DNA of 64,000 bases, taken from positions 8,855 to 72,854 of the IMG/VR virus record IMGVR_UViG_3300045131_002121. One strand, written 5' to 3'. Both the position numbers and the translations under genes were made by a program. Of this stretch, positions 1 through 64,000 are shown piece after piece. Positions within the stretch are counted from its first letter, which is position 1, and every line of letters starts with the position of its first letter. The stretch is from a virus. The notes beneath the pieces were generated by a model. The model was not told where the DNA came from. It saw only the letters and a program-made list of their open reading frames with translations, and ran no database searches.

Positions 1-2068
1 TAGCGGCATGAACGAGTTCGCCGAAGAAACAGCACCAGGGGATGACTCCAAGGTGTCCTTCCAGCACCCCGGCTGCTTCGCCGATTACGTGGGCAGCCAT
101 GTCAGCTTTGATTACTCTCGCATCCGTAACCAGGGCTCGAGTCTGAGCACCGGTGCAGGCAAGGCTCCAGGACCTGGGCCTCTCTCGGCATCCCTGGAAA
201 AGATTCGCGGGGTCCTCGATACCGCGTTGACCCGGTGCCATGGTGAGGACTGCCATCTCCGCCCCATCGATGTCTACGATATCATCATGCACGCCTCAGA
301 TGCTGTCCTCGCCGGTGGAGTCCGCCGTAGTGCCACGATTTGCTTGTTCAGTGTTGATGATCCCGAGATGATGAACGCGAAGACTGGGAACTGGATGCAG
401 GACAACCCCCAGCGGGCGCGTTCTAATAACTCGGCGATGTTGATCCGTGGTGAGACCACCTGGGAAGCCTTCCATGACATCTTCATGCTGGCACGCCGCC
501 AGTACGGGGAGCCCGGGTTCGTGTGGTCGGATAGCCCCGAGCTCATGGTGAACCCCTGCGTGGAAACCGGGATGTACCCCGCGATCTCCTTCAAGGATCT
601 CTACGAGATGAATGGGGTGCCTTCTGCAGAAGGAGGGGATTGCCCTGTGCAGCGGATATCTGAATACTCGGGATGGGCATTCTGCAACCTCTGTGAAGTC
701 AATGCCAAGGCCTGCCGTACCGATAAGGACTGGGGGCGTGCGTGCACCGCAGCGGCGATCCTGGGCACCCTCCAGGCCGGCTACACCAAGTTTGACTACC
801 TCGGTAATGTCAGCGAGTGTATCGCGAAACGTGAAGCCCTCCTCGGGGTCTCCATGACTGGGATGATGGACAACCCCTCGCAGTCCTTTGATCCCAAGCG
901 GCAACGTGACCTCGCCAAGCTCATCCTCGATGTCAACGCTGCGCTGGCACCCCGCCTGGGCATCCGACCGACAGCACGGGCTACCTGTGTTAAACCCGCG
1001 GGATCGACGTCATGCCTTCTCGGGACATCGAGTGGGATCCATGCCCAACACGCCAAGCGGTACTTCCGGAGAGCCCAGGCCAACGTCAACGAGGCCCCCT
1101 TCCAATACTTCAAGGTCCACAACCCCGATGCCGTTGAACGCTCGGTGTGGGAACCCAATGGGAACACCGCGGTGATCACGTTCTGCATCGAGGCCTCCGA
1201 CGAAGCCCTGACGCGACGTGAGGTCAATGGGCTCAAGCAGCTCGAGTACGTCAAGCTCACCCAGGACAACTGGGTTGCCGCCGGCAGTGTTCCCGAGCGC
1301 GCCGTGAAGCCCTGGCTGCACCACAATGTCTCCAACACGATCACGATTCGTCAGAACCAAGAGGAAGACGCCGCCCGTTACATCTACGATCACCGGGAGT
1401 CCTTCACAGGGGTCAGCATCCTGGGGACCTCAGGGGATCTCGATTATCCCCAGGCCCCGTTCTGCGAGGTCCGTACCGAGAGCGAGATCCTGGAGCGCTA
1501 TGGTCGCGGTGCCTTCTTTGCATCCGGCCTCATCGTCGATGGGCTCCACGCCTTTGGTAACAATCTCTGGTTGGCCTGCGATACCGTGATGGGACTCGGT
1601 GAAGCCTCGGTTCTCGCCAACGGGGTTCCGTATCCCGCGGATCCCAACACGCTCCCCGATGCCATCCGTGAGGCCTACGAGCACGTCCACGCACTCAAGA
1701 AGGATTGGATCCGGCGTGCACGTAAGTTCGCTGAGAATTACTTTGGATTCGACTCGGAGAAGGAAGTCGCGCTCAAGAAAAAACTTAATGTTGATAGTTC
1801 GGTCCCCCGGGCGGGTCGTTCGGTCCCCAAGTCGACTTCGCTGTCTAATCATTACGATGCACTGCATGATTTATACGCACAACGCGACGCCCTGCGGCAG
1901 ATGACCTACTGCCTCAAGGAAGTCAACAACCTCCATCTCTGGGAGCGACTGACCAGGGGCTGGAGTGAAGTCGACTACTCCCTGATGGTTGAGGAACACG
2001 ATGGCACCAAGGGGGCTCAACCCGAGATGGCCTGTGCCGGTGGAGCCTGCACCTTACAGCACGCCTGA
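1..2068 (+). CDS. nrdJ: Class II (adenosylcobalamin-dependent) ribonucleotide reductase, 5'-truncated by the window edge
   Basis: Motifs GGVRRSA, GEPGF, NPCVE (thiyl Cys), FCNLCEVN, TCVKPAGSTS and C-terminal CAGGAC redox pair; the frame is open upstream of the ATG at 8. Confidence 0.9.
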   Translation, partial: SGMNEFAEETAPGDDSKVSFQHPGCFADYVGSHVSFDYSRIRNQGSSLSTGAGKAPGPGPLSASLEKIRGVLDTALTRCHGEDCHLRPIDVYDIIMHASDAVLAGGVRRSATICLFSVDDPEMMNAKTGNWMQDNPQRARSNNSAMLIRGETTWEAFHDIFMLARRQYGEPGFVWSDSPELMVNPCVETGMYPAISFKDLYEMNGVPSAEGGDCPVQRISEYSGWAFCNLCEVNAKACRTDKDWGRACTAAAILGTLQAGYTKFDYLGNVSECIAKREALLGVSMTGMMDNPSQSFDPKRQRDLAKLILDVNAALAPRLGIRPTARATCVKPAGSTSCLLGTSSGIHAQHAKRYFRRAQANVNEAPFQYFKVHNPDAVERSVWEPNGNTAVITFCIEASDEALTRREVNGLKQLEYVKLTQDNWVAAGSVPERAVKPWLHHNVSNTITIRQNQEEDAARYIYDHRESFTGVSILGTSGDLDYPQAPFCEVRTESEILERYGRGAFFASGLIVDGLHAFGNNLWLACDTVMGLGEASVLANGVPYPADPNTLPDAIREAYEHVHALKKDWIRRARKFAENYFGFDSEKEVALKKKLNVDSSVPRAGRSVPKSTSLSNHYDALHDLYAQRDALRQMTYCLKEVNNLHLWERLTRGWSEVDYSLMVEEHDGTKGAQPEMACAGGACTLQHA

Positions 2069-2077
2069 TAGTAGGCC

Positions 2078-2105
2078 TTGGCGGATCCCCAATCCCTGGT
2101 AGATT
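2078..2105 (+). promoter_or_regulatory. Putative sigma70-like promoter TTGGCG-N16-TAGATT with extended -10 TG
   Basis: Intergenic; same spacing as six other intergenic sites in the window. Confidence 0.45.
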
Positions 2106-2111
2106 TTCAGG

Positions 2112-2214
2112 GTCGTCTGGATCCTCAGGGGTGGGTGAGTCAGACGACGAAGATGATTGGTGTGGCACCTAACCGTGCCGAGGTGGCCTCCGGGGAAACC
2201 CGGAGGCCCTTTTT
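2112..2214 (+). ncRNA. Candidate ~100-nt structured small RNA
   Basis: Lies between a putative promoter and an intrinsic terminator; stems GTCGTCTG(2112-2119)/CAGACGAC(2141-2148) and GGCAC/GTGCC(2164-2179). Confidence 0.3.
2185..2214 (+). terminator. Rho-independent terminator
   Basis: GGCCTCCGGG-GAAA-CCCGGAGGCC perfect 10-bp stem followed by CTTTTT. Confidence 0.9.
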
Positions 2215-2234
2215 ATTGGCGACCCCGTGACCTC

Positions 2235-2262
2235 TTCCACGACTTGATATCTCGCTTACGCT
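2235..2262 (+). promoter_or_regulatory. Putative promoter TTCCAC-N16-TACGCT upstream of 2308
   Basis: Just downstream of the terminator and upstream of the AGGAG RBS. Confidence 0.35.
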
Positions 2263-2307
2263 GGGGACTTCACCGACGTCCCCGTCAACTCTTCTAGGAG
2301 ATTTCCC

Positions 2308-2787
2308 ATGACCAAAGGTATCAATGAAGCCGGCGCTCTCCGCCTCACCGTGGATTCCCGCGAACGCAGTGCAGGCCGCGCCAAGACCAAGCGCTCCCTG
2401 GAAAACCGCAATGTTGAGAAGTTCAACTTCCTCGGCACCACCACCAATGCCACGGCCACCGAGCTCTTCCAGAACGGTGACCAACGCCTCCCCGTTGGCA
2501 TCTTCGCCGATGGCAGCGTTGGCCTGATCGAAGTCAAGGCTGTGGCCCGTAAATCCGACGGCGCCAAAGTCGCCGCTGAGATCCGGCGTTACCTCGTCAA
2601 GGTTGTCGGCGCCGAGGTCACCTTGTTGGAATCCGGCTCCCCCACTGCTGTTGATCACATCGGTGAAGCCGCCTACACGGTTGCCTTGATTGACGACGCC
2701 AACGTCCTCAAGCTCAAGGTTACCGGCGCCGCCGCGGAAACCGTGGGTTGGGATGTCCACGTCGAAGCCGTCGCCTTCATTCCCTGA
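2308..2787 (+). CDS. Probable virion structural/appendage protein (159 aa)
   Basis: AGGAG RBS; beta-rich TTNATATELF...VTGAAAETVGW pattern like that of phage fibre C-terminal domains; strongly biased codon use. Confidence 0.55.
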   Translation: MTKGINEAGALRLTVDSRERSAGRAKTKRSLENRNVEKFNFLGTTTNATATELFQNGDQRLPVGIFADGSVGLIEVKAVARKSDGAKVAAEIRRYLVKVVGAEVTLLESGSPTAVDHIGEAAYTVALIDDANVLKLKVTGAAAETVGWDVHVEAVAFIP

Positions 2788-2807
2788 ACTCAGGTGAGTG
2801 TATGAGC

Positions 2808-2856
2808 CGAGGTCACGTCTCCTAGGGGACGTGACCTCGACGCGTTTCGTCTCTTT
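2808..2856 (+). terminator. Probable terminator hairpin
   Basis: CGAGGTCACGTC(2808-2819)/GACGTGACCTCG(2828-2839) 12-bp stem followed by a loosely T-rich tract. Confidence 0.6.
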
Positions 2857-2900
2857 ACAGAGAGTCAACCCTCATAGGCTGTACGCCATGAGGGCCTACG

Positions 2901-3671
2901 ATGTCATCCTATAACTGGGAACAACTCGAACGATTCTTTCCGGGGTGCACCCATGCCGCCATTGATCCCTTTGGGATGCTGGTGGTCATGAAGTGCACCA
3001 AGGGCATCCCCTCCTTTGGCCAGGCCAGGCGCTGGATCCCTGGCCTCGTGGGGGAGCGCAGGGACTGCATGCTCACCAATGCCTATGGCCCCGACTTCAT
3101 GCCGGAGACCACCCTGGAAGCCAATCCCAACCGTGTCGCCGAGATCCAGGCCGCGGTGCAGGCCGCTGCTGGGGAGTCCGTGGCCCAGGCGAGTCCAGCG
3201 CACCAGAACGTGGCCAAACCACCCATGGCGGCTCCGACCCCTGCGGAGACCCTGGCAGCCGCAGCAGCCGCGGGGACCAATAAGCATGGCTTCATGAATC
3301 CCCCGGAACAAGCCCACAGTGTCGACGGGGGTCAAGGCGTAGTCCACGGCATGACGTCCCCAGGCCCTGGTGTAACCGACCCCTGCAGGGTCAGCGCAGC
3401 CCTGGTCCCCAATCAAGTCAACACCAATACTCCCTTGAGTGAGGCCCCTGTCGTCACGACAAAGCCTGCGTACGGGGAGACCAGTGCGCTGCCCAAGTTC
3501 GAGATGGGACCCAAGACACCTGATCTCCACCCGCTCAGGAATCCCCAGGCCCCCAGCATGATTCAACTCGCCGCAGCGATCATAGACATCGCCGAGGGCA
3601 CCCCCGTACAGAACTTTATCCCCATGGCGAAACAAGTCCTCCGGGACTTCGCCGCAGGAAAGATATCATGA
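2901..3671 (+). CDS. Hypothetical protein with Pro/Ala-rich disordered centre (256 aa)
   Basis: ORF with GAGG RBS; ATGA overlap with the next gene. Confidence 0.6.
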   Translation: MSSYNWEQLERFFPGCTHAAIDPFGMLVVMKCTKGIPSFGQARRWIPGLVGERRDCMLTNAYGPDFMPETTLEANPNRVAEIQAAVQAAAGESVAQASPAHQNVAKPPMAAPTPAETLAAAAAAGTNKHGFMNPPEQAHSVDGGQGVVHGMTSPGPGVTDPCRVSAALVPNQVNTNTPLSEAPVVTTKPAYGETSALPKFEMGPKTPDLHPLRNPQAPSMIQLAAAIIDIAEGTPVQNFIPMAKQVLRDFAAGKIS

Positions 3672-3925
3672 AGACCACACCGAAGCCTCCGCCCCCACGT
3701 AATCTCGGCGAGGCCTGGAAACGCGCCCGGCTGGGGTGTGGCCTCGCCCAGGACAAGATGGCGGCCGCCCTGGGGGTCAGCGACTCCTATCTCAGTCTCA
3801 TCGAGGCGAACCGGAGAACCCCCACGATTGACTTGCTCCGCAAGATGTCTGGGCTCACGGGATGGTCGATGGAAAAGTTATCCCCGGATCCCTTGTCCGC
3901 GGTTTCAGTTGAGGACCCCACATAG
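3668..3925 (+). CDS. XRE/Cro-family helix-turn-helix regulator
   Basis: LGEAWKRARLGCGLAQDKMAAALGVSDSYLSLIEANRRTPTIDLL is a typical HTH_3 pattern. Confidence 0.85.
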   Translation: MKTTPKPPPPRNLGEAWKRARLGCGLAQDKMAAALGVSDSYLSLIEANRRTPTIDLLRKMSGLTGWSMEKLSPDPLSAVSVEDPT

Positions 3926-3996
3926 TCTCGACGTCGAGACTGTTCAGGGCGAGGGCATAGGCTTTCCTCGTCGGCTTGAAGCCTTAGGCTTCGCAC

Positions 3997-4746
3997 ATGG
4001 GAATCATTCGCTCAGTTAATAACCCCGCGAATGGGGAGCGCAGGATTCTGCGACGGCGACCCGACTCGGCGGGCCCCGTGGCATCAGCGAACACGGAGAC
4101 CGCGGTTCCCGATGCCACCATGTTGGATCAATGGGAAAACCATGGGATCATCAAGCACGGCGTCCGTGGTGATGGTCGCGTCGTGATCCCACGTTTCCTC
4201 AGTGATCCCGCGTCACCTCAAGAAGGTGATTTCTGGATCCTCTATGACGAGGGTGTGGTATCCCTGCGGTATCGTACCGGGGGTATCACCTATAACTACA
4301 CCGGTGGTAGCGGGAGTTCAGCGGGTTCCCAGTTCTCAGGGATCCCTGATACCGCAGGTCTCCGCAAGGGAGTCGCGGTGAGAACCTCGAGTACGGGCAA
4401 GGTTGGGCTCGCCCGTGCCGGCACGAATTCCGTTGCCGACAATCTCTACGAACCCCTGGGGCTCCTGAGTGCCACAGTTCCTGGATCCCCGAGTACCCCC
4501 GTGGACGACTTCGGTGTTATCCTTCCTGGGCATGTCATCGAGCTCACCCCAGGTGACGCAGGTGAGATCAAGTATCTCACCGGGGTATCTGCGTTGATTC
4601 CGAATCGGGTCTACTACCTCTCCAATATCTCGGGAAAATGGGTACTCAACCCAGACACCGCCGGTTGTGAAGCCGCGGTTCCCCTGTGTCGAGCACTGAC
4701 GACCACAAAGGCCCTCGTTGATTTCAGCATGGCGATCATCCTATGA
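3997..4746 (+). CDS. Probable virion accessory/fibre protein (249 aa)
   Basis: DPASPQEGDFW linker motif plus a C-terminal GLARA...LGL...YYLS...G module seen in phage cement/fibre proteins. Confidence 0.5.
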   Translation: MGIIRSVNNPANGERRILRRRPDSAGPVASANTETAVPDATMLDQWENHGIIKHGVRGDGRVVIPRFLSDPASPQEGDFWILYDEGVVSLRYRTGGITYNYTGGSGSSAGSQFSGIPDTAGLRKGVAVRTSSTGKVGLARAGTNSVADNLYEPLGLLSATVPGSPSTPVDDFGVILPGHVIELTPGDAGEIKYLTGVSALIPNRVYYLSNISGKWVLNPDTAGCEAAVPLCRALTTTKALVDFSMAIIL

Positions 4747-5207
4747 CACTTGATACATTCCTGGCTTCCAATCTTGTTAAAGTTTCTGCGGAGGCGGATT
4801 TGCTTGCCCAGCCCAAACGGGAGCCACTGGAAGTCCACACCCTGCCGCCCCCGAATCCCACTCCAGGAGTAGGCCTCGCGGAATCCCTGGGCATGGGGAT
4901 GCCATGGAAGGGTGCCCTCATCGGTGGCCTTGGTTTAGGTGCCTACAAATACCTGACTGCAAAGAAGGGTGACAAACTGCGGGATACCATGAAGGGGGCC
5001 ATCACTGGCGCCCTTGGTGGTGCGGGTACCGAACTCGGCGCTGGTCTCGGTGGCGAGGTCGCCAGACGTCATGCTCGTTATGGTGAAGGCGGCCCCATGG
5101 CTACCACTGGTATCGCCGCAGGGGGCACCGCAGCTGGCGCCGGCCTCGGTCTGGGTTCCGCGTATCTCCTCAACAAGTTTTTGAGTCGAGATGGTGAGGA
5201 TGAATAA
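4743..5207 (+). CDS. Glycine-zipper membrane protein with K-x-S leader (154 aa)
   Basis: GALIGGLGLGAY, GAITGALGGAG and GAGLGLGSAYLL segments; acidic tail; leader MTLDTFLASNLVKVSA. Confidence 0.65.
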   Translation: MTLDTFLASNLVKVSAEADLLAQPKREPLEVHTLPPPNPTPGVGLAESLGMGMPWKGALIGGLGLGAYKYLTAKKGDKLRDTMKGAITGALGGAGTELGAGLGGEVARRHARYGEGGPMATTGIAAGGTAAGAGLGLGSAYLLNKFLSRDGEDE

Positions 5208-7777
5208 TGGCTACTCAGAAACCACTCTACTTTGATGGTCGCCAGCTCCGCAGGGCTTCCTCTACGAACCCTATTGCGGCGTCGGTCCTGGAATCCACTG
5301 TTGTCACCACCGATGGTCTCCACCCCTTCGTAGCCAATGTCGCGGGTGCAAAGGCTACCGAAGACGCCCACTTGACGACTCGCCTGGTCGTCGACCGCAG
5401 AATCGCGGATGGCTATTGGGGTGGCCCCGTTCAAGCCATCACGAATACACCTCCGGTATCCCCTGGTGCCGAGCAGCGCTGGATCACGGGTACACTCCCC
5501 ACGGGGGACTGGTCTGGGAACCCCAATGCTTTTGCGGCATACCGCGATGGTGTCTGGAAATTCACCTCAGCAGCTGAAGGCGTCTTCGTCTTCAACAGGG
5601 CGACGCACTCCTATGTCCACTACACGGGTTCGGCATGGGCACCCATCCTAGGTACCGGTACGGTGACATCAGTGGGGCTCGCGCTCCCCGCTGAGTTCGA
5701 CGTCACGGTCTCCCCGGTGACCGGTTCTGGAGATCTCACCGCGGGATGGGCGGTTCAGGCCCCCGGGGTTGTCTTCGCGGGTCCCAGTGATCCCCTGGTA
5801 GACCCTGCAGTACCTGGGTTCAGACCTCTAGTTGAAACTGATATTCCCTTTTGTGCCCTCAAGGGGGACGTGGGGTCATCTGGGCTCACCATGACCTCTG
5901 CACGGCTCCTCGGCAGGATCTCCGATGATCCCGGTGCCATCGAGGAGATCTCGATTGGGGACGGTCTGAGTCTATCCGCAGGGCAACTGAGCTGCACTGT
6001 ATCACCTGCGTTGGAAACTGGTCGCGTTGGGTTCGGGGGATCAGACGACATTCTCACGGGGTCTATCTATCTAACCTATGTGAGTGATGGCGACACGGGC
6101 GGATTGGTTATCTCTAATACCACCGCATCGACCAGTACGACTACAGGAGCCCTTGTAGTCACTGGTGGTTTAGGTGTTGGTGGAACCAGCTTTTTTGGGG
6201 GTAGAGTTGATATTTCCTGTATTGGCTCGACACCCCCGGTTTTGACCATTAATCAGAATAGTTACCTAGCCGCCGATGGTGGGGGTAACACCGTTTTACA
6301 CGTCTTTGACCATGAAGACACCCTTCGTGGAAAGGGTATCAGGTACACTGGAGGTTTTGGTGCTACTCGTGCGACTGGCCGCGCTATTTATGTTGCTCCT
6401 TGGCTGACTGTATTTGTTTGCACTGGTATCACAACACCGCCGTCGCGGTACGATAGATACACTGTTAATGGTATCACTTATGCGATAACTACTGTAAATG
6501 GTTCTCTTGTATATGCAGTTCGACTGACCAGTAGCACAGCGCTCCCCCCGGCATCGGGTAAACTTACTCGTACGGTCGGATCCGGCGATGCCGAGATATT
6601 ATACACTGAGGTTTCGCTGATGGAAACTGAAGCCGTGCAGGCATCAGTTATTATTCGGTCGAACGGTGCAATTTCATTTGGTAACATCTGGGAAAATTGG
6701 GGTAATGTATCTATTGGAACCCTGGCGCACCCAGGTTTAGACGCAGCATCTCGCGAGCAGAAAACACTTGGGGTCTATGAAACCACGCAGACAGGTGAGC
6801 CTGACGAGGGCCACCTGTCCGTTTACGGCACAATTCGTCTGCAAGGGATCCAAAGCAAGGATGTTGCCAACGGTATATTGCAGTACAATGCGACAAATAA
6901 GTTCCAGGGGTATTACAACGGACAATGGAACACGTTTCTGACAGGCACTTTTTTTACAAATCGCGTTGCCTACGGCGGGGCGCTTGGAATAACCGATAGT
7001 GCAAACCTAACTTTTGATGGTGCAAATCTCAATGTTACAGGTACAGTAACAGCTATTTCCGCTGATCTTCGAGATGGGTTACAATTGATGGGTCGGGCTG
7101 GTGGAACAGGTTCATATCTCGGAACTTTTATACCAACTACGTTGACAGAATCTCGCACATACACCATGCCGGATAAAGACGGCACTGTGGCGATGACGAG
7201 CGATATAGTTGCTCCGAGTCTTGCAGATACCCAGGTAGGGTTTGGTAGCGGAAGTGATCTTCTTACTGGTTCTGCAAATTTAACATACATTTCGACTCTG
7301 GCTACTGGTGGATTAACAATCTCAAATACTACTGCATCGACCAGCACTACTACTGGTGCTCTTGTTGTTGCCGGAGGCCTCGGTGTCGGCGGTTCAGTCT
7401 ATGCTGGCTCCGATGTCTCCGTAGGTGGAACTCTCATAATCAAGAATGTTAATGAGGCCGTGAACACTATTGGCAACACAGGCACGGGCACGATTACAGT
7501 CAACTGTCTGACCGCAAACCGGGTTACCATGACGGTGACAGGAAACGTAACCCTTGCGTTCACGAATGTCCCCTCCGCGGGCACCGCGAAGACGATGGTT
7601 TTGCACATAACTAATGGGGCTGCATTCACATTTGCGTTCCCGGCTAATACGCGGTGGTCAGGTGGTATCGCCCCTGTTCTCCGATCCTCGGGGCTGGACA
7701 TCATAGGTCTGACCACGATTGATGGGGGAAACACTTGGGATGGAATCCCGATGTCGTTGGATAGTAAGGTACCATGA
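5207..7777 (+). CDS. Tail-fibre-like protein with N-terminal DUF2793-like domain (856 aa)
   Basis: TPPVSPGAEQRWI...PTGDWSG...W.F....G..VF.......Y.GSAW; repeated STSTTTGALVV.GGLGVGG fibre motif; C-terminal W.GG.AP.L..SG.DI domain. Confidence 0.8.
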   Translation: MATQKPLYFDGRQLRRASSTNPIAASVLESTVVTTDGLHPFVANVAGAKATEDAHLTTRLVVDRRIADGYWGGPVQAITNTPPVSPGAEQRWITGTLPTGDWSGNPNAFAAYRDGVWKFTSAAEGVFVFNRATHSYVHYTGSAWAPILGTGTVTSVGLALPAEFDVTVSPVTGSGDLTAGWAVQAPGVVFAGPSDPLVDPAVPGFRPLVETDIPFCALKGDVGSSGLTMTSARLLGRISDDPGAIEEISIGDGLSLSAGQLSCTVSPALETGRVGFGGSDDILTGSIYLTYVSDGDTGGLVISNTTASTSTTTGALVVTGGLGVGGTSFFGGRVDISCIGSTPPVLTINQNSYLAADGGGNTVLHVFDHEDTLRGKGIRYTGGFGATRATGRAIYVAPWLTVFVCTGITTPPSRYDRYTVNGITYAITTVNGSLVYAVRLTSSTALPPASGKLTRTVGSGDAEILYTEVSLMETEAVQASVIIRSNGAISFGNIWENWGNVSIGTLAHPGLDAASREQKTLGVYETTQTGEPDEGHLSVYGTIRLQGIQSKDVANGILQYNATNKFQGYYNGQWNTFLTGTFFTNRVAYGGALGITDSANLTFDGANLNVTGTVTAISADLRDGLQLMGRAGGTGSYLGTFIPTTLTESRTYTMPDKDGTVAMTSDIVAPSLADTQVGFGSGSDLLTGSANLTYISTLATGGLTISNTTASTSTTTGALVVAGGLGVGGSVYAGSDVSVGGTLIIKNVNEAVNTIGNTGTGTITVNCLTANRVTMTVTGNVTLAFTNVPSAGTAKTMVLHITNGAAFTFAFPANTRWSGGIAPVLRSSGLDIIGLTTIDGGNTWDGIPMSLDSKVP

Positions 7778-7778
7778 C

Positions 7779-10700
7779 ATGCCGATAGGCGGTGGAAACA
7801 TCATGTACCCCTCGGCAGCGTACGCACCAATTACGCTGTATTGGGATACCAATGGTACCAGCATCGGCGCCACAAACTCGACGACGGCCACGGGGACCTG
7901 GGGGACCAATAACTTTTGGAGCACGGATCCCGCAGGACTCGTGGCTACGAGGGCCTGGATACCCGGTGGTGACGCCGTGTTCTCCGCTGGTAGTAACGCC
8001 ACCGGGGTCTACACGGTGACAGTATCGGGTTTGCAGCCTGTAAGAAACATCACTGTTCGCAATGGCACGATTACGTTCACGACCGGCACACTACAAATCG
8101 CGCCGAGTGCTCAATGGTATAACGAGACATCAAATCTGGTTTCGGTTACCGCTGGGATCCGGTACACGAACACACTCACCCTGAAAAGTGGGGCATGGGT
8201 GATCACGAGTGCGGCGAGTGTGGGCACCGCAGGGGTTACCTTAGATGGCAATGGAGTCTGGGTACGGTCAGGTCACGCCAACTCTTTTGGAACAGGTATT
8301 CTAACTCTGAAGGACGGAAAATTGAGTTCCGACTCTGGTGCTGCCCGCGCCTTTACCAGTGGTCTCCTGATCTCGGCTTCTATCACTCTTGGAGATTTAA
8401 CTAACACCGGGGCACTCTCCTTTGGGTCCAGCCAATCCATCACGAATCCAGCGGTGATCACTGCCTTGAGCAATGTCACCTTTGGCACCAACATGACTTG
8501 GGATGGCAACGCCATCACTTTTAGAGGCCCCGGAGTAGTCACACAGACCTCGACTATCCCGGCGGCGTCGCATACAGGATCTATAACTATTGGCGATGGC
8601 ACCACTTTCTCCGGCAACAACGTCGGGGGAATCGTGTCGGTGGGCAGTCAGAATAATTTGGGAAGTGGTGAGGTCACCGTCAATTATGGGGGCAGTCTGC
8701 TCTTTAGTGGGCTCTTCACGCCAACGAACATTATCACGGTCAACGCCGGAGGCACGCTCAATGCACTCTCCAATGTTCATGGGGTTTACGGCAGCGCCCC
8801 TGGTACACTCATTGTGCGCAGCATGGCCACTCTGGCTGAGGTGTCCAACACGGAGTTCCGGGTCACGGGCAACACATTCCCCGCCGCTGGTGTCCTGATA
8901 GGGGCCAACAATGGTAACAGATTGTTTATCGGCGACCGTGATGGGAGCTACATAAATTCGCAACCCTATCCCATACTCACTGGTACGATGGTCTTCAATC
9001 AGGTCGGTCCTAATGCTGCTAATGGTTTCTTTTTTGGTCCACTCAACACCGGCACTGCTCCGACAATTGCGTTCAATAATTCGGTTCCTTTGGTGAGCGG
9101 CATCAATTTCAATGGCACCACTTTGGGTGGCGATCTCACCCTCGCCGGCAGTGGCAACACCGGTCTGACGGGCCTGGTGCCCACTGGTGCGGCGGGTGTG
9201 TTGGGGACAGTCAGTGGCAATCATGCGGTTACCGTGAACATGGCTCCAACTGGGGCGGTGTCGCTCACCGATCATGCCACGACCAAGTTGACCACGTTGA
9301 CCGTCAATTCAGGCACCGCCATCGTCAGTACCGATCTGGGTAGCAATACCGCACAACTCAATGGCGGCGGCATCCGCATGGGCACCGCCATCAGTTCGGC
9401 CATCAACGTCGGCGCCAATGGCGGCGTGCTCGAAACCGCTTCGGCCTTGAGTTACACCGGCAATCTGACGGCAACCGCAGGAGCATCCAACCTTGTCCTC
9501 CGCAGTGCAGGCGGCGCCCTGACGATTGCGACCGGCACGAATACCGGCCTTAACGCTGGGATCACCCTCGCCACCGCCGGAACGCCCAGGAGCGTTTATT
9601 TCAATGGGACGGCTACCCAACTCCCCAACGCCGCTTACAACATCACCATCCCCGCCGGTATCTCCTTCGGCGGCACGGCAGTCAATACCAGCGCCTACAC
9701 CAACAAGGGTCGCTTCGTCCTCCAAAGCGGTACAACCGACGCGGTCTATGACATCGACGCCCACGACACCTCGCCCAATCTGTCGGACACAGGTCTGGAC
9801 AAGGATGTCTGGATCGGTTTGTCAGGTACAGCCCTGGCCGCCAGCGGGTACACGCTTCGCACCACTGGGAGTTACCAGAACGATTACCGCGTCGTCCCCA
9901 TCGCTACCACCACCCAGAATAACACCGTTTTCACCGGCGCGGGTAAGAACCTGATCGTTTCCACAGGTGTCGTGCCCACCGACGTCAATTCCAGCGCCAC
10001 CGACGTCCTGGGCAGTGGCTTCGCGCTAACCATCACCGCCGCCCAGAACTACACCGGCTCGACCACTGTCCAGGGCACCGTCAAGAACGCCCTGATGGGC
10101 GGCGGGGTGAGTGGGCCGACACTGGGGATTGGGGCGCTCGGTGACTTGTCGGGTACGACCGGCATCACACTGGACAAGTCAGCTACGATGATCACCAGCG
10201 GCGGCCCGGCCAACTACGGCCGCATCACCGCCGCCAATGTGCCCATCACTGTCAAGGGCGGCGCGATGTTGACGGATGGTTCTCTCAACAACAACGAAAA
10301 CATCGGTGTAACCGATCGCATCGTCACATCTGCCGACCTGACCCTCGGCGGCGACACCGGCGGCGGCGCATTCCGCATGGCGTTCCCGGTATCGGGCATC
10401 CATGCCCAGACGCTCGACGCCCTTACCGTGAACGCTGGTTATAGCGCCATAACCAGCATCAACTCCGGCAGTACAGCGAACCTGACCTTCAGCGGCGGGG
10501 CCAAGGTGACCCGCAGTACCGGCGGCGTGCTTGCCATCGCGACCGTCACCAATTACAACATCGCCTTCACCGCCGCCCCCAATGCCACCGGCATGGTCTC
10601 CGGTGGCACGTACCCCATCCTTATCGGTGTGGTCAGAGGGCCGAGTGTGGGTGGTGGGATTCAACCGACCGAATGGGTGGCCGCAGGCGCAGGTGGTCTG

Positions 10701-13010
10701 GCCTCCACGACCTATGTCAACAACGACTATAGTTCGGCCAACAATAACGTAGATGCTACCGCCAGTGCCAATATCGCCGCAGGCAGCACGATTAACTCGT
10801 TGCGGTCCATTGCTACCGCCACGCTCACCCTCGCTGGCAATCTGACTATCAATTCTGGTGGTATCCTAATGGACCCCGGGGCCGGCAATAAAACGTACAG
10901 CATCACCGGCGGGACGCTTCGTTCCGGTGTTGATGAATTGATCATCTTCGGTAACTATGGGGCTGGAAATGCTCTGACCATCAGTTCTCAGATCACCGGT
11001 GCAAACCCGCAGAACATCACGTTGGCCGGCGACAATACTCGCACCACGGTCACCCTCTCCAACGCCAGCAACTCGGTTGGCAACATCTACATCTATGGCG
11101 GCACGTTGATTTCCAGCGTCGCCGGGGCACTTACTACCGGCAGTACCGACACGATCTATATGTTCGGCGGCTTTCTCAGTTTTCCCAACAGCACGACGCA
11201 GGACTACGCCGGCCGCAAACTCGTCGTCGGCCCAGCCGGCAGCACTTACATCGACGGGGGTACAGCAGCGGTGAGTTCGCTAGGCGGTGCGGTCACGCTC
11301 AACGGCAACCTGAACGTCACGGGTTTGGGCAACAAGACTCTCTCCGGCAACATTGGCACCGCACTCGGCATCGAGGGTGGTGGGCAGGGCACGATCACAG
11401 CCCAGACCAATGCCGGGCGACTCACCCTCAGCGGCAACAACCAATACTGGACCGGCGGCCTGAGGGTTGGCAACGGCATGCAGGTACGTCTGAATCACGC
11501 CAATGCCGCTGGCAGCGGTCCCCTCGTCAACCACGGGGCCATCGGCATCATCGAGTTCACCAGTAACTTCGGCACGAGTCTGGCCAACGATGTCATCGGC
11601 TCGGTTAGTACATCCGAGACCCTCATCAGTAACGCGAAGACCGACGCAGCGGTAACCCTGAGTGGTCGGATCTATTCCGTCGGCGGCCTGACCTTCCAGG
11701 GCTACGACAACGCAGGTGCCGTCAGCGAAACCGTCCTATCCGGCACCCTGTCCATCTCTGGCATCCCCGACATCTATTCTTACGGCGATACCTCCAACCT
11801 ACAGCGCTTCGTCAATGGCCAGGGCGGCATCAACTCAGGCATCACCAAGTACCAGACCACCACGGCGTTGACCTATGGCACCGCTGGTTTCCTGGCCTAT
11901 GCGGGTGGCACCACGACGGCGGTCGAAAACGGCGCCGAGGGCTATGTCCGGTTTAGTGGCGCCAACAGTTTCATCCCCGGTGCCGTCGGACCCGGATACC
12001 TCGCAGCCCTCCGCAAGGGGGGTGCCAGCGCTTTGAACTACGGCTACCTACTCACCGCAGGCAGCACCTACAGGCTTCCCCAAGGAAAATCCTTTGTCCT
12101 CGGCACCCTGGGCTCCGGCACCGCCCAGGTCGGCACCCTGGGCGCCACGGGTTCTGGAACCGCCAACCTGGATGGTGGCACCAAACATGAGGCCAGCACC
12201 GGCCAACTCCTCGCCGGTCTCTACGGCGGCGACATCAATATCCACGGCAACGCCAGCGGGGATACCGGGAGTCTCAAACTCCTGACCCGGGACGCCGACA
12301 CCACCCTGGTCCTGGGCAATACAAGCCAAGTCGTGTTCACCCCAACCTGGGGCGACAGCGGTGGCCAGTCCTGCATGACATTGATGCGCCACCGCAGTGG
12401 CAACACCACGCTGCGCAAAACTGGTCTGGGTACCCTGGTAGTCAAGAACACTGCCTATAACCAGGTCAGTGGAGTCGATGCCCGTGGTACCTTTACCTGG
12501 CAAGTCGATGCTGGAACCCTGCGGTATGATCAGGTTGATACCGGCACCGACGCCGATTATTTGGGTTTCAACGTCAATAGCACTGCAACCCTGGCTGGAT
12601 CGGGAACGATCAAGGCAAGTGTATCCGTGGTCTCCGGTACTCTCAACCCAGGCAGTGCGACGAGCCCAGCAGCGTTGACCATGAAGTCACTCACGCTGAA
12701 CGACTCCAGTGCGGTAGTCGCCCTTGATCTCGCCGGGGATACCGCGGGGACCCAGTATGACCAGCTCGTGATCCCAAGCGGAGGTGATGGTGTTTTCCTG
12801 AACAATGCCACGCTTGCCATTGTATTGAGCTATTCTCCTGCTGTAGGTAAAGTATTTACCATTATTGACAGGCAGTCCGCCGGGGCCGTCACCGGGGTGT
12901 TCAATGGGCTCGCCGAGGGTGCCACTGTTGCGAGCACGGGGATCACGCGTAATTTCACCATATCATACGTTGGCGGCGACGGGAATGATGTCACACTAAC
13001 CGCGCAATAA
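7779..13010 (+). CDS. Large beta-helix protein with autotransporter-associated (passenger) repeats; probable receptor-binding/adhesin fibre
   Basis: LYWDTNG...GTW...W N-terminus; NYTGSTTV, LTLSGNNQYWTGG and LRKTGLGTLVV repeats; C-terminal YDQL...FTII...FNGLAEGA...ISYVGGDGNDVTL; ATG at 7779 right after the upstream stop is preferred over 7719. Confidence 0.8.
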   Translation: MPIGGGNIMYPSAAYAPITLYWDTNGTSIGATNSTTATGTWGTNNFWSTDPAGLVATRAWIPGGDAVFSAGSNATGVYTVTVSGLQPVRNITVRNGTITFTTGTLQIAPSAQWYNETSNLVSVTAGIRYTNTLTLKSGAWVITSAASVGTAGVTLDGNGVWVRSGHANSFGTGILTLKDGKLSSDSGAARAFTSGLLISASITLGDLTNTGALSFGSSQSITNPAVITALSNVTFGTNMTWDGNAITFRGPGVVTQTSTIPAASHTGSITIGDGTTFSGNNVGGIVSVGSQNNLGSGEVTVNYGGSLLFSGLFTPTNIITVNAGGTLNALSNVHGVYGSAPGTLIVRSMATLAEVSNTEFRVTGNTFPAAGVLIGANNGNRLFIGDRDGSYINSQPYPILTGTMVFNQVGPNAANGFFFGPLNTGTAPTIAFNNSVPLVSGINFNGTTLGGDLTLAGSGNTGLTGLVPTGAAGVLGTVSGNHAVTVNMAPTGAVSLTDHATTKLTTLTVNSGTAIVSTDLGSNTAQLNGGGIRMGTAISSAINVGANGGVLETASALSYTGNLTATAGASNLVLRSAGGALTIATGTNTGLNAGITLATAGTPRSVYFNGTATQLPNAAYNITIPAGISFGGTAVNTSAYTNKGRFVLQSGTTDAVYDIDAHDTSPNLSDTGLDKDVWIGLSGTALAASGYTLRTTGSYQNDYRVVPIATTTQNNTVFTGAGKNLIVSTGVVPTDVNSSATDVLGSGFALTITAAQNYTGSTTVQGTVKNALMGGGVSGPTLGIGALGDLSGTTGITLDKSATMITSGGPANYGRITAANVPITVKGGAMLTDGSLNNNENIGVTDRIVTSADLTLGGDTGGGAFRMAFPVSGIHAQTLDALTVNAGYSAITSINSGSTANLTFSGGAKVTRSTGGVLAIATVTNYNIAFTAAPNATGMVSGGTYPILIGVVRGPSVGGGIQPTEWVAAGAGGLASTTYVNNDYSSANNNVDATASANIAAGSTINSLRSIATATLTLAGNLTINSGGILMDPGAGNKTYSITGGTLRSGVDELIIFGNYGAGNALTISSQITGANPQNITLAGDNTRTTVTLSNASNSVGNIYIYGGTLISSVAGALTTGSTDTIYMFGGFLSFPNSTTQDYAGRKLVVGPAGSTYIDGGTAAVSSLGGAVTLNGNLNVTGLGNKTLSGNIGTALGIEGGGQGTITAQTNAGRLTLSGNNQYWTGGLRVGNGMQVRLNHANAAGSGPLVNHGAIGIIEFTSNFGTSLANDVIGSVSTSETLISNAKTDAAVTLSGRIYSVGGLTFQGYDNAGAVSETVLSGTLSISGIPDIYSYGDTSNLQRFVNGQGGINSGITKYQTTTALTYGTAGFLAYAGGTTTAVENGAEGYVRFSGANSFIPGAVGPGYLAALRKGGASALNYGYLLTAGSTYRLPQGKSFVLGTLGSGTAQVGTLGATGSGTANLDGGTKHEASTGQLLAGLYGGDINIHGNASGDTGSLKLLTRDADTTLVLGNTSQVVFTPTWGDSGGQSCMTLMRHRSGNTTLRKTGLGTLVVKNTAYNQVSGVDARGTFTWQVDAGTLRYDQVDTGTDADYLGFNVNSTATLAGSGTIKASVSVVSGTLNPGSATSPAALTMKSLTLNDSSAVVALDLAGDTAGTQYDQLVIPSGGDGVFLNNATLAIVLSYSPAVGKVFTIIDRQSAGAVTGVFNGLAEGATVASTGITRNFTISYVGGDGNDVTLTAQ

Positions 13011-13026
13011 CGAAAGAGAGATAGCC

Positions 13027-13611
13027 ATGCCCTACAAGATACCTAAATATACCCCAAACGTGGAACCCGGGGAAAAGCGGCGGCGCATCTGGCGCAACGA
13101 GAATGAGAATCCGCTGTCGGGTACTCCCTATGCACGGATGCACGAAGAAGAGGCGGTCCTCGTCGAGGATGACGACGGCAACCTCGTCGAGCGCTCATTT
13201 GGCAATCGCCCACCACCCCTGACGCATGTCCCCAAGGACCCCAACGAAGTCGTCGAACTCAGGAGTCTCGTGGATGACACCTTGCTCGGGCAGACCACGC
13301 TAGGCATGGTTCATACCATGATCTACTCCCTGGGCCGTCACATGCAGAAACTCCGCGATATCGCGGAGACCGCACGTATCAAGGCAGAGGAAGTCGCCGC
13401 GGCCACGGAGGCCGCACGTCTCGCCCGTGTAGCCGCCGACAATGCCTTATGTGATGCCGGCCGCCTCGCCGATTTCGCCGCTGCGCTGCCTGCAGGTGAA
13501 GAGAAGGTCGCCGCTGAACAGATAGCATTGGATGCCGCTGCAGCAGCTGCGCTTCTGGTCGCCGAAGCCGACAGGCTGGATGCCGTTCTCGCCGCGCTCA
13601 TCGCATCCTAG
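13027..13611 (+). CDS. Hypothetical protein, possible fibre assembly chaperone; Ala-rich coiled-coil C-terminus
   Basis: Directly downstream of the fibre genes; GAGAG RBS-like. Confidence 0.5.
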   Translation: MPYKIPKYTPNVEPGEKRRRIWRNENENPLSGTPYARMHEEEAVLVEDDDGNLVERSFGNRPPPLTHVPKDPNEVVELRSLVDDTLLGQTTLGMVHTMIYSLGRHMQKLRDIAETARIKAEEVAAATEAARLARVAADNALCDAGRLADFAAALPAGEEKVAAEQIALDAAAAAALLVAEADRLDAVLAALIAS

Positions 13612-13764
13612 TACATCGGATGAACCCGCGTGGAGATGTCGTGCCAGGCGGGTAGGTTGCTCTCTGGATGGCTGCCATCAGAATCCTCATTACTCACCTG
13701 CTCGCAGCAGGAGGTGAGTACACCCACCCATGCCTGCGTAGTCAGGCTTTTTCAAGGAGATTCC

Positions 13765-14160
13765 ATGAAGATTTCAAACCGCGGCATCCTCGAGCTTCGT
13801 CAGGCCCTGATCGCTCTCGATGGACTCCCAACCCCGACGTCTCTTGAGAACAGGAACGCGCAGACGTATTTGAAACCATATGACTTCACGGGAACCGTGC
13901 GTTTCAGAATTGGTAAGACACTGAATGCACTTAAACCAATAGCGGAAGCCATTGAAAAGGCGGGCGATGAAGTCACCCGGAAGTATGCTGTGGATAACAT
14001 GATTCCGGGGCCAATGGTGAGTGCGTACACCGTTGAGCGCACCGAACTCATGGATGTCGAGAATGAAATCGACATTCCCAAATTGACTGAAGCCGATCTC
14101 AAACTCGACGTCAATGCGATCCCCGGCAGCGTCCTCAGCATTTTGTCCGTTATGATGTGA
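13765..14160 (+). CDS. Hypothetical phage protein (131 aa; weak resemblance to DUF1617-type fibre-associated proteins)
   Basis: AAGGAG RBS before ATG 13765 (MKISNRG...), preferred over the 13630 start; helical sequence. Confidence 0.6.
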   Translation: MKISNRGILELRQALIALDGLPTPTSLENRNAQTYLKPYDFTGTVRFRIGKTLNALKPIAEAIEKAGDEVTRKYAVDNMIPGPMVSAYTVERTELMDVENEIDIPKLTEADLKLDVNAIPGSVLSILSVMM

Positions 14161-14191
14161 TCTCATCGCGTGGTCCACGCAGGAGCCCAAG

Positions 14192-15013
14192 ATGCCTATT
14201 GTCGGTGATGCCAAGAAAGTTCGGAACTCCATGGAAGACACCTACGGCAGTAAGGAAAAGGCCGAACGCGTGTTTTATGCGACTGCGAATAAGCAGAAGC
14301 GTGACCACAAGAACTGGAAGAAGGAGGCCTGGGAGCTCGGCCTTGGAAAGGTGGCTGTGGAGATCCTCCGTGGAGGTGAAGGTGACGGGATCGCCGCTGA
14401 TCAACTCGATCCCCAGGCACTTGCCAAGGGAATGAAAGAAGAGGGGGAGCACACATCCAATCTGGCCCTGCGCAAAGAGATCGCCACTGATCACCTCGCC
14501 AAGGATCGCAAGTATTACGATAAGCTGGAAAAGATGGAGAAGAAGGCGGTTGCACCACCTCCATCGACTCAGCTTCCAGTGGCTAAGCTCCCAGGCCCAG
14601 GGACAGGTGCAACTAGGCCACCGATCCAGAACAGGCCGGTGACATCAACCACGCAGCTTCCCCAGCAACCCCCTGCGCAAAAAGGCGGCGGCCTCCAACT
14701 GATCCCTAATAATGGACCCTGTGATCAAGTTGTACCACCTCAGAATAGATCGAAGACTTTGAAGACTTCGGTGGCCGGTGGGGTCCCCGGGGGTAAGGCA
14801 AGTGTTACGAGCCCAATTGGAGCCCACGCGGCATCGACATCGATGACCACTCCGGTATCGCCTCAAATAGGCTCAGTGGCTCAGCCATTGAAGTCCCCGG
14901 CGAGTCCTGGGTTCTCAGATGACCTCAGTGCATCGCAACCCACCCAGGTGAAGACATCAGTTGAACTCCGCAGACTCGGCGCCTATGCGATCCGGTATCT
15001 CGGAGGCATCTGA
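14192..15013 (+). CDS. Multimodule protein with DUF5661-like domain and Pro-rich tail
   Basis: AGGAG RBS; LAKGMKEEGEHT...KEIATDHL......YYDKLEKME matches the DUF5661 pattern; modules are separated by KEA/KVA/KKA. Confidence 0.7.
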   Translation: MPIVGDAKKVRNSMEDTYGSKEKAERVFYATANKQKRDHKNWKKEAWELGLGKVAVEILRGGEGDGIAADQLDPQALAKGMKEEGEHTSNLALRKEIATDHLAKDRKYYDKLEKMEKKAVAPPPSTQLPVAKLPGPGTGATRPPIQNRPVTSTTQLPQQPPAQKGGGLQLIPNNGPCDQVVPPQNRSKTLKTSVAGGVPGGKASVTSPIGAHAASTSMTTPVSPQIGSVAQPLKSPASPGFSDDLSASQPTQVKTSVELRRLGAYAIRYLGGI

Positions 15014-17100
15014 TGCGTGCTGAGACCAAGATTCCATCTCCGGGTCGGGGTAGTGATCGCCCCGTGACCAATACACCCATGGCAACACCCACGGGTGGGA
15101 ATCCTGTCAAGGCAACCAATGCCCACATGGTCGAGGGCAAAACCTTTCTTGAACTGTTCAGTGGTGGCGACTGCAGGGGGACCTCAGAGGACCACGACCT
15201 CCCATCTCCTGCGGAGCGGGTGTGGACCAATGCGAAGAAGATGCTGCCGGCGAAACCCAAGGATGTCGAGCCCGATGCGGCGACCTGGGCGAAGCAGCGC
15301 AGGGATCACAGCTTCGCCAGGGGTCTTGGCAAGAAAGCCGCTGAGAACGAACCTACACCTGATAAGCACGAGGGCTCCCCATCACAACTCCTGCGCCCGA
15401 GATCCGAACTCATCGCCTTCGATAAGGATGGTGTCGTCGGCATCGACAAGGGTGACTACATCCTGTTCCCTGGTGGGGGCATCGATGACGGCGAACCCCC
15501 GTTACTCGCCGCGATTCGGGAAGCCATCGAGGAAGCCGATCTCAAGATCATTTCTCCGGAGACCCGTGAGATCGTAGAATCGATTTGGCCAAGTGGGGTC
15601 AACGACTTCTGGGATGACTCCGCATTCGATGGCGAACGCACCTATTTCTTCACTGGGGTCCACGAAGGCAAACTGGGGACCACGCACCCGGATCGGGAGG
15701 ATTTCGATGTGATCCCCTTTGCTACGCTGATCACCAGGCTAAAAGAACTCATTGCCAAGAACGACTGGGCCAAGAGGGCTAACGAGGTCCGCCTCGAACT
15801 CGTCGAGGCCGCCAGGGACATGGCGAAGAAGGATCCCGAGCTCAAGGGCAAGAAGTTGGCCAGTGTACCCCGCCAGCATCACGGCTGGGCGCTGTACCGT
15901 AACAGTCTTCGGCGCATCTATGCCCCCAAGGATCCCAAGGTCTTCGTGAAGGCGCTCCAGGACCTCGAGGCTGTCCATGGCCACTACTTCGATGAGGTCC
16001 GGAGATTCCCTGATGGCAGAGTCCTGGTTGTCCTCCGCAGCGGGGATGCCCCGACCAACGGGGACTTCACGATGGCCAAGCACACCAACACTATCGCCGA
16101 GAAGCATGCCGCGGAGATCTCGGGGTCCATGAGAACCCAGAAGTTCCAGGACAAGGTGCCCTCGGCGGCCCCAGGGCTCCTCGTCGACCTCGATGGTACC
16201 GTGGTCGCCGAATGGGATGACGACGCCGGCATCGAGGCCACCCAGAAGGTACAACCCGGGGTCAAAGAGCTCCTGCAGAAGTTTAAGGCTGCAGGGGTCC
16301 GCATCATCGGGGTCACCAATCGCAGTATCATGGGTACGAACACACTGCCCGATCTCCTCGACTTCAATGAGGAAACCCTTGAGCTCCTCCCTGAAATCGA
16401 CGACATCGTGTTCTGCACGGATTGCGAAGACGCGGGCAGGAAGCCATCCCCCTCGATGCTCGAATACGCCGAGGAAGCGTTTTCCCTGGATCCCGTGCTC
16501 TGCATGGTCGGTAACTCCCCTGATGACAAGGGTGCCGCGGAAGCCGCTGGGGTCACCTACTTCGATGGAGACGAGTTTTTCACAGGCGGGGTCGGAGATG
16601 ACGTACTGGCCACGCACACCGAGATGCCATTGAAGAAGCAGGCAGATGCTGCCGCGCTGCTTCCTAAAACTGAGTACGTCTATTTGGACCCCGAAGGTAA
16701 AGTATTGGTCCGACGTGACAGCAACCGTCGGTTTCATTTCCCCACCGAGGGTAAGGGGGCCCCTGCACCTTACTCGTCCAACGTCCGCGTTCTTCCCGAT
16801 GAGGGCGTCGCGGAGCCTGGGTACCACGGCTACGACTACGCCTTTCATCTCGGTGAAGGCGAGGCACCTGTGGATTTCCCCGGTGAGTGGATCCCCCATG
16901 ACCAGGTCCTCAAGCAGGTCTACGGGTCCATGGGCCTAGCCATCAATAAGCCATTCCGTAATCTTGATCGTGCCAGGGCACGGGTGATTCATCGCGCGAT
17001 TCGGAAGTCGAAGGCGGTGAAGCCGGAGACCCCGGAGATCCAGAACCCAGAAGAAGTCGCACAGGTTACACCGGTGCCCTCACAGGAGTCGCAGTCATGA
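15013..17100 (+). CDS. Multidomain protein: NUDIX hydrolase + pterin-carbinolamine-dehydratase-like domain + HAD phosphatase + degenerate NUDIX-like domain
   Basis: Nudix box GGGIDDGEPPLLAAIREAIEEAD (15472-15540); HAD motifs DLDGT, VTN, RKPSP and MVGNS.DD (class IIIA, GmhB/PNKP-like); the middle domain resembles the PCD/DCoH fold. Confidence 0.8.
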   Translation: MRAETKIPSPGRGSDRPVTNTPMATPTGGNPVKATNAHMVEGKTFLELFSGGDCRGTSEDHDLPSPAERVWTNAKKMLPAKPKDVEPDAATWAKQRRDHSFARGLGKKAAENEPTPDKHEGSPSQLLRPRSELIAFDKDGVVGIDKGDYILFPGGGIDDGEPPLLAAIREAIEEADLKIISPETREIVESIWPSGVNDFWDDSAFDGERTYFFTGVHEGKLGTTHPDREDFDVIPFATLITRLKELIAKNDWAKRANEVRLELVEAARDMAKKDPELKGKKLASVPRQHHGWALYRNSLRRIYAPKDPKVFVKALQDLEAVHGHYFDEVRRFPDGRVLVVLRSGDAPTNGDFTMAKHTNTIAEKHAAEISGSMRTQKFQDKVPSAAPGLLVDLDGTVVAEWDDDAGIEATQKVQPGVKELLQKFKAAGVRIIGVTNRSIMGTNTLPDLLDFNEETLELLPEIDDIVFCTDCEDAGRKPSPSMLEYAEEAFSLDPVLCMVGNSPDDKGAAEAAGVTYFDGDEFFTGGVGDDVLATHTEMPLKKQADAAALLPKTEYVYLDPEGKVLVRRDSNRRFHFPTEGKGAPAPYSSNVRVLPDEGVAEPGYHGYDYAFHLGEGEAPVDFPGEWIPHDQVLKQVYGSMGLAINKPFRNLDRARARVIHRAIRKSKAVKPETPEIQNPEEVAQVTPVPSQESQS

Positions 17101-18200
17101 GTCCATCTAAAATCATGCTTTTCTACCTGACTCGCAAAGTCGCGGCTTCCAGGATATTTAACCCCATAGTCATGGGGTCCACTATAGGTGTAGGGGCTGG
17201 GGTGGGTGCTCACGCCGCTGGTGAAAATTTACCTGCAGCGATTAGTGATGCGGTCACACTTGGTATGATTGGTGGTTCCGCATTCAGTAGAGGCACTAAA
17301 CGTAAGCTCTTTGGTGGAGACGCCGGGCAGGCCCGACGAGATCTCCAGGCAGGCAATCTTGCTAACTCCTCGGTCTGGAAACACAACCCGGTGACTGGAA
17401 AGCGCGAGTTCACCTTTTTCGATGATGAGCTAAACGCACAACGCTCCGTAGCACACGACTCACCGGGGGTGATCGATGTACTCAAGGATAAGTCTTCCGC
17501 GATCACCAACCGCGCGATTATGAGAGACCTCGTGGCCAATAAACTAGGTCTAACCGCACTTACCGCTGGTGCACGTGGTGCAGTCGAGCTGGCAGGCGTC
17601 ACTGGCGACATCAAGGCTGTCACTGGGGAGGCCAAGAATCAGCTCACTGGTGATAAAGGTTTGCTTGCAGACACCTCGGCCAAAGTCAGAAACGTGACTA
17701 ACCGCGCTGATAAAGCAGTTGGTAATCTTGAGAGAGGGGTTGATAGCGCTGTAAAGAATACTGAACAAGCTGGGAAGGACATAGTCTCGGTAACTGGTAA
17801 CGCTGCGGCGGCATCCAAGTCACTCCCCGACATACTGACGAACACCAACAAGGCGATTGATAATCTAGGTGCAGTAGGACCCGCAGCTGCTGCGCTGCCA
17901 ACAGCAATTGACTCCCTTGGGAAAAACGTCAATAAGGGGTTACAGTCGACCGCAGGTAGCATGGACTCCCTGGCCAAATCAACTGAGAGGGTAACTAACT
18001 TCTTAACAGATCCAAAGAATTATGCTATTGCTGGTGCCGGGATAGCCACCCTTGGGTTAGGGTATATCCTGTACAAGGCGTTGACAGATAAGGAAGACGA
18101 GGCTCCGACCCAAAAGGCCCCGCGTGCACCACGTAGCGCGGGTCCGCGTACCAAGTATGCCCCCGCAGATCACTCACACCCCGAATTTAAGCCGGCATGA
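17097..18200 (+). CDS. Membrane-anchored coiled-coil protein with KVA leader (367 aa)
   Basis: Gly-rich N-terminal hydrophobic segments, heptad-like middle, C-terminal TM AIAGAGIATLGLGYILYK followed by DKEDE. Confidence 0.65.
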   Translation: MSPSKIMLFYLTRKVAASRIFNPIVMGSTIGVGAGVGAHAAGENLPAAISDAVTLGMIGGSAFSRGTKRKLFGGDAGQARRDLQAGNLANSSVWKHNPVTGKREFTFFDDELNAQRSVAHDSPGVIDVLKDKSSAITNRAIMRDLVANKLGLTALTAGARGAVELAGVTGDIKAVTGEAKNQLTGDKGLLADTSAKVRNVTNRADKAVGNLERGVDSAVKNTEQAGKDIVSVTGNAAAASKSLPDILTNTNKAIDNLGAVGPAAAALPTAIDSLGKNVNKGLQSTAGSMDSLAKSTERVTNFLTDPKNYAIAGAGIATLGLGYILYKALTDKEDEAPTQKAPRAPRSAGPRTKYAPADHSHPEFKPA

Positions 18201-19060
18201 TGGCGTCTGGCATGTTCGGAGTCGTCGATGTCGTCGACGTCCACGGTGCCCGGCAGCTCCGAATCAATGGGCAGGTCCAGGGAGCCTCATTTCTGGAGCC
18301 CCCATCTGAACACGGGGGTCCCGGGGTTGTCTCGGCGTCCCCGTACACCGCGGGCTGGTTGGCCGCCGCGGTGATGAACCACAACGGCAGAGGCCTCATG
18401 GTGGGCTTGGGTAGTGGGGCCGGTGCCATCACGGTACTCGCCAACTTCCCTGGAGTCTGTCTCGATGTCGTCGAGATCGATCCCGTCGCGGTCCACATGT
18501 GCAAGCAAGGATTCCCGGAGGTCAACGCCGCCATTGAATCCGGCCGACTCCGTGTTTTCACCGCTGACGCCCTCGCCCTGATCCCACTCATCTCGAGGTG
18601 CCCCCGGGATAGGTACCACTACGATTTCATTCTTCACGACGCCTATGATGGCAAATCACTGATCACCGGGGATCAAGTCGACTTCTTCAAGTCCTGTGCA
18701 GCGGTTACTCCGAACATCTGGATCAACATCATTGGGCGCCCCAACATTGATCCCATGAAGACTTTGCTTCAGGATCTCGGCACCGCTGGGGTCGCCCCTC
18801 ACAGTCTCTTCTTCGCTGACCACACCTTGTTGCAGCCCTTTGATACCAACACTGCGGGGAACCACAACTGGATAGTCTCGACGCAGGAGACAAACCCAGA
18901 GCTCCTCGATTCATTTACCCCGCATGCCGACACCGAGGGGGAAACCCCGGCGGCGCAGCGGAATCTCCATGGGGTCCGTGTGCTCTGGGAACGTGTTTTA
19001 CAGACCGAGATCTCGGGTCCCGAGCTGGACGCCTATGTCGCAGGGCTTGACGCTCAGTGA
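18197..19060 (+). CDS. Spermidine-synthase-like class I SAM-dependent transferase
   Basis: LMVGLGSGAG, DVVEIDP, ADA and YDFILHDAYDG motifs. Confidence 0.8.
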   Translation: MMASGMFGVVDVVDVHGARQLRINGQVQGASFLEPPSEHGGPGVVSASPYTAGWLAAAVMNHNGRGLMVGLGSGAGAITVLANFPGVCLDVVEIDPVAVHMCKQGFPEVNAAIESGRLRVFTADALALIPLISRCPRDRYHYDFILHDAYDGKSLITGDQVDFFKSCAAVTPNIWINIIGRPNIDPMKTLLQDLGTAGVAPHSLFFADHTLLQPFDTNTAGNHNWIVSTQETNPELLDSFTPHADTEGETPAAQRNLHGVRVLWERVLQTEISGPELDAYVAGLDAQ

Positions 19061-19094
19061 ACCCCGTCGAGACTTCCAGCATAAGGAATAACTC

Positions 19095-19976
19095 ATGCCT
19101 GGAGAATTTGACGGTGTCGTGGACTCCCTGAGCCCACAACCCACCACACGCGAACCCCTGGAGCGAGTTGAGTACCATCTCGACCAGCACATCGATCATC
19201 GCCAGGCCTCGACGCCATCGGTGGCCGAGAGCGCTGATGCCCTTGGTATCGTGACCCTGCAGTCCCCGAATCCACAGGGCATCGCACAAGAGGTTCTCCT
19301 CGCCGCGAACCAGGATGGCCTCCCCGATGGGGCCACCGTGGTCATGAAGCCCCGCGCCGTCGAGGTCCAGAGAGGGGATGGCCCCGCGAAACGTGGCAAG
19401 GGTGCCGTGATGTCCTCCCGCGATCTCGGGCTCTCCGAGCGCCCCATTCTGATCCAGACCTGTGCTGACGTCGACAAGTTTGGTGTCCCCATGAATATAG
19501 ATGGGTTCAAACCAAAGGTGTTTGCATCGGATGGCACCGCAGCGGGGTTACAGAACATCAATGCCACGCAGTCGGTGACCAGAGAGGATGGTGGTGAAGT
19601 CCGCGTCAAGGCACCCGTGGTCAAGGCGGCCGAGGAAGCCCCAGTGATGGCTGAGCGGGTGCCCCGTGCGGCCCCCGTGGCCCCAGTGGTCAGTGTACCC
19701 CCACCGAAGCCCCCACGTCGCCGCGTTGTCTTCATGCCCGCAGATGGCAGCAAGGTGCGCTCCCAGGTCGACGACATCATCATTAGCCCCAGCATCATCA
19801 TTCTGATCTATGATGCCGATGCTGAGACCATCTACGAACCCAACCCCGCGGGAGCCAAGGCTCCCCTGCAGCTCCAGATCGATGCGAACTCGTATCAGTG
19901 CATTTACGGGGGGTGGTCGGCGGAGAAGGACAACAAGCTGTATTTTGTTTTCGTCATTGTTCCCGCCGCCCAGTAG
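19095..19976 (+). CDS. Hypothetical protein (293 aa)
   Basis: AAGGA RBS; Pro-rich linker then a small beta domain. Confidence 0.65.
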   Translation: MPGEFDGVVDSLSPQPTTREPLERVEYHLDQHIDHRQASTPSVAESADALGIVTLQSPNPQGIAQEVLLAANQDGLPDGATVVMKPRAVEVQRGDGPAKRGKGAVMSSRDLGLSERPILIQTCADVDKFGVPMNIDGFKPKVFASDGTAAGLQNINATQSVTREDGGEVRVKAPVVKAAEEAPVMAERVPRAAPVAPVVSVPPPKPPRRRVVFMPADGSKVRSQVDDIIISPSIIILIYDADAETIYEPNPAGAKAPLQLQIDANSYQCIYGGWSAEKDNKLYFVFVIVPAAQ

Positions 19977-19978
19977 TC

Positions 19979-20006
19979 TTGTCCGGTTTGCTCCTCAGAG
20001 TACGCT
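19979..20006 (+). promoter_or_regulatory. Putative promoter TTGTCC-N16-TACGCT ahead of the portal operon
   Basis: Intergenic; same architecture as the other sites. Confidence 0.45.
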
Positions 20007-20039
20007 GGGACACCGCTGCTACCTAGATTGGGAACTCCT

Positions 20040-20237
20040 ATGCCACATTGCGCTGATGCCTCGACGGAACCCGTGCTCGCCGCGATCGCTGAAGACGCCG
20101 GAGCCGAGACCGCGATTCGCATGAACTCCCGTGTTTTCGCCGTTGTCGGGATAAGTGATGAGGTCGCCGCCGAGAACATCCAGCGCCTGTGTGCTCAGGC
20201 CACACTGTTACACGATTATCACCCGAGCCCACGATAA
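20040..20237 (+). CDS. Small hypothetical protein (65 aa)
   Basis: Fills the gap between the putative promoter and the portal gene; GGGA RBS-like. Confidence 0.4.
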   Translation: MPHCADASTEPVLAAIAEDAGAETAIRMNSRVFAVVGISDEVAAENIQRLCAQATLLHDYHPSPR

Positions 20238-20249
20238 GGTTCTGACCCC

Positions 20250-23105
20250 ATGGCAAATCTCAATGTCAATGGTGGGGATCGCGGCCAAGCCGTTCGTCAG
20301 CTCCATGTCCCCTGGCTCGACTATGCCTCCACGGTGATGCCCACCAACCATGAGCTCATCATGTGGTGGGCCCAGTACCTCTGGCTCACCGATGGCAACT
20401 ATCGTTCTGCTTTTGGACGTGTGATCTCCCACTTCATCACCAATGTCCAGTTCCCAGCGCTCTCCGAGAACGAGGAGTCCGAGTTCAAGGATCTCTTCCA
20501 GAAGCATCTCAATTATCAGAGAGAACTCAAAGCCGCGGGATCCGATTTCCTGTGCTTCCACGGCGACACCAAGGCGGTTACCCGGAAAGGTGTCTTCAAG
20601 CTGCGTGACCTCGCTGGCCAGACCGTGGACGTCCTCTCCCAGGGCGGCGTGTACCGCAAGGCGCACTTCAAGTCCTTTGGTCGTCAGGAGCTTCTTGAGG
20701 TTACCTTCAGCGACGGCCGCACTGTCCTGGCAACCCCGGAGCACCAGTGGATCGTGGCGAAGTCGACCGGTGGAGCCGTCAAGGTTCCAACGACCAAGCT
20801 CCAGGGCCGTCGCATCGAGCGCACCGTGGCTACACGCCCCGCTCAGGGGGATGAGTACCGGGCCGGTGTCCGGCATGGCTTCGTGTTCGGGGATGGCTCC
20901 ACATACAACAAGCACCGCAAGACTCCCCAGGGCGTCGCCAACTTCTACGGCGCCAAAGACGCCGAGATGGTGCCGTTCTTCGAGGGTTTCGGTGGTGAAC
21001 CCCGTTCCTACACCACGGCGACCGGTGGGGATCTCATCAAGATCCACGGGCTCCCCGCGGAGTGGAAACAGCTCCCGGATCCCTGCGCCAGTGCGGAATA
21101 CTGGTACGGGTTCGTGTCCGGCTTCATGGCGGCCGATGGTTCAGTGGACACCTATGGCTGCTGCATCCTGACCCAGAAGTCCAGGGCCACCCTAGAAGCC
21201 ATCGCGCTGCAGCTCCCCCGCATCGGCATGGTAGCTGGCCCCATTCGGAGCCATGCGCGCGTCGCCGATCTCTCCGAAGTCAACGGGGACCCCGAGGGGA
21301 TCTATGAAGGCGAGATAAGTTACGTGACACTGCTAAAGCAGTTCATGCAGCCGCAGGACATCCTGCTGTCGAGTCACAAGGCCAAGTTCGATTCGAGCCC
21401 GTCGTCGGCGAGTTACGGTAAGTTCATCAGGGTGACCTCTGTCAAGCCGACTGGCATCTTCGATGAGGTCTTCTGCTGCGTTGAGCACGAGACCCACAGC
21501 TTTGTCCTGGAGAACGGCGTCCTGACAGGTAACTGTTACGGCAACGTATTCCTCTCGATCTACCTACCATTCAAACGGCATCTGTCCTGCCCGCATTGCT
21601 ACTTTGAACAGCCCATCAAGCATGTCGACTACACCATTGAGCTCACCGCACAGCGTGGAGTTCGCTGGCTCCGCAAGAAGCCGTGCCCCCAGTGTGGGAA
21701 CACCCAGGACTTCGTGCTCCGGGATCGCAAGGATCCCGATATCTCCCGGATCCGGGTTCTCCGCTACTCCCCCTTTGAGATCGAGCTCGCCCAGAACTTT
21801 TGGTCGCAACGCAAGAATGTGTGGTGGCGGATCCCCAATGACTTCCGCCAGGACATCCTGTCGAAGGCGCGCATCTTCGTTGACGACACCCCCATCGAGG
21901 TCCTCGAAGCCGTCGCCGTCAATGGGCGGCTCCTCTTCGACGAAGACATGATCTATCACGTCGATGAACCCGTGATCTCAGGGATGCGGACTCGTGGCTG
22001 GGGTGTCCCCGCCTCGATCTCCAACTTCCGGACATTCTGGTTACAGCAGATCCTGAACCGCGCCGACCAAGCCATTGCTTCCGATTACACCTTGGGTCTC
22101 CGTTTGATTTCGCCGGCAATGGCGAACCAGAACGATCCCATGATCCAGCATGGCATGGATAACTTTGTTGGCGGCATGAATCGCATCATCAATGCGCATC
22201 GCGCCGAACCCATGTCGTACCACACCGCCCCGTATCCCGTGAACTACCAGTTCCTGGGTGGTGAAGGCAAGGACCTCCTGCCCGCGGACAAGTTGAAGTT
22301 CCGTCAGCAGGAATCCCTGAACCAATGCAATGTTCCACTTGAGTACCACCAGATGACTCTGACTGCTCAGGCGGCTCCGATGGCCCTGCGGCTCTTTGAA
22401 TCGGCGTGGTCGGCGGTACCCTCGATGTACACCTCGATCCTGCAATGGATCGTTAAAGTTGCGGCTCGTAACTTTGGTCTCGAGGAAACCGATGTCCGCA
22501 TCCAACGCAGTACCATCGCGGATGACCAGGAACGCAAGAACATCCTCATGCAGCTCATGGCTGCGAATCAGATCAGTCCCCAGACTGCCCTGGAACCCCT
22601 TGGGGTCCTCGCCGGTGATGAAGCCCGAAAGGTCTTCAAGCACCAAGAGTTCATCCAGGAGCTCCAGAAGGAGCAGGACGACAAGGCACTCAAGGATCAG
22701 GAGATGGGTGCTGTCAGCGCCCTCGCCGGAGCCCAGAGCCCCTCGGCGATGCTGCAGCAGCAGCAACAGGCCGCCCAGCAGCAAGGCGGCGCTGGTGCCC
22801 CGCCTCCGGGGATGCCAATGGGTGGAGCCCCAATGGGAGGGCTTCCCGCTGGCGGCGGTGCCAATGCGGGTACCCTGAGTGGCATGGCTTCCCAGGCCGA
22901 GCAGATCGCTGGTCAACTCGCCGGGATGCCGGAATGGGATCGCAAGCAGCAGCTCAAGGCGCTCAGAGAAGGCAACAAAGATCTCCATGGCCTCGTCAAG
23001 GCCAAGCTGGATGAGATTCGCCAGCAGGCGTCCTCACAGGGCCAGCAGATGCTTCTCCAGGGTGGGCAGGGAGGTCAAGCCCCTGGTGGTGGAGCTCCCC
23101 AATGA
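20250..23105 (+). CDS. Probable portal protein containing an intein and a Zn-ribbon insertion
   Basis: After splicing it reads DFL/CYGNVFLSI (portal-like D...YGN.F); also RGWGVP..I..F, CPHC/CPQC, a Q/G-rich tail and a position at the start of the head module. Confidence 0.7.
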   Translation: MANLNVNGGDRGQAVRQLHVPWLDYASTVMPTNHELIMWWAQYLWLTDGNYRSAFGRVISHFITNVQFPALSENEESEFKDLFQKHLNYQRELKAAGSDFLCFHGDTKAVTRKGVFKLRDLAGQTVDVLSQGGVYRKAHFKSFGRQELLEVTFSDGRTVLATPEHQWIVAKSTGGAVKVPTTKLQGRRIERTVATRPAQGDEYRAGVRHGFVFGDGSTYNKHRKTPQGVANFYGAKDAEMVPFFEGFGGEPRSYTTATGGDLIKIHGLPAEWKQLPDPCASAEYWYGFVSGFMAADGSVDTYGCCILTQKSRATLEAIALQLPRIGMVAGPIRSHARVADLSEVNGDPEGIYEGEISYVTLLKQFMQPQDILLSSHKAKFDSSPSSASYGKFIRVTSVKPTGIFDEVFCCVEHETHSFVLENGVLTGNCYGNVFLSIYLPFKRHLSCPHCYFEQPIKHVDYTIELTAQRGVRWLRKKPCPQCGNTQDFVLRDRKDPDISRIRVLRYSPFEIELAQNFWSQRKNVWWRIPNDFRQDILSKARIFVDDTPIEVLEAVAVNGRLLFDEDMIYHVDEPVISGMRTRGWGVPASISNFRTFWLQQILNRADQAIASDYTLGLRLISPAMANQNDPMIQHGMDNFVGGMNRIINAHRAEPMSYHTAPYPVNYQFLGGEGKDLLPADKLKFRQQESLNQCNVPLEYHQMTLTAQAAPMALRLFESAWSAVPSMYTSILQWIVKVAARNFGLEETDVRIQRSTIADDQERKNILMQLMAANQISPQTALEPLGVLAGDEARKVFKHQEFIQELQKEQDDKALKDQEMGAVSALAGAQSPSAMLQQQQQAAQQQGGAGAPPPGMPMGGAPMGGLPAGGGANAGTLSGMASQAEQIAGQLAGMPEWDRKQQLKALREGNKDLHGLVKAKLDEIRQQASSQGQQMLLQGGQGGQAPGGGAPQ
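20553..21533 (+). mobile_element. Intein with LAGLIDADG homing endonuclease (327 aa) in the portal
   Basis: Starts CFHGDTKAVT; block B ATPEHQW; GFVFGDGS and GFMAADGS motifs; ends VEHETHSFVLENGVLTGN followed by +1 Cys. Confidence 0.93.
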
Positions 23106-26100
23106 AACCCAAGGCGGAGATCAAGCGCGTCAAGAATCGACGCGCTCATTTTCCTATTGCTGAGCTCCGCAACAATACACCCAATTTCTTTGGGCATGGC
23201 AAGACACGTAAACTCGCCGCGCACTCCAGGAACCCGCATCACGACGAGGACGACGAAGACGAGAAGTCTGATACCTGGATCTGGTTAGCCGCCATTGGTG
23301 GTCTCGGCGCCGCAGGCTATCTCTGGATCAAGAACTACCCAGATAAGGCTCGAGAAGTCCTGACCTCGATAGGGGCCATGAGGATCCCTGGGCTCAGCGA
23401 TCTCGTGGATACCATTGCGGGGGGTAAGACTCCGAATCCCAAACAAGAGGAGACCGTGAAGTCTGCGGCCCAGGAGATGTTGCCAAGCCTACCAGTGGTA
23501 TCCGATAAGTTGTCGCCAGGTCTCAAGCTGGAATACACCGCACACCTTGCAGATGATGCCGACGCGAAAGATGGCGAGTTCAAGTTCTGGGAAGCTCCGC
23601 CTGCTCCAACCGGCGACCCCGCCAAGGACACCGCGGCTGCCCAGGAGTGGGTTGGGCGCAGGTACTGGGCCGCGTTGACCTATGAAGGCGGCAAGGAGAG
23701 TGGGTTGTCACGGGACCAAATCATACGGAACTATGACGCCACTGTTGGCAAGGCAGGTGAGTCGTATTCCCGAAAGGCCATAGAGGAGACCACACGTCGA
23801 GTGGTCAATACGTCTATAGCATTCAACGAGTATCGCGCATCTGGGTTACCCCCATTACTTTTTAACGTGGATCCAAAGTTGGCGGGAACCCGCGAGGGTT
23901 ATGAGCCCGGACCCCAGGCCATCCAGTCTGCGCAGGACAGCATCGGTAAGGTTGATAAGGCTGGTAAGCCGTCGACTGACATTGATCTTCTCCTTATCAG
24001 TTCTGCGCTCACGGCCTCAGCGGAATCCCTGAAGGCAAGAAGTCAGCCCTCGAACATGGCCAGAGTTGCCCAGCAGGAAATGGAGAGGGCCACAGGGCTT
24101 GGGATTAACCCGACCACGGTACTCACCGCGTTCATGTCGGATCCTAGCTCGGCACCTGCCCAAGAGTTCGTCAAGAAACTTAGAGCAGGCTTTATTGCGG
24201 ATGTCTCTAAGACAGTGGCCCAGCACAATGACACCGCGGGGGCCATGTCTCCGTTTCGCGAGCAGTTCAAGAATGTACCCCAGGACACCGAATCAGTTCT
24301 GAAAGCTGGGGTGGATACTGGAGACCTATTACGAAGTGCTTTCAACGCACATTCCACAATAATCGCGCAGATCCGGCTTCGAGATTCCCTGGCCATTGAA
24401 CAGAAGTCTGACTATATCAAAGCACAGCTCACCGCGCTGCAAAATGGGTACACCCCCGCGAAAACGGTGGCTGCATCTCTCGTCGACGCAGTCGACGTCC
24501 CCGCTGAAATAATTTCACCGTTTCTGGGCTATATCAACATTGCTTTGTCCAAGGTACTGCCCACTGACTCCTCAATGAATAGATACGAGGACTCCCAGGC
24601 TGCTATCATCCAGGATGGGCCGGATGCCGTGGTCCGCAGGGATCTCAACAAGCTCACGGAGACCTATCAGCGTGCTGTTGCGCTTTATGCCGCCGGTGAT
24701 CACGCAGGTGCCAAGAACCTCGCCAGGGCCAGTTTATCAGCTGAGGTCAAGAACGGGTCTGAGGTCGCCCAGTCCGCACTCAACTCCAATGCTGTCGGAG
24801 GTGCGGCTCAGAATACGACCTGGATGCTGTCGTCTATCGCATCGCGGAATGCAGGTTACCTGATAACCCCAGTCCTGTTATCAGGTGCCACGATCGTCGG
24901 GTTACATGGGCAATGGTCCAGTGATCCCGAGGCCTCCAAGAAACCATTTTTAAGTTACGCAGGTGAGCACGCCGATACTATCGCGGAGAGTATTGGGAAA
25001 TCGGCAAGCCAGTTCGCGACTCAGAAATACTACTGGAATAAATTGGATCCCGCGCTGCGAGAGACCCTCTCGAAGTCTGCCCCCGGCGTTAGCCAGGCCA
25101 CCCTATACCAGCGTTTTAAGGGGGCGGTAAAGGCAACTGGCGAAGCCGTGAAAAATCCAAAGAATATATTGACATACGGAAAGACCGTGTTGCAGGGGAT
25201 GGGGAATCGTGCGTCAGTTCTTGGAAGGGTGGTGACCTCAGATGCCCTCGCTGGTGCCGCGGCGCCTTCCACAGCTGCGGCTGCGAACCAGTTTGGTAAT
25301 GCACTCAGAGCTATCAGGTTGGGGGCCACCAACATAGTGGGAGCCGGGATTATTATGGAGGGTGTGGCCTCAGCGTGGGATGTCGGCAGGGTTTTGTATG
25401 CACGTGACAAATATGACGACGAACACATACAGGATATGGCACGGCTCGCGTTTGCCTATGAAGGCAAACAGGTAGGGCTGTTCGACTTTGTCACCCAGCC
25501 GGTCAATGCGGCAAAGGTATGGATGGCACGCGAGGCATATAAGGGCGAGAACCAGAGTCCACACGCTCTTGGTTATAGGAAGGGACTCGAGTGGGTGATG
25601 GAGGCCAAGCTGATCAAGTCCTCGACCGACTTTGCCAACAAAGCCGTTCTCGAAAATCCGTTGTTTTCCACACTTCCAGGTGATCTCCAGCTCCAGCTCG
25701 CCAGACGGGTTGGGAGTAACGTGTATGACGATGCACGTTCGAGTGTAGAACATCTATTTGATGAAACCAATTACATTCGCCCCGAGTTCCTGGAACCCGG
25801 TGGGCGGGTCTCCAAGATACTTGATAATAGTGTTGTCGAGGCATCGGGCTCAAACATGAAGCGAGGACCAACCCCAGAAGGCCTCGATAAATCTGTATGG
25901 GATCAACACTGGCAGCCCGCGGGAAACATGACGAACTTTCAGCGCATCTTAGGTGACGAGGGGTTCAAGCAGGTCGTCGAGGCTACTGCAACAGTTACCA
26001 GGGCGAGACTACACGACACGATCAAGGATGCGTTTGAAACTCATCCACATCTCCGTGGACTCCCTGCACCCACCAAGGAAGCCATGTTATCGCGGGCCTA

Positions 26101-28846
26101 CAATCGGCAGATCATAGGTCTTGATAATTCACTGAAACAGATGCTTAGCGCGCAGACCCCAGACGACCTAAATGTCAGTGCTGCGCTTGTCGCCAAGTTC
26201 GTTGAACCCATTGGGGACCGCATCAATGATTTCAGCGCGCAGCCGACCTCAGAGGGATTCCGCACCGCGCTGAGCAAGTATGATCCCAGGTACTCTGATC
26301 TCAACGCGGCCACAGGGGATCCGAACTCCATTGCGGATCGCACTGATAAGTTCCTGGAGGGCGTACTGGCGCCAGAGGACATCGAGTATCTCAAGAGCCC
26401 TGAAGTCGAGAAGGCTATTGAAGCCAACACCGGGATGTCTTTTGACCAACGCATAGCCAACTACCGTGCTGAGATCAACGGGGGTTCGGATACCGCACCG
26501 ATGACCCCAGAAGCCAGGCAGGGTATTCGGGACGCCAACTTAGTCGAACACATGAAGGCAACTGACCCCAATCTGCTATCAACCTATGTTGGGGGTGACA
26601 CCCTGGACTCAACGTACACCCTAGGTGGTAAGTCTTATGGCGGTGGGCAGGAGTACCGGGATTGGGGGTTGGCCTCTATGGGCATCCTGTCGACCCCGAA
26701 GACATCGCTGTCCACGTTACGTGCTCAGATCGACAAGAAAATCGATACCGTAAAAGGCGAGGTCCTCAAGCAATTCGGGATTCAGGATAAGAATCCTGAT
26801 GTCGCCGATGCCAGGCTTCGAGCCACGCTGTCCGAGATGGATTCCAATGAGATCGCAGGGATACCGAGTCTGAAGGATCTCGCCAGCCTCAATAACCTAC
26901 GGAATCGGCTTGCTAATGATCCACGCGCCGTTTTAGGACATAATGCTAACCTGGGGATACCTGGACAGGGGAGCACAGAGTTCATCAACCCAGACGCCGC
27001 CCAGGACCTCATGTCGGAGTACGGCAAGGTGTACGGGATGGATGAAGTAGACCCAGGGGTATCCCAGGGCAGCTACTACGTGGATCCCGAGACTGGGCTC
27101 CGTACTGAGGTCACCGCAAAGAATCCAGCCCCACAAGGCGTCCAGGTGGTAAATCGAGGGGTTGATTACGCATCCTTGATCCCCAACGCGGCGGCCCCAA
27201 ATGCTCGGAATCGTGAGTATTATTATAGCCCCAACCCCACGAGCATGCGGATCACCAAGATTCCGGCAGCGGGCGTCAATAGCGGTTTCAGGTACAAGAC
27301 TCCAATCGAGGACCCCGCGACCACGGCGACGTGGTATCAGCGCGCAGTCAACGAGCACCCCGAGTTCTTCGCTGGGCGTGGGGCTTATGCAGCACAGACC
27401 CGTGAGAACATGGTCACCGCTGAACGTAATCGCAGGCTGCAGGCCAGTCACGTTGTCCCCGACAAAAACGAAGAGATCCCGGCCTATATCCATGGACCCA
27501 ACGGCGAAGTCATGACTTCCCAACAAGTCGAAGGGGCTTCCAAACCGGTGACCTGGGGGGATACCTATGCGGATATGCAAAAGTACCCCGAGAGGTACAA
27601 ACAGTATATCCCCGAGAAACTGACTTCCCTTCGGAAGCCAGTTACTCCTGCCACACCACCTCTAGTGGGTGCTGCGAAATCCGCACCAGTTCCCCTAGTC
27701 CAAGAACCCGCTAAGGTCGATCCTCTGCAGGAGAATCCAGTGAAACCTGTTGCGCCAATAATGAAAAAGACCAATGCTGTCGCATCGATCTGGGCACGGG
27801 GGTGTAAGCTCGCCGTAGAAGGTGCCGTGACACCGACCCAGGCTCCGAATCTGGATAACTCAAAGCCTAACAGATACTCGCCCAGTGCCTGGGAAAAGGC
27901 GGGTAACAATCTAGGAAAGTTATTTGAAACGATGCTGCCTGGCCGGACCTCCCAACCTGACCAGACACCAGTGGCCCCCAAATCATCTGTGCCTACACAA
28001 GGCGCAGAACAGTCACTGCCTCAAAACTCTGGTGTACTCCAGTCGAGTACGCAGTCTCAGGTCGCAGACGCGCGCCATAAGGCCGACGAAGCTAGGCGGA
28101 GGGATGCAGCGCAAACCAATGGGCAGGTGGGTGTGCAGGACGCAACAGCACAGGATGTAGTCACGGAAAACCAGACTACGAATCCTACCGCTACTCCCAC
28201 AGATAACCCAGACGCTGCGAAAAAACCGCCTTCGACCTGGGATCAGGTCAAGGCTACCGCGCAAGACGGTATGGACTGGGCTCAGAAATATAATCTCGAT
28301 ATCGCTGCGATCCCCGTGGGACTCGGACTCATGCTCATGGGTGGCAAGGCTGGTGCCATCATGGGTGCACTTATCATGGGTGGGGGTGCCTATGGGGTTT
28401 ATCAACGATATCAGTCATTGAATAACGCTGGGGGTGAGATCAAGTTTACGGATCCGAAGATACTTGCAGCCATCAAGGAAAATCCAAAGCTCGAGGATGA
28501 CCTGAGGGCCAAAGAGGTCGAACGCCGTCTTGATGTCATGCGGCAGGCGTCTGAGGATGAGGAAAAATGGCAGAAATGGATGAGTGTTCCTGATAACTCT
28601 AAGTTTTTCAGCAATCTAAAACTGGCGCATGATTGGCTTCCCAGCTTTGTGCAGTCCCGTGTTCAAGCCTCGGACAAGAACCTAAGTGATATAAACTCCA
28701 ACCAGTACCAGTATGTGATGTCTTATATGACTGGGGGTAGACTCGGTAAGCCAGTGCATAACACGACTGACAAGGCTGATTTGATGAAGCGTGTGGCCAA
28801 GAAAAGAAGTCCTCTCCTATCTGCGTTCATGGGGAACACGCAATGA
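23102..28846 (+). CDS. Very large helical protein (1914 aa) with several hydrophobic segments; probable internal virion/ejected protein
   Basis: KLA site then an acidic patch and TM WIWLAAIGGLGAAGYLW; second KLA near aa 1575; Gly-rich TM pair near the C-terminus; located between portal and RNAP. Confidence 0.6.
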   Translation: MKPKAEIKRVKNRRAHFPIAELRNNTPNFFGHGKTRKLAAHSRNPHHDEDDEDEKSDTWIWLAAIGGLGAAGYLWIKNYPDKAREVLTSIGAMRIPGLSDLVDTIAGGKTPNPKQEETVKSAAQEMLPSLPVVSDKLSPGLKLEYTAHLADDADAKDGEFKFWEAPPAPTGDPAKDTAAAQEWVGRRYWAALTYEGGKESGLSRDQIIRNYDATVGKAGESYSRKAIEETTRRVVNTSIAFNEYRASGLPPLLFNVDPKLAGTREGYEPGPQAIQSAQDSIGKVDKAGKPSTDIDLLLISSALTASAESLKARSQPSNMARVAQQEMERATGLGINPTTVLTAFMSDPSSAPAQEFVKKLRAGFIADVSKTVAQHNDTAGAMSPFREQFKNVPQDTESVLKAGVDTGDLLRSAFNAHSTIIAQIRLRDSLAIEQKSDYIKAQLTALQNGYTPAKTVAASLVDAVDVPAEIISPFLGYINIALSKVLPTDSSMNRYEDSQAAIIQDGPDAVVRRDLNKLTETYQRAVALYAAGDHAGAKNLARASLSAEVKNGSEVAQSALNSNAVGGAAQNTTWMLSSIASRNAGYLITPVLLSGATIVGLHGQWSSDPEASKKPFLSYAGEHADTIAESIGKSASQFATQKYYWNKLDPALRETLSKSAPGVSQATLYQRFKGAVKATGEAVKNPKNILTYGKTVLQGMGNRASVLGRVVTSDALAGAAAPSTAAAANQFGNALRAIRLGATNIVGAGIIMEGVASAWDVGRVLYARDKYDDEHIQDMARLAFAYEGKQVGLFDFVTQPVNAAKVWMAREAYKGENQSPHALGYRKGLEWVMEAKLIKSSTDFANKAVLENPLFSTLPGDLQLQLARRVGSNVYDDARSSVEHLFDETNYIRPEFLEPGGRVSKILDNSVVEASGSNMKRGPTPEGLDKSVWDQHWQPAGNMTNFQRILGDEGFKQVVEATATVTRARLHDTIKDAFETHPHLRGLPAPTKEAMLSRAYNRQIIGLDNSLKQMLSAQTPDDLNVSAALVAKFVEPIGDRINDFSAQPTSEGFRTALSKYDPRYSDLNAATGDPNSIADRTDKFLEGVLAPEDIEYLKSPEVEKAIEANTGMSFDQRIANYRAEINGGSDTAPMTPEARQGIRDANLVEHMKATDPNLLSTYVGGDTLDSTYTLGGKSYGGGQEYRDWGLASMGILSTPKTSLSTLRAQIDKKIDTVKGEVLKQFGIQDKNPDVADARLRATLSEMDSNEIAGIPSLKDLASLNNLRNRLANDPRAVLGHNANLGIPGQGSTEFINPDAAQDLMSEYGKVYGMDEVDPGVSQGSYYVDPETGLRTEVTAKNPAPQGVQVVNRGVDYASLIPNAAAPNARNREYYYSPNPTSMRITKIPAAGVNSGFRYKTPIEDPATTATWYQRAVNEHPEFFAGRGAYAAQTRENMVTAERNRRLQASHVVPDKNEEIPAYIHGPNGEVMTSQQVEGASKPVTWGDTYADMQKYPERYKQYIPEKLTSLRKPVTPATPPLVGAAKSAPVPLVQEPAKVDPLQENPVKPVAPIMKKTNAVASIWARGCKLAVEGAVTPTQAPNLDNSKPNRYSPSAWEKAGNNLGKLFETMLPGRTSQPDQTPVAPKSSVPTQGAEQSLPQNSGVLQSSTQSQVADARHKADEARRRDAAQTNGQVGVQDATAQDVVTENQTTNPTATPTDNPDAAKKPPSTWDQVKATAQDGMDWAQKYNLDIAAIPVGLGLMLMGGKAGAIMGALIMGGGAYGVYQRYQSLNNAGGEIKFTDPKILAAIKENPKLEDDLRAKEVERRLDVMRQASEDEEKWQKWMSVPDNSKFFSNLKLAHDWLPSFVQSRVQASDKNLSDINSNQYQYVMSYMTGGRLGKPVHNTTDKADLMKRVAKKRSPLLSAFMGNTQ

Positions 28847-29571
28847 CGATGGAATCCGCAGCAGCGATGATCGCGGTGAGCGACGCCAAGGACAGGGTCT
28901 TCATGGACCCCTCGTTGAATCTATGGGATAAGGTCAAGAGCATTGAGATCATTGATCGTGCCGCGGCGCAACAGCCGGCATCGAAACCATGGATCACACC
29001 CACTCAGGTCATGCAGGGTGCCATTGGTGCCGGAGTAGGTCTTGGCATCGGTGCCATTGCTGCGAGATGGTTGGGTGTCAGTGATTCCACGGCATCCACA
29101 ATGAAAACTTTTGGTGCCGGACTCGGTACTCTCCTCAACATGAAAACTGGAACGGAGGCCGCGAAAATGAAGCCGGCAGAACTCATAAAACTCGCCATTG
29201 AACGAGATGTCCGCAACGCGGTCAGGCTGGGATTCCTCGAGGGCGCCCGGGCATCGGGGCTCATTGATCACGAGGGGTTCTGCAAGACAGGTCATGTCAA
29301 AGAAGCCGCATCATTTCTTGTCGACCCCACCCTGATCACGGCCCCAATCAAGGGCATTACCGCGGCGTCTTCGGGCATCTACGGTGGTGCTGGTACCATG
29401 ATGGGTCACGTCCTCGGCGAAGATGACGCCGACGAAGACATCGAGCGCACCATGGTGGAGAAGCGGCTTCTCGAGCAGAAAGCGGATCAGTTGAAGTCGC
29501 AGCGCACAAACCGTATCCTGTCAGCCATCCTGGCCAAACGTACGGCACCCAAACATTCGACGAGGTTCTAA
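28843..29571 (+). CDS. Gly-zipper membrane protein (242 aa)
   Basis: GAIGAGVGLGIGAIAARWLG; internal KLA and KEA sites; ATGA overlap. Confidence 0.65.
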   Translation: MTMESAAAMIAVSDAKDRVFMDPSLNLWDKVKSIEIIDRAAAQQPASKPWITPTQVMQGAIGAGVGLGIGAIAARWLGVSDSTASTMKTFGAGLGTLLNMKTGTEAAKMKPAELIKLAIERDVRNAVRLGFLEGARASGLIDHEGFCKTGHVKEAASFLVDPTLITAPIKGITAASSGIYGGAGTMMGHVLGEDDADEDIERTMVEKRLLEQKADQLKSQRTNRILSAILAKRTAPKHSTRF

Positions 29572-29993
29572 TGGACTCTAACCCGAGGCCACCTGACGTC
29601 ATCCGTGGGGAATCCGTACGACAGGGCACCAGGGTACCCTTGCCCAATGGGATGCGAGTGGTCCGCCACGTCGCCCAGCGCGAGGTCCCCATCGCCGGTG
29701 AAGTCCCCCTGATCCACCCCAAGGATCCGGACTCCAAGCAAGTCAAAGAGTTTTATACCGCTGAGGTCGCCGTATTCGATCTCGATAACCAGGACCACCT
29801 CGACGCGTATCGTCGGGTCTGGCAGGAAATCGCAGAGGGCAGCTCAGTGGTCTCCGAGCATCGAGTTGATTTCTCGGAGAAGCACGGCAAGTACAAGGCT
29901 TACATGAGATGGTCTGCGCTGGACTACGGGCTCCCGGGTTCCCCGAGGCCCCCGCGCAGGTTTGCCCCTCCCCAGGTATCCCCGGAACAATAG
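29571..29993 (+). CDS. Hypothetical protein (140 aa)
   Basis: TAATG translational coupling; phage-typical codon use. Confidence 0.65.
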   Translation: MDSNPRPPDVIRGESVRQGTRVPLPNGMRVVRHVAQREVPIAGEVPLIHPKDPDSKQVKEFYTAEVAVFDLDNQDHLDAYRRVWQEIAEGSSVVSEHRVDFSEKHGKYKAYMRWSALDYGLPGSPRPPRRFAPPQVSPEQ

Positions 29994-30002
29994 GATCCCG
30001 TC

Positions 30003-30770
30003 ATGCCCCTCAATCTTACCTACGGTGACGTCGCATTCCCTGCTATTGCCGGTCTAGGACTCGGTGTTGGTGCCCGCTTGGCCAGGTGGGGTTACGACAT
30101 CGCGAATAAGTCGGGGACGCGTGCCCCGATCAAGTTGCCACCTGTGGAGAGCTCAGCGGTTGAGGTCCCCGTGGATGTCACCGAGGAAGAAGCCGAGGAG
30201 CTCAAGAAGCAAGGCATCAAAGTCAAAACAGCGGCCGATAACATCTTGGATACCGCGGTTCAAGGCAGCATTGGAACACTATCCGCAGTTGGCGGGTGGT
30301 CCGCACTTGACAGCTTCCTGGACAAGAAGCGAAAGGACAAGGCACACAAATCACTGGAGAGAAGCCGTAGGCGTGTCCAGGCCTTGATCAATGGTGAAGC
30401 CGACCCCGCGGATGCCGGGCTCTCCCGTGCAATGAAGGTCGCCGAAGACGTCTATATTGATAACGTGGGGACCTCTGAACTCGGGAGTAACACAGCTGAG
30501 TTCCAGAAGGTTTCTGGCATCGTCGCCGATCTCGGACTTCGAGGTGCAGAGGGTATTGGCGAGTTCCTGGCGCCGGTTGGGATCCCCTTGGGTATCGCGG
30601 GGACCATTGTGGCCATGAACGCCTACAACAAGAGTAAAGATGAAAACAAGTATCGCGCCAAGGCCAAGGCGATGCGTGACTACCTCAACAACATTGGTGC
30701 GAGTACCCCGACTGCGGTCATGGTACCCATATTGAAGAAGCGTGATCCGGCCACTGAGAACGCGGGGTAG
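30003..30770 (+). CDS. Membrane protein with three hydrophobic segments (255 aa)
   Basis: AIAGLGLGVGA, GTLSAVGGW and VGIPLGIAGTIVAM segments; KTA, KVA and KVS lie between segments. Confidence 0.65.
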   Translation: MPLNLTYGDVAFPAIAGLGLGVGARLARWGYDIANKSGTRAPIKLPPVESSAVEVPVDVTEEEAEELKKQGIKVKTAADNILDTAVQGSIGTLSAVGGWSALDSFLDKKRKDKAHKSLERSRRRVQALINGEADPADAGLSRAMKVAEDVYIDNVGTSELGSNTAEFQKVSGIVADLGLRGAEGIGEFLAPVGIPLGIAGTIVAMNAYNKSKDENKYRAKAKAMRDYLNNIGASTPTAVMVPILKKRDPATENAG

Positions 30771-30772
30771 AC

Positions 30773-33700
30773 ATGCTTGGCGGCCTCAAAGGTGCATTCG
30801 ATGCCCCCGAGGGTACCCAGAGTCCCGTGTCCCCGGTGACCTATAGAAGTTTTGATGACGTCAGTGGTCAACGCGACGCCATCTACTCCAACGCGCTTCG
30901 TGGGGTCCGTGCCCTGAAGCCAGTGGAGAACGAGAAGTACAGGGTTGAGATCGCGGATCCCGATTACGCCCAGGACTACAACCCCAGCATCAGTGATGAA
31001 AAGAAAGCGTTGATGGCTCGGCAGAGCATGCAGCGCGCCATCAAGGGCAGGGTTCGCTTGGTCGACAAGACATCTGGGGCCGTCGTCGATGAAACCGAGA
31101 CCACCCTTGCTCACGTCCCCCATTTGACTCCGCGTGGCATCTTTGTTCGTGGTGGCACCATCTGGGCTGCCAAGAACCAACAGCGCTTGCGTCCCGGGGT
31201 CTACGTGCTCCGCCAACAGAACGGGGACGTCAAGGCACAGGTGAATCCGAAGCCAGGGAGTGGACGCGGCTTCGATATCCAGCTCGAGCCCGCCACTGGT
31301 GTCTTCAAGTTAAACGTGGGTCAGAGTGGAACCCGGTTGTACCCCTTGTTGAGATCGATGGGGGTCCCCGATGACATGATCAAGGAAGCCTGGGGGGAGG
31401 ACCTCTTCAAGCTGAACTGGCGACCACCCGGGGGTCATGACGCCCAGGAGGCCCGGAAGATCGTGGGCAAGATGGGGCGTCGTGGTGACCAAGAAGTCGC
31501 CAGCGAATCCCTCAAAGACAAACTCCATGAGATCCTGGGGAGAGCTGAGCTCGACGAGGAAACCACGGAGACCACGCTGGGCACCAAGTACAAGAACTTT
31601 AACATTGATACCATGCTGCATGCGACGACGAAGATGTTGAAGCGGAGTCGCAATGAGGTCCCCGATGACGTCCGGGATTCCCAGGCCTTCCAGAGCTTCC
31701 ATGGCCCCGAGGACTTCTTCGAGGAGCGCCTGAGCCGTGGTGGCGACGCCATGCGAAAACTGCTGTGGCGGGCCACACGTGAGGGTAAACTCGGCAATGT
31801 TTCCCCAGGGCTATTGAACCCAGCAGTGGACAGCGCTTTTCAGAGCGGTCTCTTTGCTTCAGTTGAAGACACAAACCCCATGGAAATCATGGATGCCCGG
31901 CAGACTATAACACGACTTGGTGAAGGTGGGATCTCATCCAACCAGGCCGTACCGCGATCTGCACGTGGGGTCCAGCCCAGTTATTTCGGTCTCATCGATC
32001 CCATCCGGGCCCCTGAAGGTCAAAACATCGGCGTCGACATGCGGGTCACCGATGGCGCCCTCAAGGGATCCGATGGTCGGCTCTACTTCAAGGTCCGCTC
32101 CCGTAAGGGGGACGAGGTCACGCTCTCAGCACTCCAGGCCTCCAAGAAGCCGATTGCGTTCCCAGGTGAGTTCGCGAAGGCGGCGAAGCGGGAGCTCTAC
32201 AGGGTTCCCCTGATGGGGGCTGAGGGCAAATACGAGGATCACGTCGTCGACATGAATGACATCGCCAATGACCCCGAGATCTCGGCGTCAGTGGGTATGC
32301 ACGGTCTCGGGAAGCCATTGCCCCCAATGGTGCGTGTCCTCGATGGTGAAGACATCAAGTGGAAGCCTGCCACAGAGGTCGACTACGAACTCCCCCATGG
32401 CTCCTCGATGTTCTCCCGGCTCACCAACATGGTGCCGATGACTCAAGGTGCGAAGTCGCAGCGAACCCTGATGGGGGCGCGCATGCACTCCCAGGCATTG
32501 CCTCTCCAGAACCCAGAGGCCCCGTTGGTGCAATCCGCGAATCCCGATGGCACCTCGATTCATGACTCCATGGGTACCTGGATGGGTGCCGTGAAGGCCA
32601 AGGCCCCCGGTCGTGTTGTTGCGGTAACACCAGACCACATCGATGTCGTCTACGCCGGTGGTAAAAAAGAGCGCCACGAATTGTATAACAACTACCCCTT
32701 GGCGCGTAAAACGAGTTTGCATAACACTCCATTGGTCCGAGAAGGCGACGCCTTCAAGCCAGGCGATGTCCTCGCGAGGTCGAACTTCACTGATGACAAA
32801 GGCCAGGCCACCATGGGGGCCAACTTCAACGTGGGCTACATGGTGGGTTCCGGACACACCTACGAAGACGGCTTCAAGATCTCGGAGTCCACGGCTCGAC
32901 GGCTATCATCCCAGCACGCCTACAAACACGAGATCGAACTCGACAAGACCATTCATTCCATGAAGAAAGCGGATTACTCCTCGATCTTCCAAGGCAAGTA
33001 TAAACCAGAGCAGATCTCAGGTATCGATGATGATGGCGTCATCAAAGAAGGCACCATTGTGCAGCCCGGGGATCCCGTGCTCCTCGCGGTGCGCAAGAAG
33101 ACGCCGAGACCTGGTGGGGTCGTCACCCCCTCGGTGAGGTCTGCATTCGCCGATGCCTCGCAGACCTGGGATCACACGACCCCAGGCCAGGTCACCGATG
33201 TCGTGAGAACCCGTAAGGGCATCAAGGTCATGATCTCCAGTGTGGAACCCATGACCGAGGGCTCCAAGCTCACCGCACGTTACGGCAACAAAGGTGTGGT
33301 CTCCCAGATCGTACCCGATGGCGAAATGCCTATTGGTGCCGATGGCAAGCCCCTGGATATCATCGTGAACTCCTTGGGTGTCATCTCCCGTGCGAACCCT
33401 TCGGTACTCGCTGAAACCCTGCTGGGCAAGGTGGCCAGGAAAACCGGGAAGCCATATGTTCTCAAATCTTTTGATCACGATGACCTCGGTGACTTCGCCC
33501 TGAATGAGGCCAAGGTCAATGGGATCACTGAACTCGACGATGTCACGGATCCCAAGACTGGTCATAAGATCAAGGACATCTTCACTGGGGTCCAGCATCT
33601 CATGCGGTTGCACCACACCGCGGAGTCCGGGCTCGCCGCACGTGATACCGGGGGTTACACCTCTGATGATTCCCCAGCCAAGGGTGGCCCCGAGGGCAGC

Positions 33701-35299
33701 AAGAAGATCGCGCTCCTCGGTGTCCAATGCTTGCTCAGCGCTGGGGCCACCAATGTTCTCAAGGACGCCAAGCTCATCCGGGGGCAGCGTAACGATGATT
33801 ACTGGCGTGCAGTGAAACTCGGCATGGATCCCACGATGCCGCAGGCCTCAGGTGCCCATGGTCACTTCCTCGACCTCCTCAAGGGAGCCGGGGTCAATGT
33901 CCGTGAGAACCAGGGTCGGCTGAAGCTGGCCCCGATGACGGATGCTGACACCGACGCCCTGGCCCCACACTCAGTCTCCAGCTCGGAGACTTTTGACTTC
34001 GAGACCATGCAGCCCAAGGAAAACGGGCTCTTCGACCTCGCCAAAACCGGGGGTGCCGATGGTCGCCACTTCACCAGGATTGAGCTCCCCCAGAAGATCC
34101 CGAATCCCGTGATGGAAGAACCCATCATCAGGATCCTTGGGCTCACCAAGCAGAAGTTCCTCGATGTCCTCAGTGGTCAGGAAAAGATTGGCGACAAAAC
34201 GGGACCGGAAGCCATTGAGACCGCTCTCAAGGGGATCAATGTTGACCGTGAGATCGCCATGCACGTCCAGGGGGTCAAGACGGGATCGAGGTCATCCCGT
34301 GATGTCCACGTCCGTGCTCTCAACTATCTCAGTGGTCTGAAGTCAGCTGAGGTCAACCCCGCTGATCTCATGATCTCCAAGATCCCTGTTATACCTCCGA
34401 AGTTCAGACCTGTTATACGTGCTGGCAAAATGGATATCATTCATGATGCCAACTATCTCTACCATGATCTCATGGAGTCCGGGAAGAATTACACGGAGGC
34501 CCAGAAGGCCTTCGGAGACGCCGGTGAGGAATACGGGGCCATGTATGCGGCTGCCAAAGCCGTGGCTGGTCTCGGTGCCCCCATCAACCCCAAGCATGTC
34601 GAACAAGGCGTCAAGGGGCTTCTCCAGAACGCCATTGGTGTCGGCGACTCCCCCAAGTTTGCACGCTTCCAACGCAAGGTTCTCGGGCAAGCCGTGGATT
34701 CCGTGGGTCGCGGTGTGGCCACCCCGGATCCCGAACTCGACATGGATCAGGTCTCGATCCCCAAGGAAATGGCGTGGACCCTGTATCGGCCCTATGTCAT
34801 CCGTCGCCTCGTCAGATCGGGGTGGAGTGCGCGTGAAGCCGTCATGGCTGTCCGGGAACAGAAGCCAGCGGCGTTCCGTGAACTCCAAGCCGAGATGAAG
34901 GCACGCCCGGTTTACTGGGATCGCGCCCCGGCACTCCAGAGGTACAATTACGTGGGGGCCTGGCCAGTGCTCTCCAGGGGCAACAACATTGGGGTCCCCC
35001 AGGTCGTCGAACCCGGGGCGAACCTCGACTTCGATGGCGACAAGATCAATCTCCATGTGCCCTCACATCACTCCGCTGTTCAAGATGTCATCGAGAAGAT
35101 GATGCCCTCGAAGAATCTCTGGCATCCCAAAGATTTTGATGTCCACTTGAAGCCCGATAAAGACTACCTCGCCGGTCTCTATCTCGCCACCAATGTTAAA
35201 AAAGATAAGCCAGCGCGAACCTTTGCCTCCAAGGAAGACGCCTATAAGGCCTACCTCAGGGGGGATCTTGGTGTCGCCGATCCAGTTGTTATCCTGTGA
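30773..35299 (+). CDS. rpoBC: Phage multisubunit RNA polymerase: beta subunit fused to the N-terminal half of beta' (catalytic loop)
   Basis: Beta motifs RLGEGGI, PEGQNIG, LMGARMHSQA, YEDG and GSKLTARYGNKGVV...DIIVN.LGV.SR; beta' motifs PVIPPKFRP, VLG..VD..GR.V, RAPAL and NLDFDGD (35021-35041). Confidence 0.93.
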   Translation: MLGGLKGAFDAPEGTQSPVSPVTYRSFDDVSGQRDAIYSNALRGVRALKPVENEKYRVEIADPDYAQDYNPSISDEKKALMARQSMQRAIKGRVRLVDKTSGAVVDETETTLAHVPHLTPRGIFVRGGTIWAAKNQQRLRPGVYVLRQQNGDVKAQVNPKPGSGRGFDIQLEPATGVFKLNVGQSGTRLYPLLRSMGVPDDMIKEAWGEDLFKLNWRPPGGHDAQEARKIVGKMGRRGDQEVASESLKDKLHEILGRAELDEETTETTLGTKYKNFNIDTMLHATTKMLKRSRNEVPDDVRDSQAFQSFHGPEDFFEERLSRGGDAMRKLLWRATREGKLGNVSPGLLNPAVDSAFQSGLFASVEDTNPMEIMDARQTITRLGEGGISSNQAVPRSARGVQPSYFGLIDPIRAPEGQNIGVDMRVTDGALKGSDGRLYFKVRSRKGDEVTLSALQASKKPIAFPGEFAKAAKRELYRVPLMGAEGKYEDHVVDMNDIANDPEISASVGMHGLGKPLPPMVRVLDGEDIKWKPATEVDYELPHGSSMFSRLTNMVPMTQGAKSQRTLMGARMHSQALPLQNPEAPLVQSANPDGTSIHDSMGTWMGAVKAKAPGRVVAVTPDHIDVVYAGGKKERHELYNNYPLARKTSLHNTPLVREGDAFKPGDVLARSNFTDDKGQATMGANFNVGYMVGSGHTYEDGFKISESTARRLSSQHAYKHEIELDKTIHSMKKADYSSIFQGKYKPEQISGIDDDGVIKEGTIVQPGDPVLLAVRKKTPRPGGVVTPSVRSAFADASQTWDHTTPGQVTDVVRTRKGIKVMISSVEPMTEGSKLTARYGNKGVVSQIVPDGEMPIGADGKPLDIIVNSLGVISRANPSVLAETLLGKVARKTGKPYVLKSFDHDDLGDFALNEAKVNGITELDDVTDPKTGHKIKDIFTGVQHLMRLHHTAESGLAARDTGGYTSDDSPAKGGPEGSKKIALLGVQCLLSAGATNVLKDAKLIRGQRNDDYWRAVKLGMDPTMPQASGAHGHFLDLLKGAGVNVRENQGRLKLAPMTDADTDALAPHSVSSSETFDFETMQPKENGLFDLAKTGGADGRHFTRIELPQKIPNPVMEEPIIRILGLTKQKFLDVLSGQEKIGDKTGPEAIETALKGINVDREIAMHVQGVKTGSRSSRDVHVRALNYLSGLKSAEVNPADLMISKIPVIPPKFRPVIRAGKMDIIHDANYLYHDLMESGKNYTEAQKAFGDAGEEYGAMYAAAKAVAGLGAPINPKHVEQGVKGLLQNAIGVGDSPKFARFQRKVLGQAVDSVGRGVATPDPELDMDQVSIPKEMAWTLYRPYVIRRLVRSGWSAREAVMAVREQKPAAFRELQAEMKARPVYWDRAPALQRYNYVGAWPVLSRGNNIGVPQVVEPGANLDFDGDKINLHVPSHHSAVQDVIEKMMPSKNLWHPKDFDVHLKPDKDYLAGLYLATNVKKDKPARTFASKEDAYKAYLRGDLGVADPVVIL

Positions 35300-35326
35300 T
35301 CCCATAACCCATAGTAGGAATCTTCC

Positions 35327-36847
35327 ATGCGCGCAACACAGCTCCTCGCCCTGGCCATTGTTAAACACGCCGCCGATAGTGCCCCCGGGGTTCCCGCGGA
35401 TATCCATGCCTCAGGGCTCATGCTCAACCCCATTATCACGGGCATGGGTGGAGCTGGCATCGGCGCCCTAATCAACGCTATTCGCGGTAAGAACGCTGGC
35501 CGTGGAGCACTTACAGGTGGTATCACTGGTTTAGGTGTTTCCGCGGGAACGCTGGGTGGTAGCATCGCAGGAACACAAATGGGAGCCCAGGCATCGGGGT
35601 CACTTCCCGGAGCCGGCACGGGCGCCAGAGTTGGTATGCCCGTAGGTGGTGCTCTCGGTGGTCTACTCGGCTATCTGGCGTCGCGTGATACATCTGAGGA
35701 AAAAAAGGAAAAGAAACCCGGTGAACTCAAGACCGCGGCTGCCGCTGAAGTCCCCTTCTACGAGGATCCCTCAAACATTGGTGCCGCCGCTGGTGCCGCC
35801 ATTGGTGGTAGTGGTGCCGCCCTGCTGAGTAAGAAGAACAAGTGGCGTAATGCCCTCATCGCAGCTCTCGCCGGTGGTGCCGCTGGTTATGTTGCCGGCC
35901 CACATGTCGACAAAGCGGTTCCCCAGATTCGTGAAGGTCTGGGTGCTCTATCAGGGGCCGGCGTACGCGCGTTTAAGGGGAGTGCGGCGAAAATGAGTGA
36001 TACCCCCGCTGGCTATGAGCCCCCACCAGATTACGCGAAACAACTCTTCGAGAAACAGAACCCCGTGAAGCCGGTGAAGCCGGTGAAGCCGGTGAAGCCC
36101 CCCGTGGTGAAACCAGGTATCAAGAAGAAATCTCAGGAAGCCCCTCCGGCGACCCCATTCTACCAGGACCCCTCAATTATTGGTGCTGGCCTCGGCGCGC
36201 TTGGCGCCGGCGGTGCCGCTGCTCTTATGAGCAAGAAGAAAAACAAGTGGCGTAATGCGCTCATCGCAGCTCTAGCCGGCGGTGCAGGTGGATACTTCGC
36301 TGGTCCTTGGGTTGACAAGCAATTCCCTCAGATTCGCGAAGGTCTTGGCTCAATGTTCCCTGGTGATGCCCCCAAGGGTGATGGTTCAAAGGGGGAGAAA
36401 CAGCAGGAGCAGCAGGAACAGGAACCGCCGCAGAAGCCGCTGGAGCAAGTCGTCAAGGAGTCACAAAAACCTGGAGCGACGATGACACCTGACTTAAAAG
36501 ATGCTGGTTTTGATACTCCAGAGCCAAATCAGCAAACGCAGGACGAAAAGTATGACCAAATGTTTGCCAAGATAAGGGCAAGGTCGTATGGTGGTCAACC
36601 CGGGGTACCCGGGATTCGGTTGGTGAATGGTAAGCGTCAAGTTTTGATGAATGGTGAGCCTGCTCCGAAGCAGTTTCAGGTAGAGGATTTTTCAGACGCA
36701 CCTGCCCCTAAGGTGCTACCCTCAGCACCTATGAGTGCCACATCTGGCAAAGTGGTGCTACCCTCAGCGCCTGCGAGTGCAACAACTGGTAATATGCGTG
36801 GTACACCACTGCCACCGAAGCCAGCAACCAGCTCAGTAATTAAGTGA
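35327..36847 (+). CDS. Gly-zipper membrane protein with duplicated module (506 aa)
   Basis: Two copies of PFY.DPS.IGA..GA..G.GAA.L.SKK.KWRNALIAALAGGA.GY.AGP.VDK..PQIREGLG; KHA leader. Confidence 0.7.
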   Translation: MRATQLLALAIVKHAADSAPGVPADIHASGLMLNPIITGMGGAGIGALINAIRGKNAGRGALTGGITGLGVSAGTLGGSIAGTQMGAQASGSLPGAGTGARVGMPVGGALGGLLGYLASRDTSEEKKEKKPGELKTAAAAEVPFYEDPSNIGAAAGAAIGGSGAALLSKKNKWRNALIAALAGGAAGYVAGPHVDKAVPQIREGLGALSGAGVRAFKGSAAKMSDTPAGYEPPPDYAKQLFEKQNPVKPVKPVKPVKPPVVKPGIKKKSQEAPPATPFYQDPSIIGAGLGALGAGGAAALMSKKKNKWRNALIAALAGGAGGYFAGPWVDKQFPQIREGLGSMFPGDAPKGDGSKGEKQQEQQEQEPPQKPLEQVVKESQKPGATMTPDLKDAGFDTPEPNQQTQDEKYDQMFAKIRARSYGGQPGVPGIRLVNGKRQVLMNGEPAPKQFQVEDFSDAPAPKVLPSAPMSATSGKVVLPSAPASATTGNMRGTPLPPKPATSSVIK

Positions 36848-36865
36848 ACACCCATTGAGGTCATC

Positions 36866-37621
36866 ATGGACATCTCCGCAAGACTTTTTCAACGAGGCCT
36901 CAACGAGTTCGCACAGAAGCGGGCCTTTGTAGCCGCACCTCCTCCGGGCAGTGATCCCGCCGCGGCTGGCGGTGCACCTCCTGGGGGTGACCCCGCGGCT
37001 GCAGGGGCTCCTCCGATGCCTCCTGGTGGTGATCCCGCTGCCATGGGTGGAATGCCTCCTGGTGGTGATCCCGCTGCCATGGGTGGCATGCCTCCGGGCG
37101 GCGACCCCGCAGCGATGGGTGGGATGCCACCTGGTGGTGATCCCGCTGCCATGGGTGGTATGCCACCTGGTGATGACATGCTCAGTGCCATCGGTGGTGG
37201 AGACCCCTCAGCAGGTGGTGACCCCAGCGCGGGTGCCCCGGATCCCACGGCTCCGGGGACCCCTGATGTCAAGGGAACCCCTGATGACGCCGTAACCCGT
37301 GGCCAAGCCGACGTTGTCATGGACATCGTTGAACGCGCCATGGCCTCCATCGGTGAAGGCCGCACCAAGGAACAAGCCCAGGCCGAGTTCGAGCTCGAAC
37401 AAGAAGGCAAGAAGAAGGAACAAGAGAACAAGGGCAAGAAGTCGGATGCCGACGCCGCGGCAACAGCCAATGGTGCCATCACGGGTCAACCCCAAGGTGG
37501 TGGGGGCCCCATGGGTTCCCTCGGCGGCCAACTCGACCCCAACGCCATTGGTGGCAACACCGTGAAGATGGCCAAGGAACTCATCTCGCGGCTTAATCTC
37601 TCCAAACCAGCGTTGAGGTAA
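36866..37621 (+). CDS. Low-complexity protein with PPGGDPAAMGGM repeats (251 aa)
   Basis: GAGG RBS; KRA leader; tandem repeats; short charged coiled coil. Confidence 0.7.
   Translation: MDISARLFQRGLNEFAQKRAFVAAPPPGSDPAAAGGAPPGGDPAAAGAPPMPPGGDPAAMGGMPPGGDPAAMGGMPPGGDPAAMGGMPPGGDPAAMGGMPPGDDMLSAIGGGDPSAGGDPSAGAPDPTAPGTPDVKGTPDDAVTRGQADVVMDIVERAMASIGEGRTKEQAQAEFELEQEGKKKEQENKGKKSDADAAATANGAITGQPQGGGGPMGSLGGQLDPNAIGGNTVKMAKELISRLNLSKPALR
37019..37174 (+). repeat. In-frame 36-bp tandem repeat (about 4.3 copies) encoding PPGGDPAAMGGM
   Basis: Unit cctcctggtggtgatcccgctgccatgggtggaatg with synonymous variation. Confidence 0.9.
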
Positions 37622-37622
37622 C

Positions 37623-37841
37623 ATGCGCGCCCGCATCCGCCTCTCCGATGGACGCCAGATCCACATCAGCGTTGCCGAGGTCATTGTTACAGATGACTTC
37701 GGGCAACCCCTGGCGTTGTCCTATGAGGAAAACGGATTGGTTGCACATACCGATGCCACGAAGTCAGATTTCTCATCCACAGTTCGTAAACTTGGTTTGA
37801 TCCCAACCCCTGTTGAGGTCATCCGCACCGGGGGTCGATAA
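37623..37841 (+). CDS. Small hypothetical beta-rich protein (72 aa)
   Basis: GAGGT RBS; coupled to the flanking genes. Confidence 0.65.
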   Translation: MRARIRLSDGRQIHISVAEVIVTDDFGQPLALSYEENGLVAHTDATKSDFSSTVRKLGLIPTPVEVIRTGGR

Positions 37842-39127
37842 TGTTGACTCCCGCTCAAGCCCTTCATTTCCTGTGCTCTAAAGTTGCAGCTGAGGTGGCC
37901 TACGACCCCCCTATGGGTGTAGATGGTATTAAGAAAAAATACCCAAAGCTGTTAAAGGATCCCATCCATCGCTGGCGAGCTCAGAATGGAATCGAGCTCG
38001 TGCATCAGGAGCCCTCTGACGCCGAGTTAAATCGGATCTGGGCGAATTGGCAGCGCATGTCGGCTGAGCAGAAGAAGATTAGCGATCAGAAGAGTCTTGA
38101 GCTGTTTGGTGTTAATAATGCGGACAACTATAAAAAATTGTTCTCCAAAGTTGCAGCGGACAGCGACAACAAGTCATACGCACCTCTTGCCAGTCGAGGC
38201 GAGCAGGCCGCGGAACCATCTAGTCGCGCCTACAAGGAGTTGATTTCTGGGCTGTACACGCAGGGTCGAGGTATAGGTGCAGGTGGAGATCCAATAAACC
38301 CATCTTTCCTTCGCAGTTTCTCCTGGCCAGATGCGAAACGGGCGCCAGTACCCCCCAAGTACAATGGGAACGCTGTTGTTGAGCGAGTCGATGGTAAACG
38401 GGAACAGGCGATTTCGCTGCGCCCAGCATTTGGGTTCCAGGGGCCCACACGGGTGGTTTTGACTTCGTCTCCGGATAGCCCAACGGACCAATCTGTACTC
38501 ACACATGAACTCGCCCACCTCTATGATCCCTGGATGGCGAAACCCAATCTGATCTTTCCTGGATCAACTGTACGTGGGGAAGCTGAGGTCCCAGCGATTG
38601 TCGCTGAAACCGCGTATGATCTCAATGCAGGAAACCAACCCCCACAGTGGGCACCTGGCGCCCCCTGGATATATGACGCGATCCGAAAACATGGACCTCA
38701 GGTGTCCCCTGGACAGACTGACCTAGAACGTGAAGACGCACTCCGGACCTGGATGAAGGCGTTACGTGATAAAAATAGCAACCTGGGCAGTAAGTATAAT
38801 GACTGGCTGAAGTCGGAGGCGGAGAGGGTGAAGCAGCAACAAGAGGGTACCTACGTGAAGCCAGAACACGGGGATATCCAGGAAGTTCTTAATAAGATGG
38901 ATAGGAATAATCCACGTGTTAAGGCTTTCTTGGATAAATTAAATCCAGAAAAGAAGAGTTTGTTATCCAAGATACCAACCCCATTACTATGGGGTGGCGC
39001 CATTGTGGGTGCCGGTGCCGCAGGGCTCCTAGCCTATTGGTTGTACAAAAAGTTCACAAAGGATGACAAGAAAGAAGACACGGATAAAAACGATATTCAA
39101 ATGCCGGAAGGCGTAGTAGCTGCATAA
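37841..39127 (+). CDS. Two-module protein with HExxH zincin-like motif and C-terminal membrane anchor (428 aa)
   Basis: SKVAA twice; LTHELAH (38504-38518) with a downstream Glu; TM LLWGGAIVGAGAAGLLAYWLYKK. Confidence 0.65.
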   Translation: MLTPAQALHFLCSKVAAEVAYDPPMGVDGIKKKYPKLLKDPIHRWRAQNGIELVHQEPSDAELNRIWANWQRMSAEQKKISDQKSLELFGVNNADNYKKLFSKVAADSDNKSYAPLASRGEQAAEPSSRAYKELISGLYTQGRGIGAGGDPINPSFLRSFSWPDAKRAPVPPKYNGNAVVERVDGKREQAISLRPAFGFQGPTRVVLTSSPDSPTDQSVLTHELAHLYDPWMAKPNLIFPGSTVRGEAEVPAIVAETAYDLNAGNQPPQWAPGAPWIYDAIRKHGPQVSPGQTDLEREDALRTWMKALRDKNSNLGSKYNDWLKSEAERVKQQQEGTYVKPEHGDIQEVLNKMDRNNPRVKAFLDKLNPEKKSLLSKIPTPLLWGGAIVGAGAAGLLAYWLYKKFTKDDKKEDTDKNDIQMPEGVVAA

Positions 39128-42100
39128 TGGATCCCACCACCGTCGGCACCCTTTTGTTGAATGACAGTCTTCCCCCTGAGCTCCAACTCCGGGGTAAAGC
39201 CATCGACAAAAAAGCGCTGATGCCAATTCTCAGACATGTCGCCGAGAAGTACCCCGAGCGTTACAAAGAGGTCCTGAAAACGATGAACGATGTCGGCAGG
39301 GATGCCGCGTTCACCGAGGGCGTCAGCGTCAGTCTCAGCGGGCTCAAGAAAACAGATAAAGAGAAAAAGCTGATCCAGAGGGCTCGCTCCAGGGTCATGG
39401 CCATTGAGACCTCAGACCTCGATCCCGATGCGAAGAAGCAAGCCATCACGGATGTCATGTTTCCTATGGTCGAGAAGATGCAGAAAGCGCTCGAGGAGTC
39501 CGGTGAAGCCGAGAACAACCCGTACTGGTTCCAGGTCAAATCTGGGGCACGCGGCAAGATGTCGGATTACAACGCGATTCGCGGGGCCTCTGGGTTGGTC
39601 AACGATCACCGCAGTGAAATCGTCCCGATTCCCATCCTCCACAGTCTCAGTGAGGGTCTCGACCCCGTGGAGTACTGGGCGGGGACCTATGGGCAACGCC
39701 GCGGCATGATCGCGGTGAAGATGTGTCTATCGCTGGAAACACTGGTTCTCATGGGGGACCTTACAACCAAGCAGTTACGGGACATAAAGCCGGGCGATAT
39801 GGTCATGGGTTCAGATATGCACGGCAACCTCGCACCAACTAGAGTGGTTTCTGTGTACGACAATGGTCCTCGCATGCTGATGCGCTACACGTTTAGGCGT
39901 AGTCTTTCTAAAGAAACCATGAAGTTGGATGCAACAGTCGACCATAAGATGTTATCGAGGATAGCATCCGCACACCTGAGTCGAACTGATAAAAATCTTA
40001 AAAAGAGACCGTTATCGGATGCACGTGTATTTAATGACCCGAGCAAGAATGAATACGTCTGCGCAGCTCCACGTGGGGGAGCGCTTGGGGTAGTCAGTGA
40101 GCCACGCGCTCTGTTTTACGGGGTAATGGCTGGGGATGGCTGCTGCAGCCCATCTGCCAAGTCTGCGATGGTGTCTCAGATTGACCCCACATTCATTGCT
40201 GAGCTTGGAGAATATCTTTCACCATGGGGTCTCCGAATCCATGGTGACACATCAAAATCACCATCTCATATAATTGTGGAAACTGAGTGGAAGTCGAGGA
40301 AAAGGGCCTATGACCGTGCAGGACACAAGTTCAAGGCAGGAGGCTTAGCACTTCCTCGCAGGTGGCTCGAAGAAACAGGTATGTGGGGTAAATACGCCTA
40401 CAGTAAAACGATGCCAGTTAATGCGTACCGGTGGGACAATGCCTCTATGGCGGCGTTTATTGGCGGCTACTTCTCTTGTGATGGTTGTGTGTCTCAGGAG
40501 GGGACCAACGTCTGCATCAGGTTGACCTCCACGTCGGAGAATCTTGTAGCGGAAGTCAGACACCATCTGCTATTCAGGTGGGGGATACACACCACGGCGA
40601 GGCCAGTGAAAATGCGGGCGTGTATGCGGCGGCCACAAACATGTATTGCAGTGAGTTTACGTGAATCCGTAGATTTGTTTGCAAAGAACATCCCGCTAAT
40701 AGGTAAAAAACGGGAAGAATTGCAGTCTGCTCTACAGAGCACGCCTGCACGGCGTATATTCCCTGCTGGGTTCAAAATGATTGGATTCGAGCCACTGGGT
40801 ATGCTCCCCACCGCAGATCTCGAAGTCGAGCACCCGGACCATCTCTACGTTCTAGCCAATGGGTTGATCAGCTCGAACTCAACTGCTGATGCCGGATTCC
40901 TCAGCAAGAAGCTGGCGAATGCGGCACATCGCATCGTCGTCAACAAAGATTCTCCACCGATGACCAGGTTACCCGTGGGGTTGCCTACCAAGGTCAGCGA
41001 TGCCGACAACGTCGGTGCTGTACTCGCCAAGGATGCCGGGGCTCACAAAGCCGGCGAACGCATCACCGCGGATATCCTTGAATCGTTATCCGAAGACGGG
41101 GTCGAGGATATCTTGGTGCACAGCCCGATGACGGAGCCCTCTGAGGACGGTGGCGTCTCCCGTGTCGCCGCGGGTCGTCGGGATCGCACTGATCTCAGCA
41201 ATGTCGGCGATGCCATTGGGATCGCGTCTGCGCAAAGTGTTGGGGAGCCCCTCTCCCAGGCCACCCTCAATGAGAAGCACCGCCAGGGTACCATTGGTAA
41301 GAGAAACCTTCGCATGGGGTTTGAGTACCTCAACCGTGTTATAGAGGCCCCGGAGACGTTCCCGGAATCAGGTCCCCTCGCCGAGGTCGATGGCGTCGTC
41401 AAGGCGATCCGGGAGGCCCCCCAGGGTGGCCAGTTCGTTACCGTGGATGACCGCGACTACTACCTCCACCCCGACATCAATCCAGTGGTGAAACCAGGGG
41501 ATACCCTGGAAGCCGGGGATGACATCTCTGATGGCGCCCCGCATCCCGAACAGCTCGTCAGGCTTCGTGGCATCGGTGAGGCCCGCCGCAGGTATGCCGA
41601 GATGCTGCAGGAGGCCCTGACCAACCACGGCATCAAGACTCACCGCAGGAACATTGAAACCGTGGTCGCCGGCCTCCTCAACTGGGTCAAGGTCACCAAC
41701 CCCAATGGTGTCGGGGAGCACGTCGTCGATGATGTCGCCTCCTACAACTCGGTAGCCGGGGCCTACAAGGCCAGAGCGGGTACCAAGCGGGTAGCCCCGA
41801 ACTCAGCGGTTGGGAAGTATCTCGAGGAGCCCGTGCTCCACTACACCCCGGGGACCCGGGTGACCAAGAAGGTATCCGCGGACCTCCAGAAGTGGGGGGT
41901 CAAGGATATCGATGCCCACGATGATGACCCCGACTTCCAGCCCGTGATGCAACGTGGGGTCATGGGGGTCTACAATGACAATGATTGGCAGACCAGGCTC
42001 TCCGGTTTCTATACCTCGTCAGGGTTCCTTGACAGTGTTCACCGCTCCAGGGTCTCGGATCCCAACTCGACATCCTATGTCCCCGCCCTTGCCAAGGCCA

Positions 42101-42183
42101 CCGGGTTCGGGGATACCCTGAAGACCACAGGGGCCTATGGCACGCCGACACCACCGTCTTCCCCTGCGCGGTCCCCGCGCTAA
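39127..42183 (+). CDS. rpoC: Phage RNA polymerase beta' C-terminal subunit with intein
   Basis: TTVG, SGARG, GLDPVEYW, bridge helix RRGMIAVKM/STADAGFLSKKL, trigger loop AQSVGEPLSQATL..KH, and RRNIETVV. Confidence 0.92.
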   Translation: MDPTTVGTLLLNDSLPPELQLRGKAIDKKALMPILRHVAEKYPERYKEVLKTMNDVGRDAAFTEGVSVSLSGLKKTDKEKKLIQRARSRVMAIETSDLDPDAKKQAITDVMFPMVEKMQKALEESGEAENNPYWFQVKSGARGKMSDYNAIRGASGLVNDHRSEIVPIPILHSLSEGLDPVEYWAGTYGQRRGMIAVKMCLSLETLVLMGDLTTKQLRDIKPGDMVMGSDMHGNLAPTRVVSVYDNGPRMLMRYTFRRSLSKETMKLDATVDHKMLSRIASAHLSRTDKNLKKRPLSDARVFNDPSKNEYVCAAPRGGALGVVSEPRALFYGVMAGDGCCSPSAKSAMVSQIDPTFIAELGEYLSPWGLRIHGDTSKSPSHIIVETEWKSRKRAYDRAGHKFKAGGLALPRRWLEETGMWGKYAYSKTMPVNAYRWDNASMAAFIGGYFSCDGCVSQEGTNVCIRLTSTSENLVAEVRHHLLFRWGIHTTARPVKMRACMRRPQTCIAVSLRESVDLFAKNIPLIGKKREELQSALQSTPARRIFPAGFKMIGFEPLGMLPTADLEVEHPDHLYVLANGLISSNSTADAGFLSKKLANAAHRIVVNKDSPPMTRLPVGLPTKVSDADNVGAVLAKDAGAHKAGERITADILESLSEDGVEDILVHSPMTEPSEDGGVSRVAAGRRDRTDLSNVGDAIGIASAQSVGEPLSQATLNEKHRQGTIGKRNLRMGFEYLNRVIEAPETFPESGPLAEVDGVVKAIREAPQGGQFVTVDDRDYYLHPDINPVVKPGDTLEAGDDISDGAPHPEQLVRLRGIGEARRRYAEMLQEALTNHGIKTHRRNIETVVAGLLNWVKVTNPNGVGEHVVDDVASYNSVAGAYKARAGTKRVAPNSAVGKYLEEPVLHYTPGTRVTKKVSADLQKWGVKDIDAHDDDPDFQPVMQRGVMGVYNDNDWQTRLSGFYTSSGFLDSVHRSRVSDPNSTSYVPALAKATGFGDTLKTTGAYGTPTPPSSPARSPR
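39724..40878 (+). mobile_element. Intein with LAGLIDADG homing endonuclease (385 aa) in the beta' bridge helix
   Basis: Starts CLSLETLV; ATVDHK block B; GVMAGDGC and GGYFSCDGC; ends DLEVEHPDHLYVLANGLISSN followed by +1 Ser; visibly more AT-rich than the exteins. Confidence 0.93.
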
Positions 42184-42212
42184 TCTTTGATGCACCGCTA
42201 GGAGCACTCACG

Positions 42213-44468
42213 ATGCCACAAGACACCTCTGAGTCCGCGCTGGAGCAGACGTTCTCTGATCTCGCCAACGCCAGACTTCGTGATAAGTCACCTGTTCTCC
42301 TCGACTATCTCGTCGGGTTTCAACTCATTGATGCCGATGAGGATGGCGGTCGTGCAGTCGGCATGTTCGCTTTTGAGATCGGTGGTGACTGGCATTACAG
42401 CCCCGTGTTCTTCCTCAACGGGGAGATCAAGGGACTCGACTCCATTTATTCCGTGAACTCAGATCTCTTCGTTCCCTTGAGTGAAGACTGGGTTAATTCC
42501 ATCATCAATCGTCGCCCCACTGTTCTCGGTGAAGCCGATAAACGCAACCGGGTCCAACGTGGTGTGCGCACCCCAGATTACAATCGTCTCCGCACATTAC
42601 CCGCTGGTATTTATGATGGCGATGGTGGCGGCAGCAGTTTGTCCAAGCGGGCCTCGGCGCGTAAAGCCGCCGGTGACTGCCCCGTGGTCCCCATCCATAA
42701 GATCACGCATATCCGCAAGATCGCGGGTGCCGTGGATCTCCCCAGTGGTATCGAAGCCCTGGGTCACGATGTCGCCTCGATGTTCATGGATACCATTGTG
42801 AACCCGAAGACCGCAGGGCACGTTAAACTTGCCAATGCGGTTCGTAAGTTCTACCCCGATCTCGCCTTCGTGGTCCCCGGTGTTGTTAAACTCGCCGCGG
42901 AACAAAAGGGTGAGCCCATCACTGTGATCTCGACCATTGACCAAGAAGGCGTCGATGAACTCACCGATGCCCAACGCAAGCAGATCCTCGAAGGTGATGT
43001 CGCCGTTGTCGACAAGCGTCCTGAGATGTCGAAGTCCATTGTGTACTCGACTCAGACCAAGCAGCAGCTGACCTCACCCACCGGTGGTGGTCTCTACGAT
43101 GTCCTCTACGCCAATGGTTCCGTGGAACCCACACTTGTGATCCCGATGTCATCGGATAACGGCAGGGTCTTCGTGATCCGGTGCTCCGATGAGAAAACTT
43201 GTATCACCGCAGTTGGTGCAATCTCAACACTGCGGCAGTACACTGAAACCGATTTTGCCAAGGAACTCGAGAAGGTCAGCGTTGCCGCCAACAAGGTGCG
43301 CCCCGGTGATCAAGTCATCTTCGTCGCCAAAGATGGTATCAAGACCTCGGCTCCCCTGGATGTCTTCACTGCGGTCAGCGATGACGGCATCACGACCTAT
43401 AAGACCCACGGGGGTTCCACCTGGGATCTCCGCTCGATCCCCGAGCGTTTTGCTCACAAGGATCGCGGAGTCTTCGCCATCAACCGCCCCTTGGGTTACA
43501 TTGGTGAGCACGACTGCGATCAGGTCATTGTCTCCGAAGCCGGAAACCGTGATCTCAAGAAAACGAACTCGACGCTGTATGTGAACTCGAAGTATTACGC
43601 CGCCGTGGTTTACGGTAAGCGTGAGGAATGCGACCCCACGAAAGACTGGGGTGACCGCGAGAAAGAACGCGTCGACAAACATCTCGAGGCCTCTGACTTC
43701 GGTGACCACAACACCATCATCGAAGTCCTCAAGAAGCAGGCCAGTGCTGTTAAAGTCTGGACCGATGAAACCGGCATCAACATCAAGGATGATTTTGGTA
43801 GCCACTACTTCGGGAAGACAGCTGCGATCAGTTATCTCATGAAGAAACATGGGTGCTCGGAATCCGACACCCGCAGCATGCTTCGTCACGCCCTCCGTGC
43901 TCCCCAGAACTGGTTGGTGAAGCAAGCGGCATCCGAGAACATGATGGCGTTCCCGGACATCAATGACACCGCCGAAGGTGGTGTCATGTCGAGTTTCCAT
44001 ACCACCAAGGTCCCGTATGAAACCCAGGCGCGGACCTCGCAGACCCCCGACAACCGCCAGCAATACCAATACTTCTCCCCCTTTGGTCACGGCGACGCCG
44101 AGAACGAAGGTGGCGGTGATCCCTTCCAAGCCATCGACCAAGCCGCGAAGACAGGCCAAAAAGAAGTCTTCGACTCCGCTGTCCTCGGTAGCCTGACCAA
44201 GACCCATGCCCCCGTCGAAATGATCGAACGCTTCCTGCCCACCATTGTTGCAGGTATGGACCGCCTTGGTCGTATCCTGTTCTTGATGCACTGGCACTAC
44301 GACGAGTTCCAGGAAAAGTTTGGCAAGGAAGACAGTGTTGAACTCGGTGACAACCTGAAGTCGTCATTCGAGGGCCTCGGTGATCTCGTCATCTTCCTCC
44401 GCAAGCGCACGCTCTCCGGGGACCCCGAGTTCTACGGTCTCGGTATCAATTCAACCATGGACGGCTAA
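42213..44468 (+). CDS. Probable head/core structural protein (751 aa) with many K-x-A sites
   Basis: AGGAG RBS; KRA, KIA, KLA x2, KQA x2 and KTA; head-module context. Confidence 0.6.
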   Translation: MPQDTSESALEQTFSDLANARLRDKSPVLLDYLVGFQLIDADEDGGRAVGMFAFEIGGDWHYSPVFFLNGEIKGLDSIYSVNSDLFVPLSEDWVNSIINRRPTVLGEADKRNRVQRGVRTPDYNRLRTLPAGIYDGDGGGSSLSKRASARKAAGDCPVVPIHKITHIRKIAGAVDLPSGIEALGHDVASMFMDTIVNPKTAGHVKLANAVRKFYPDLAFVVPGVVKLAAEQKGEPITVISTIDQEGVDELTDAQRKQILEGDVAVVDKRPEMSKSIVYSTQTKQQLTSPTGGGLYDVLYANGSVEPTLVIPMSSDNGRVFVIRCSDEKTCITAVGAISTLRQYTETDFAKELEKVSVAANKVRPGDQVIFVAKDGIKTSAPLDVFTAVSDDGITTYKTHGGSTWDLRSIPERFAHKDRGVFAINRPLGYIGEHDCDQVIVSEAGNRDLKKTNSTLYVNSKYYAAVVYGKREECDPTKDWGDREKERVDKHLEASDFGDHNTIIEVLKKQASAVKVWTDETGINIKDDFGSHYFGKTAAISYLMKKHGCSESDTRSMLRHALRAPQNWLVKQAASENMMAFPDINDTAEGGVMSSFHTTKVPYETQARTSQTPDNRQQYQYFSPFGHGDAENEGGGDPFQAIDQAAKTGQKEVFDSAVLGSLTKTHAPVEMIERFLPTIVAGMDRLGRILFLMHWHYDEFQEKFGKEDSVELGDNLKSSFEGLGDLVIFLRKRTLSGDPEFYGLGINSTMDG

Positions 44469-44502
44469 GGCCGTCTTCAATTTCCCAGAAAAGGAATCCG
44501 CT

Positions 44503-44706
44503 ATGTCGTTATCCAAGTCTGCTTCAGACGTCCTCCTCAAAAAGCTGGCAGCCGCCGAGGAAGTCGATGGCGCCAATGCCGTTGACCTCGGTTTCTACGA
44601 AGCCGCCAGTGGCATGGGCCTCAGCGATGACCAGATCCGCGGTCTCGCCAAGGTTGCCCATGCACGCCTCGACGCCTTCGCTGCTGCACAGGCTGCTCAG
44701 AAGTAA
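44503..44706 (+). CDS. Small helical protein (67 aa) with KSA/KLA/KVA
   Basis: AAGGA RBS before ATG 44503 (MSLSKSASD...), preferred over 44380. Confidence 0.65.
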   Translation: MSLSKSASDVLLKKLAAAEEVDGANAVDLGFYEAASGMGLSDDQIRGLAKVAHARLDAFAAAQAAQK

Positions 44707-44708
44707 TC

Positions 44709-45641
44709 ATGAAGCTCATCGGCGACATCTACGCTAAGAAATACGGGCGCTCCAGGGATATCCATGGAAGCGCTCTGTTCCGTGCGGACTGGCGCTGGGG
44801 CAAGGTCTGCGAGCTCACCGCGATGCGGGAGACCGCAGCCCGAGTCCGTCTCGAAGAGATCAATGATCACGGGGTGACCTCGGCCTACGAGTTCAAGACT
44901 TTCAGGGATCGTGAGATCGATGTTGGTGAAGACTACTCCTGTCTTAAAAACGCCTACACGCTTTTCACGGAATGCCCTGGGTTGAGATCATCCCTTGAAG
45001 CCTATCTGTTATGTTCGGACATCGAAGTCGAGGACATCCTGACCAAGTGGAGTCAAGGTGCCGAGGAGGGTCTCAAGCTAGGCGACATCTATGCCTACGC
45101 GGAGACCTTCTTTGATGTCCGTGGCATCCTGCATAAGCCTGAATGGATCTGCACACTGTTGTTCGGGGACATCCTTGGCCTCATCAGGGACGTCAATAAT
45201 ACCAGCCGACTCGGTGAACACCATCGCGCCGGCTGGCTCCTGGGATCCAAGATCCTGGAGACCTATGTGGACCCCATGGGGCACCTGAAGTCCACGATGC
45301 GGGGTGCCGAGCTCCGAGAAGCCCTGTCATCCCAGATCGAAGAGATCGCGTATCGTCAGACCCTGATCGCCTCGTTCTGCAAGACTCGTGGGGATGAACG
45401 CAGCTTGGAAACCATGAGATCAGTGCTCATGATGATCAAGGATCGTGCTATCCATGCCTTGGGTGGTGCGGGTACCGGGGATTCCAATGCCGATGCCGTC
45501 ATGGCGTTCCTGCAAGACATCCCGTTCTCAGTGGCGAATCCTTCATTGGAAGCCAATAAACAACTCCCGGCTCGGGAGGCTCGTGTTCACGAAATGATTC
45601 GCACTGTGGACGCCACAGTGCTCGAGGAGACCACGGTATGA
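44709..45641 (+). CDS. Hypothetical helical protein (310 aa)
   Basis: Coupled ORF; lacks the K-x-A leader seen in its neighbours. Confidence 0.65.
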   Translation: MKLIGDIYAKKYGRSRDIHGSALFRADWRWGKVCELTAMRETAARVRLEEINDHGVTSAYEFKTFRDREIDVGEDYSCLKNAYTLFTECPGLRSSLEAYLLCSDIEVEDILTKWSQGAEEGLKLGDIYAYAETFFDVRGILHKPEWICTLLFGDILGLIRDVNNTSRLGEHHRAGWLLGSKILETYVDPMGHLKSTMRGAELREALSSQIEEIAYRQTLIASFCKTRGDERSLETMRSVLMMIKDRAIHALGGAGTGDSNADAVMAFLQDIPFSVANPSLEANKQLPAREARVHEMIRTVDATVLEETTV

Positions 45642-47137
45642 GCCTTGAACTCATGGGACCCCGGCGTCACGCCATTCTTATCAAAGCCGCCGAGGCCTGT
45701 GTTGACGGCATGAATGATGGCGCCGCACCCAACGCAGCGCTGCGCAAGGCCGCCCAGGAGTTCGACCTCAACGCAAAAGAGGTCGCCTTGGTCAGTCATG
45801 CCGTCAATAACTCGCGGACCCTCAGTCATCTCGCGAACTCGGAATCCGAGGCCAAAGCGGATCCCTTCCCGTTGACCAACGCTGACGAGGTCACCCAGGA
45901 ACTCTTCCCGGAACCCGATGCTGAGAACAAGAAGCCAGCGAATGGGACGAGGCCAGGGGACTGCCCTGATGTCGAATCCCCGAACAAGTTACCGGGTGCC
46001 AAGAAAACTGCTGCGGAATCCGAAGGCAAAGCGGACCCCGAAGACGTCGATGACTCCTATGAGGAAGACGACGACTTCAAAGATGCCGTCAGTGATGCCG
46101 ACTCCGAAGCCGAGGACGCCGAACTCTTTAAGACTGCACGTGAAGCCTTTGGTATCGATCCCATGGCGCTACGCCGTGGGCGCACCAAGATTGCGTGTGA
46201 CCTCAACGGTCTCGGTGTCAGCGCTGACTTCGGCATGGAAGCCTCGAGGATCCGGGAAGCCCTGGACACCGGACTCCATGGTGTGGACTGCTCCCGTCTC
46301 GCCGACAACCCCTTTATCAAACTTCAGAACCTGAAGGCTGCCGCGGAAGCCGCGAGAACCAAGTTCTCCGAGCACCGTGATGCCGCCTTTGTCAAACTTG
46401 CTCGAATCATTGAATCCTTTGCTCGCATTGATTCCCCGGCGTTCTCCCGTGTGGAGACCCTGGCGAAACGTGCTGGTGTGGATCCCGCAACCCTGGATGT
46501 CATCTGGGTCACAGGCAGCCTCGAGAACCGGGGTCACCACAGGGCGACCCCAGCGATGAAGATCGCCAGTGATGTCATCGCTACGTGCTCACCTCGTGAG
46601 AAAGCGGTCGTCGACTCAGTCTCGACTCTGGAGACTTTGTGGAAACACGCCTCGCACTGCCTCGCCGCCAAGAATGAAGTCGATCGCAGACTCGCCGAAG
46701 CCGGTCCCTGGGTAGCCAAGATAGCTGAGGACGTCGGTGGCTACGTCAAGAATATCTCGGATACCGCGACATCACTGCCACAGGATGCCATGGGGGGTGA
46801 AAAACTCGAAGCCGTGGTTGGCGGTGCGCTTGGGAATCGTGGCAGCGGGGAATCCCCGGATTATGGAGTCTCCCCTAAGTCCCCTCTGGGTGCCGGGGGC
46901 CAACAGCGACTCAAGAACACGGGTGCCGCGGTTTCCCTGGCATCTCTGATGGATGACCCCTACATTGCACAGCGACCCATTCCAGAAACTGTTAAAGCCT
47001 TCAATGCTGTGATGTCCACGCATCCCGATGCCGACGCATCCATGATGCGCAGACTTGTCAAGGATCAGCTCGCCAGTGGTGGTGACCTCGACACCGACGT
47101 CATGATACGCCTCCAGAAAAACCGCGCAAAGGGCTGA
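45638..47137 (+). CDS. Probable head/core protein (499 aa) with acidic linker and many K-x-A sites
   Basis: KAA, KTA x2, KIA x3, KLA and KHA; GAGGAG upstream. Confidence 0.6.
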   Translation: MSLELMGPRRHAILIKAAEACVDGMNDGAAPNAALRKAAQEFDLNAKEVALVSHAVNNSRTLSHLANSESEAKADPFPLTNADEVTQELFPEPDAENKKPANGTRPGDCPDVESPNKLPGAKKTAAESEGKADPEDVDDSYEEDDDFKDAVSDADSEAEDAELFKTAREAFGIDPMALRRGRTKIACDLNGLGVSADFGMEASRIREALDTGLHGVDCSRLADNPFIKLQNLKAAAEAARTKFSEHRDAAFVKLARIIESFARIDSPAFSRVETLAKRAGVDPATLDVIWVTGSLENRGHHRATPAMKIASDVIATCSPREKAVVDSVSTLETLWKHASHCLAAKNEVDRRLAEAGPWVAKIAEDVGGYVKNISDTATSLPQDAMGGEKLEAVVGGALGNRGSGESPDYGVSPKSPLGAGGQQRLKNTGAAVSLASLMDDPYIAQRPIPETVKAFNAVMSTHPDADASMMRRLVKDQLASGGDLDTDVMIRLQKNRAKG

Positions 47138-47141
47138 ACAC

Positions 47142-48176
47142 ATGGTAACTCGTGCTGACCACGATGCCTTTGCTAAACAGGCCGCCGAAGCCGTGTACCC
47201 GGTCTCTGATGACGAAGAGGACGAGGACGACGACAAGGGTTGGGGGGCCAAGGAATGGCTTACCCTGGCCCTGGCCAGTGGTACCCTCGCCGCAGGTCTC
47301 GGCGCCGCCTACGTGTATCGCAAGGATATCGACAAGGCACTTGGTGGCCGCATATTTGGAGACAATCGTGAGAAGGTGAATGCTTGGCTTCAGGACAACC
47401 TACCCGGGGGTTACGGAGCCTTCGGTCTAGGTGCCGGTGCTGGTGTCGCGCATAGCATGGTGCCCGCACTAAAAAGGTTGCCCGGTGGGGTGGATCACAA
47501 CATCCAAACCACAGGAGGGCTCGTAAACAAACTTAATCAAGGCGGAGATGCCGCTGAACCCCACCTACGCGCCATGGGTTCACATGCTGCAATTACTGAT
47601 GATAAAGGAAAAATCAAAGATCCCCTGGATTCCGGTAGGGCACTACATACGTTTACCACAGGCGCCACGGTTGACCCCCGCCATCCCCTGGCGATCCTAA
47701 ATCACCAGGATCTATTTAATAAGCCTACTCTATTAAATGAGATCATCCAAGGCACTGCTAAGGGGGAGTTGATTGAAGACCCTAGCAAGAAGTCCTTTGT
47801 CAGGCGTGTGTTTGGAGGCAACAGCGACCCCGCTGCAGCTACCCGGCTGAAGAATGTCAACGCACTAAATGAGCACATGGCGGCGGCGCAACGTAAAATC
47901 GAAGCTAATAAGGCTAATGCAGCTACGGCTAATCCAGGGGCACCAATTCAGCTGACCCAGCAGGAAGACGCAGCTGATAAATTGCATAACAGGATTAAAG
48001 GGAATCTGGGGGCAAAATCGGTAAACGTACCCGGTATAGTCACTGGTGTGGAAGCCGCCAAGCGGATTGGAACCCCAGCCACGCTGGCGGGCACCGCGGG
48101 AAGGGCGCTTACGTACGGTACATTGGCATCACTAGGGTCGATGCTGGCAGAGAAGTGGCTCGGGGGTCCCAAGTGA
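47142..48176 (+). CDS. Membrane protein with KQA leader, acidic patch and TM segments (344 aa)
   Basis: FAKQAA, DDEEDEDDD, WLTLALASGTLAAGLGAAYVYRK; N-terminal architecture like ORF 23102. Confidence 0.65.
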   Translation: MVTRADHDAFAKQAAEAVYPVSDDEEDEDDDKGWGAKEWLTLALASGTLAAGLGAAYVYRKDIDKALGGRIFGDNREKVNAWLQDNLPGGYGAFGLGAGAGVAHSMVPALKRLPGGVDHNIQTTGGLVNKLNQGGDAAEPHLRAMGSHAAITDDKGKIKDPLDSGRALHTFTTGATVDPRHPLAILNHQDLFNKPTLLNEIIQGTAKGELIEDPSKKSFVRRVFGGNSDPAAATRLKNVNALNEHMAAAQRKIEANKANAATANPGAPIQLTQQEDAADKLHNRIKGNLGAKSVNVPGIVTGVEAAKRIGTPATLAGTAGRALTYGTLASLGSMLAEKWLGGPK

Positions 48177-49573
48177 TCGCCAAGATTCTTTCTCCGCACA
48201 CCTATGATTTCCAGGCCCCTGAGGTGACCCTGGTGAGATTCTCGAGTCGTGGGTTCGACAAAGAGTTGTTCATGAAGACGGCGAAGGAGGCCGGTGGTCT
48301 CCTGTTCCAGAAGGAACTCGCCGAGATGAAGCCGATCCCGGGGAAGACCATTATACACACCATCGCGGTTGGTGATGAAGAACGCTATGGCGACAACCGC
48401 AACAACGATGGCTTCAGCGAAAAAGACAACAAGACTTGTCATACCAGATTTAAGACGCATGGGCATGTCTTCAAGAACCATGACAACGATGACCCCGATA
48501 AGAAAACGGGCGACATCTTGCTCACCGGTCATAATGGACCCATGTCTCGTATCGAGTTGATCTCAGCACTCGACAACGAGAAAAACGCTGACGAAGTCCA
48601 GGCTCTCGAAGAAGGCAAGGATGTCCCGGTGTCCATGGGGTCCATGCAGGCCTACGACGTCTGCTCGGCATGTGGACACAAGGCACCTGAGGCCAAGGAC
48701 CACTGTGAGCACATCAAGCACATGCTTGGTGAGATCACCAAGGATGGTCAAAAAGTTTACATGAAAAATCCGAATCCATATTACATGGATCTCTCCACGG
48801 TATGGAAACCCGCTGACCGCATTGGTTATACTTTGCGGAAGGTTGCCCTGGAACGCCCAGGAGTCCCTGGTTTTGAGGTCGCCATGCAGACCTCGATGCG
48901 GAAGCTGAACTCCTCGAAGTATGCGATGATGATGCGCCTGGCCACCATTGAGAAGCGCATCGGTGGACTCGCCCAACTCGCCGATATCGGGCCGGAACCC
49001 AAGGATCTCGACCTCGAGACCCGCAAGGAGATCAAGAAAGCATTCGAGGCCCATGGGGTCCCCGCGATGCTGAACTGGCTCCACAAGCGTGGATGCGTCC
49101 TCGGTATCCGAGACTTCGCTGACTTCGTGGTCGACATCCCCATGGCATCGATCTCCCCAGATGTTCACCTCGCCCATGATCTCGCTGTTAAACAAGGTTT
49201 TCATGGTCTCCTGAAATCAGCGGTAGAAATCAACTCTTTAGATGGCGTCGAATCCACGACCCCGATTCGTCTTGAGGACGATGTCATGGGCTCCCTGGAT
49301 TACGCGACATCGATGCGCGGAGATCACCCGGCTCGTCGGGTTCTCCACGCCACAATCTCCGGTCAGCCGAATGTGAAGTTGGCCGGTGCTGGTCGTGCTC
49401 CTGATGTCACGGCGAGTAGGGGTCTTGCTGATCTCTATCTTCACTACAAAGTAGCTTTCGCCGTGCATCCCAATAACCACGCAGATGAAGCCACGCTCGG
49501 AGCCCTCGTTCAGGGCATGGCCTTGTCGAGGCGCGCAACCCCGTTACCATCACCCTTGTCACCAAGGAAGTAG
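48173..49573 (+). CDS. Probable prohead maturation protease (HK97/assemblin-like Ser protease) with Zn-ribbon insertion
   Basis: NNDGF, HVFKNH (His), VSMGS (Ser), CSACGH...CEH and DLSTVWKPAD; upstream of scaffold and capsid genes; GTG start overlaps the upstream stop. Confidence 0.75.
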   Translation: MIAKILSPHTYDFQAPEVTLVRFSSRGFDKELFMKTAKEAGGLLFQKELAEMKPIPGKTIIHTIAVGDEERYGDNRNNDGFSEKDNKTCHTRFKTHGHVFKNHDNDDPDKKTGDILLTGHNGPMSRIELISALDNEKNADEVQALEEGKDVPVSMGSMQAYDVCSACGHKAPEAKDHCEHIKHMLGEITKDGQKVYMKNPNPYYMDLSTVWKPADRIGYTLRKVALERPGVPGFEVAMQTSMRKLNSSKYAMMMRLATIEKRIGGLAQLADIGPEPKDLDLETRKEIKKAFEAHGVPAMLNWLHKRGCVLGIRDFADFVVDIPMASISPDVHLAHDLAVKQGFHGLLKSAVEINSLDGVESTTPIRLEDDVMGSLDYATSMRGDHPARRVLHATISGQPNVKLAGAGRAPDVTASRGLADLYLHYKVAFAVHPNNHADEATLGALVQGMALSRRATPLPSPLSPRK

Positions 49574-49575
49574 CT

Positions 49576-51096
49576 ATGACTCAAAAGACACAGCGCACGA
49601 TCATGGAGGATTTAGACCTCATGATCAAACGCGCCTCCGAAGTCCCCACCGAAGGCCTCGCCAAATCCGCGAGCCCCGCTGATCCCCTGGACAGCGATAA
49701 CGGCACTGAAGCCGTGAAAAAAGGTGAACAATACAACCAGAACATCGAAGAGGCCGGTAAGCATACCGCTGCCAAGGTCGATGGCGGCGCCGTGGCCAAT
49801 AAGCCCGGTGCAAGTGTCGAAGCCTCCACAGAGGGTGCCACCGCGGTGTCCACTGATGGCCAAGAAGGCGGCAAAGGTGCCGACCTCGAAGTCAAAGGTG
49901 AAGCCGACAATGGTCCCGTACCCCAGAGCGAACTCTCGAAGTCCGCTGCTGAGTACATCTCAACTGGACGCAAGATTTCTGCTTATCTGAAAGCCGCTGC
50001 TGAAAGAGCACCGGTTGATGCCAATGCAGCTGCGGCCCAACAGAAGGTTGCCAGTATTCTGGGAAAATCCAACGGTCAGCCTGAAGCCGCCAAGCCCCTG
50101 ACCGGCATGAGCGCATACATCGCGAAAAAGGCGATGGAAGCCGCAGGCGGCGGAGATGCCGCTGCAGGTGCTGCCGCCATCCCTGGTGGCGAACAAGGTG
50201 CCGCGCAAGCCGGAGCCCAAGAGCTCATGGCGGCTCTCCAAAATGGTGAGATCGACGACGCCCAAGCCGAACAGATCCTTCAGGAAGCCGCGCGTAGCGG
50301 TGCATTGTCCCCTGAAGACCTCCAAGAACTCCAAGCCTTAGCTGAACAAATGGGTGGAGAAGCCGGTGCTGGTGGTGGTGATCCCGCTGCTGGACTCCAT
50401 CCTGGCGGTGACGCCGGGGCTCCCCCCGAGGATGCCATGGGTGGCGCGGGTCCCGCAGGTGCACTTCCCCCCGGCGGCGACGCCGGTGGTGAACTCGCCC
50501 CCGAAGACCTCCAGGCCATGAAAACTGCTGCGTTGGATGTGACCCCCGGTCACCCCGACTACCCCCAGAAGCTCCGTGTGCTCCACAAAGCCGCCCATGC
50601 TTTTGGTTTCAATTTGGCGATCAAGACTGCTCAGGAACTCGAAGAAGCCGCAAAGCATGAAGCCGGCGAAGGCGAAGGCCACGAGGGCTCCGAGGGTTCC
50701 AAGGCTGAGGAAGGCGAGAAGGAAGGCGACTCCGCTGCGCACGAGCAAGGCGAGACCCCTGCCCAAGAAAACGCCGAACATCTCCCCGGTGGTGAAGAAG
50801 CCGGTATCCCCGGTGGTGCCCCCGGCGCAGGTATCCCTGGTGCAGCCCCCACGGGTTCCCCCGTTGGTGGCGACCCCATGGCTGGACTCGAAGCCAAGAC
50901 CCCTGAGGAACAAGCAGCTCTGATGCAAGTTCTCCAGGAAATGGGACTCGACCCCCAGGCCCTGCAGCAGCTCCAAGCCGCACCGATGCCCGCGATGGAC
51001 AAAATCGCGAGTTACAAGGCGCGGGTCAGTGCCGCGATCTTCAAGAAGGCCGCTGCTATCCAAATCGCGCAAACCTCCACCAACAAGAAAGCCTGA
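49576..51096 (+). CDS. Probable scaffolding/core protein (506 aa), acidic and low-complexity
   Basis: Between protease and capsid genes; Ala/Gly/Glu-rich; about nine K-x-A sites. Confidence 0.6.
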   Translation: MTQKTQRTIMEDLDLMIKRASEVPTEGLAKSASPADPLDSDNGTEAVKKGEQYNQNIEEAGKHTAAKVDGGAVANKPGASVEASTEGATAVSTDGQEGGKGADLEVKGEADNGPVPQSELSKSAAEYISTGRKISAYLKAAAERAPVDANAAAAQQKVASILGKSNGQPEAAKPLTGMSAYIAKKAMEAAGGGDAAAGAAAIPGGEQGAAQAGAQELMAALQNGEIDDAQAEQILQEAARSGALSPEDLQELQALAEQMGGEAGAGGGDPAAGLHPGGDAGAPPEDAMGGAGPAGALPPGGDAGGELAPEDLQAMKTAALDVTPGHPDYPQKLRVLHKAAHAFGFNLAIKTAQELEEAAKHEAGEGEGHEGSEGSKAEEGEKEGDSAAHEQGETPAQENAEHLPGGEEAGIPGGAPGAGIPGAAPTGSPVGGDPMAGLEAKTPEEQAALMQVLQEMGLDPQALQQLQAAPMPAMDKIASYKARVSAAIFKKAAAIQIAQTSTNKKA

Positions 51097-51100
51097 TCCC

Positions 51101-51538
51101 ATGACTGGCAATGAGCTCAAGAAAGTTGCGAGCACTATCGATGGTCTCGCCTCCACCCTGGAACAAGCCCAGGGTATCATCCAAAAACAAGCCAGTGAAA
51201 ACGCAGCCCTCAAGGCTCAGCTTTCCCTGGCGCAGAAAACGCAAAAGACTGCCAGCGAAGCCGACCAGGCCAAGACGGCAAATCTGCGTGGACTCGCCAA
51301 GCGTGCCGCTGCAACCCTGTTGCAAACCGGCATGATCTCGAGTCCCGAGCGTGCCGAAGCATTTGCCAACGAAGTCATGGATCACTCCAAGGCTGTCACG
51401 GCATTGCAAAAGTTTGCTGAAGTCGCCAGCCGTGCCCCGAAGACTGCCAGCGTCGTCGAGGACCCCGAAGCCCAAGTCGAGTCCTCGGACGCGGTCTGGG
51501 ATCGTCATGCCCGTCAGCATATCCCCTCAGGCAACTGA
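51101..51538 (+). CDS. Coiled-coil head assembly protein (145 aa)
   Basis: ATG 51101 follows the upstream stop; KVAS, KQAS, KTAS x2 and KRAA. Confidence 0.65.
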   Translation: MTGNELKKVASTIDGLASTLEQAQGIIQKQASENAALKAQLSLAQKTQKTASEADQAKTANLRGLAKRAAATLLQTGMISSPERAEAFANEVMDHSKAVTALQKFAEVASRAPKTASVVEDPEAQVESSDAVWDRHARQHIPSGN

Positions 51539-51600
51539 ACCTGTCTGAATCACCGGGACAATAGTCCCCTTCACACGTCTTCACCAAAGGAAGATTAACC

Positions 51601-52212
51601 ATGAGTATCCCAACCAGTATGGGTGGCAAGAAGCTCGAAGTCCGTAAAGGCGACCGCAACACCTTGGTCGACTTTACCGGTCAACTCGGTGCAGGTGTCT
51701 CCATTGACGCCGGTTCTGTCTGCTCCATCAATCCCCTCACCGGCAAGCTCCGCGCTGGCCTCGACGCCGCCGATGCCCTGAACCAGCTCCCGCTGTTCGC
51801 ATGGTCCGGCACCGATGTCAACAACAGTCCAGACGTCATCCGTGACGGCCTGCTCAGTGGTGCCCTGAATGCCCAAACCCGCTCGAACGTCACTGGTGGC
51901 AATGGCTACGCCATGCCCTACGCCGGTGAAGCCCGTTTCGGCACCATTGCATGGAAATCGGCTGTCGAACTCAGTACCACTGCTTTCGACTCCTCGAAGA
52001 CCTATGCTCCTGGCCAACCCTTGACTGTGGTTGCCGCTGGTAACGCCAACGCCGGTGTTATCCGTGACCTCGCGACTCCTGCCACCGATATCATCATCGG
52101 TCGCGTCGCCCCCGCCGGTAAGTTCACCAGCCCCGATGGTTACGCCACCTTGGCGTTCTACCCCGTCCTGGAACTCCTCCGCGCCGGAAACACCCTGCCT
52201 GCCAGCCTGTGA
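51601..52212 (+). CDS. Probable capsid decoration/cement protein (203 aa)
   Basis: Immediately upstream of the MCP; T.AFD....Y.PGQPLT...G motif; AAGGA RBS; highly biased codons. Confidence 0.65.
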   Translation: MSIPTSMGGKKLEVRKGDRNTLVDFTGQLGAGVSIDAGSVCSINPLTGKLRAGLDAADALNQLPLFAWSGTDVNNSPDVIRDGLLSGALNAQTRSNVTGGNGYAMPYAGEARFGTIAWKSAVELSTTAFDSSKTYAPGQPLTVVAAGNANAGVIRDLATPATDIIIGRVAPAGKFTSPDGYATLAFYPVLELLRAGNTLPASL

Positions 52213-52254
52213 GCTCGGTAGCCTCCAACCACAAACCAACAAGGAATTGAGACC

Positions 52255-53193
52255 ATGAGTCAGAAAAAGCTGTCCGCGGCCCAGTCCAATGCTGCATTCT
52301 TCGGTATGCTCGAAAAGGGCCATATCAAAGCCGCAGCGGATATGGTGACCGACTTCACCCGCGTTCGCATCCGTGAATCCTCGTTCTTCGAGAAGATTCT
52401 GCCAGCGATCAAGATTGGGGATGACGAACTCACCCCACAACTCAGCAATGACAAGAACGTCAAGCTGGTCGAACGCGAACCCAATTCACCCGCTGCCATC
52501 ACGATCCCCTTGGGTCAGCAGCCCATCCAATACTACTTCCGTGGCGATCGCTACCCGGTCTTCTTCGACCGTATCGTGACCCATAAGTTCACCAAGGATA
52601 CCTCGGAACTCCGTACCTACGGTATGGACATCCGCCAGGTCATCTCGGACAACGCCATCCTCGACATGGATTTCGAGTTCGACCGCAAGATGCTGTCGGC
52701 TTGCCAAGCCATCGTCGGACCTCAGGGCGGTATCGTTCCTGAAACCGGCATCGTCCAAAACGTCAAGATCGTTGATCCCGCGGGCATCACCCGTAACTCG
52801 TTGTTCGAGATCAAAAAGATCCTGCCACGTACTTTCGCTCACTTGGACGGTGTGACCATCCTGGTCAACAACATCACCATCCATGACGTCAGTAAGTTCA
52901 CCCGTGACGAAGCCGGTGGCGACCTGTCGCAAGACATGTTGGTCGACGGCTTCCAACAGAAGAAACTGATTGGTTGCAACTGGGTTGTCACCAACAAAAC
53001 TGAACTCGTCGCTGAGTCCAGCTTCTGGGTGTTCGCTTCCCCCGAGTTCCTGGGCAAGTCCTATGTCCTCGAAGACACCACGATGTACGTCGACAAGCGC
53101 GCGTACAACCTGGAGTTCTTTGCTTACGCCGAACGTGGCGCCACCATCGCCAACCCCGCCGCGGTCGCCCTGGTGACCATTTCGCAGAACTGA
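52255..53193 (+). CDS. Major capsid protein (HK97-like fold, 312 aa)
   Basis: RIRESSFFEKILP, E-loop-like region, D.EFDRKML helix, C-terminal F.AY...G..IANP.AV; strongest codon bias; AAGGA RBS; followed by a terminator. Confidence 0.8.
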   Translation: MSQKKLSAAQSNAAFFGMLEKGHIKAAADMVTDFTRVRIRESSFFEKILPAIKIGDDELTPQLSNDKNVKLVEREPNSPAAITIPLGQQPIQYYFRGDRYPVFFDRIVTHKFTKDTSELRTYGMDIRQVISDNAILDMDFEFDRKMLSACQAIVGPQGGIVPETGIVQNVKIVDPAGITRNSLFEIKKILPRTFAHLDGVTILVNNITIHDVSKFTRDEAGGDLSQDMLVDGFQQKKLIGCNWVVTNKTELVAESSFWVFASPEFLGKSYVLEDTTMYVDKRAYNLEFFAYAERGATIANPAAVALVTISQN

Positions 53194-53220
53194 GCCGACG
53201 GGTTAGTTTGAAATTGTAAT

Positions 53221-53257
53221 AAGACGCCACCTGGGAAACCGGGTGGCGTCTTTCTTT
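53221..53257 (+). terminator. Rho-independent terminator after the MCP
   Basis: AAGACGCCACCTGG-GAAA-CCGGGTGGCGTCTT followed by TCTTT. Confidence 0.9.
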
Positions 53258-53277
53258 GGCAGCCTACCCACCCCGAC

Positions 53278-53305
53278 TTGTTCGGGGGATTTTCAAGCCT
53301 ATCCT
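53278..53305 (+). promoter_or_regulatory. Putative promoter TTGTTC-N16-TATCCT
   Basis: Directly after the terminator and before the GGAG RBS of 53323. Confidence 0.45.
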
Positions 53306-53322
53306 ATCGCATCGGAGCACCC

Positions 53323-53652
53323 ATGAAATCCCGCGAATTACTCTTCCGGGTTGCACGGAAAATTGCAGCCCACACCGACACCCCTGTTAAACCCCGGAGT
53401 GGCACCAATGCGCCGCCGCCACCCCAGCAGCCTACCCAGCCCGACACCAACGCCAAGGGTAAGATCACTCCTGCGATGGGCAATCCCAAAGCTGGCAAAA
53501 ATAAGAAGAAAGCGGGAATCGTAAATAAATTCCTGGAAAAAACCGCAGCACAGTTCAAGGCAGCTGCACCTCGCCCAGGCCGTCTCGATGGCGACATCGC
53601 GTTGACCAAGTTGGCGAGTCGTCACAAGTCTGCTAAGAAGTCCGCAAAATGA
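53323..53652 (+). CDS. Small basic protein (109 aa) with KIA leader; possible DNA-binding core protein
   Basis: GGAG RBS before ATG 53323; Lys-rich; KIA, KKA, KTA, KLA and KSA. Confidence 0.6.
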   Translation: MKSRELLFRVARKIAAHTDTPVKPRSGTNAPPPPQQPTQPDTNAKGKITPAMGNPKAGKNKKKAGIVNKFLEKTAAQFKAAAPRPGRLDGDIALTKLASRHKSAKKSAK

Positions 53653-54125
53653 ATACTTCAATAGCACACACCATTGTTGTAGTTAAATATCCACGTGTTA
53701 TACTTACGTGGATCAAACCAAATCGCACCCTGGGCCCCGGCGTCTACCACTTCGTAGGCGACCACCGCTGCAATATCCGGACGATGTCGCAGCGCCAGGA
53801 CATCCAGCGTGGTGCCCTTGATCTCTTCTTTGAAGACGGGGACACCAAGGAGTTCTTGGTCCGCCATCTCCGCCGCTGCCAGGCCGACATCCGGGATTCC
53901 GTGATTCGCGCCGAGAAGAATGGCAGGATCCCGGAGCCCGGGGTTATCCACCCCCTCCAGGTCAATCTCAACTTCTACGCCAACCTGGCACGTATCCATG
54001 GCGTCGAACTCGCGCTGACCCCCAGTGGGGACATCACGGTGGCAGCGGATCCAGGGTCTAGCGAAGACTCCGAGATCTCAGAAGATGCTGGGGTACCCCG
54101 GGAAGACCTCGTTCAGGTGCCCTGA
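53649..54125 (+). CDS. Hypothetical protein (158 aa)
   Basis: ATGA overlap with the upstream gene. Confidence 0.55.
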   Translation: MNTSIAHTIVVVKYPRVILTWIKPNRTLGPGVYHFVGDHRCNIRTMSQRQDIQRGALDLFFEDGDTKEFLVRHLRRCQADIRDSVIRAEKNGRIPEPGVIHPLQVNLNFYANLARIHGVELALTPSGDITVAADPGSSEDSEISEDAGVPREDLVQVP

Positions 54126-54154
54126 CCGAATTGTCTCGGCGCTGGAGACTGTTC

Positions 54155-54916
54155 ATGAAAACCGCTGAGCTCCGCCTCGACTTGAAGTCAGCGCTGACCA
54201 CGTTGGTGCCCCTGCGCCCCGCGGGTCGCCTGGTCCTCGACTCCGCTGACGACCTCAGCGTGCGTTTAGTCCTCGAGTACGACTCGGAACCCCTTGTTCT
54301 CAGGGCTCCATACCCCCGTCTTGGTGTGTTCACCGAGAAGGGCGCCTTGCTCTTGAGCACGAATTACATCCCAGGTGCGGCGACCTGGGCTCTCGAGAAT
54401 CCCAACGCTGGCCGGATCCCCTACCAGATCAATGGCAGCAGTCATGCCTTCGATGTCCTCGACACCCTGAACCCCATCGATCTCGAATGGCGCCTCATCG
54501 GGGTATTCGATTCCTTGACCCCCCGTGAGATCACGGCGGTCAAGGGCATCATAACTTACTCGCCTGGGAAAACTGATGCCGCACCTGGGCCAACCCCAAG
54601 TGGGGACTGCTGTGATCAGATCGGTCTCGACATCGAGTTCGAGCTCGACAACCAAGCCTATTACACCGAGTACACCTGGGATGACGTCACCGGCAACCTC
54701 ATCACGAAGACGCATTACTCCGACGCCACGAAGTCCACGATTCTCTTTGTTGTCACCTATGCCTGGTACCCCAGCGATCTCATCCACGTCAAGAGGATCA
54801 CGAGGGTCCGTGATGGCGCCGTGCTCACGCTCACCTTTGAATGGGCACCCCAGGACTCCACTCCTCTTTCCGAAACCTTGGTGTCGGTGACCCGCGTGCT
54901 GAACATGGGGCCGTAA
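54155..54916 (+). CDS. Probable virion protein with C-terminal Tyr/Trp-rich beta-hairpins (253 aa)
   Basis: GGAG RBS before ATG 54155; YTEYTWDDVTGNLITKTHY-type hairpins. Confidence 0.55.
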   Translation: MKTAELRLDLKSALTTLVPLRPAGRLVLDSADDLSVRLVLEYDSEPLVLRAPYPRLGVFTEKGALLLSTNYIPGAATWALENPNAGRIPYQINGSSHAFDVLDTLNPIDLEWRLIGVFDSLTPREITAVKGIITYSPGKTDAAPGPTPSGDCCDQIGLDIEFELDNQAYYTEYTWDDVTGNLITKTHYSDATKSTILFVVTYAWYPSDLIHVKRITRVRDGAVLTLTFEWAPQDSTPLSETLVSVTRVLNMGP

Positions 54917-54918
54917 CC

Positions 54919-55845
54919 ATGGCCATGAACATCATCCCAGGCGCCCTGCCTCTTATCGATAACGCCACGTTTGCTGGCCTTCCCCTCACGGAGCCCACTG
55001 AAGTGAATTACTGCGGCACCCTTGATATCGTGCTCCCCGAGGGCTTCCGTGACGCCGTGGGTGCCGACGTAAATATCTCGCATGGGATCTCGATCCCGGC
55101 GGCCTGCTTCCCCCAGCCCTTGGGAGCCGAAACCATTTCCCTGGCCATGATGAAGTGGGATGACGACTCCAGATCCTGGGGCTACTCCGACATCAACACT
55201 GGGAGTGATCCCGCGTATCCCGTTGATATCTGGCCCAGGCTCCCGACTCGGATCTCAGATGTCGTCCGTCAACTCAACATTCACTACCGACGCCCCGGTG
55301 ACGAATCCAATCATCGGGCACTTGGGGTTCTCCACGCCGACGCCCTTGGGAACCGTGTCCTCGCCGAGACCGTGCTACCCTCAACCACGGTGTTCAACTT
55401 CACGACTCCAGTGAGTGGGCTCTTCATCCCCGGCCACTACGCCGTGGTGGGCTACGAGGTCGTCAGGGTTGACGTGGTATCCGGGTATCAGATCCAAGTC
55501 GTGAGGTCCCGGTTTGGGACCTCAGCGGGGTATCACCCCGATGGTGCCCCCGTGATCTACGATGCCTACTGCAACCCCTACCACCCCTATGCGGTGACCC
55601 GTGTGGATACCGTGGGGGGTCCCCGTGGTAGTGCTTATGAGAAATCTCGGTGGACCTATTTCCCTGGGGCCACCCCAGTGAACTCGATCCCGAACTGGAT
55701 GCCCATTGTTGACGACGAAGACGGCGACAAGGAATCACGAGGCTTCACCATTGAGCTCACCAGAGAAGCCAACCCCAGCGCCCTCAGGGACGCCGGGGAA
55801 GTCATCATACATCTCAACCCGCTTACCACGCTCTGGGCCTGGTAG
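54919..55845 (+). CDS. Probable virion protein (308 aa), paralogue of 56902
   Basis: Shared W.(Y/F)FPGATP.NS...DD.....RG motif; contains an E.V.V...V.R...GT...H..GA.V module. Confidence 0.6.
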   Translation: MAMNIIPGALPLIDNATFAGLPLTEPTEVNYCGTLDIVLPEGFRDAVGADVNISHGISIPAACFPQPLGAETISLAMMKWDDDSRSWGYSDINTGSDPAYPVDIWPRLPTRISDVVRQLNIHYRRPGDESNHRALGVLHADALGNRVLAETVLPSTTVFNFTTPVSGLFIPGHYAVVGYEVVRVDVVSGYQIQVVRSRFGTSAGYHPDGAPVIYDAYCNPYHPYAVTRVDTVGGPRGSAYEKSRWTYFPGATPVNSIPNWMPIVDDEDGDKESRGFTIELTREANPSALRDAGEVIIHLNPLTTLWAW

Positions 55846-55896
55846 GCATTGTCAGTCCCCATCTAATCCCAAGATTTCTCGAATCGGAGATCACAC

Positions 55897-56892
55897 GTGA
55901 AATACCCATCCTTTGTGCACAATATCACCGCGGGCACCGTTAATGCCGGGCACGTCGTCGTCGGTGAACTCGGTAGTACCCCGGCGGGCACCGTCCGTGC
56001 CCGTGCCCTCAAGTTGCTCCCCGGTGGAATCCCTGGTGAGCTCCTAGATTTCACTGGGTATGAGGTCAGCGTACCCGAGGTTGTCTTGCGTTGTTACAGC
56101 TTCGATGTTGTCGCGGCCTACGAGAACGCCAATGGTGTCGGCACCTTTGCTACCAAGTTCCCGCCTTATGAAGAACACGCCTTGCTCATCGAGATATATG
56201 ACGACGCCAATGCAGAGAACAGGGCTCTAAACAAGATTGTCTTCGGTGGTGGAGAAGACCAAATCGATGCCATCACTGGGGATGACCACCGTGACCTCAC
56301 CCAGATCTACAACCGTCTGGGTTCGAGCACGGTGTCCATGTGTCTCCTCGGTTTCGAGTACACGGATACCGGGGTCCCCGCCAACGATCTCATCGGTTTC
56401 TACCCCTCGCTCCAGGTCAACGGTGCCGCGATCACCGACAAGTTCCTCCATCACGCCACTATCGAGCTCTACGAAGTCGACGGGGTCTCCCCGATCTTTG
56501 TGGGCACCGATACCCCATTGTACGCCCAGCTACTCAGCGCCCCCTTGGGCAGCGGTGCCGGCGCCGTTCAACTCACGGTACCCTCGACCACTGGACTCAC
56601 CGCGGGCAAGATCCTGGCCTGCGACAACGAACTCATGACTGTGGTCACCGTGGACTCCCCAACCCTGGTTACTGTCACCCGGGCCTCCCTGGGCACCACA
56701 CGTGCTGCACACAGCGCTGGTGCCGAGGTCTGGATCTCAGGAGCTGATGCACGTGGGATCTTCAAGGTCGTCAAAACAGGTGCCAGTGATCTCGTCTTCG
56801 AGACCAACTACACCGTCAAGGTCTCGATTGGATGGAAGGGTGCCTCGTACATCAGCACTCATCAATTCCTCTTCCGTGAAAACGACGTCTGA
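55897..56892 (+). CDS. Probable virion protein (331 aa)
   Basis: GGAG RBS, GTG start; contains VPSTTGLTAG....DNELM.V...VTRASLGTTRAAHSAGAEV module typical of phage tail proteins. Confidence 0.65.
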   Translation: MKYPSFVHNITAGTVNAGHVVVGELGSTPAGTVRARALKLLPGGIPGELLDFTGYEVSVPEVVLRCYSFDVVAAYENANGVGTFATKFPPYEEHALLIEIYDDANAENRALNKIVFGGGEDQIDAITGDDHRDLTQIYNRLGSSTVSMCLLGFEYTDTGVPANDLIGFYPSLQVNGAAITDKFLHHATIELYEVDGVSPIFVGTDTPLYAQLLSAPLGSGAGAVQLTVPSTTGLTAGKILACDNELMTVVTVDSPTLVTVTRASLGTTRAAHSAGAEVWISGADARGIFKVVKTGASDLVFETNYTVKVSIGWKGASYISTHQFLFRENDV

Positions 56893-56901
56893 GAGGTCGA
56901 C

Positions 56902-57507
56902 ATGCCAACCCTTCAGGGCCTCCAGGGTCCATTCATCCATTCGCTGGCCGCGCACAACCAGATCCCTGATGCGGGACCCGGGGGTAGCGGGCAGGACAAC
57001 GTGCTCTGGCTTCCCATTGAACCCGGTGGGGTCCCGAGGACATCAGAGGTCACCCTCCCCCTGATCACCATTGGAGACTTCATCACCGCAGAGATGGAGT
57101 GGGATCCCGCTGTGGTCATCGCGGCATCCGGGCATCCCGGTGGCTGGATTACTCGATTGATCCCTCATCCCTTCTGGGGCCTGGTCACCACAGTTCACGG
57201 CCTCATCGCCCAGATCAATCAACGCCAGGGCCTCGGTGCCGTGGTCACCGGGGATATCGTGACACGATGCTCCCTCATCGACCAGAAAGCTGCCACGGTT
57301 TGGGACTTCTTCCCCGGGGCGACTCCACTGAACTCCCAGGCCAACTTCCCCTTGTTCTGGGATGACGACGGAGATTTCAAATGGGAACCCCGCGGGGTCC
57401 GCCTCACCTTGAGCACCACGCATACCCCATTGGCACTGGTGGACAGCGGTAGAATCCTGATTCGGTTGAATAATACTGGACTCGACGAGGCCCCGGCGCC
57501 GTGGTGA
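56902..57507 (+). CDS. Probable virion protein (201 aa), paralogue of 54919
   Basis: GAGG RBS; WDFFPGATPLNS...DDDGD...EPRG. Confidence 0.6.
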   Translation: MPTLQGLQGPFIHSLAAHNQIPDAGPGGSGQDNVLWLPIEPGGVPRTSEVTLPLITIGDFITAEMEWDPAVVIAASGHPGGWITRLIPHPFWGLVTTVHGLIAQINQRQGLGAVVTGDIVTRCSLIDQKAATVWDFFPGATPLNSQANFPLFWDDDGDFKWEPRGVRLTLSTTHTPLALVDSGRILIRLNNTGLDEAPAPW

Positions 57508-57512
57508 GCCCA

Positions 57513-57540
57513 TTGGCGTAACCCGGATCTCCGGTATCAT
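57513..57540 (+). promoter_or_regulatory. Putative promoter TTGGCG-N16-TATCAT
   Basis: Intergenic; -35 identical to the site at 2078. Confidence 0.5.
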
Positions 57541-57568
57541 GTGGCGACACCACCAGTATGGAAGCAAC

Positions 57569-58606
57569 ATGGCCGATCTACCCACGAATCCAGCAGACGC
57601 CGCGGCGGCCTCTGAACGTATCATGAACGCAGCTAACCGCTTGGAGACCGGCGGGATCGTGTTCCTGATCATAGTTCTTATCCTTGGAGTCATCGCATTC
57701 TGGCTATGGTTACGCTCTAAGAAGGACGCCAAGACAGCTGAGAACAAGAAGCTCGAGATCGAGCAAGACGGGAAGACCAAGCGAGCCGAACTCATCGCGG
57801 ATTCCAACCGCAGTATCGCCAAGGCGATCACGGACTCCAATGAGCTCGTCATGCGGGGGCTCCAGCGGCATGGTGCCTGCATTGAGAGCCTGGGGAAAGA
57901 GATCCATGGGCTCCGCAAGGACATGGTAGATCACGGTGCCAAACTTGAGCACCTGACGACCTCACAGGCCGAAGCGTTTACGACTTCACTGGCAGCACAT
58001 GACCGCACCAGTGCGGAGCGTGATAACACCAGGGAACGCCGGCTAGACCAAACATTCAATAATCTGCAGGCCGTGTTACGCGAACTCCTCGATCGTCAAA
58101 AAGGGGTCATCAACGTCACGGACTCAATTCGCATCATCGAGGAATGCTTTGAGCGTTCAGTGAAACCTCAGGTATTCGATATTGTCACGAAATCTATTGA
58201 GAATAATAACTGGAAGAAAGAAGCCGCATACATCACGGATCGGGTCTGCAAGGATCTCAACTCGATCTTCTTTCACGCCGAACGTGGGCTCGCCAACTAC
58301 CAGCTCTCCATAGATCACAAACTATTCTTTGCGAGTCACCCCGATGGCTCCTATGATGTCGTAGACCTCATCTGGGCGCTGATTCGTGAGATGCTGATAG
58401 CGGCGTCGGAGAGCTCGGATCACACCGATGAAACCGTGAAGCGCCGTGTGGGCTCCACTAGGATTCGAGTTGAAAACTGCATCAACGTAATGCTCAATGA
58501 GACCAAGCATCGGGCATCTGGGATCTACCACGACGAGGGTTCCAAGTCCACGAAGCGCTCGAACCGGCAGAGCGACGACGACCTCCCCAGCCCCCATGCG
58601 GCGTGA
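57569..58606 (+). CDS. Single-pass membrane protein with coiled coil (possibly holin/lysis-related)
   Basis: TM GGIVFLIIVLILGVIAFWLWL followed by RSKK and a long coiled coil; ATG 57569 preferred. Confidence 0.5.
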   Translation: MADLPTNPADAAAASERIMNAANRLETGGIVFLIIVLILGVIAFWLWLRSKKDAKTAENKKLEIEQDGKTKRAELIADSNRSIAKAITDSNELVMRGLQRHGACIESLGKEIHGLRKDMVDHGAKLEHLTTSQAEAFTTSLAAHDRTSAERDNTRERRLDQTFNNLQAVLRELLDRQKGVINVTDSIRIIEECFERSVKPQVFDIVTKSIENNNWKKEAAYITDRVCKDLNSIFFHAERGLANYQLSIDHKLFFASHPDGSYDVVDLIWALIREMLIAASESSDHTDETVKRRVGSTRIRVENCINVMLNETKHRASGIYHDEGSKSTKRSNRQSDDDLPSPHAA

Positions 58607-58616
58607 GAGCACAGGC

Positions 58617-58644
58617 TTCTCCCCGGGCAACACCGACTTAGCAT
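58617..58644 (+). promoter_or_regulatory. Putative promoter TTCTCC-N16-TAGCAT
   Basis: Intergenic, upstream of the AGGAG RBS of 58666. Confidence 0.35.
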
Positions 58645-58665
58645 CAAGACTACAGGAGATCACGA

Positions 58666-61377
58666 ATGGCCACCGCTCAAGGTTTTGTCAAGGTTGCAGG
58701 GGTCAATACTCCCGGGGTCTACTACACCGCGATTTACTCGCGCCCCGGAAATGTAACACGCTGGCGTCGTGTGGTCCGTTTAACAGACAACGCAGGCATC
58801 TACCAGGTTGCGATCAGCGAAGACAACTTCATGGGTACCAATTGGGTCTGTCAGAACGGTGATAAACTCGTGGTCTTGTTCTGGCGAAAGAGTGACGTCA
58901 CCCCCGTGGATCCCCCGGGTTCCGCGTATGAAAACCAGTCACCCACTGATGGTAGTGGAGGGGATCACCCCCTCGGCTTCAAGTATGACAACGGCGCCGC
59001 AGCGGTAGCCAACTATGCCACCGCGGATCAATTCGCCAGTGTTCTCTTCACGTTGACCGGGGATGCCTGGAACGCCACACCAGACGGTGGTGGTGTCGGC
59101 GACATCAATGGCAACATCGACCTCCAACTCAACCAAGGCCCCAGTGCGGTCATCACAGGAGTCAGCTCGGATCCACTGAACCCCACTTATATCTCTCGCG
59201 CCGTCGCCAGAATCCTCGGCAATGGTTCCAGTGATAACGAGAACAGGGTAACCGCGGGTGGGCGCACCACGGGCCAGTTCTACTCAGAGTTCTCCCAAGT
59301 CCTCTTCGAGCAGATCTCGGGTGCCCATCGTCCCAGTGGCGGTGTCCAAACCGCTGATGGCTCCCCAGTTGATGGCACCCGCTTCGCGTTCTCCGTGGGT
59401 TCCCTTTACGGGAACTCCTTTGGTACCCTGGTCCCCGGACCCAGTGGGACCCCCGTGGGTGGTGACCAAGTCGTCTACCCCGGACCCGGATTCCCCAGCC
59501 AGACCCATACCTGGAATCACATCGACAATTGGCCGGTTCAGTTGACCACCAAGGATGATGCCGGTACCGGTGCAGGTGGCGAACTCAACCCGGCGAAAAC
59601 TGCGACGGCGATGTTCTACTTGCGGACCACTTACCGTGCCCCTGGTTTCGGTTTCGCCGCACGCGAATGGGCGTCCTGGAATGATCTCGTCGCCAACTCG
59701 GGTTCCCCGGTGTTCTCATCCTCGGCCCCCAACACGATTCGTGACGTCGCCAGGGTGACCCCTGCGCTCAGCGGTGCCGACAACACTCTTGTCGTCGCCG
59801 CACGCTACCAGGACGCCCCCGCGGGCTCCGTGGTCGCCCTCAGCGGAGCTGGAAAAGTTGTGGTCCGCAATGACCCCTGGTCCTCGGGGCAGATCTATTC
59901 GAGATTCACGAGTGCTATTGATCTCAACGATGCCGTGGGTGGTAACCTCACCATCAATGTAACCAACATTGGCCTCGGCATCCAAGCCGGGGATCTCGCC
60001 GCTGGTGAGATCCGTGGGTTCCTCAACATTGTCACCCAGACCCCCGCAGGTGGTGGTCTCGCGGTTCCCATTCTCCACAGCTATCCAATCGTGGCCTCGA
60101 CGTCAGTGGATTCCATTGTCATCGCGGTCACGGGTTCCACGCAGGTCTACACCGCAGCGGACTGGTTCTTTATCTCCAACGAACCCGGAGGTGGCAACCA
60201 CACGAGCTGGGAGTGGGAGATCAATGCTGGCGGCTTCGGATGGGAAAGCGTCGGTCTCGGCTACACCCAGCTGGGTGGCAGCGCTGTTGGACCCGGCACC
60301 ACTATCAATTCCCCGGGTATCGGGCTCCATGCCTGGCCGGGTTCCTTCTTCGTTGTAGTCAATGGTGGCATGCGTGGGTGGTATCCCATCGCAAGTGTTC
60401 CCAGTGATAACCAAATCGTCTTGGTTGTGGGTTCTCCGTTACCAGGGCTTGTACAACCCTCGGACACCATCGCTATCGGATTCCCCTCGAAACCCCTGAA
60501 GTGGCCACAGAGTGTCAACGATGCCCTCGATGTCCGCGCCACCGTGAAGTCCACCAATGGGTGGTCGAACACGATCGGGCAGCCCTGGAAACTGTTTGGG
60601 GCCACCCCAGTGGTGTACACGCAGACCGGTGCAGTGGATAACTTGAATCCCGCCGCGATTATCCCCGCGCCGTCGTCGGTTCCCGGCAATGCTAAAACTT
60701 ATGTCTTCGATGGACGACGTTCTTATGGTACCGATGTTTCCTGGATCCAAGGGGATCCCCTGGGCACCGATCCCGTCTTGGCCTCCGCGGGAACAATTCT
60801 GGCAGGGCATCCCTCGATTGCATTCACGGATCCCAACCTCATCAATGGTGGCCTCCGCACCGGTGGCCACGCCGTCTTGGTCCTCACCGATCTCACCGGG
60901 GCGATCACCAAGGTTATCCCCATCGTGGACATCGATACCACGAATCCCACCAAGGTCTGGTTGGATACCTCGGTCATCGGCGCCAACATCAACTACAGCG
61001 CGGGGACCCAACACTTCCGTACCGCTAATGACTACGAAATCGAAACCGGGGGCGTCCCCGCTGCGATTGCATCCTATGCCTGGGAGATCAGGTCCTCGAT
61101 GACCGCGTTGCCACCCCTGGGTGTCAATGATCCCGCGTTCCCGACTTGGTGGAATCTCGCCAGGTTCGACAACTCAGGTACTGGCCCCAGCTTCTCGCAC
61201 ACCTACCCCCAGGCCGACAATGCGCGTAACGCCGTGGTCGCCCTGACCGTGGTCGACGAGGATACCGCCCCTGGCGGTAACGCTCCGGCGCAGGCGACAT
61301 CTCGCCTCGCCTTTGTTGTCAATGTCAGTGGTGGTGGTTCAGCAACCCTGGGCGCGCGTCGCCTCGAATGGGATTAA
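58666..61377 (+). CDS. Large virion protein with interrupted PKD/Ig-like domains (903 aa)
   Basis: NQGPSAVI...SSD, FDGRRS, IASYAW, GPSFSHTY and VALTVVD are PKD-like fragments. Confidence 0.6.
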   Translation: MATAQGFVKVAGVNTPGVYYTAIYSRPGNVTRWRRVVRLTDNAGIYQVAISEDNFMGTNWVCQNGDKLVVLFWRKSDVTPVDPPGSAYENQSPTDGSGGDHPLGFKYDNGAAAVANYATADQFASVLFTLTGDAWNATPDGGGVGDINGNIDLQLNQGPSAVITGVSSDPLNPTYISRAVARILGNGSSDNENRVTAGGRTTGQFYSEFSQVLFEQISGAHRPSGGVQTADGSPVDGTRFAFSVGSLYGNSFGTLVPGPSGTPVGGDQVVYPGPGFPSQTHTWNHIDNWPVQLTTKDDAGTGAGGELNPAKTATAMFYLRTTYRAPGFGFAAREWASWNDLVANSGSPVFSSSAPNTIRDVARVTPALSGADNTLVVAARYQDAPAGSVVALSGAGKVVVRNDPWSSGQIYSRFTSAIDLNDAVGGNLTINVTNIGLGIQAGDLAAGEIRGFLNIVTQTPAGGGLAVPILHSYPIVASTSVDSIVIAVTGSTQVYTAADWFFISNEPGGGNHTSWEWEINAGGFGWESVGLGYTQLGGSAVGPGTTINSPGIGLHAWPGSFFVVVNGGMRGWYPIASVPSDNQIVLVVGSPLPGLVQPSDTIAIGFPSKPLKWPQSVNDALDVRATVKSTNGWSNTIGQPWKLFGATPVVYTQTGAVDNLNPAAIIPAPSSVPGNAKTYVFDGRRSYGTDVSWIQGDPLGTDPVLASAGTILAGHPSIAFTDPNLINGGLRTGGHAVLVLTDLTGAITKVIPIVDIDTTNPTKVWLDTSVIGANINYSAGTQHFRTANDYEIETGGVPAAIASYAWEIRSSMTALPPLGVNDPAFPTWWNLARFDNSGTGPSFSHTYPQADNARNAVVALTVVDEDTAPGGNAPAQATSRLAFVVNVSGGGSATLGARRLEWD

Positions 61378-61386
61378 GGAAACACT

Positions 61387-61707
61387 ATGAGATACGACGG
61401 CCACGAGACTGTTATTGTTGGTGCCGAGTTCCCACCGGGACTCGGTGCCGTCGAGGTCCAGATCCTGAACATGGAGACCATGACACTCCTCGCGCTCTCC
61501 GATAACACGGCGCAGGAGTGTCTCCTGGATCCCGGGCTTTACACGTTCTCCTTGGCCAATGTGGTCGACCCCATCATAGGGTTCACCCAAGCCATTGTGA
61601 GATTCCGAGTCCTGTCCACCGGGGATGTCTACCGCAATAAAGTTGTGCTCCGTGGATACGTCGATGAAGTCAGGAAGACCAAGGCTCTCGTGGCAACCAC
61701 GATCTAA
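61387..61707 (+). CDS. Small beta-rich virion protein (106 aa)
   Basis: AAGGA RBS; PGLYTF motif. Confidence 0.6.
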
Positions 61708-61718
61708 TAGGGGCTCCA

Positions 61719-64000
61719 GTGCTACCGATTCAGAACAACGTAGTTGTCACCCTGACGGCCCCTCTAGGGGTCTCTGGAACCGTGATCGAAGTCAGCGATG
61801 CCTCCAAGATCGCGACCCCTATCATTGTTGCCCTGGGATCCCGCCTCACCGGTGTCGAACTCATCCGGCTATCAAATAAGAATGTTGGCGCAGGTCTCCT
61901 CTTCGTCGAGCTCGTCCCCCAGAATGGCCGCGGCTTCGGGGGTACCACTCCCAAGGCATGGGATGCCGGCACCAAGTTGTGGTCCACGGTAACCGCTGAA
62001 CACATCCAGGAACTTCGCATTCATGAGATGACCCCCCAGCAGCGTGCTGCACTGGTCTTGGGGTTGCGTGAGCGTGGCTACATCTACCTCGATACCCCAG
62101 GTGACACTCTCACCAGGTGGGATGGTTTCAAGTTCAACGCCGCCGTGCTCACCCATGGCGCCGGGATCACGGGGCCCAGTCGTGGGATCAAGGACTTCAT
62201 TGCACCAGCACTGGATATCGTTGACTTACCATATTCCTTGGGTGATCGCTGGCTGAATACCGATGATAACATCTTGTACATCTGTGATGTCACCCCCACG
62301 GGGCAACTCTCAGACTGGTCTCCGATTTTCTCGGGATCCACGGGTCCACAGGGTCCCATGGGTCCCGAAGGCCCGCGTGGCGACACTGGACCGGGGACCC
62401 CAGGTGTCACTGGACCCCAGGGCCCCCAAGGTGTAACCGGGTTTCAAGGCCCCACGGGGATTCAGGGTCCCATTGGGGACACATCTCTAACAGCGGGACC
62501 CACGGGACCGATAGGCCCAAGTGGTCCCAGCGGTGTCTATGGACCCTCGGGGCCACAGGGTCTCCCGGGGCCTCAGGGCCCCATAGGAGTCCAGGGGCCC
62601 ACGGGCCCCCGCGGAATCCAGGGCATCACGGGTCCACGTGGAGCCACCGGATCCGGATTAACTGCGCGACAGGGTGATCAGGGTCCACAGGGTGCTCAGG
62701 GGGCTCAGGGTCCCCGGGGATACACGGGACCACGTGGGATCACCGGGGGCCAGGGTCCACAGGGTTCACAGGGTTTTCCAGGTAACACTGGGCTCTCGGG
62801 TCCAGTGGGTCCTCAGGGCATCCCGGGACCCCAAGGTATCTCGGGTCCCCAGGGTGTAACTGGTATCGGCCCCACGGGGCCCCAGGGGTACACCGGGGCC
62901 GTCGGCCCCGCACAGACCACTCCAGGGCCGCAAGGTATCCAGGGGGTCAAGGGTCCGCAGGGTGCCCCTGGCGTCGACGGCCTCCCCGGAAATCCGGGGC
63001 TTCCAGGGATCCGGGGACCCCGGGGTCTTCCAGGTATTCAGGGCCCACGTGGCGACCGTGGAATGATGGGAGCGGTTATCAAGGGTCCTCGAGGTGAGCC
63101 CGGACCCACGGGTCCCCAAGGGGCCACAGGGGATCAAGGGGATCGTGGTGACAAGGGCAAAGTGGGGAGCTCAGTAACTGGTCCTCGCGGTGATACCGGT
63201 CCCATTGGCCCACGCGGCAACGATTTTGATGGACCCCCTGATGGCAGCACGGGGCCCGCAGGTATTACTGGCCCCAGGGGGGAAGATGGTGATCAGGGAC
63301 CAGATGGTCCCCAGGGTCCTGACGGAACCGTACCTGGTCCCAAGGGCCCGCGTGGATTCGATGGTGTACCCGGGATAGACGGTCCTCGGGGGGATACGGG
63401 TGAGCGGGGCCCAGCGGGGCAAGATGCCAACCCTACAGTCGGCCCCAGGGGACCAACTGGCCCCGCGGGGCCACGAGGGGATCTCAACGAAGCCCAAGGT
63501 AAGCCGCTGTGTCAGCCGCATCAGCACTGTGAGAGTGATTGTGTATGTGATGGTATTTTTGGGCAAGGGGATCCAAAGGACGGCGGCGACACCCTGACCC
63601 CAGATGGTATCATCACGATGAATATGTGCACGAGCACTCTTGACGCCGTGGTATGCCATACCGCGCACCTAGGCGTCGGTGGGGTTGGGTGGTGCCCCGC
63701 TGTTATCAAGGCCTGCGTTTCTACAGGTTTCAAGTGCATTGGAGTTCTCGAACCATGCAGCCCACCTGCTGAGTGCGATTGTGACGTCACCGAGTGCCCC
63801 ACCCAAAGTGGTGGGGGCTCCAGTGGTGGTTCCAGCCGTGGCTCCAGTGGTAGCGGTTCCGGATCCGGCAGCGGATCCGGTTCAAGCCAACCCAGTGGTT
63901 CAAGCCAACCCAGTGGTTCAAGCCAACCCAGTGGTTCAAGCCAACCCAGTGGTTCAAGCCAACCCAGTGGTTCAAGCCAACCCAGTGGTTCAAGCCAACC
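61719..64000 (+). CDS. Collagen-like fibre protein (3'-truncated; absent from the ORF track)
   Basis: GTG 61719 after AGGGG; reads [17 protein letters not shown]...; interrupted Gly-X-Y repeats ~62335-63480; 13-Cys domain; Ser/Gly repeats to the window end. Confidence 0.85.
63879..64000 (+). repeat. Perfect 18-bp tandem repeat GGTTCAAGCCAACCCAGT (at least 6.8 copies) encoding GSSQPS
   Basis: Read directly; continues to the window edge. Confidence 0.95.

What the first reader, a model, noticed from the sequence alone, without database searches (positions are those of the whole stretch)
4743..53652. K-x-A leader peptides: a candidate capsid-targeting/maturation code shared by unrelated head-module proteins
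Seen: otherwise unrelated ORFs begin with a short hydrophobic or amphipathic leader ending in K-x-A(/S), with the Lys at residue 12-18. Examples: MTLDTFLASNLV-KVS (4743), MSPSKIMLFYLTR-KVA (17097), MRATQLLALAIV-KHA (35327), MDISARLFQRGLNEFAQ-KRA (36866), MLTPAQALHFLCS-KVA (37841), MSLSKSASDVLLK-KLA (44503), MSLELMGPRRHAILI-KAA (45638), MVTRADHDAFA-KQA (47142), MTQKTQRTIMEDLDLMI-KRA (49576), MKSRELLFRVAR-KIA (53323). The next residue is mostly A or S. Fibre proteins and most genes after 54 kb lack such leaders. Known: T4 internal proteins carry a ~10-aa capsid-targeting sequence removed by gp21, and T4 gp21/phiKZ gp175 cut many head proteins after short Glu-ending motifs. Inference: this phage uses a Lys-x-Ala version of that system, read by the protease at 48173. 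I do not know of a description of this specificity.
Basis: partly seen in the sequence, partly recalled or inferred. Interest (0 to 1): 0.9.

Follow-up and report, generated by a model that had tools for sequence, protein, structure and literature searches.

The report
Lys-x-Ala head-protease code, jumbo phage
Many unrelated head proteins of this uncultured giant phage and its relatives carry a short Lys-x-Ala tag, most likely the cutting signal of their capsid-maturation protease, so the processed head proteins could be predicted from sequence; cutting itself has not been measured.

Summary
All ten leaders are at the stated coordinates. K-x-A[AS] with Lys at residue 12-18 occurs in 7 of 47 ORFs against 0.81 expected.

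The signal repeats in independent DNA. K.A is the most over-represented of all 400 gapped dipeptides in 55 of 73 distinct head-module loci of related jumbo phages. Pooled, it occurs 4036 times against 2159 expected. Reversed, Arg-substituted and other-spacing controls are flat.

Protein families are bimodal: K-x-A lies in the first 45 residues of nearly all members or almost none. In a complete 191.5-kb relative the excess is confined to the head block.

The protease at 48173 has the T4 gp21/herpes assemblin fold (Z 10.6). It carries invariant K-x-A sites before and just after its catalytic domain (19 of 19 each).

The fuller motif is [LFM]-x-K-x-A-[SA], with D/E at +4 in this phage. It also occurs internally, densely in scaffold-like proteins.

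Cleavage, the scissile bond (my guess: after Ala) and capsid targeting are inferred, not shown. Four searches of the held library found no description. Earlier notes of this scan describe other protease codes in other jumbo phages, but not this one among those retrieved.

The parts
48173..49573 (+). Prohead protease, 466 aa. Catalytic domain spans about residues 40-217, followed by a helical C-terminal domain. Own K-x-A sites at K35, K223, K249, K402 and K426.
   Evidence: phrog_18299 head maturation protease, E 8.5e-8. AF2 model pLDDT 78, with low confidence at 216-243 and 400-407. VIA Z 10.6 to T4 gp21 5jbl, rmsd 3.2 over 142 residues, and Z 9.3 and 8.7 to herpes proteases. H103 and S154 are invariant. 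Site conservation: 19/19, 19/19, 17/19, 15/19 (within 6 columns) and 17/19.
52255..53193 (+). Major capsid protein, 312 aa, HK97 fold. The N-terminal leader ends at K25-A-A27 (nt 52255-52335).
   Evidence: The A2 profile hits phage G gp27 capsid protein 6wkk_A, E 3.6e-8. phrog_2522 major head protein matches 8 of 18 members. Foldseek E 3e-10 to D3 and HK97 capsids. A27 is invariant and K25 is at least 90% conserved. K-x-A at residue 24-31 in every orthologue listed except L003, whose called ORF begins at window residue 49; in the clustering, K-x-A lies in the first 45 residues of 26 of 27 unique members.
49576..51096 (+). Ala-rich scaffold-like protein, 506 aa. Leader ends at K18-R-A20 (nt 49576-49635). 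It has 14 K-x-A sites in all.
   Evidence: 14 sites against 6.6 expected. The leader is conserved in the G002 homologue and positional counterparts in L006 and L029 carry similar leaders. 8 of 14 sites are kept in the same columns in G002.
51101..51538 (+). Small helical protein, 145 aa, with 7 K-x-A sites, the first at K8.
   Evidence: 7 against 2.1 expected. Counterparts in relatives carry 9-10 sites at other positions.
45638..47137 (+). Conserved head-module protein, 499 aa, with K16-A-A and the family-conserved K37-A-A. It has 13 K-x-A sites in all.
   Evidence: 13 against 4.6 expected. 57 of 59 family members have K-x-A in the first 45 residues. K-[VSAIT]-A at about residue 31-39 is present in all 39 distant (L003-L080) orthologues listed.
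47142..47183 (+). Leader of the 344-aa ORF 47142-48176, ending K12-Q-A14-A-E.
   Evidence: No BLAST homologue in G002, but the gene at the same position there starts with a K-Q-A at residue 5.
44503..44550 (+). Leader of the 67-aa ORF 44503-44706 (K5-S-A and K14-L-A16-A).
   Evidence: K-L-A-A is conserved in the G002 homologue.
53323..53367 (+). Leader of the 109-aa ORF 53323-53652 (K13-I-A15). The ORF has 7 K-x-A sites.
   Evidence: 7 against 2.8 expected. No distant homologue found.
37841..37888 (+). Leader of the 428-aa ORF 37841-39127 (K14-V-A-A-E). A second S-K-V-A-A site lies at K103.
   Evidence: The only distant hit (G002) is partial and its called ORF has no such leader.
36866..36925 (+). 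Leader of the 251-aa ORF 36866-37621 (K18-R-A20-F-V).
   Evidence: All 3 K-x-A sites are kept in the same columns in the G002 homologue.
35327..35371 (+). Leader of the 506-aa Gly-zipper protein 35327-36847 (K13-H-A-A-D).
   Evidence: A weak G002 hit (a Gly-rich 139-aa protein) also starts with K-L-A leaders.
17097..17144 (+). Leader of the 367-aa ORF 17097-18200 (K14-V-A-A-S).
   Evidence: No homologue found in G002.
4743..4787 (+). Leader of the 154-aa ORF 4743-5207 (K13-V-S-A-E). This is the Ser variant and the weakest example.
   Evidence: No homologue found. Ser at this position is only 1.25-fold enriched family-wide.
42213..44468 (+). Conserved 751-aa protein next to the RNA polymerase gene, with 9 internal K-x-A sites. 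Function unknown.
   Evidence: 9 against 3.6 expected. Homologues in 71 distant loci. No PHROG or Pfam match.
15013..17100 (+). NUDIX plus HAD hydrolase two-domain protein, 695 aa, with 9 K-x-A sites, several near domain borders.
   Evidence: Pfam NUDIX 151-239 and HAD 377-513. Sites at 107, 254, 281, 364 and 506. 9 against 4.4 expected.
20250..23105 (+). Probable portal protein, 951 aa, with an intein-like insert.
   Evidence: phrog_64 portal protein, E 2.5e-4. Intein_splicing 139-426, below Pfam's cut-off. The G002 homologue is 623 aa and aligns only outside the insert.
30773..35299 (+). RNA polymerase beta fused to the N-terminal part of beta' (1508 aa), inside the virion module. Has K6-G-A8.
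   Evidence: Pfam Rpb2 domains 3 and 6 and Rpb1 domains 1 and 2. 15 K-x-A against 9.4 expected.
39127..42183 (+). RNA polymerase beta' C-terminal part with a LAGLIDADG/Hint intein (1018 aa). No N-terminal K-x-A leader.
   Evidence: Pfam Rpb1 domain 5, LAGLIDADG_3 and Hom_end_hint. (14 of 55 family members have K-x-A in the first 45 residues).

Best explanation
The window is the virion module of an uncultured jumbo phage. Near-identical protease genes lie on 216-kb and 172-kb contigs.

Its prohead protease (48173-49573) is a serine protease of the T4 gp21/herpesvirus assemblin fold. It most likely recognises the short motif [Leu/Phe/Met]-x-Lys-x-Ala-[Ser/Ala], with Asp/Glu often following in this phage.

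Proposed sequence of events inside the prohead (inferred):
1. The protease trims N-terminal propeptides of about 12-27 residues from the major capsid protein and from a set of otherwise unrelated head proteins.
2. It releases its own catalytic domain by cutting at K35 and K223.
3. It chops the Ala-rich scaffold-like proteins (49576, 51101, 53323, 45638) at many redundant sites.

This is what T4 gp21 and phiKZ gp175 do at Glu-ending motifs. I infer that the cut falls after the Ala (P3 Lys, P1 Ala, P1' Ser/Ala). The characterised enzymes of this fold that I looked at (T4 gp21, phiKZ gp175/SPN3US gp245, herpesvirus assemblins) read a P3-x-P1 pattern, and herpesvirus assemblins cut after Ala.

Shown here: the motif, its specificity, its conservation in position, its restriction to the head module, and the protease fold. 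Inferred: that the protease reads the motif, where it cuts, and that the leaders also serve to load proteins into the capsid.
For: 1. Motif specificity in the window, from 300 within-protein shuffles.
- K.A 162 against 116.3 (z 4.7).
- K.[AS][AS][ED] 24 against 3.7 (z 10.8).
- K.[AS].E 39 against 9.8 (z 9.2).
- Controls are flat: R.[AS][AS] 29 against 30.1, [AS][AS].K 21 against 32.1, A.K z 1.3.

2. Independent replication. The loci were chosen by protease homology, not by motif.
- K.A ranks first of 400 gapped dipeptides in 55 of 73 distinct loci, within the top 3 in 64 and the top 10 in 70.
- In 1071 unique proteins K.A occurs 4036 times against 2159 expected (z 40.4), [LFM].K.A is 4.29-fold and [LFM].K.A[SA] 8.26-fold.
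- Arg in place of Lys gives 0.74-fold ([LFM].R.A). Ser or Gly in place of Ala gives 1.25 and 1.20-fold ([LFM].K.S, [LFM].K.G), or 1.40 and 0.76-fold (K.S[SA], K.G[SA]).
- Other spacings give z -2.5, 4.6 and -1.7 for gaps 0, 2 and 3.

3. Module restriction.
- Window: 139 against 97.3 expected inside 13027-53652, and 11 against 11.7 upstream.
- Complete relative G002: the head block of 21 genes has 93 against 54.2, and 13 of 21 genes have an N-terminal K-x-A. The other 212 genes have 286 against 269.8, and 34 of 212. Fisher p 1.2e-5.

4. Positional conservation.
- Families are bimodal for K-x-A in the first 45 residues. High group: 58/63, 57/59, 34/34, 26/27, 23/25, 13/13, 14/14. Low group: 3/46, 1/34, 0/32, 2/28, 0/23.
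- The capsid-protein site is kept at 25-50% identity.

5. Link to the protease.
- Fold: Z 10.6 to T4 gp21 and 9.3 to VZV protease.
- K35-x-A and K223-x-A are each kept in 19 of 19 homologues at 26-57% identity.
- K223 lies in a stretch with pLDDT under 50 directly after the catalytic domain. This resembles the herpes release site YLQA-T that ends assemblin (PMC4498786, passages).

6. Cultured relatives show the same excess: Salmonella phage Arash 57 against 31.7, rank 1, with capsid protein K27-E-A; phage G rank 3; Catera rank 2.

7. Control: phiKZ head proteins show no K.A excess (36 against 28.2, rank 42).
Against: - No cleavage has been measured in any member of this family.
- The only virion proteome I found is for phage Arash (PMC10585845, passages and part of Table 2). 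It reports 100% sequence coverage for three leader-bearing proteins (gp221, gp223, gp224) and 95.8% for gp220. That is not expected if the leaders were fully cut after Ala and lost. However, the preparation listed 116 proteins, including ribonucleotide reductases, so precursors may have been present. Peptide-level data would be in supplements that I could not open. The capsid protein's 86.6% coverage fits either reading.
- Phage G's capsid protein has no K-x-A. It has A-L-A at the homologous place, and the deposited chain has 280 of 282 residues. That N-terminal segment is therefore not a disposable leader in every relative.
- Individual sites turn over: 2 of 9 and 1 of 7 sites are kept in the same columns between the window and G002 for 42213 and 51101.
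- K.A is not depleted in the tail-side genes (12 against 6.7 expected).
- The window alone fails a blind maximum-z test (255 of 500 shuffles).
- Pfam finds no protease family in the 48173 protein.
- Only Lys and Ala are conserved. The strong D/E at +4 in this phage (0.35 against 0.12) leaves open a cut after the acidic residue.
Confidence: 0.7

Rival explanations
1. K-x-A is the protease's cutting motif, and the N-terminal leaders also act as capsid-targeting sequences. Like the 10-residue T4 CTS, they would dock cargo onto the scaffold core and then be removed.
For: Unrelated proteins share a short N-terminal leader ending in the motif. The window's leaders are hydrophobic or amphipathic. T4 is the precedent: the first 10 residues of IPIII suffice for packaging and are removed by gp21 (PMC9026906, passages).
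Against: Family-wide, N-terminal sites show the same core as internal sites, with only a weak extra hydrophobic preference at -10 (0.40 against 0.29). No common targeting helix is therefore evident. The RNA polymerase beta'C protein has no such leader here, although the RNA polymerase subunits are abundant in Arash virion preparations. Nothing tests loading.
Confidence: 0.35
2. The enzyme cuts after the acidic residue, as T4 and phiKZ proteases do. The true site would then be A-x-[E/D] with Lys as an upstream (P5) determinant, and K-x-A would be only its left half.
For: In this phage K.[AS].E is seen 39 times against 9.8 and K.[AS][AS][ED] 24 times against 3.7. D/E at +4 is 0.35 against 0.12. 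A-x-E matches the SPN3US and phiKZ motif (PMC10052503, passages).
Against: The acidic residue is not conserved at the invariant protease sites. Glu at +4 is present in 3 of 19 sequences at K35 and 7 of 19 at K223. D/E at +4 is only 0.20 in the more distant relatives. [SAG].E without Lys is not enriched: 1.00-fold in the family and z 0.6 in the window.
Confidence: 0.15
3. K-x-A is a docking or modification motif that is not cleaved. For example, it could be a contact point for the scaffold or core, or a target for a lysine-modifying enzyme.
For: The reported 100% MS coverage of three leader-bearing Arash proteins is compatible with uncut sites. Lys is a usual target of modification (general knowledge).
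Against: The two invariant protease sites bracket the catalytic domain, and one lies in a predicted disordered linker. That is the pattern of autoprocessing in T4 gp21, phiKZ gp175 and herpes assemblin. The dense, positionally fluid sites in scaffold-like proteins match the redundancy described for phiKZ propeptides. I did not look for a lysine-modifying enzyme in the module.
Confidence: 0.1
4. The pattern is a by-product of composition: Ala- and Lys-rich helical proteins, with no function attached.
For: The densest proteins are Ala-rich (20.8% Ala in 49576). The window alone does not pass a blind maximum-z test.
Against: Expectations were computed per protein from its own composition. Reversed, other-spacing and Arg controls are flat. 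The motif ranks first in 55 of 73 distinct loci. Sites are invariant in non-Ala-rich proteins such as the protease and the capsid protein.
Confidence: 0.03

Closest known systems
Phage T4 head maturation: gp21 protease with capsid-targeting sequences (CTS) and propeptides
   Same: The protease fold is the same (Z 10.6 to 5jbl). A two-residue code separated by one free position marks the capsid protein, the scaffold and unrelated internal proteins. Short N-terminal leaders end in the site. The protease carries candidate sites of its own (PMC9026906, passages).
   Different: T4 reads L/I-x-E and cuts after Glu. Here [LIV].E is 1.12-fold and [SAG].E 1.00-fold, while K.A is the top pair. Pfam finds no S77-type family in the protein. 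Cleavage and targeting are experimentally shown in T4 and only inferred here.
phiKZ gp175 and SPN3US gp245 proteases of giant phages with virion RNA polymerase
   Same: Both are jumbo phages with multisubunit RNA polymerase genes among the head genes. Many head proteins carry redundant sites in their propeptides, and the protease is processed at its C-terminal side (PMC9026906 and PMC10052503, passages).
   Different: Their motif is S/A/G-x-E or A-x-E, cut after Glu. phiKZ head proteins show no K.A excess (36 against 28.2, rank 42). phiKZ-type phages were not among the 229 tblastn hits of the protease. The RNA polymerase is partitioned differently here, as a beta plus beta'N fusion.
Herpesvirus assemblin (pUL26 and homologues) with release and maturation sites
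   Same: The fold is shared (VZV Z 9.3, PRV 8.7, HCMV about 6.5). Assemblin cuts after Ala with Ser or Thr next: PRV sites YLQA-T and VQA-S, as predicted in PMC4498786 (passages). The site directly after the catalytic domain precedes a C-terminal helical part, as the R-site precedes the scaffold part.
   Different: Lys at P3 is not part of the herpes sites quoted. Sequence identity is 5-12%. The cut after Ala is my inference here. Herpesviruses do not use N-terminal leaders on many proteins (recalled, not checked).
Cultured relatives carrying the same protease family: Salmonella phage Arash, Bacillus phage G, cluster C mycobacteriophages (Catera), Vibrio phages D181, D148 and D69
   Same: tblastn identity to the protease is 29-32%. 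K.A excess is present near the protease gene in Arash (rank 1), phage G (rank 3) and Catera (rank 2). Arash has the same RNA polymerase, protease, capsid-gene neighbourhood and a K27-E-A capsid leader.
   Different: None is close: megablast of 8 kb found nothing. Phage G's capsid protein has lost the site. Catera's protease domain heads a 1369-aa protein. None of the papers I could read on these phages mentions the motif.

Membership tests
Assemblin-fold prohead serine proteases (T4 gp21, herpesvirus assemblin) | Shared three-dimensional fold of the catalytic domain | tested here: met
   The AF2 model (pLDDT 78) aligns to T4 gp21 5jbl_A with Z 10.6, rmsd 3.2 over 142 of 165 residues. It aligns to VZV, PRV and HSV proteases with Z 9.3, 8.7 and 7.0. 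Foldseek alone was weak (probability 0.69, E 0.22).
Assemblin-fold prohead serine proteases (T4 gp21, herpesvirus assemblin) | Catalytic Ser and His conserved and placed as in gp21 | tested here: inconclusive
   S154 (in V-S-M-G-S) and H103 are invariant in 19 homologues. No residue-level superposition on gp21 was available.
Assemblin-fold prohead serine proteases (T4 gp21, herpesvirus assemblin) | Gene sits in the head module next to scaffold and capsid genes | tested here: met
   The order protease, scaffold-like ORFs, HK97-fold capsid protein is seen. Homologues of the RNA polymerase beta'C, 42213, 45638 and capsid proteins lie within 10 kb of the protease gene in 63, 71, 42 and 32 distant loci.
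T4 gp21 / Pfam Peptidase_S77 sequence family | Significant sequence match to the family profile | tested here: not met
   No Pfam family at E up to 0.01. Only phrog_18299 and phrog_2774 matched.
Glu-specific giant-phage protease codes (T4 L/I-x-E; phiKZ/SPN3US S/A/G-x-E) | Substrates marked by x-E motifs, enriched in head proteins | tested here: not met
   [SAG].E occurs 5381 times against 5371 expected and [LIV].E 4375 against 3924 in 1071 proteins. In the window [SAG].E has z 0.6. One caution: the same test detects phiKZ's own motif only weakly (S.E z 2.5, A.E z 0.2).
Capsid-targeting sequence (CTS) systems | Short N-terminal peptide ending in the protease site on otherwise unrelated proteins | tested here: met
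   Ten or more ORFs in the window. At least 16 protein clusters have the site in 90-100% of members. 13 of 21 head-block genes against 34 of 212 others in G002.
Capsid-targeting sequence (CTS) systems | The leader is necessary and sufficient for packaging and is removed in the head | not testable with these tools
   This needs virion proteomics or fusion-protein packaging in a cultured member.
HK97-fold major capsid proteins with N-terminal propeptide | HK97 fold | tested here: met
   Foldseek E 3.1e-10 to the D3 capsid and about 1e-9 to HK97 prohead II, probability 1.00. The profile hits phage G gp27, E 3.6e-8.

The most novel reading that the evidence does not exclude
A large, mostly uncultured clade of jumbo phages has a head-maturation protease of the gp21/assemblin fold whose specificity has shifted from Glu-ending sites to Lys-x-Ala. 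The clade has 374 relatives in IMG/VR and reaches to Salmonella phage Arash, Bacillus phage G and cluster C mycobacteriophages. The cut would fall after Ala, as in herpesviruses. The motif then acts as a readable code: it marks the processed and packaged head proteome, including enzymes such as a NUDIX-HAD protein, and its N-terminal version is a portable loading tag for capsid cargo.
Probability: 0.3. Interest if true: 0.8.

Novelty: new variant of a known kind. Interest (0 to 1): 0.68.

Why it matters
Prohead-protease codes are known in detail for only a few phages: T4, phiKZ, 201phi2-1 and SPN3US, all Glu-ending.

If K-x-A is confirmed as a cleavage code, three things would follow.
- One could read, from sequence alone, which proteins of hundreds of uncultured jumbo phages are processed in the head and probably injected. 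These include the partners of a virion RNA polymerase.
- It would document a large shift in specificity within one protease fold, and would link phage enzymes to the Ala-specific herpesvirus assemblins.
- It would offer a candidate tag for loading foreign proteins into capsids of cultured members such as Arash, as the T4 CTS does.

It is directly testable, because cultured relatives exist and one of them already has virion MS data.

Tried and rejected
- Megablast of window 45000-53000 against deposited phages found no match.
- PHROGs and Pfam gave nothing for most head-module ORFs.
- phmmer of the protease against PDB sequences gave only a chance hit.
I used the search for related loci instead, as that tool's message advised going on with other tools.
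- My first alternative was that K-x-A is just the left half of a phiKZ-type A-x-E site. I downgraded it when Glu proved unconserved at the invariant protease sites and [SAG].E showed no excess.
- The genome search with the 37841 protein in five related records gave one weak partial match. The fast-evolving upstream leader proteins (4743, 17097, 37841, 53323) could therefore not be tested for conservation.
- The Arash coverage arithmetic for the capsid protein is uninformative. The 41 uncovered residues match either the N-terminal tryptic peptides or the 42 residues lying in very short peptides.
- Complex prediction (protease residues 40-222 with the capsid protein N-terminus 1-60) returned 'no answer', score 0.01 against a mark of 0.32. 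It counts neither for nor against.
- A blind maximum-z scan of the window's N-termini was not significant.
- Paper PMC7316594 (phage G structure) is not held, so I could not check what it says about processing.
- Supplements are closed, so peptide-level Arash data were not seen.
- Literature searches for a prior description found none in the held library. Subscription papers are not covered.

Full report
WHAT THE WINDOW IS

The 64-kb window is bases 8855-72854 of a single 72,854-bp virus record. All of my 47 ORFs lie on the + strand. Identified genes:
- a prohead protease, 48173-49573 (phrog_18299, E 8.5e-8);
- an HK97-fold major capsid protein, 52255-53193. The profile hits phage G gp27, E 3.6e-8; phrog_2522 matches 8 of 18 members; Foldseek E 3e-10;
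- a probable portal with an intein-like insert, 20250-23105;
- a multisubunit RNA polymerase split into a beta plus beta'N fusion (30773-35299) and an intein-bearing beta'C (39127-42183).

Protease genes 96-97% identical lie on IMG/VR contigs of 216 and 172 kb. The phage is therefore a jumbo phage, and the record is a fragment.

THE OBSERVATION

- K.[AS] with Lys at residue 12-18 occurs in 12 of 47 ORFs against 3.27 expected. K.A[AS] occurs in 7 against 0.81.
- In residues 2-35, K.A occurs 22 times against 8.7 expected, and 0 of 2000 shuffles reach this.
- A blind maximum-z scan over 1600 pair/gap combinations was matched in 255 of 500 shuffles. The window alone would not establish the motif without a prior hypothesis.

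THE MOTIF IS WIDER THAN THE LEADERS

With 300 within-protein shuffles:
- K.A is 162 against 116.3 (z 4.7);
- K.[AS][AS] is 61 against 32.6;
- K.[AS][AS][ED] is 24 against 3.7 (z 10.8);
- K.[AS].E is 39 against 9.8.

The controls show nothing: Arg version 29 against 30.1, reversed version 21 against 32.1, A.K z 1.3, and [SAG].E alone z 0.6.

Sites pile up in particular ORFs: 49576 (14 against 6.6 expected), 45638 (13 against 4.6), the protease (10 against 3.3), 42213 (9 against 3.6), 15013 (9 against 4.4), 51101 (7 against 2.1) and 53323 (7 against 2.8).

None of the 58 K.[AS].[ED] sites lies in the nine ORFs from 53649 on. K.A sites outside 13027-53652 show no preference at +3 or +4 (0.17 and 0.04). 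Inside that region the values are S/A 0.35 and D/E 0.35.

INDEPENDENT REPLICATION

The protease has 99 homologues in the protein collection, many on contigs of 160-215 kb, and 374 relatives in IMG/VR. I fetched 21-kb loci around 80 of them. These were chosen by protease similarity only (28-97% identity).

I ranked all 400 gapped dipeptides a.b against per-protein composition.
- K.A is first in 55 of 73 distinct loci, in the top 3 in 64 and in the top 10 in 70. The worst ranks are 13, 19 and 230.
- In 1071 unique proteins K.A is 4036 against 2159 (z 40.4), the top pair. L.K is second.
- The extended forms are stronger: [LFM].K.A 1281 against 299, and [LFM].K.A[SA] 462 against 56.
- Substitutions abolish the signal: [LFM].R.A 0.74-fold, [LFM].K.S 1.25, [LFM].K.G 1.20, K.G[SA] 0.76.
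- Other spacings are flat: gap 0 z -2.5, gap 2 z 4.6, gap 3 z -1.7; A.K -3.3.
- The logo is [F/L/M] at -2, E/V/T/I at -1, S/A at +3 and D/E/A at +4.
- As a control, phiKZ head proteins show no K.A excess (36 against 28.2, rank 42).

POSITIONAL CONSERVATION

I clustered the proteins of the loci. The families are bimodal for K-x-A within the first 45 residues.
- High group: protease 58/63, the 45638 family 57/59, an unnamed family 34/34, capsid protein 26/27, then 23/25, 13/13, 14/14, 13/13, 12/12 and several smaller ones at 100%.
- Low group: 3/46, 1/34, 0/32, 2/28, 0/23, 1/19.

The capsid protein's leader ends in K-x-A at residue 24-31 in every orthologue listed (25-50% identity) except L003, whose called ORF begins at window residue 49. 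A27 is invariant.

N-terminal bins 5-40 are 1.5-2.3-fold richer in K.A than the already elevated average, and controls are not.

- The leader site is kept in the homologues of 36866, 44503, 45638 and 49576.
- The weak hit for 35327 also has K-L-A leaders.
- The partial hit for 37841 does not.
- 4743, 17097, 47142 and 53323 have no detectable homologue. The gene at the position of 47142 in G002 also starts with a K-Q-A leader.

GENOME-WIDE CONTROL

In G002 (233 called genes) the excess is confined to the head block. There, 21 genes have K.A 93 against 54.2, and 13 have an N-terminal site. The other 212 genes have 286 against 269.8, and 34 have an N-terminal site. Fisher p 1.2e-5. Further leader-bearing genes lie in the first 17 kb of that record. 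Homologues of the window's ORFs 14192-29571 map to G002 coordinates 202-15,800, so this stretch corresponds to the window's upstream leader genes.

LINK TO THE PROTEASE

The AF2 model (pLDDT 78) aligns to T4 gp21 with Z 10.6 (rmsd 3.2, 142 residues). It aligns to herpesvirus proteases with Z 9.3, 8.7, 7.0 and about 6.5. Foldseek alone was weak. H103 and S154 are invariant.

K-x-A conservation in 19 homologues at 26-57% identity:
- K35: 19 of 19;
- K223: 19 of 19;
- K249: 17 of 19;
- K426: 17 of 19;
- K402: 15 of 19, within 6 columns.

K223 and K402 fall in stretches with pLDDT under 50. K223 lies directly after the catalytic domain and before a helical C-terminal domain.

This is the layout of autoprocessing enzymes of this fold. 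T4 gp21 and phiKZ gp175 are trimmed (PMC9026906, passages). Herpes pUL26 releases assemblin at a site just after the protease domain (PMC4498786, passages).

WHERE THE CUT FALLS (INFERENCE)

Only Lys and Ala are conserved, one residue apart. T4 reads L/I-x-E, and phiKZ and SPN3US read S/A/G-x-E or A-x-E. The PRV assemblin sites are given as YLQA-T and VQA-S.

All of these are P3-x-P1 patterns, and the herpes enzymes take Ala at P1 with Ser or Thr at P1'. By analogy I read the motif as P5 [LFM], P3 Lys, P1 Ala, P1' Ser/Ala, with P2' Asp/Glu in this phage.

A cut after the acidic residue is the main alternative for this lineage. It is weakened by the lack of conservation of Glu: 3 of 19 sequences at K35 and 7 of 19 at K223. 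A cut after Lys cannot be excluded.

EVIDENCE AGAINST, AND GAPS

No cleavage data exist for this family. The Arash paper does not contain the words 'protease' or 'cleav'. It reports RNA polymerase subunits among the most abundant virion-preparation proteins. It also reports 100% coverage for gp221, gp223 and gp224, which all carry N-terminal K-x-A.

Complete removal of the leaders would not give that result. But the preparation listed 116 proteins, including metabolic enzymes, and I could not see peptide-level data because supplements are closed. The capsid protein's 86.6% coverage is uninformative.

Other points against:
- Phage G's capsid protein lacks the site.
- Sites in scaffold-like proteins turn over between relatives. 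This fits redundancy, but it also means that single sites are weak evidence.
- N-terminal and internal sites share one core, and I saw no separate targeting feature.
- Complex prediction gave no verdict.

COMPARISON AND NOVELTY

The system works like T4 gp21 with its CTS and propeptides, and like phiKZ/SPN3US head maturation. The protease belongs to the same fold. The code, however, is different.

Searches of the held literature found no description of it (and the phage G and Arash papers). Earlier notes of this scan describe other lineage-specific protease codes in other jumbo phages: Glu-ending ones, a basic-x-aromatic-small one, and a hydrophobic-small-x-small one. None of the eight notes shown was K-x-A. 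I did not test those notes.

I therefore class the finding as a new variant of a known kind. It is of good interest because cultured members exist and make it directly testable.

Noticed in passing
window 15013-17100: A 695-aa protein joins a NUDIX domain (151-239) and a HAD hydrolase domain (377-513). K-x-A sites lie near the domain borders (107, 254, 281, 364, 506). It may be a head-packaged two-enzyme protein that is cut apart. Only 3 of its 9 sites are kept in the same columns in the G002 homologue.
   Followed up: partly
window 20250-23105; 39127-42183; protease homologues P0046, P0050, P0058, P0064, P0079: Inteins recur in the virion module. There is a LAGLIDADG/Hint intein in RNA polymerase beta'C. 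The probable portal has an intein-like insert of about 320 aa (951 aa against 623 aa in G002). Several relatives' protease genes carry intein domains (PF14890, PF14528).
   Followed up: partly
window 30773-35299 and 39127-42183; L083 (Arash gp216): A multisubunit RNA polymerase is encoded inside the head module, as a beta plus beta'N fusion and a separate beta'C. The beta'C gene lies within 10 kb of the protease gene in 63 distant loci. In phage Arash the beta and beta' subunits are among the most abundant proteins of virion preparations (paper passages), which suggests a virion-packaged polymerase.
   Followed up: partly
L081 (phage G gp27) against window 52255-53193: Phage G's capsid protein has no K-x-A at all. 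It reads A-L-A where this family has K-E-A, although other phage G head proteins (portal, protease, gp9, gp11, gp20, gp21) carry N-terminal K-x-A. This looks like loss of the capsid-protein site in that lineage.
   Followed up: partly
L082 (Catera gp94): In cluster C mycobacteriophages the protease domain is the N-terminal part of a 1369-aa protein with 18 K-x-A sites (8.2 expected). This may be a protease-scaffold or cargo fusion.
   Followed up: no
window 52255-53193 against 48173-49573, compared with G002: The capsid protein is 78% identical to that of G002, while the protease is 43% and the 45638 protein 29% identical. This points to very uneven divergence, or to exchange within the head module.
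   Followed up: no
G002 139298-140245 (L091/L092): A 315-aa + strand gene far from the head block has 14 K-x-A sites (4.1 expected) and an N-terminal K-T-A at residue 20. It may be a further substrate or scaffold-like protein encoded elsewhere.
   Followed up: no
window 37841-39127: The same S-K-V-A-A pentapeptide occurs at residues 13-17 and 102-106. Another first-reader note reported this as a cassette boundary. If K-x-A is a cut site, an 89-residue piece would be released.
   Followed up: no
L025, L042, L047 and similar loci (29-31% protease identity): L.N is repeatedly among the top three gapped dipeptides in one sub-clade (pooled 1505 against 1085 expected). It may be a second motif, or an extension of the code in that branch.
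   Followed up: no

Follow-up and report, generated by a model that had tools for sequence, protein, structure and literature searches.

A K-x-A triplet at the module borders of a putative head-loaded polyprotein from a large uncultured phage

Introduction

One gene in the window (the whole 64,000-nucleotide stretch of viral DNA analysed here) encodes several enzyme-like modules on a single chain, and the triplet K-x-A stands at each border between them. The locus raises the question of whether this triplet marks sites of processing, which enzyme would act there and where the products would go. An earlier note on this DNA had proposed that the protein is packaged and cut at K-x-A into separate enzymes delivered at infection. 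On the evidence presented below, the product is probably a precursor loaded into the phage head and cut after the alanine of K-x-A into its separate modules by the phage's own protease of the gp21 type. Coordinates of all features are compiled in Table 1.

Table 1. Features of the polyprotein locus and of the head genes of the window
Feature	Position	Strand	Description
Upstream coupled gene	14192-15013	+	DUF5661 module, Pfam match residues 67-118
Polyprotein ORF	15013-17100	+	695 aa, 76.5 kDa; four enzyme-like modules; large uncultured phage
N-terminal region	15013-15339	+	residues 1-109, 11.8 kDa, disordered; candidate propeptide or targeting region
Site 1, K107-K-A109	15331-15339	+	then A-E-N-E-P; flank logo K-x-A-[GAQ]-E-x-x-E-P
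Module 1, NUDIX hydrolase	15340-15861	+	residues 110-283, 19.4 kDa; Pfam PF00293
Site 2, K281-L-A283	15853-15861	+	end of last NUDIX helix; linker 282-292 next
Module 2, PCD/DCoH-like	15862-16110	+	residues 284-366, 9.5 kDa; small alpha/beta; secondary-structure order
Site 3, K364-H-A366	16102-16110	+	end of last module 2 helix; linker 366-371 next
Module 3, HAD phosphatase	16111-16644	+	residues 367-544, 19.1 kDa; cap-less HisB-N/GmhB/PNKP type
Site 4, K542-Q-A544	16636-16644	+	then invariant D545
Module 4 (CT)	16645-17097	+	residues 545-695, 16.8 kDa; probably NUDIX-derived; disordered tail 669-695
Head-maturation protease	48155-49573	+	candidate K-x-A cutter; start uncertain, homologues begin ~7 residues later
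Protease K41-T-A43	48275-48283	+	
Protease K229-V-A231	48839-48847	+	
Protease K255-Y-A257	48917-48925	+	
Major capsid protein	52255-53193	+	K25-A-A27 at 52327-52335

The polyprotein gene and its setting

The ATG of the polyprotein gene is preceded at 6 nt by GGAGG (15002-15006). Both neighbours overlap the gene: the stop of the upstream DUF5661 gene shares TGATG with its start, and ORF 17097-18200 begins at its stop, in ATGA. The upstream gene carries the triplet as well, its DUF5661 module being bracketed by K53-V-A55 and K117-K-A119. In 9 of 10 related loci the portal gene is found 2-5 kb downstream of the polyprotein gene; the contigs are viral and measure 38-216 kb, seven falling within 149-216 kb. 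The family of the candidate protease was also found on contigs of 214,858, 176,822 and 180,134 bp, which are the same, to the base pair, as the lengths of three polyprotein loci.

Module identities

The chain had been read as NUDIX, PCD-like, HAD and degenerate NUDIX modules in succession, and these identities hold by Pfam, by Pterin_4a matches of homologues and by profile comparison with hhalign. They are preceded by a disordered region with a motif TGGNP..A.NA at residues 27-37 (15091-15123), in which N20, G28, G29, P31 and N36 are at least 90% conserved. Residues 1-109 hold no K-x-A ahead of K107, so that the first triplet of the chain is at residue 107, and the N-terminus lacks a short leader such as targets proteins to the T4 capsid.

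Module 1 was matched by PF00293 above the cut-off (E 2.9e-8, residues 151-239). Its Nudix box (residues 155-177, 15475-15543) follows the consensus G-x5-E-x7-R-E-U-x-E-E-x-G-U as G155...E161...R169-E170-A-I-E173-E174-A-D176-L, with Asp in place of the final Gly; no variation was seen at R169, E170, E173 or E174 among 21 sequences. The model of residues 126-275 has the alpha/beta/alpha NUDIX fold (NudC Z 13.3, DDP1 13.2, RppH 12.9), and the top Foldseek match is RppH (E 2e-6), although fold matches do not tell the substrate.

Module 2 is present only in the closer relatives (15 sequences hold it). In the window polyprotein it has no Pfam match at E <= 0.05; among 21 aligned homologues, eight gave a Pterin_4a (PF01329) match in the corresponding segment, with a best E of 8.3e-5, and homologue P0021 gave one with E 2.1e-5 and 25.0 bits, just short of the cut-off of 26.

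Module 3 was matched by PF00702 (E 5.4e-10, residues 377-513) and possesses HAD motif I (D392-L-D394-G-T396, 16186-16200), motif II (T435) and motif III (K477). In the motif IV region, G500-N-S-P-D504-D505, Asn replaces the first Asp of GDxxxD, as it does in about half of the close homologues, and D505 is at least 90% conserved. PNK3P (PF08645) matched the window protein below the cut-off (E 1.4e-3, 18.8 bits versus 22) and 9 of 21 homologues with a best E of 9.1e-6. Structural matches were 2o2x (Z 16.3), GmhB 2gmw (16.1), mouse PNKP 3zvn (15.3) and T4 Pnkp 5uj0 (13.3), and the predicted structure fits GmhB as well as PNKP. Across both hydrolases the models match RppH-, NudC- and ADP-ribose-type NUDIX enzymes, and PNKP-, GmhB- and HisB-type HAD enzymes, about equally, favouring no single substrate.

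Module 4, hereafter CT, ends the chain in 81 of 84 homologues. Its alignment was matched by hhalign to that of the NUDIX module with a probability of 87.8% (E 3.3e-6, 113 columns), while the controls, CT against the HAD and the module 2 alignments, remained below 1%. The profile alignment has a 20-column gap at the Nudix-box helix, i.e. the helix is deleted, and Pfam found no NUDIX match in residues 545-695. For these two reasons CT is judged from its sequence to be of NUDIX-derived fold and not a NUDIX-family enzyme, in other words a presumably catalytically dead paralogue.

Position of the K-x-A sites

The triplets that the earlier note had named (KKA, KLA, KHA and KQA) are all exactly in their places. 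Besides these four the polyprotein holds K-x-A at K108 (overlapping site 1), K254, K425, K506 and K581. The total of nine compares with 4.35 +/- 1.9 expected from 5000 residue shuffles, and since 2.2% of the shuffles reach nine, the count by itself is just mildly unusual.

Placement is far more selective. The AlphaFold2 model of the polyprotein (mean pLDDT 71) has pLDDT below 50 at residues 1-88, 90-112, 282-292, 366-371, 537-548, 601-604 and 669-695, and domain limits were mapped on it, as the earlier note had suggested. None of the four sites is buried in a folded domain: all lie in or against the predicted linkers between modules, namely 90-112, 282-292, 366-371 and 537-548. When nine sites were placed at random 200,000 times, 0.04% of the trials had every one of the four linkers touched; for 50,000 residue shuffles the figure was 0.006%. 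The linkers are somewhat K- and A-rich. The copies at 254, 425 and 506 are within predicted helices, and that at 581 adjoins a strand. Beyond K..A, the four border sites have in common just that a small or acidic residue comes next; the remaining flanks differ. The linker following site 3 is predicted to be merely ~6 residues long.

Conservation among homologues

K-x-A within 3 residues of sites 1-4 was found in 37/48, 40/40, 15/19 and 82/86 homologues, respectively, and within 3 residues of the in-domain copies 254, 425, 506 and 581 in 4/80, 9/72, 14/72 and 30/85, with a background of 6.6% for a 9-residue window; the homologues are related to one another, and the counts are thus of non-independent events. 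In the exact column the triplet occurs in 25/48, 31/40, 4/19 and 81/86 for the border sites and in 2/80, 7/72, 8/72 and 1/85 for the in-domain copies. K281 and A283 of site 2 are invariant, as are K542, A544 and D545 of site 4 in the alignment. Sites 1 and 3 are less constant than the others, site 3 being mostly K-T-A-G in homologues.

At site 4 two of the four misses among 86 homologues read K-x-G, and the residue following the triplet is D in 81 of 81 distinct contexts. The triplet belongs here to a longer invariant stretch, K-x-A-D-[AV]-[AV], which extends into the first CT strand, and it could therefore be a part of the CT domain. Furthermore, the 30/85 occurrence is around the invariant A585 inside CT, so the conservation of the motif is not confined to linkers.

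Exchange of modules at K-x-A

Comparison of homologues, also suggested by the earlier note, revealed that K-x-A is precisely where modules are added, dropped or separated. In 62 homologues possessing both NUDIX and CT the gap between the two ranges from 11 to 595 residues, with K-x-A after the NUDIX module in all 62 (within 25 aa) and before CT in 60. The inserted cassettes comprise a second NUDIX, a C39 peptidase (P0043 and P0063), DUF5661, and a LigD 3'-phosphoesterase with DNA ligase. The DUF5661 module, encoded by a separate upstream gene in the window, is internal in 13 polyprotein homologues, where K-x-A lies within 12 residues of it upstream in 10 and downstream in 11. The methyltransferase-like gene that neighbours the polyprotein in the window is fused to the NUDIX module in P0073. 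The NUDIX and C-terminal modules are a fixed bracket across the family, with K-x-A-bounded cassettes between or ahead of them.

The same modules also occur alone. The stand-alone versions (P0075, P0080, P0085, P0083, P0078, P0109, P0098 and P0057) begin with a leader of 3-18 residues that ends in K-x-A, followed by the same post-site residues.

Head protease, capsid protein and phage Arash

PHROG and Pfam recognise almost no head genes of the window. The protease ORF is an exception, being matched by phrog_18299 (PHROG head maturation protease, E 8.5e-8). In a search of 48,161 PDB representative chains the best structural match of its model was T4 gp21 (5jbl_A, Z 9.6, rmsd 3.1 A over 139/165 residues), followed by the proteases of VZV (1vzv, Z 6.9) and HCMV (8j3s, Z 5.2), with the next, unrelated chain at 4.7; Foldseek paired it with gp21 at a probability of 0.97 but with a weak E of 0.2. 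The predicted structure is that of the T4 gp21/herpesvirus assemblin fold. Of the candidate catalytic residues, S160 (in V-S-M-G) and H109 never vary among 40 sequences, while the conservation of H68 is at least 90%. C170, C173 and C184, also invariant, form part of a Cys-rich insertion, and the C-terminal ~240 residues are helical.

The protease itself carries ten K-x-A against 3.4 expected. K41, K229-V-A231 and K255 flank its catalytic domain, and K41, K229, A231 and K255 are invariant in the 40 sequences. The triplet is likewise in 2-3-fold excess in the ORFs beginning at 42213, 45638, 48155 and 49576. Short leaders, with the Lys of K-x-A at residue 10-20, were counted in 8 of 36 window ORFs versus 2.2 expected (P ~0.001).

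Among cultured phages, Salmonella phage Arash (OQ632216.1) comes nearest to the head module, with the same gene order: an RNA polymerase beta'-type gene, a helicase, structural genes, protease gp222 and capsid gp226. The window capsid protein matches gp226, annotated as major capsid protein (blastp E 3e-24, 26% over 304 aa), with its K-A-A aligned to K-E-A; this K-x-A at 25-27 is kept in Arash and in Vibrio phage D181. Gp222 shares 31% identity with the window protease and keeps K-V-A after the catalytic domain, and K-x-A is 2-4-fold over-represented in gp218, gp220, gp222, gp223 and gp225. In contrast to the window, no relative of the polyprotein was found in Arash, whose two NUDIX genes are elsewhere, the gp138c protein being without K-x-A. 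Arash virions contain RNA polymerase subunits and several hydrolases (PMC10585845). The words protease and cleav occur nowhere in that study, which gives no support for cutting and reports full sequence coverage for the K-x-A-rich head proteins Gp221, Gp223 and Gp224; such proteins are thus not simply cleared from the Arash capsid.

Altogether, every available test favours the reading that K-x-A signals processing where modules meet. The claim that the triplet marks cleavage sites is thus supported in part, by linker placement, selective conservation, module exchange and the motif on protease, capsid and many short leaders; the cutting itself would belong to the model below.

Proposed mechanism and known systems

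We infer the following course of events. The precursor would be loaded into the procapsid, where the protease of the putative gp21/assemblin type would cut after the alanine of K-x-A, with Lys at P3 and Ala at P1. Five products would result: the disordered 109-residue piece, the active NUDIX (110-283), the PCD/DCoH-like module (284-366), the HAD (367-544) and the dead NUDIX (545-695). Carried in the head, these would reach the host together with the DNA, and the two hydrolases may then act on nucleotide-type substrates, such as RNA 5' caps or triphosphates, ADP-ribose-type molecules, 3'-phosphate ends or sugar phosphates. Packaging and delivery at infection are suggested by the position of the gene near the portal and by analogy with T4 and phiKZ/SPN3US. 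No described precedent for Lys at P3 was found in the literature.

In T4, the head cargo proteins IPI-III and Alt are processed by the prohead protease gp21 at L/I-x-E. The window is similar in having a predicted gp21-fold protease in the head module, a three-residue signal read as P3-x-P1 and short N-terminal leaders ending in the signal, which the window's small head proteins and the stand-alone modules both carry. It differs in the signal itself (Lys-x-Ala instead of Leu/Ile-x-Glu), in its location (between several folded enzymes on one chain in the window, and not just behind a leader of ~10 residues) and in having a disordered N-terminal region of 109 residues in place of a short capsid-targeting sequence. 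The motif of herpesvirus assemblin is V/L/I-x-Ala, then Ser. Both would share a cut behind alanine, a small residue coming next, and herpesvirus proteases rank second and third among the structural matches; yet P3 is hydrophobic in assemblin and Lys in the window, whose protease has in addition the Cys-rich insertion and the helical C-terminal part.

Phages phiKZ and SPN3US (proteases gp175 and gp245; A/S/G-X-E) share with the phage of the window large size and a virion-type multisubunit RNA polymerase among the head genes. SPN3US gp245, a relative that cuts after P3-x-P1, does so at A-X-E; many head or ejection proteins have the protease motif, the protease cuts itself, and N-terminal propeptides are long, of 111-254 residues (PMC10052503). 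The motif ends in Glu there and in Ala in the window, and the excerpted text on SPN3US does not describe a chain from which multiple enzymes are cut apart (PMC10052503).

The polyvalent proteins (Iyer et al. 2017, PMC5512222) combine unrelated effector enzyme domains on one chain, are encoded among virion genes and are shuffled fast. The window polyprotein resembles them, with at least two unrelated effector-type domains (four modules) and a gene among virion or late genes (portal nearby). For polyvalent proteins either self-processing by a built-in zincin-like peptidase or persistence as a whole chain was proposed (PMC5512222), whereas Pfam found no peptidase family in the window polyprotein, and every module is bounded by a three-residue signal common to capsid, scaffold-like and protease proteins. 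Packaging had been predicted before for Nudix domains that are encoded among head genes or fused with them (PMC9503650); a NUDIX...dead-NUDIX bracket is not described in the excerpted texts of PMC5512222 and PMC9503650.

A broader reading is tentative: K-x-A may be the address-and-cut code of an almost unstudied large-phage lineage (Arash; perhaps phage G and cluster C mycobacteriophages), with the NUDIX...dead-NUDIX bracket as cargo carrier. Any cassette placed between two K-x-A would enter the capsid in a constant quantity, to be released by the head protease and then injected. If true, this would be a natural plug-in delivery of counter-defence enzymes that edit RNA and DNA ends, the cargo including a 5' pyrophosphohydrolase, a 3' phosphatase and LigD phosphoesterase and ligase.

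Alternative explanations

The precursor cut by the head protease has as its foremost, although unlikely, competitor a tag reading: K-x-A could be a docking or capsid-targeting tag recognised by scaffold, shell or protease, with the chain left uncut, or deprived only of its N-terminal piece, as one-chain polyvalent cargo. Any short linear motif that needs exposure is expected to show the same conservation and linker placement. Polyvalent proteins of the N4 virion RNA polymerase type are packaged unprocessed (PMC5512222), and 13 of 14 mapped cuts in SPN3US take off N-terminal propeptides and do not separate enzymes (PMC10052503). A tag, however, has no need to stand at every module border or to close the leaders of stand-alone modules. 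Motifs flanking the catalytic domain are the classical self-processing pattern of gp21-type enzymes, and K-x-A on both sides of the protease's own catalytic domain would be unexpected of a tag.

Cutting by another enzyme, a host protease or other phage peptidase, before packaging or after injection, appears improbable. Candidates can be named, i.e. the zincin-like ORF 37841-39127 and the C39 modules of P0043 and P0063, and built-in peptidases have been proposed for polyvalent proteins (PMC5512222). Nevertheless, the window polyprotein has no peptidase module by Pfam, and K-x-A is also on the gp21-like protease and capsid and accompanies the protease into cultured phages that have no polyprotein.

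We give just as little credence to an ordinary cytoplasmic multidomain enzyme of nucleotide metabolism, expressed late and unpackaged, in which K-x-A would be a linker habit of the lineage. Multidomain NUDIX and HAD fusions are indeed common, but a habit of this kind would not hold K and A invariant while other linker residues vary, it leaves the K-x-A leaders of stand-alone modules unexplained, and the gene stays in a translationally coupled block beside the portal across relatives. Finally, a chance or compositional origin of the four motifs in Lys- and Ala-rich linkers, for which the total of nine against 4.35 (2.2% of shuffles) and the linker composition could be adduced, is extremely improbable, being contradicted by placement (P <=0.0004), by conservation of 77-100% versus the 6.6% background and by independent recurrence of K-x-A at non-homologous junctions.

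K-x-A sites at the module borders of the polyprotein

The earlier note had described the polyprotein as a chain of four modules (NUDIX, PCD/DCoH-like, HAD phosphatase and degenerate NUDIX), with K-x-A at every domain border as a proposed cleavage site and with the enzymes packaged and delivered at infection. The four tripeptides were found as claimed (see table); the K-x-A observation is thus confirmed, and the interpretation is partly supported. Altogether, the polyprotein carries nine K-x-A against 4.35 expected, and since 2.2% of shuffles also gave at least nine, the number taken by itself is weak evidence. In the AlphaFold2 model, computed with a 21-sequence input, four folded modules have stretches of pLDDT below 50 between them (residues 90-112, 282-292, 366-371 and 537-548), and K107, K281, K364 and K542 are found within or right next to precisely these four stretches. 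Nine randomly placed sites reached all four stretches in 0.04% of trials. The five further K-x-A start at K108 (overlapping K107), at K254, K425 and K506 (all in helices) and at K581 (next to a strand). The only features common to the four border sites are the Lys and Ala themselves and a small or acidic following residue.

Features of the window and of the polyprotein discussed in the text
Feature	Position	Strand	Remarks
Fibre-like genes and RNA-polymerase-like ORFs			within the late-gene block
Repeat protein gene	7719-13010	+	1763 residues
Upstream gene of the polyprotein	14192-15013	+	DUF5661 module
Polyprotein gene	15013-17100	+	695 residues; GGAGG 6 nt ahead of ATG
Site 1	15331-15339	+	K107-K-A109
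Site 2	15853-15861	+	K281-L-A283
Site 3	16102-16110	+	K364-H-A366
Site 4	16636-16644	+	K542-Q-A544
G-K-x-A-P-Y in module 4	16753-16767	+	residues 581-585
Variable gene with K-V-A leader	17097-18200	+
Portal-like ORF	20250-23105	+	insertion at residues 104-428
Second variable gene	23102-28846	+
Head protease	48155-49573	+	PHROG of head maturation proteases
Major capsid protein	52255-53193	+	26% identity, E 3e-24 to annotated capsid protein gp226 of Salmonella phage Arash

All four proposed domain identities hold, two of them weakly. The NUDIX module was matched by Pfam at residues 151-239 (E 2.9e-8), its Nudix box is intact with R169, E170, E173 and E174 invariant, and its structural matches to NudC, DDP1, ADP-ribose pyrophosphatases and RppH are nearly equal (Z 12.9-13.3). 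The third module was assigned to the HAD hydrolases at residues 377-513 (Pfam, E 5.4e-10); HAD motifs I-III are present and motif IV starts with Asn, not Asp, and the structural matches were a rhizobial HAD phosphatase, GmhB, mammalian PNKP, HisB-N and T4 Pnkp (Z 13.3-16.3). For module 2, a unit of small size and alpha/beta type, the PCD/DCoH-like assignment is backed by weak Pterin_4a matches in counterparts from 8 of 21 relatives. The C-terminal module 4 (CT, residues 545-695) aligned to the profile of the NUDIX module (probability 87.8%, E 3.3e-6; controls below 1%), with the catalytic helix missing. When the NUDIX module (110-283) and CT (545-672) were modelled together as a complex, the score was 0.00 in two runs without controls, from which no verdict is drawn.

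Conservation of the sites and exchange of modules

The sites were mapped by local alignment onto 163 relatives, and conservation was counted over homologues whose alignment covered the site, with K-x-A accepted up to three residues from the mapped position. K-x-A was kept at site 1 in 37 of 48, at site 2 in 40 of 40, at site 3 in 15 of 19 and at site 4 in 82 of 86 homologues; the corresponding figures for the four in-domain copies were 4/80, 9/72, 14/72 and 30/85, and a random nine-residue window in the relatives has K-x-A 6.6% of the time. Counts at the exact alignment column agreed with these values. In the 21-sequence alignment K281, A283, K542, A544 and D545 do not vary, and the linker residues around them do. 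The motif is not strictly limited to linkers, since 30 of 85 relatives have a K-x-A within CT, on the invariant A585; this copy may be a fifth site or simply belong to the CT fold.

Gain and loss of modules at K-x-A junctions, which the earlier note had suggested as a check, was borne out by the homologues, whose local matches begin and end at the sites. Among the 62 proteins with both NUDIX and CT, the distance between the two modules ranges from 11 to 595 residues, with K-x-A after NUDIX in all 62 and before CT in 60, and the shortest forms have one site only between them. Among the cassettes inserted are a second NUDIX, C39 peptidases, DUF5661 and a LigD 3'-phosphoesterase combined with a DNA ligase domain; many other inserted stretches match no family. 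In the upstream gene product, K53-V-A55 and K117-K-A119 enclose the DUF5661 module; 13 polyprotein relatives have this module inside the chain, and K-x-A lies close to its upstream border in 10 of them and to its downstream border in 11. A methyltransferase-like gene located two genes downstream of the polyprotein is joined to the NUDIX module in one homologue (P0073). Stand-alone NUDIX, HAD and CT modules carry a leader of 3-18 residues with terminal K-x-A, and the residues after it are those found after the internal sites. CT is the final module in 81 of 84 relatives. Recombination at a DNA motif was rejected as the source of the module borders, nine bases being too few and the second codon varying freely.

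It should be added that in two distant homologues (P0099 and P0102) SNF2-type helicases are the fusion partners of the HAD module, an arrangement unlike the NUDIX bracket, and that one of the two homologues has an intein.

Head protease of the window

The model of the head protease (pLDDT 80.7) had T4 gp21 as its best structural match among 48,161 PDB representatives (Z 9.6, rmsd 3.1 Å over 139 residues), followed by two herpesvirus proteases (Z 6.9 and 5.2) and by unrelated folds at 4.7. Foldseek also placed gp21 first, with a weak E-value. Used as single query against viral contigs, the protease matched nothing beyond two near-identical relatives; homologues were drawn from the protein database. 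In 40 of these, K41, K229-V-A231 and K255, located on either side of the catalytic domain, are invariant, and the model is disordered at about residues 221-249. K-x-A flanking the catalytic domain, together with a disordered stretch, is the arrangement of a head protease that processes itself.

Residues 168-186 of the protease form a Cys-rich insertion after V-S-M-G, in which, across 40 sequences, C170, C173 and C184 never vary and conservation of H183 and H186 is at least 90%. The insertion looks like a small zinc-binding loop; a loop of this type is not known from T4 gp21.

K-x-A in other head genes and in cultured phages

The K-x-A signal may be far wider than the polyprotein family. Three neighbours of the protease (ORFs 42213, 45638 and 49576) have it 2- to 3-fold above expectation; their comparison with PDB sequences for capsid or scaffold identity gave nothing meaningful (best E 0.83). 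Short leaders with terminal K-x-A were found in 8 of 36 ORFs of the window against 2.2 expected, and small genes in related loci likewise have short leaders ending in K-x-A. These leaders were not attributed to signal peptidase: they are 10-18 residues long with Lys at -3, a position at which signal peptidase I favours small residues. The capsid protein, which had no match to PHROG or Pfam profiles, has K25-A-A27 aligned to a K-E-A in the Arash protein and likewise in that of Vibrio phage D181.

Distant relatives of the protease occur in Salmonella phage Arash, Vibrio phage D181, Bacillus phage G and cluster C mycobacteriophages. Arash resembles the window in gene order, in K-V-A after the protease catalytic domain and in K-x-A near the capsid N-terminus, and five of its head-module proteins have K-x-A in 2-4-fold excess (gp220, 10 vs 3.0 expected). 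The protease and head genes next to it show a 2-4-fold excess in the other cultured phages of this protease clade too, examples being a 269-aa ORF of D181 (10 vs 2.9), gp19 of phage G (8 vs 2.5) and gp90 of mycobacteriophage Alice (19 vs 8.8); gp21 of phage G also has an excess. The phage G paper names gp19 a head maturation protease and gives no motif. The Arash virion study (PMC10585845), which used mass spectrometry, reports RNA polymerase subunits and several hydrolases in virions and mentions neither protease nor cleavage.

Among 50,697 GenBank phage records no full-length relative of the polyprotein was found, the search returning two weak HAD-only matches in uncultured megaphages. Two NUDIX genes of Arash, gp160c (NMNAT/ADP-ribose pyrophosphatase) and gp138c, were rejected as counterparts: neither is located in the head module, and the product of gp138c has no K-x-A.

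Proposed processing and its significance

Head proteases of tailed phages trim propeptides. Enzymes of the gp21 type cut after a P3-x-P1 signal, as given for A-X-E of phage SPN3US in PMC10052503, and K-x-A is therefore read as Lys P3 and Ala P1, with the cut after Ala. By analogy, we infer cleavage of the polyprotein, its side, the enzyme responsible, and packaging and ejection; that the head protease cuts the polyprotein we consider fairly probable. With a single chain, every module would enter the procapsid in the same copy number, and cutting would then release pieces of 9.5-19.4 kDa. Candidates for procapsid targeting would be CT, which is present throughout, and a conserved TGGNP motif within the first 109 residues, a disordered region.

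The proposal overlaps in concept with the protease-processed head cargo of T4 and phiKZ/SPN3US, with polyvalent proteins as outlined in PMC5512222 and with the earlier prediction of head-packaged Nudix proteins in PMC9503650. It is set apart from these by the Lys-x-Ala signal placed between several enzymes of one chain, and by the bracketing of cassettes with a live and a dead NUDIX. No description of the Lys-x-Ala signal was found in the main texts of the openly accessible articles searched.

If true, the proposal would add to double-stranded DNA phages a genuine polyprotein strategy, with enzymes strung together and freed by the head protease, and Lys-x-Ala in a linker would be a simple rule predicting head cargo and the starts of mature products. 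Lys P3/Ala P1 would likewise be a new specificity for the gp21/assemblin protease fold, standing between Glu-specific phage enzymes and Ala-specific herpesvirus enzymes. The cassettes (NUDIX, PNKP-like phosphatase, LigD phosphoesterase and ligase, C39 peptidase) are candidate injected enzymes and may counter host defences within minutes of the start of infection. The suggestion that the enzymes heal nucleic acid ends gains some colour from the PNKP-like phosphatase and from the phosphoesterase/ligase cassettes of homologue P0028. Motif and protease are both shared with Arash, and since mass spectrometry of its virions exists already, the cutting rule is testable now.

Gene neighbourhood and probable inteins

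The window is made up of a phage late-gene block, all on one strand. Start and stop of the polyprotein ORF both overlap adjacent genes, which therefore makes it a member of a translationally coupled four-gene run from 14192 to 19060. The upstream gene encodes a small modular protein too, in which a conserved head of 45 residues is followed by K-V-A, the DUF5661 module, K-K-A and finally a long Pro/Ser/Thr/Gln-rich tail; the first 45 residues are kept in five related loci (L005-L009).

The genes at 17097 and 23102 share 26-34% and 31% identity with their counterparts in related loci L001/L002, where surrounding genes share 82-97%, and are hypervariable genes beside conserved head genes; the former codes for a K-V-A leader and for hydrophobic stretches rich in Gly. 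The repeat protein has 44% identity to its L001 counterpart, with adjoining genes much closer, is missing from L002 at the corresponding place, and looks like the product of a fast-changing fibre or adhesin gene.

The insertion in the portal-like ORF, of about 325 residues, is present in loci L006 and L007 and missing from L001-L005, L008 and L009, in which the two halves join directly; the insertion probably represents an intein and has a weak Pfam match to Intein_splicing (E 6.8e-4). Four protease homologues of 634-822 residues (P0181, P0201, P0204 and P0205) also contain intein/LAGLIDADG families (PF14528, PF14890, PF13403), and several head genes in this phage lineage seem to be targeted by inteins.
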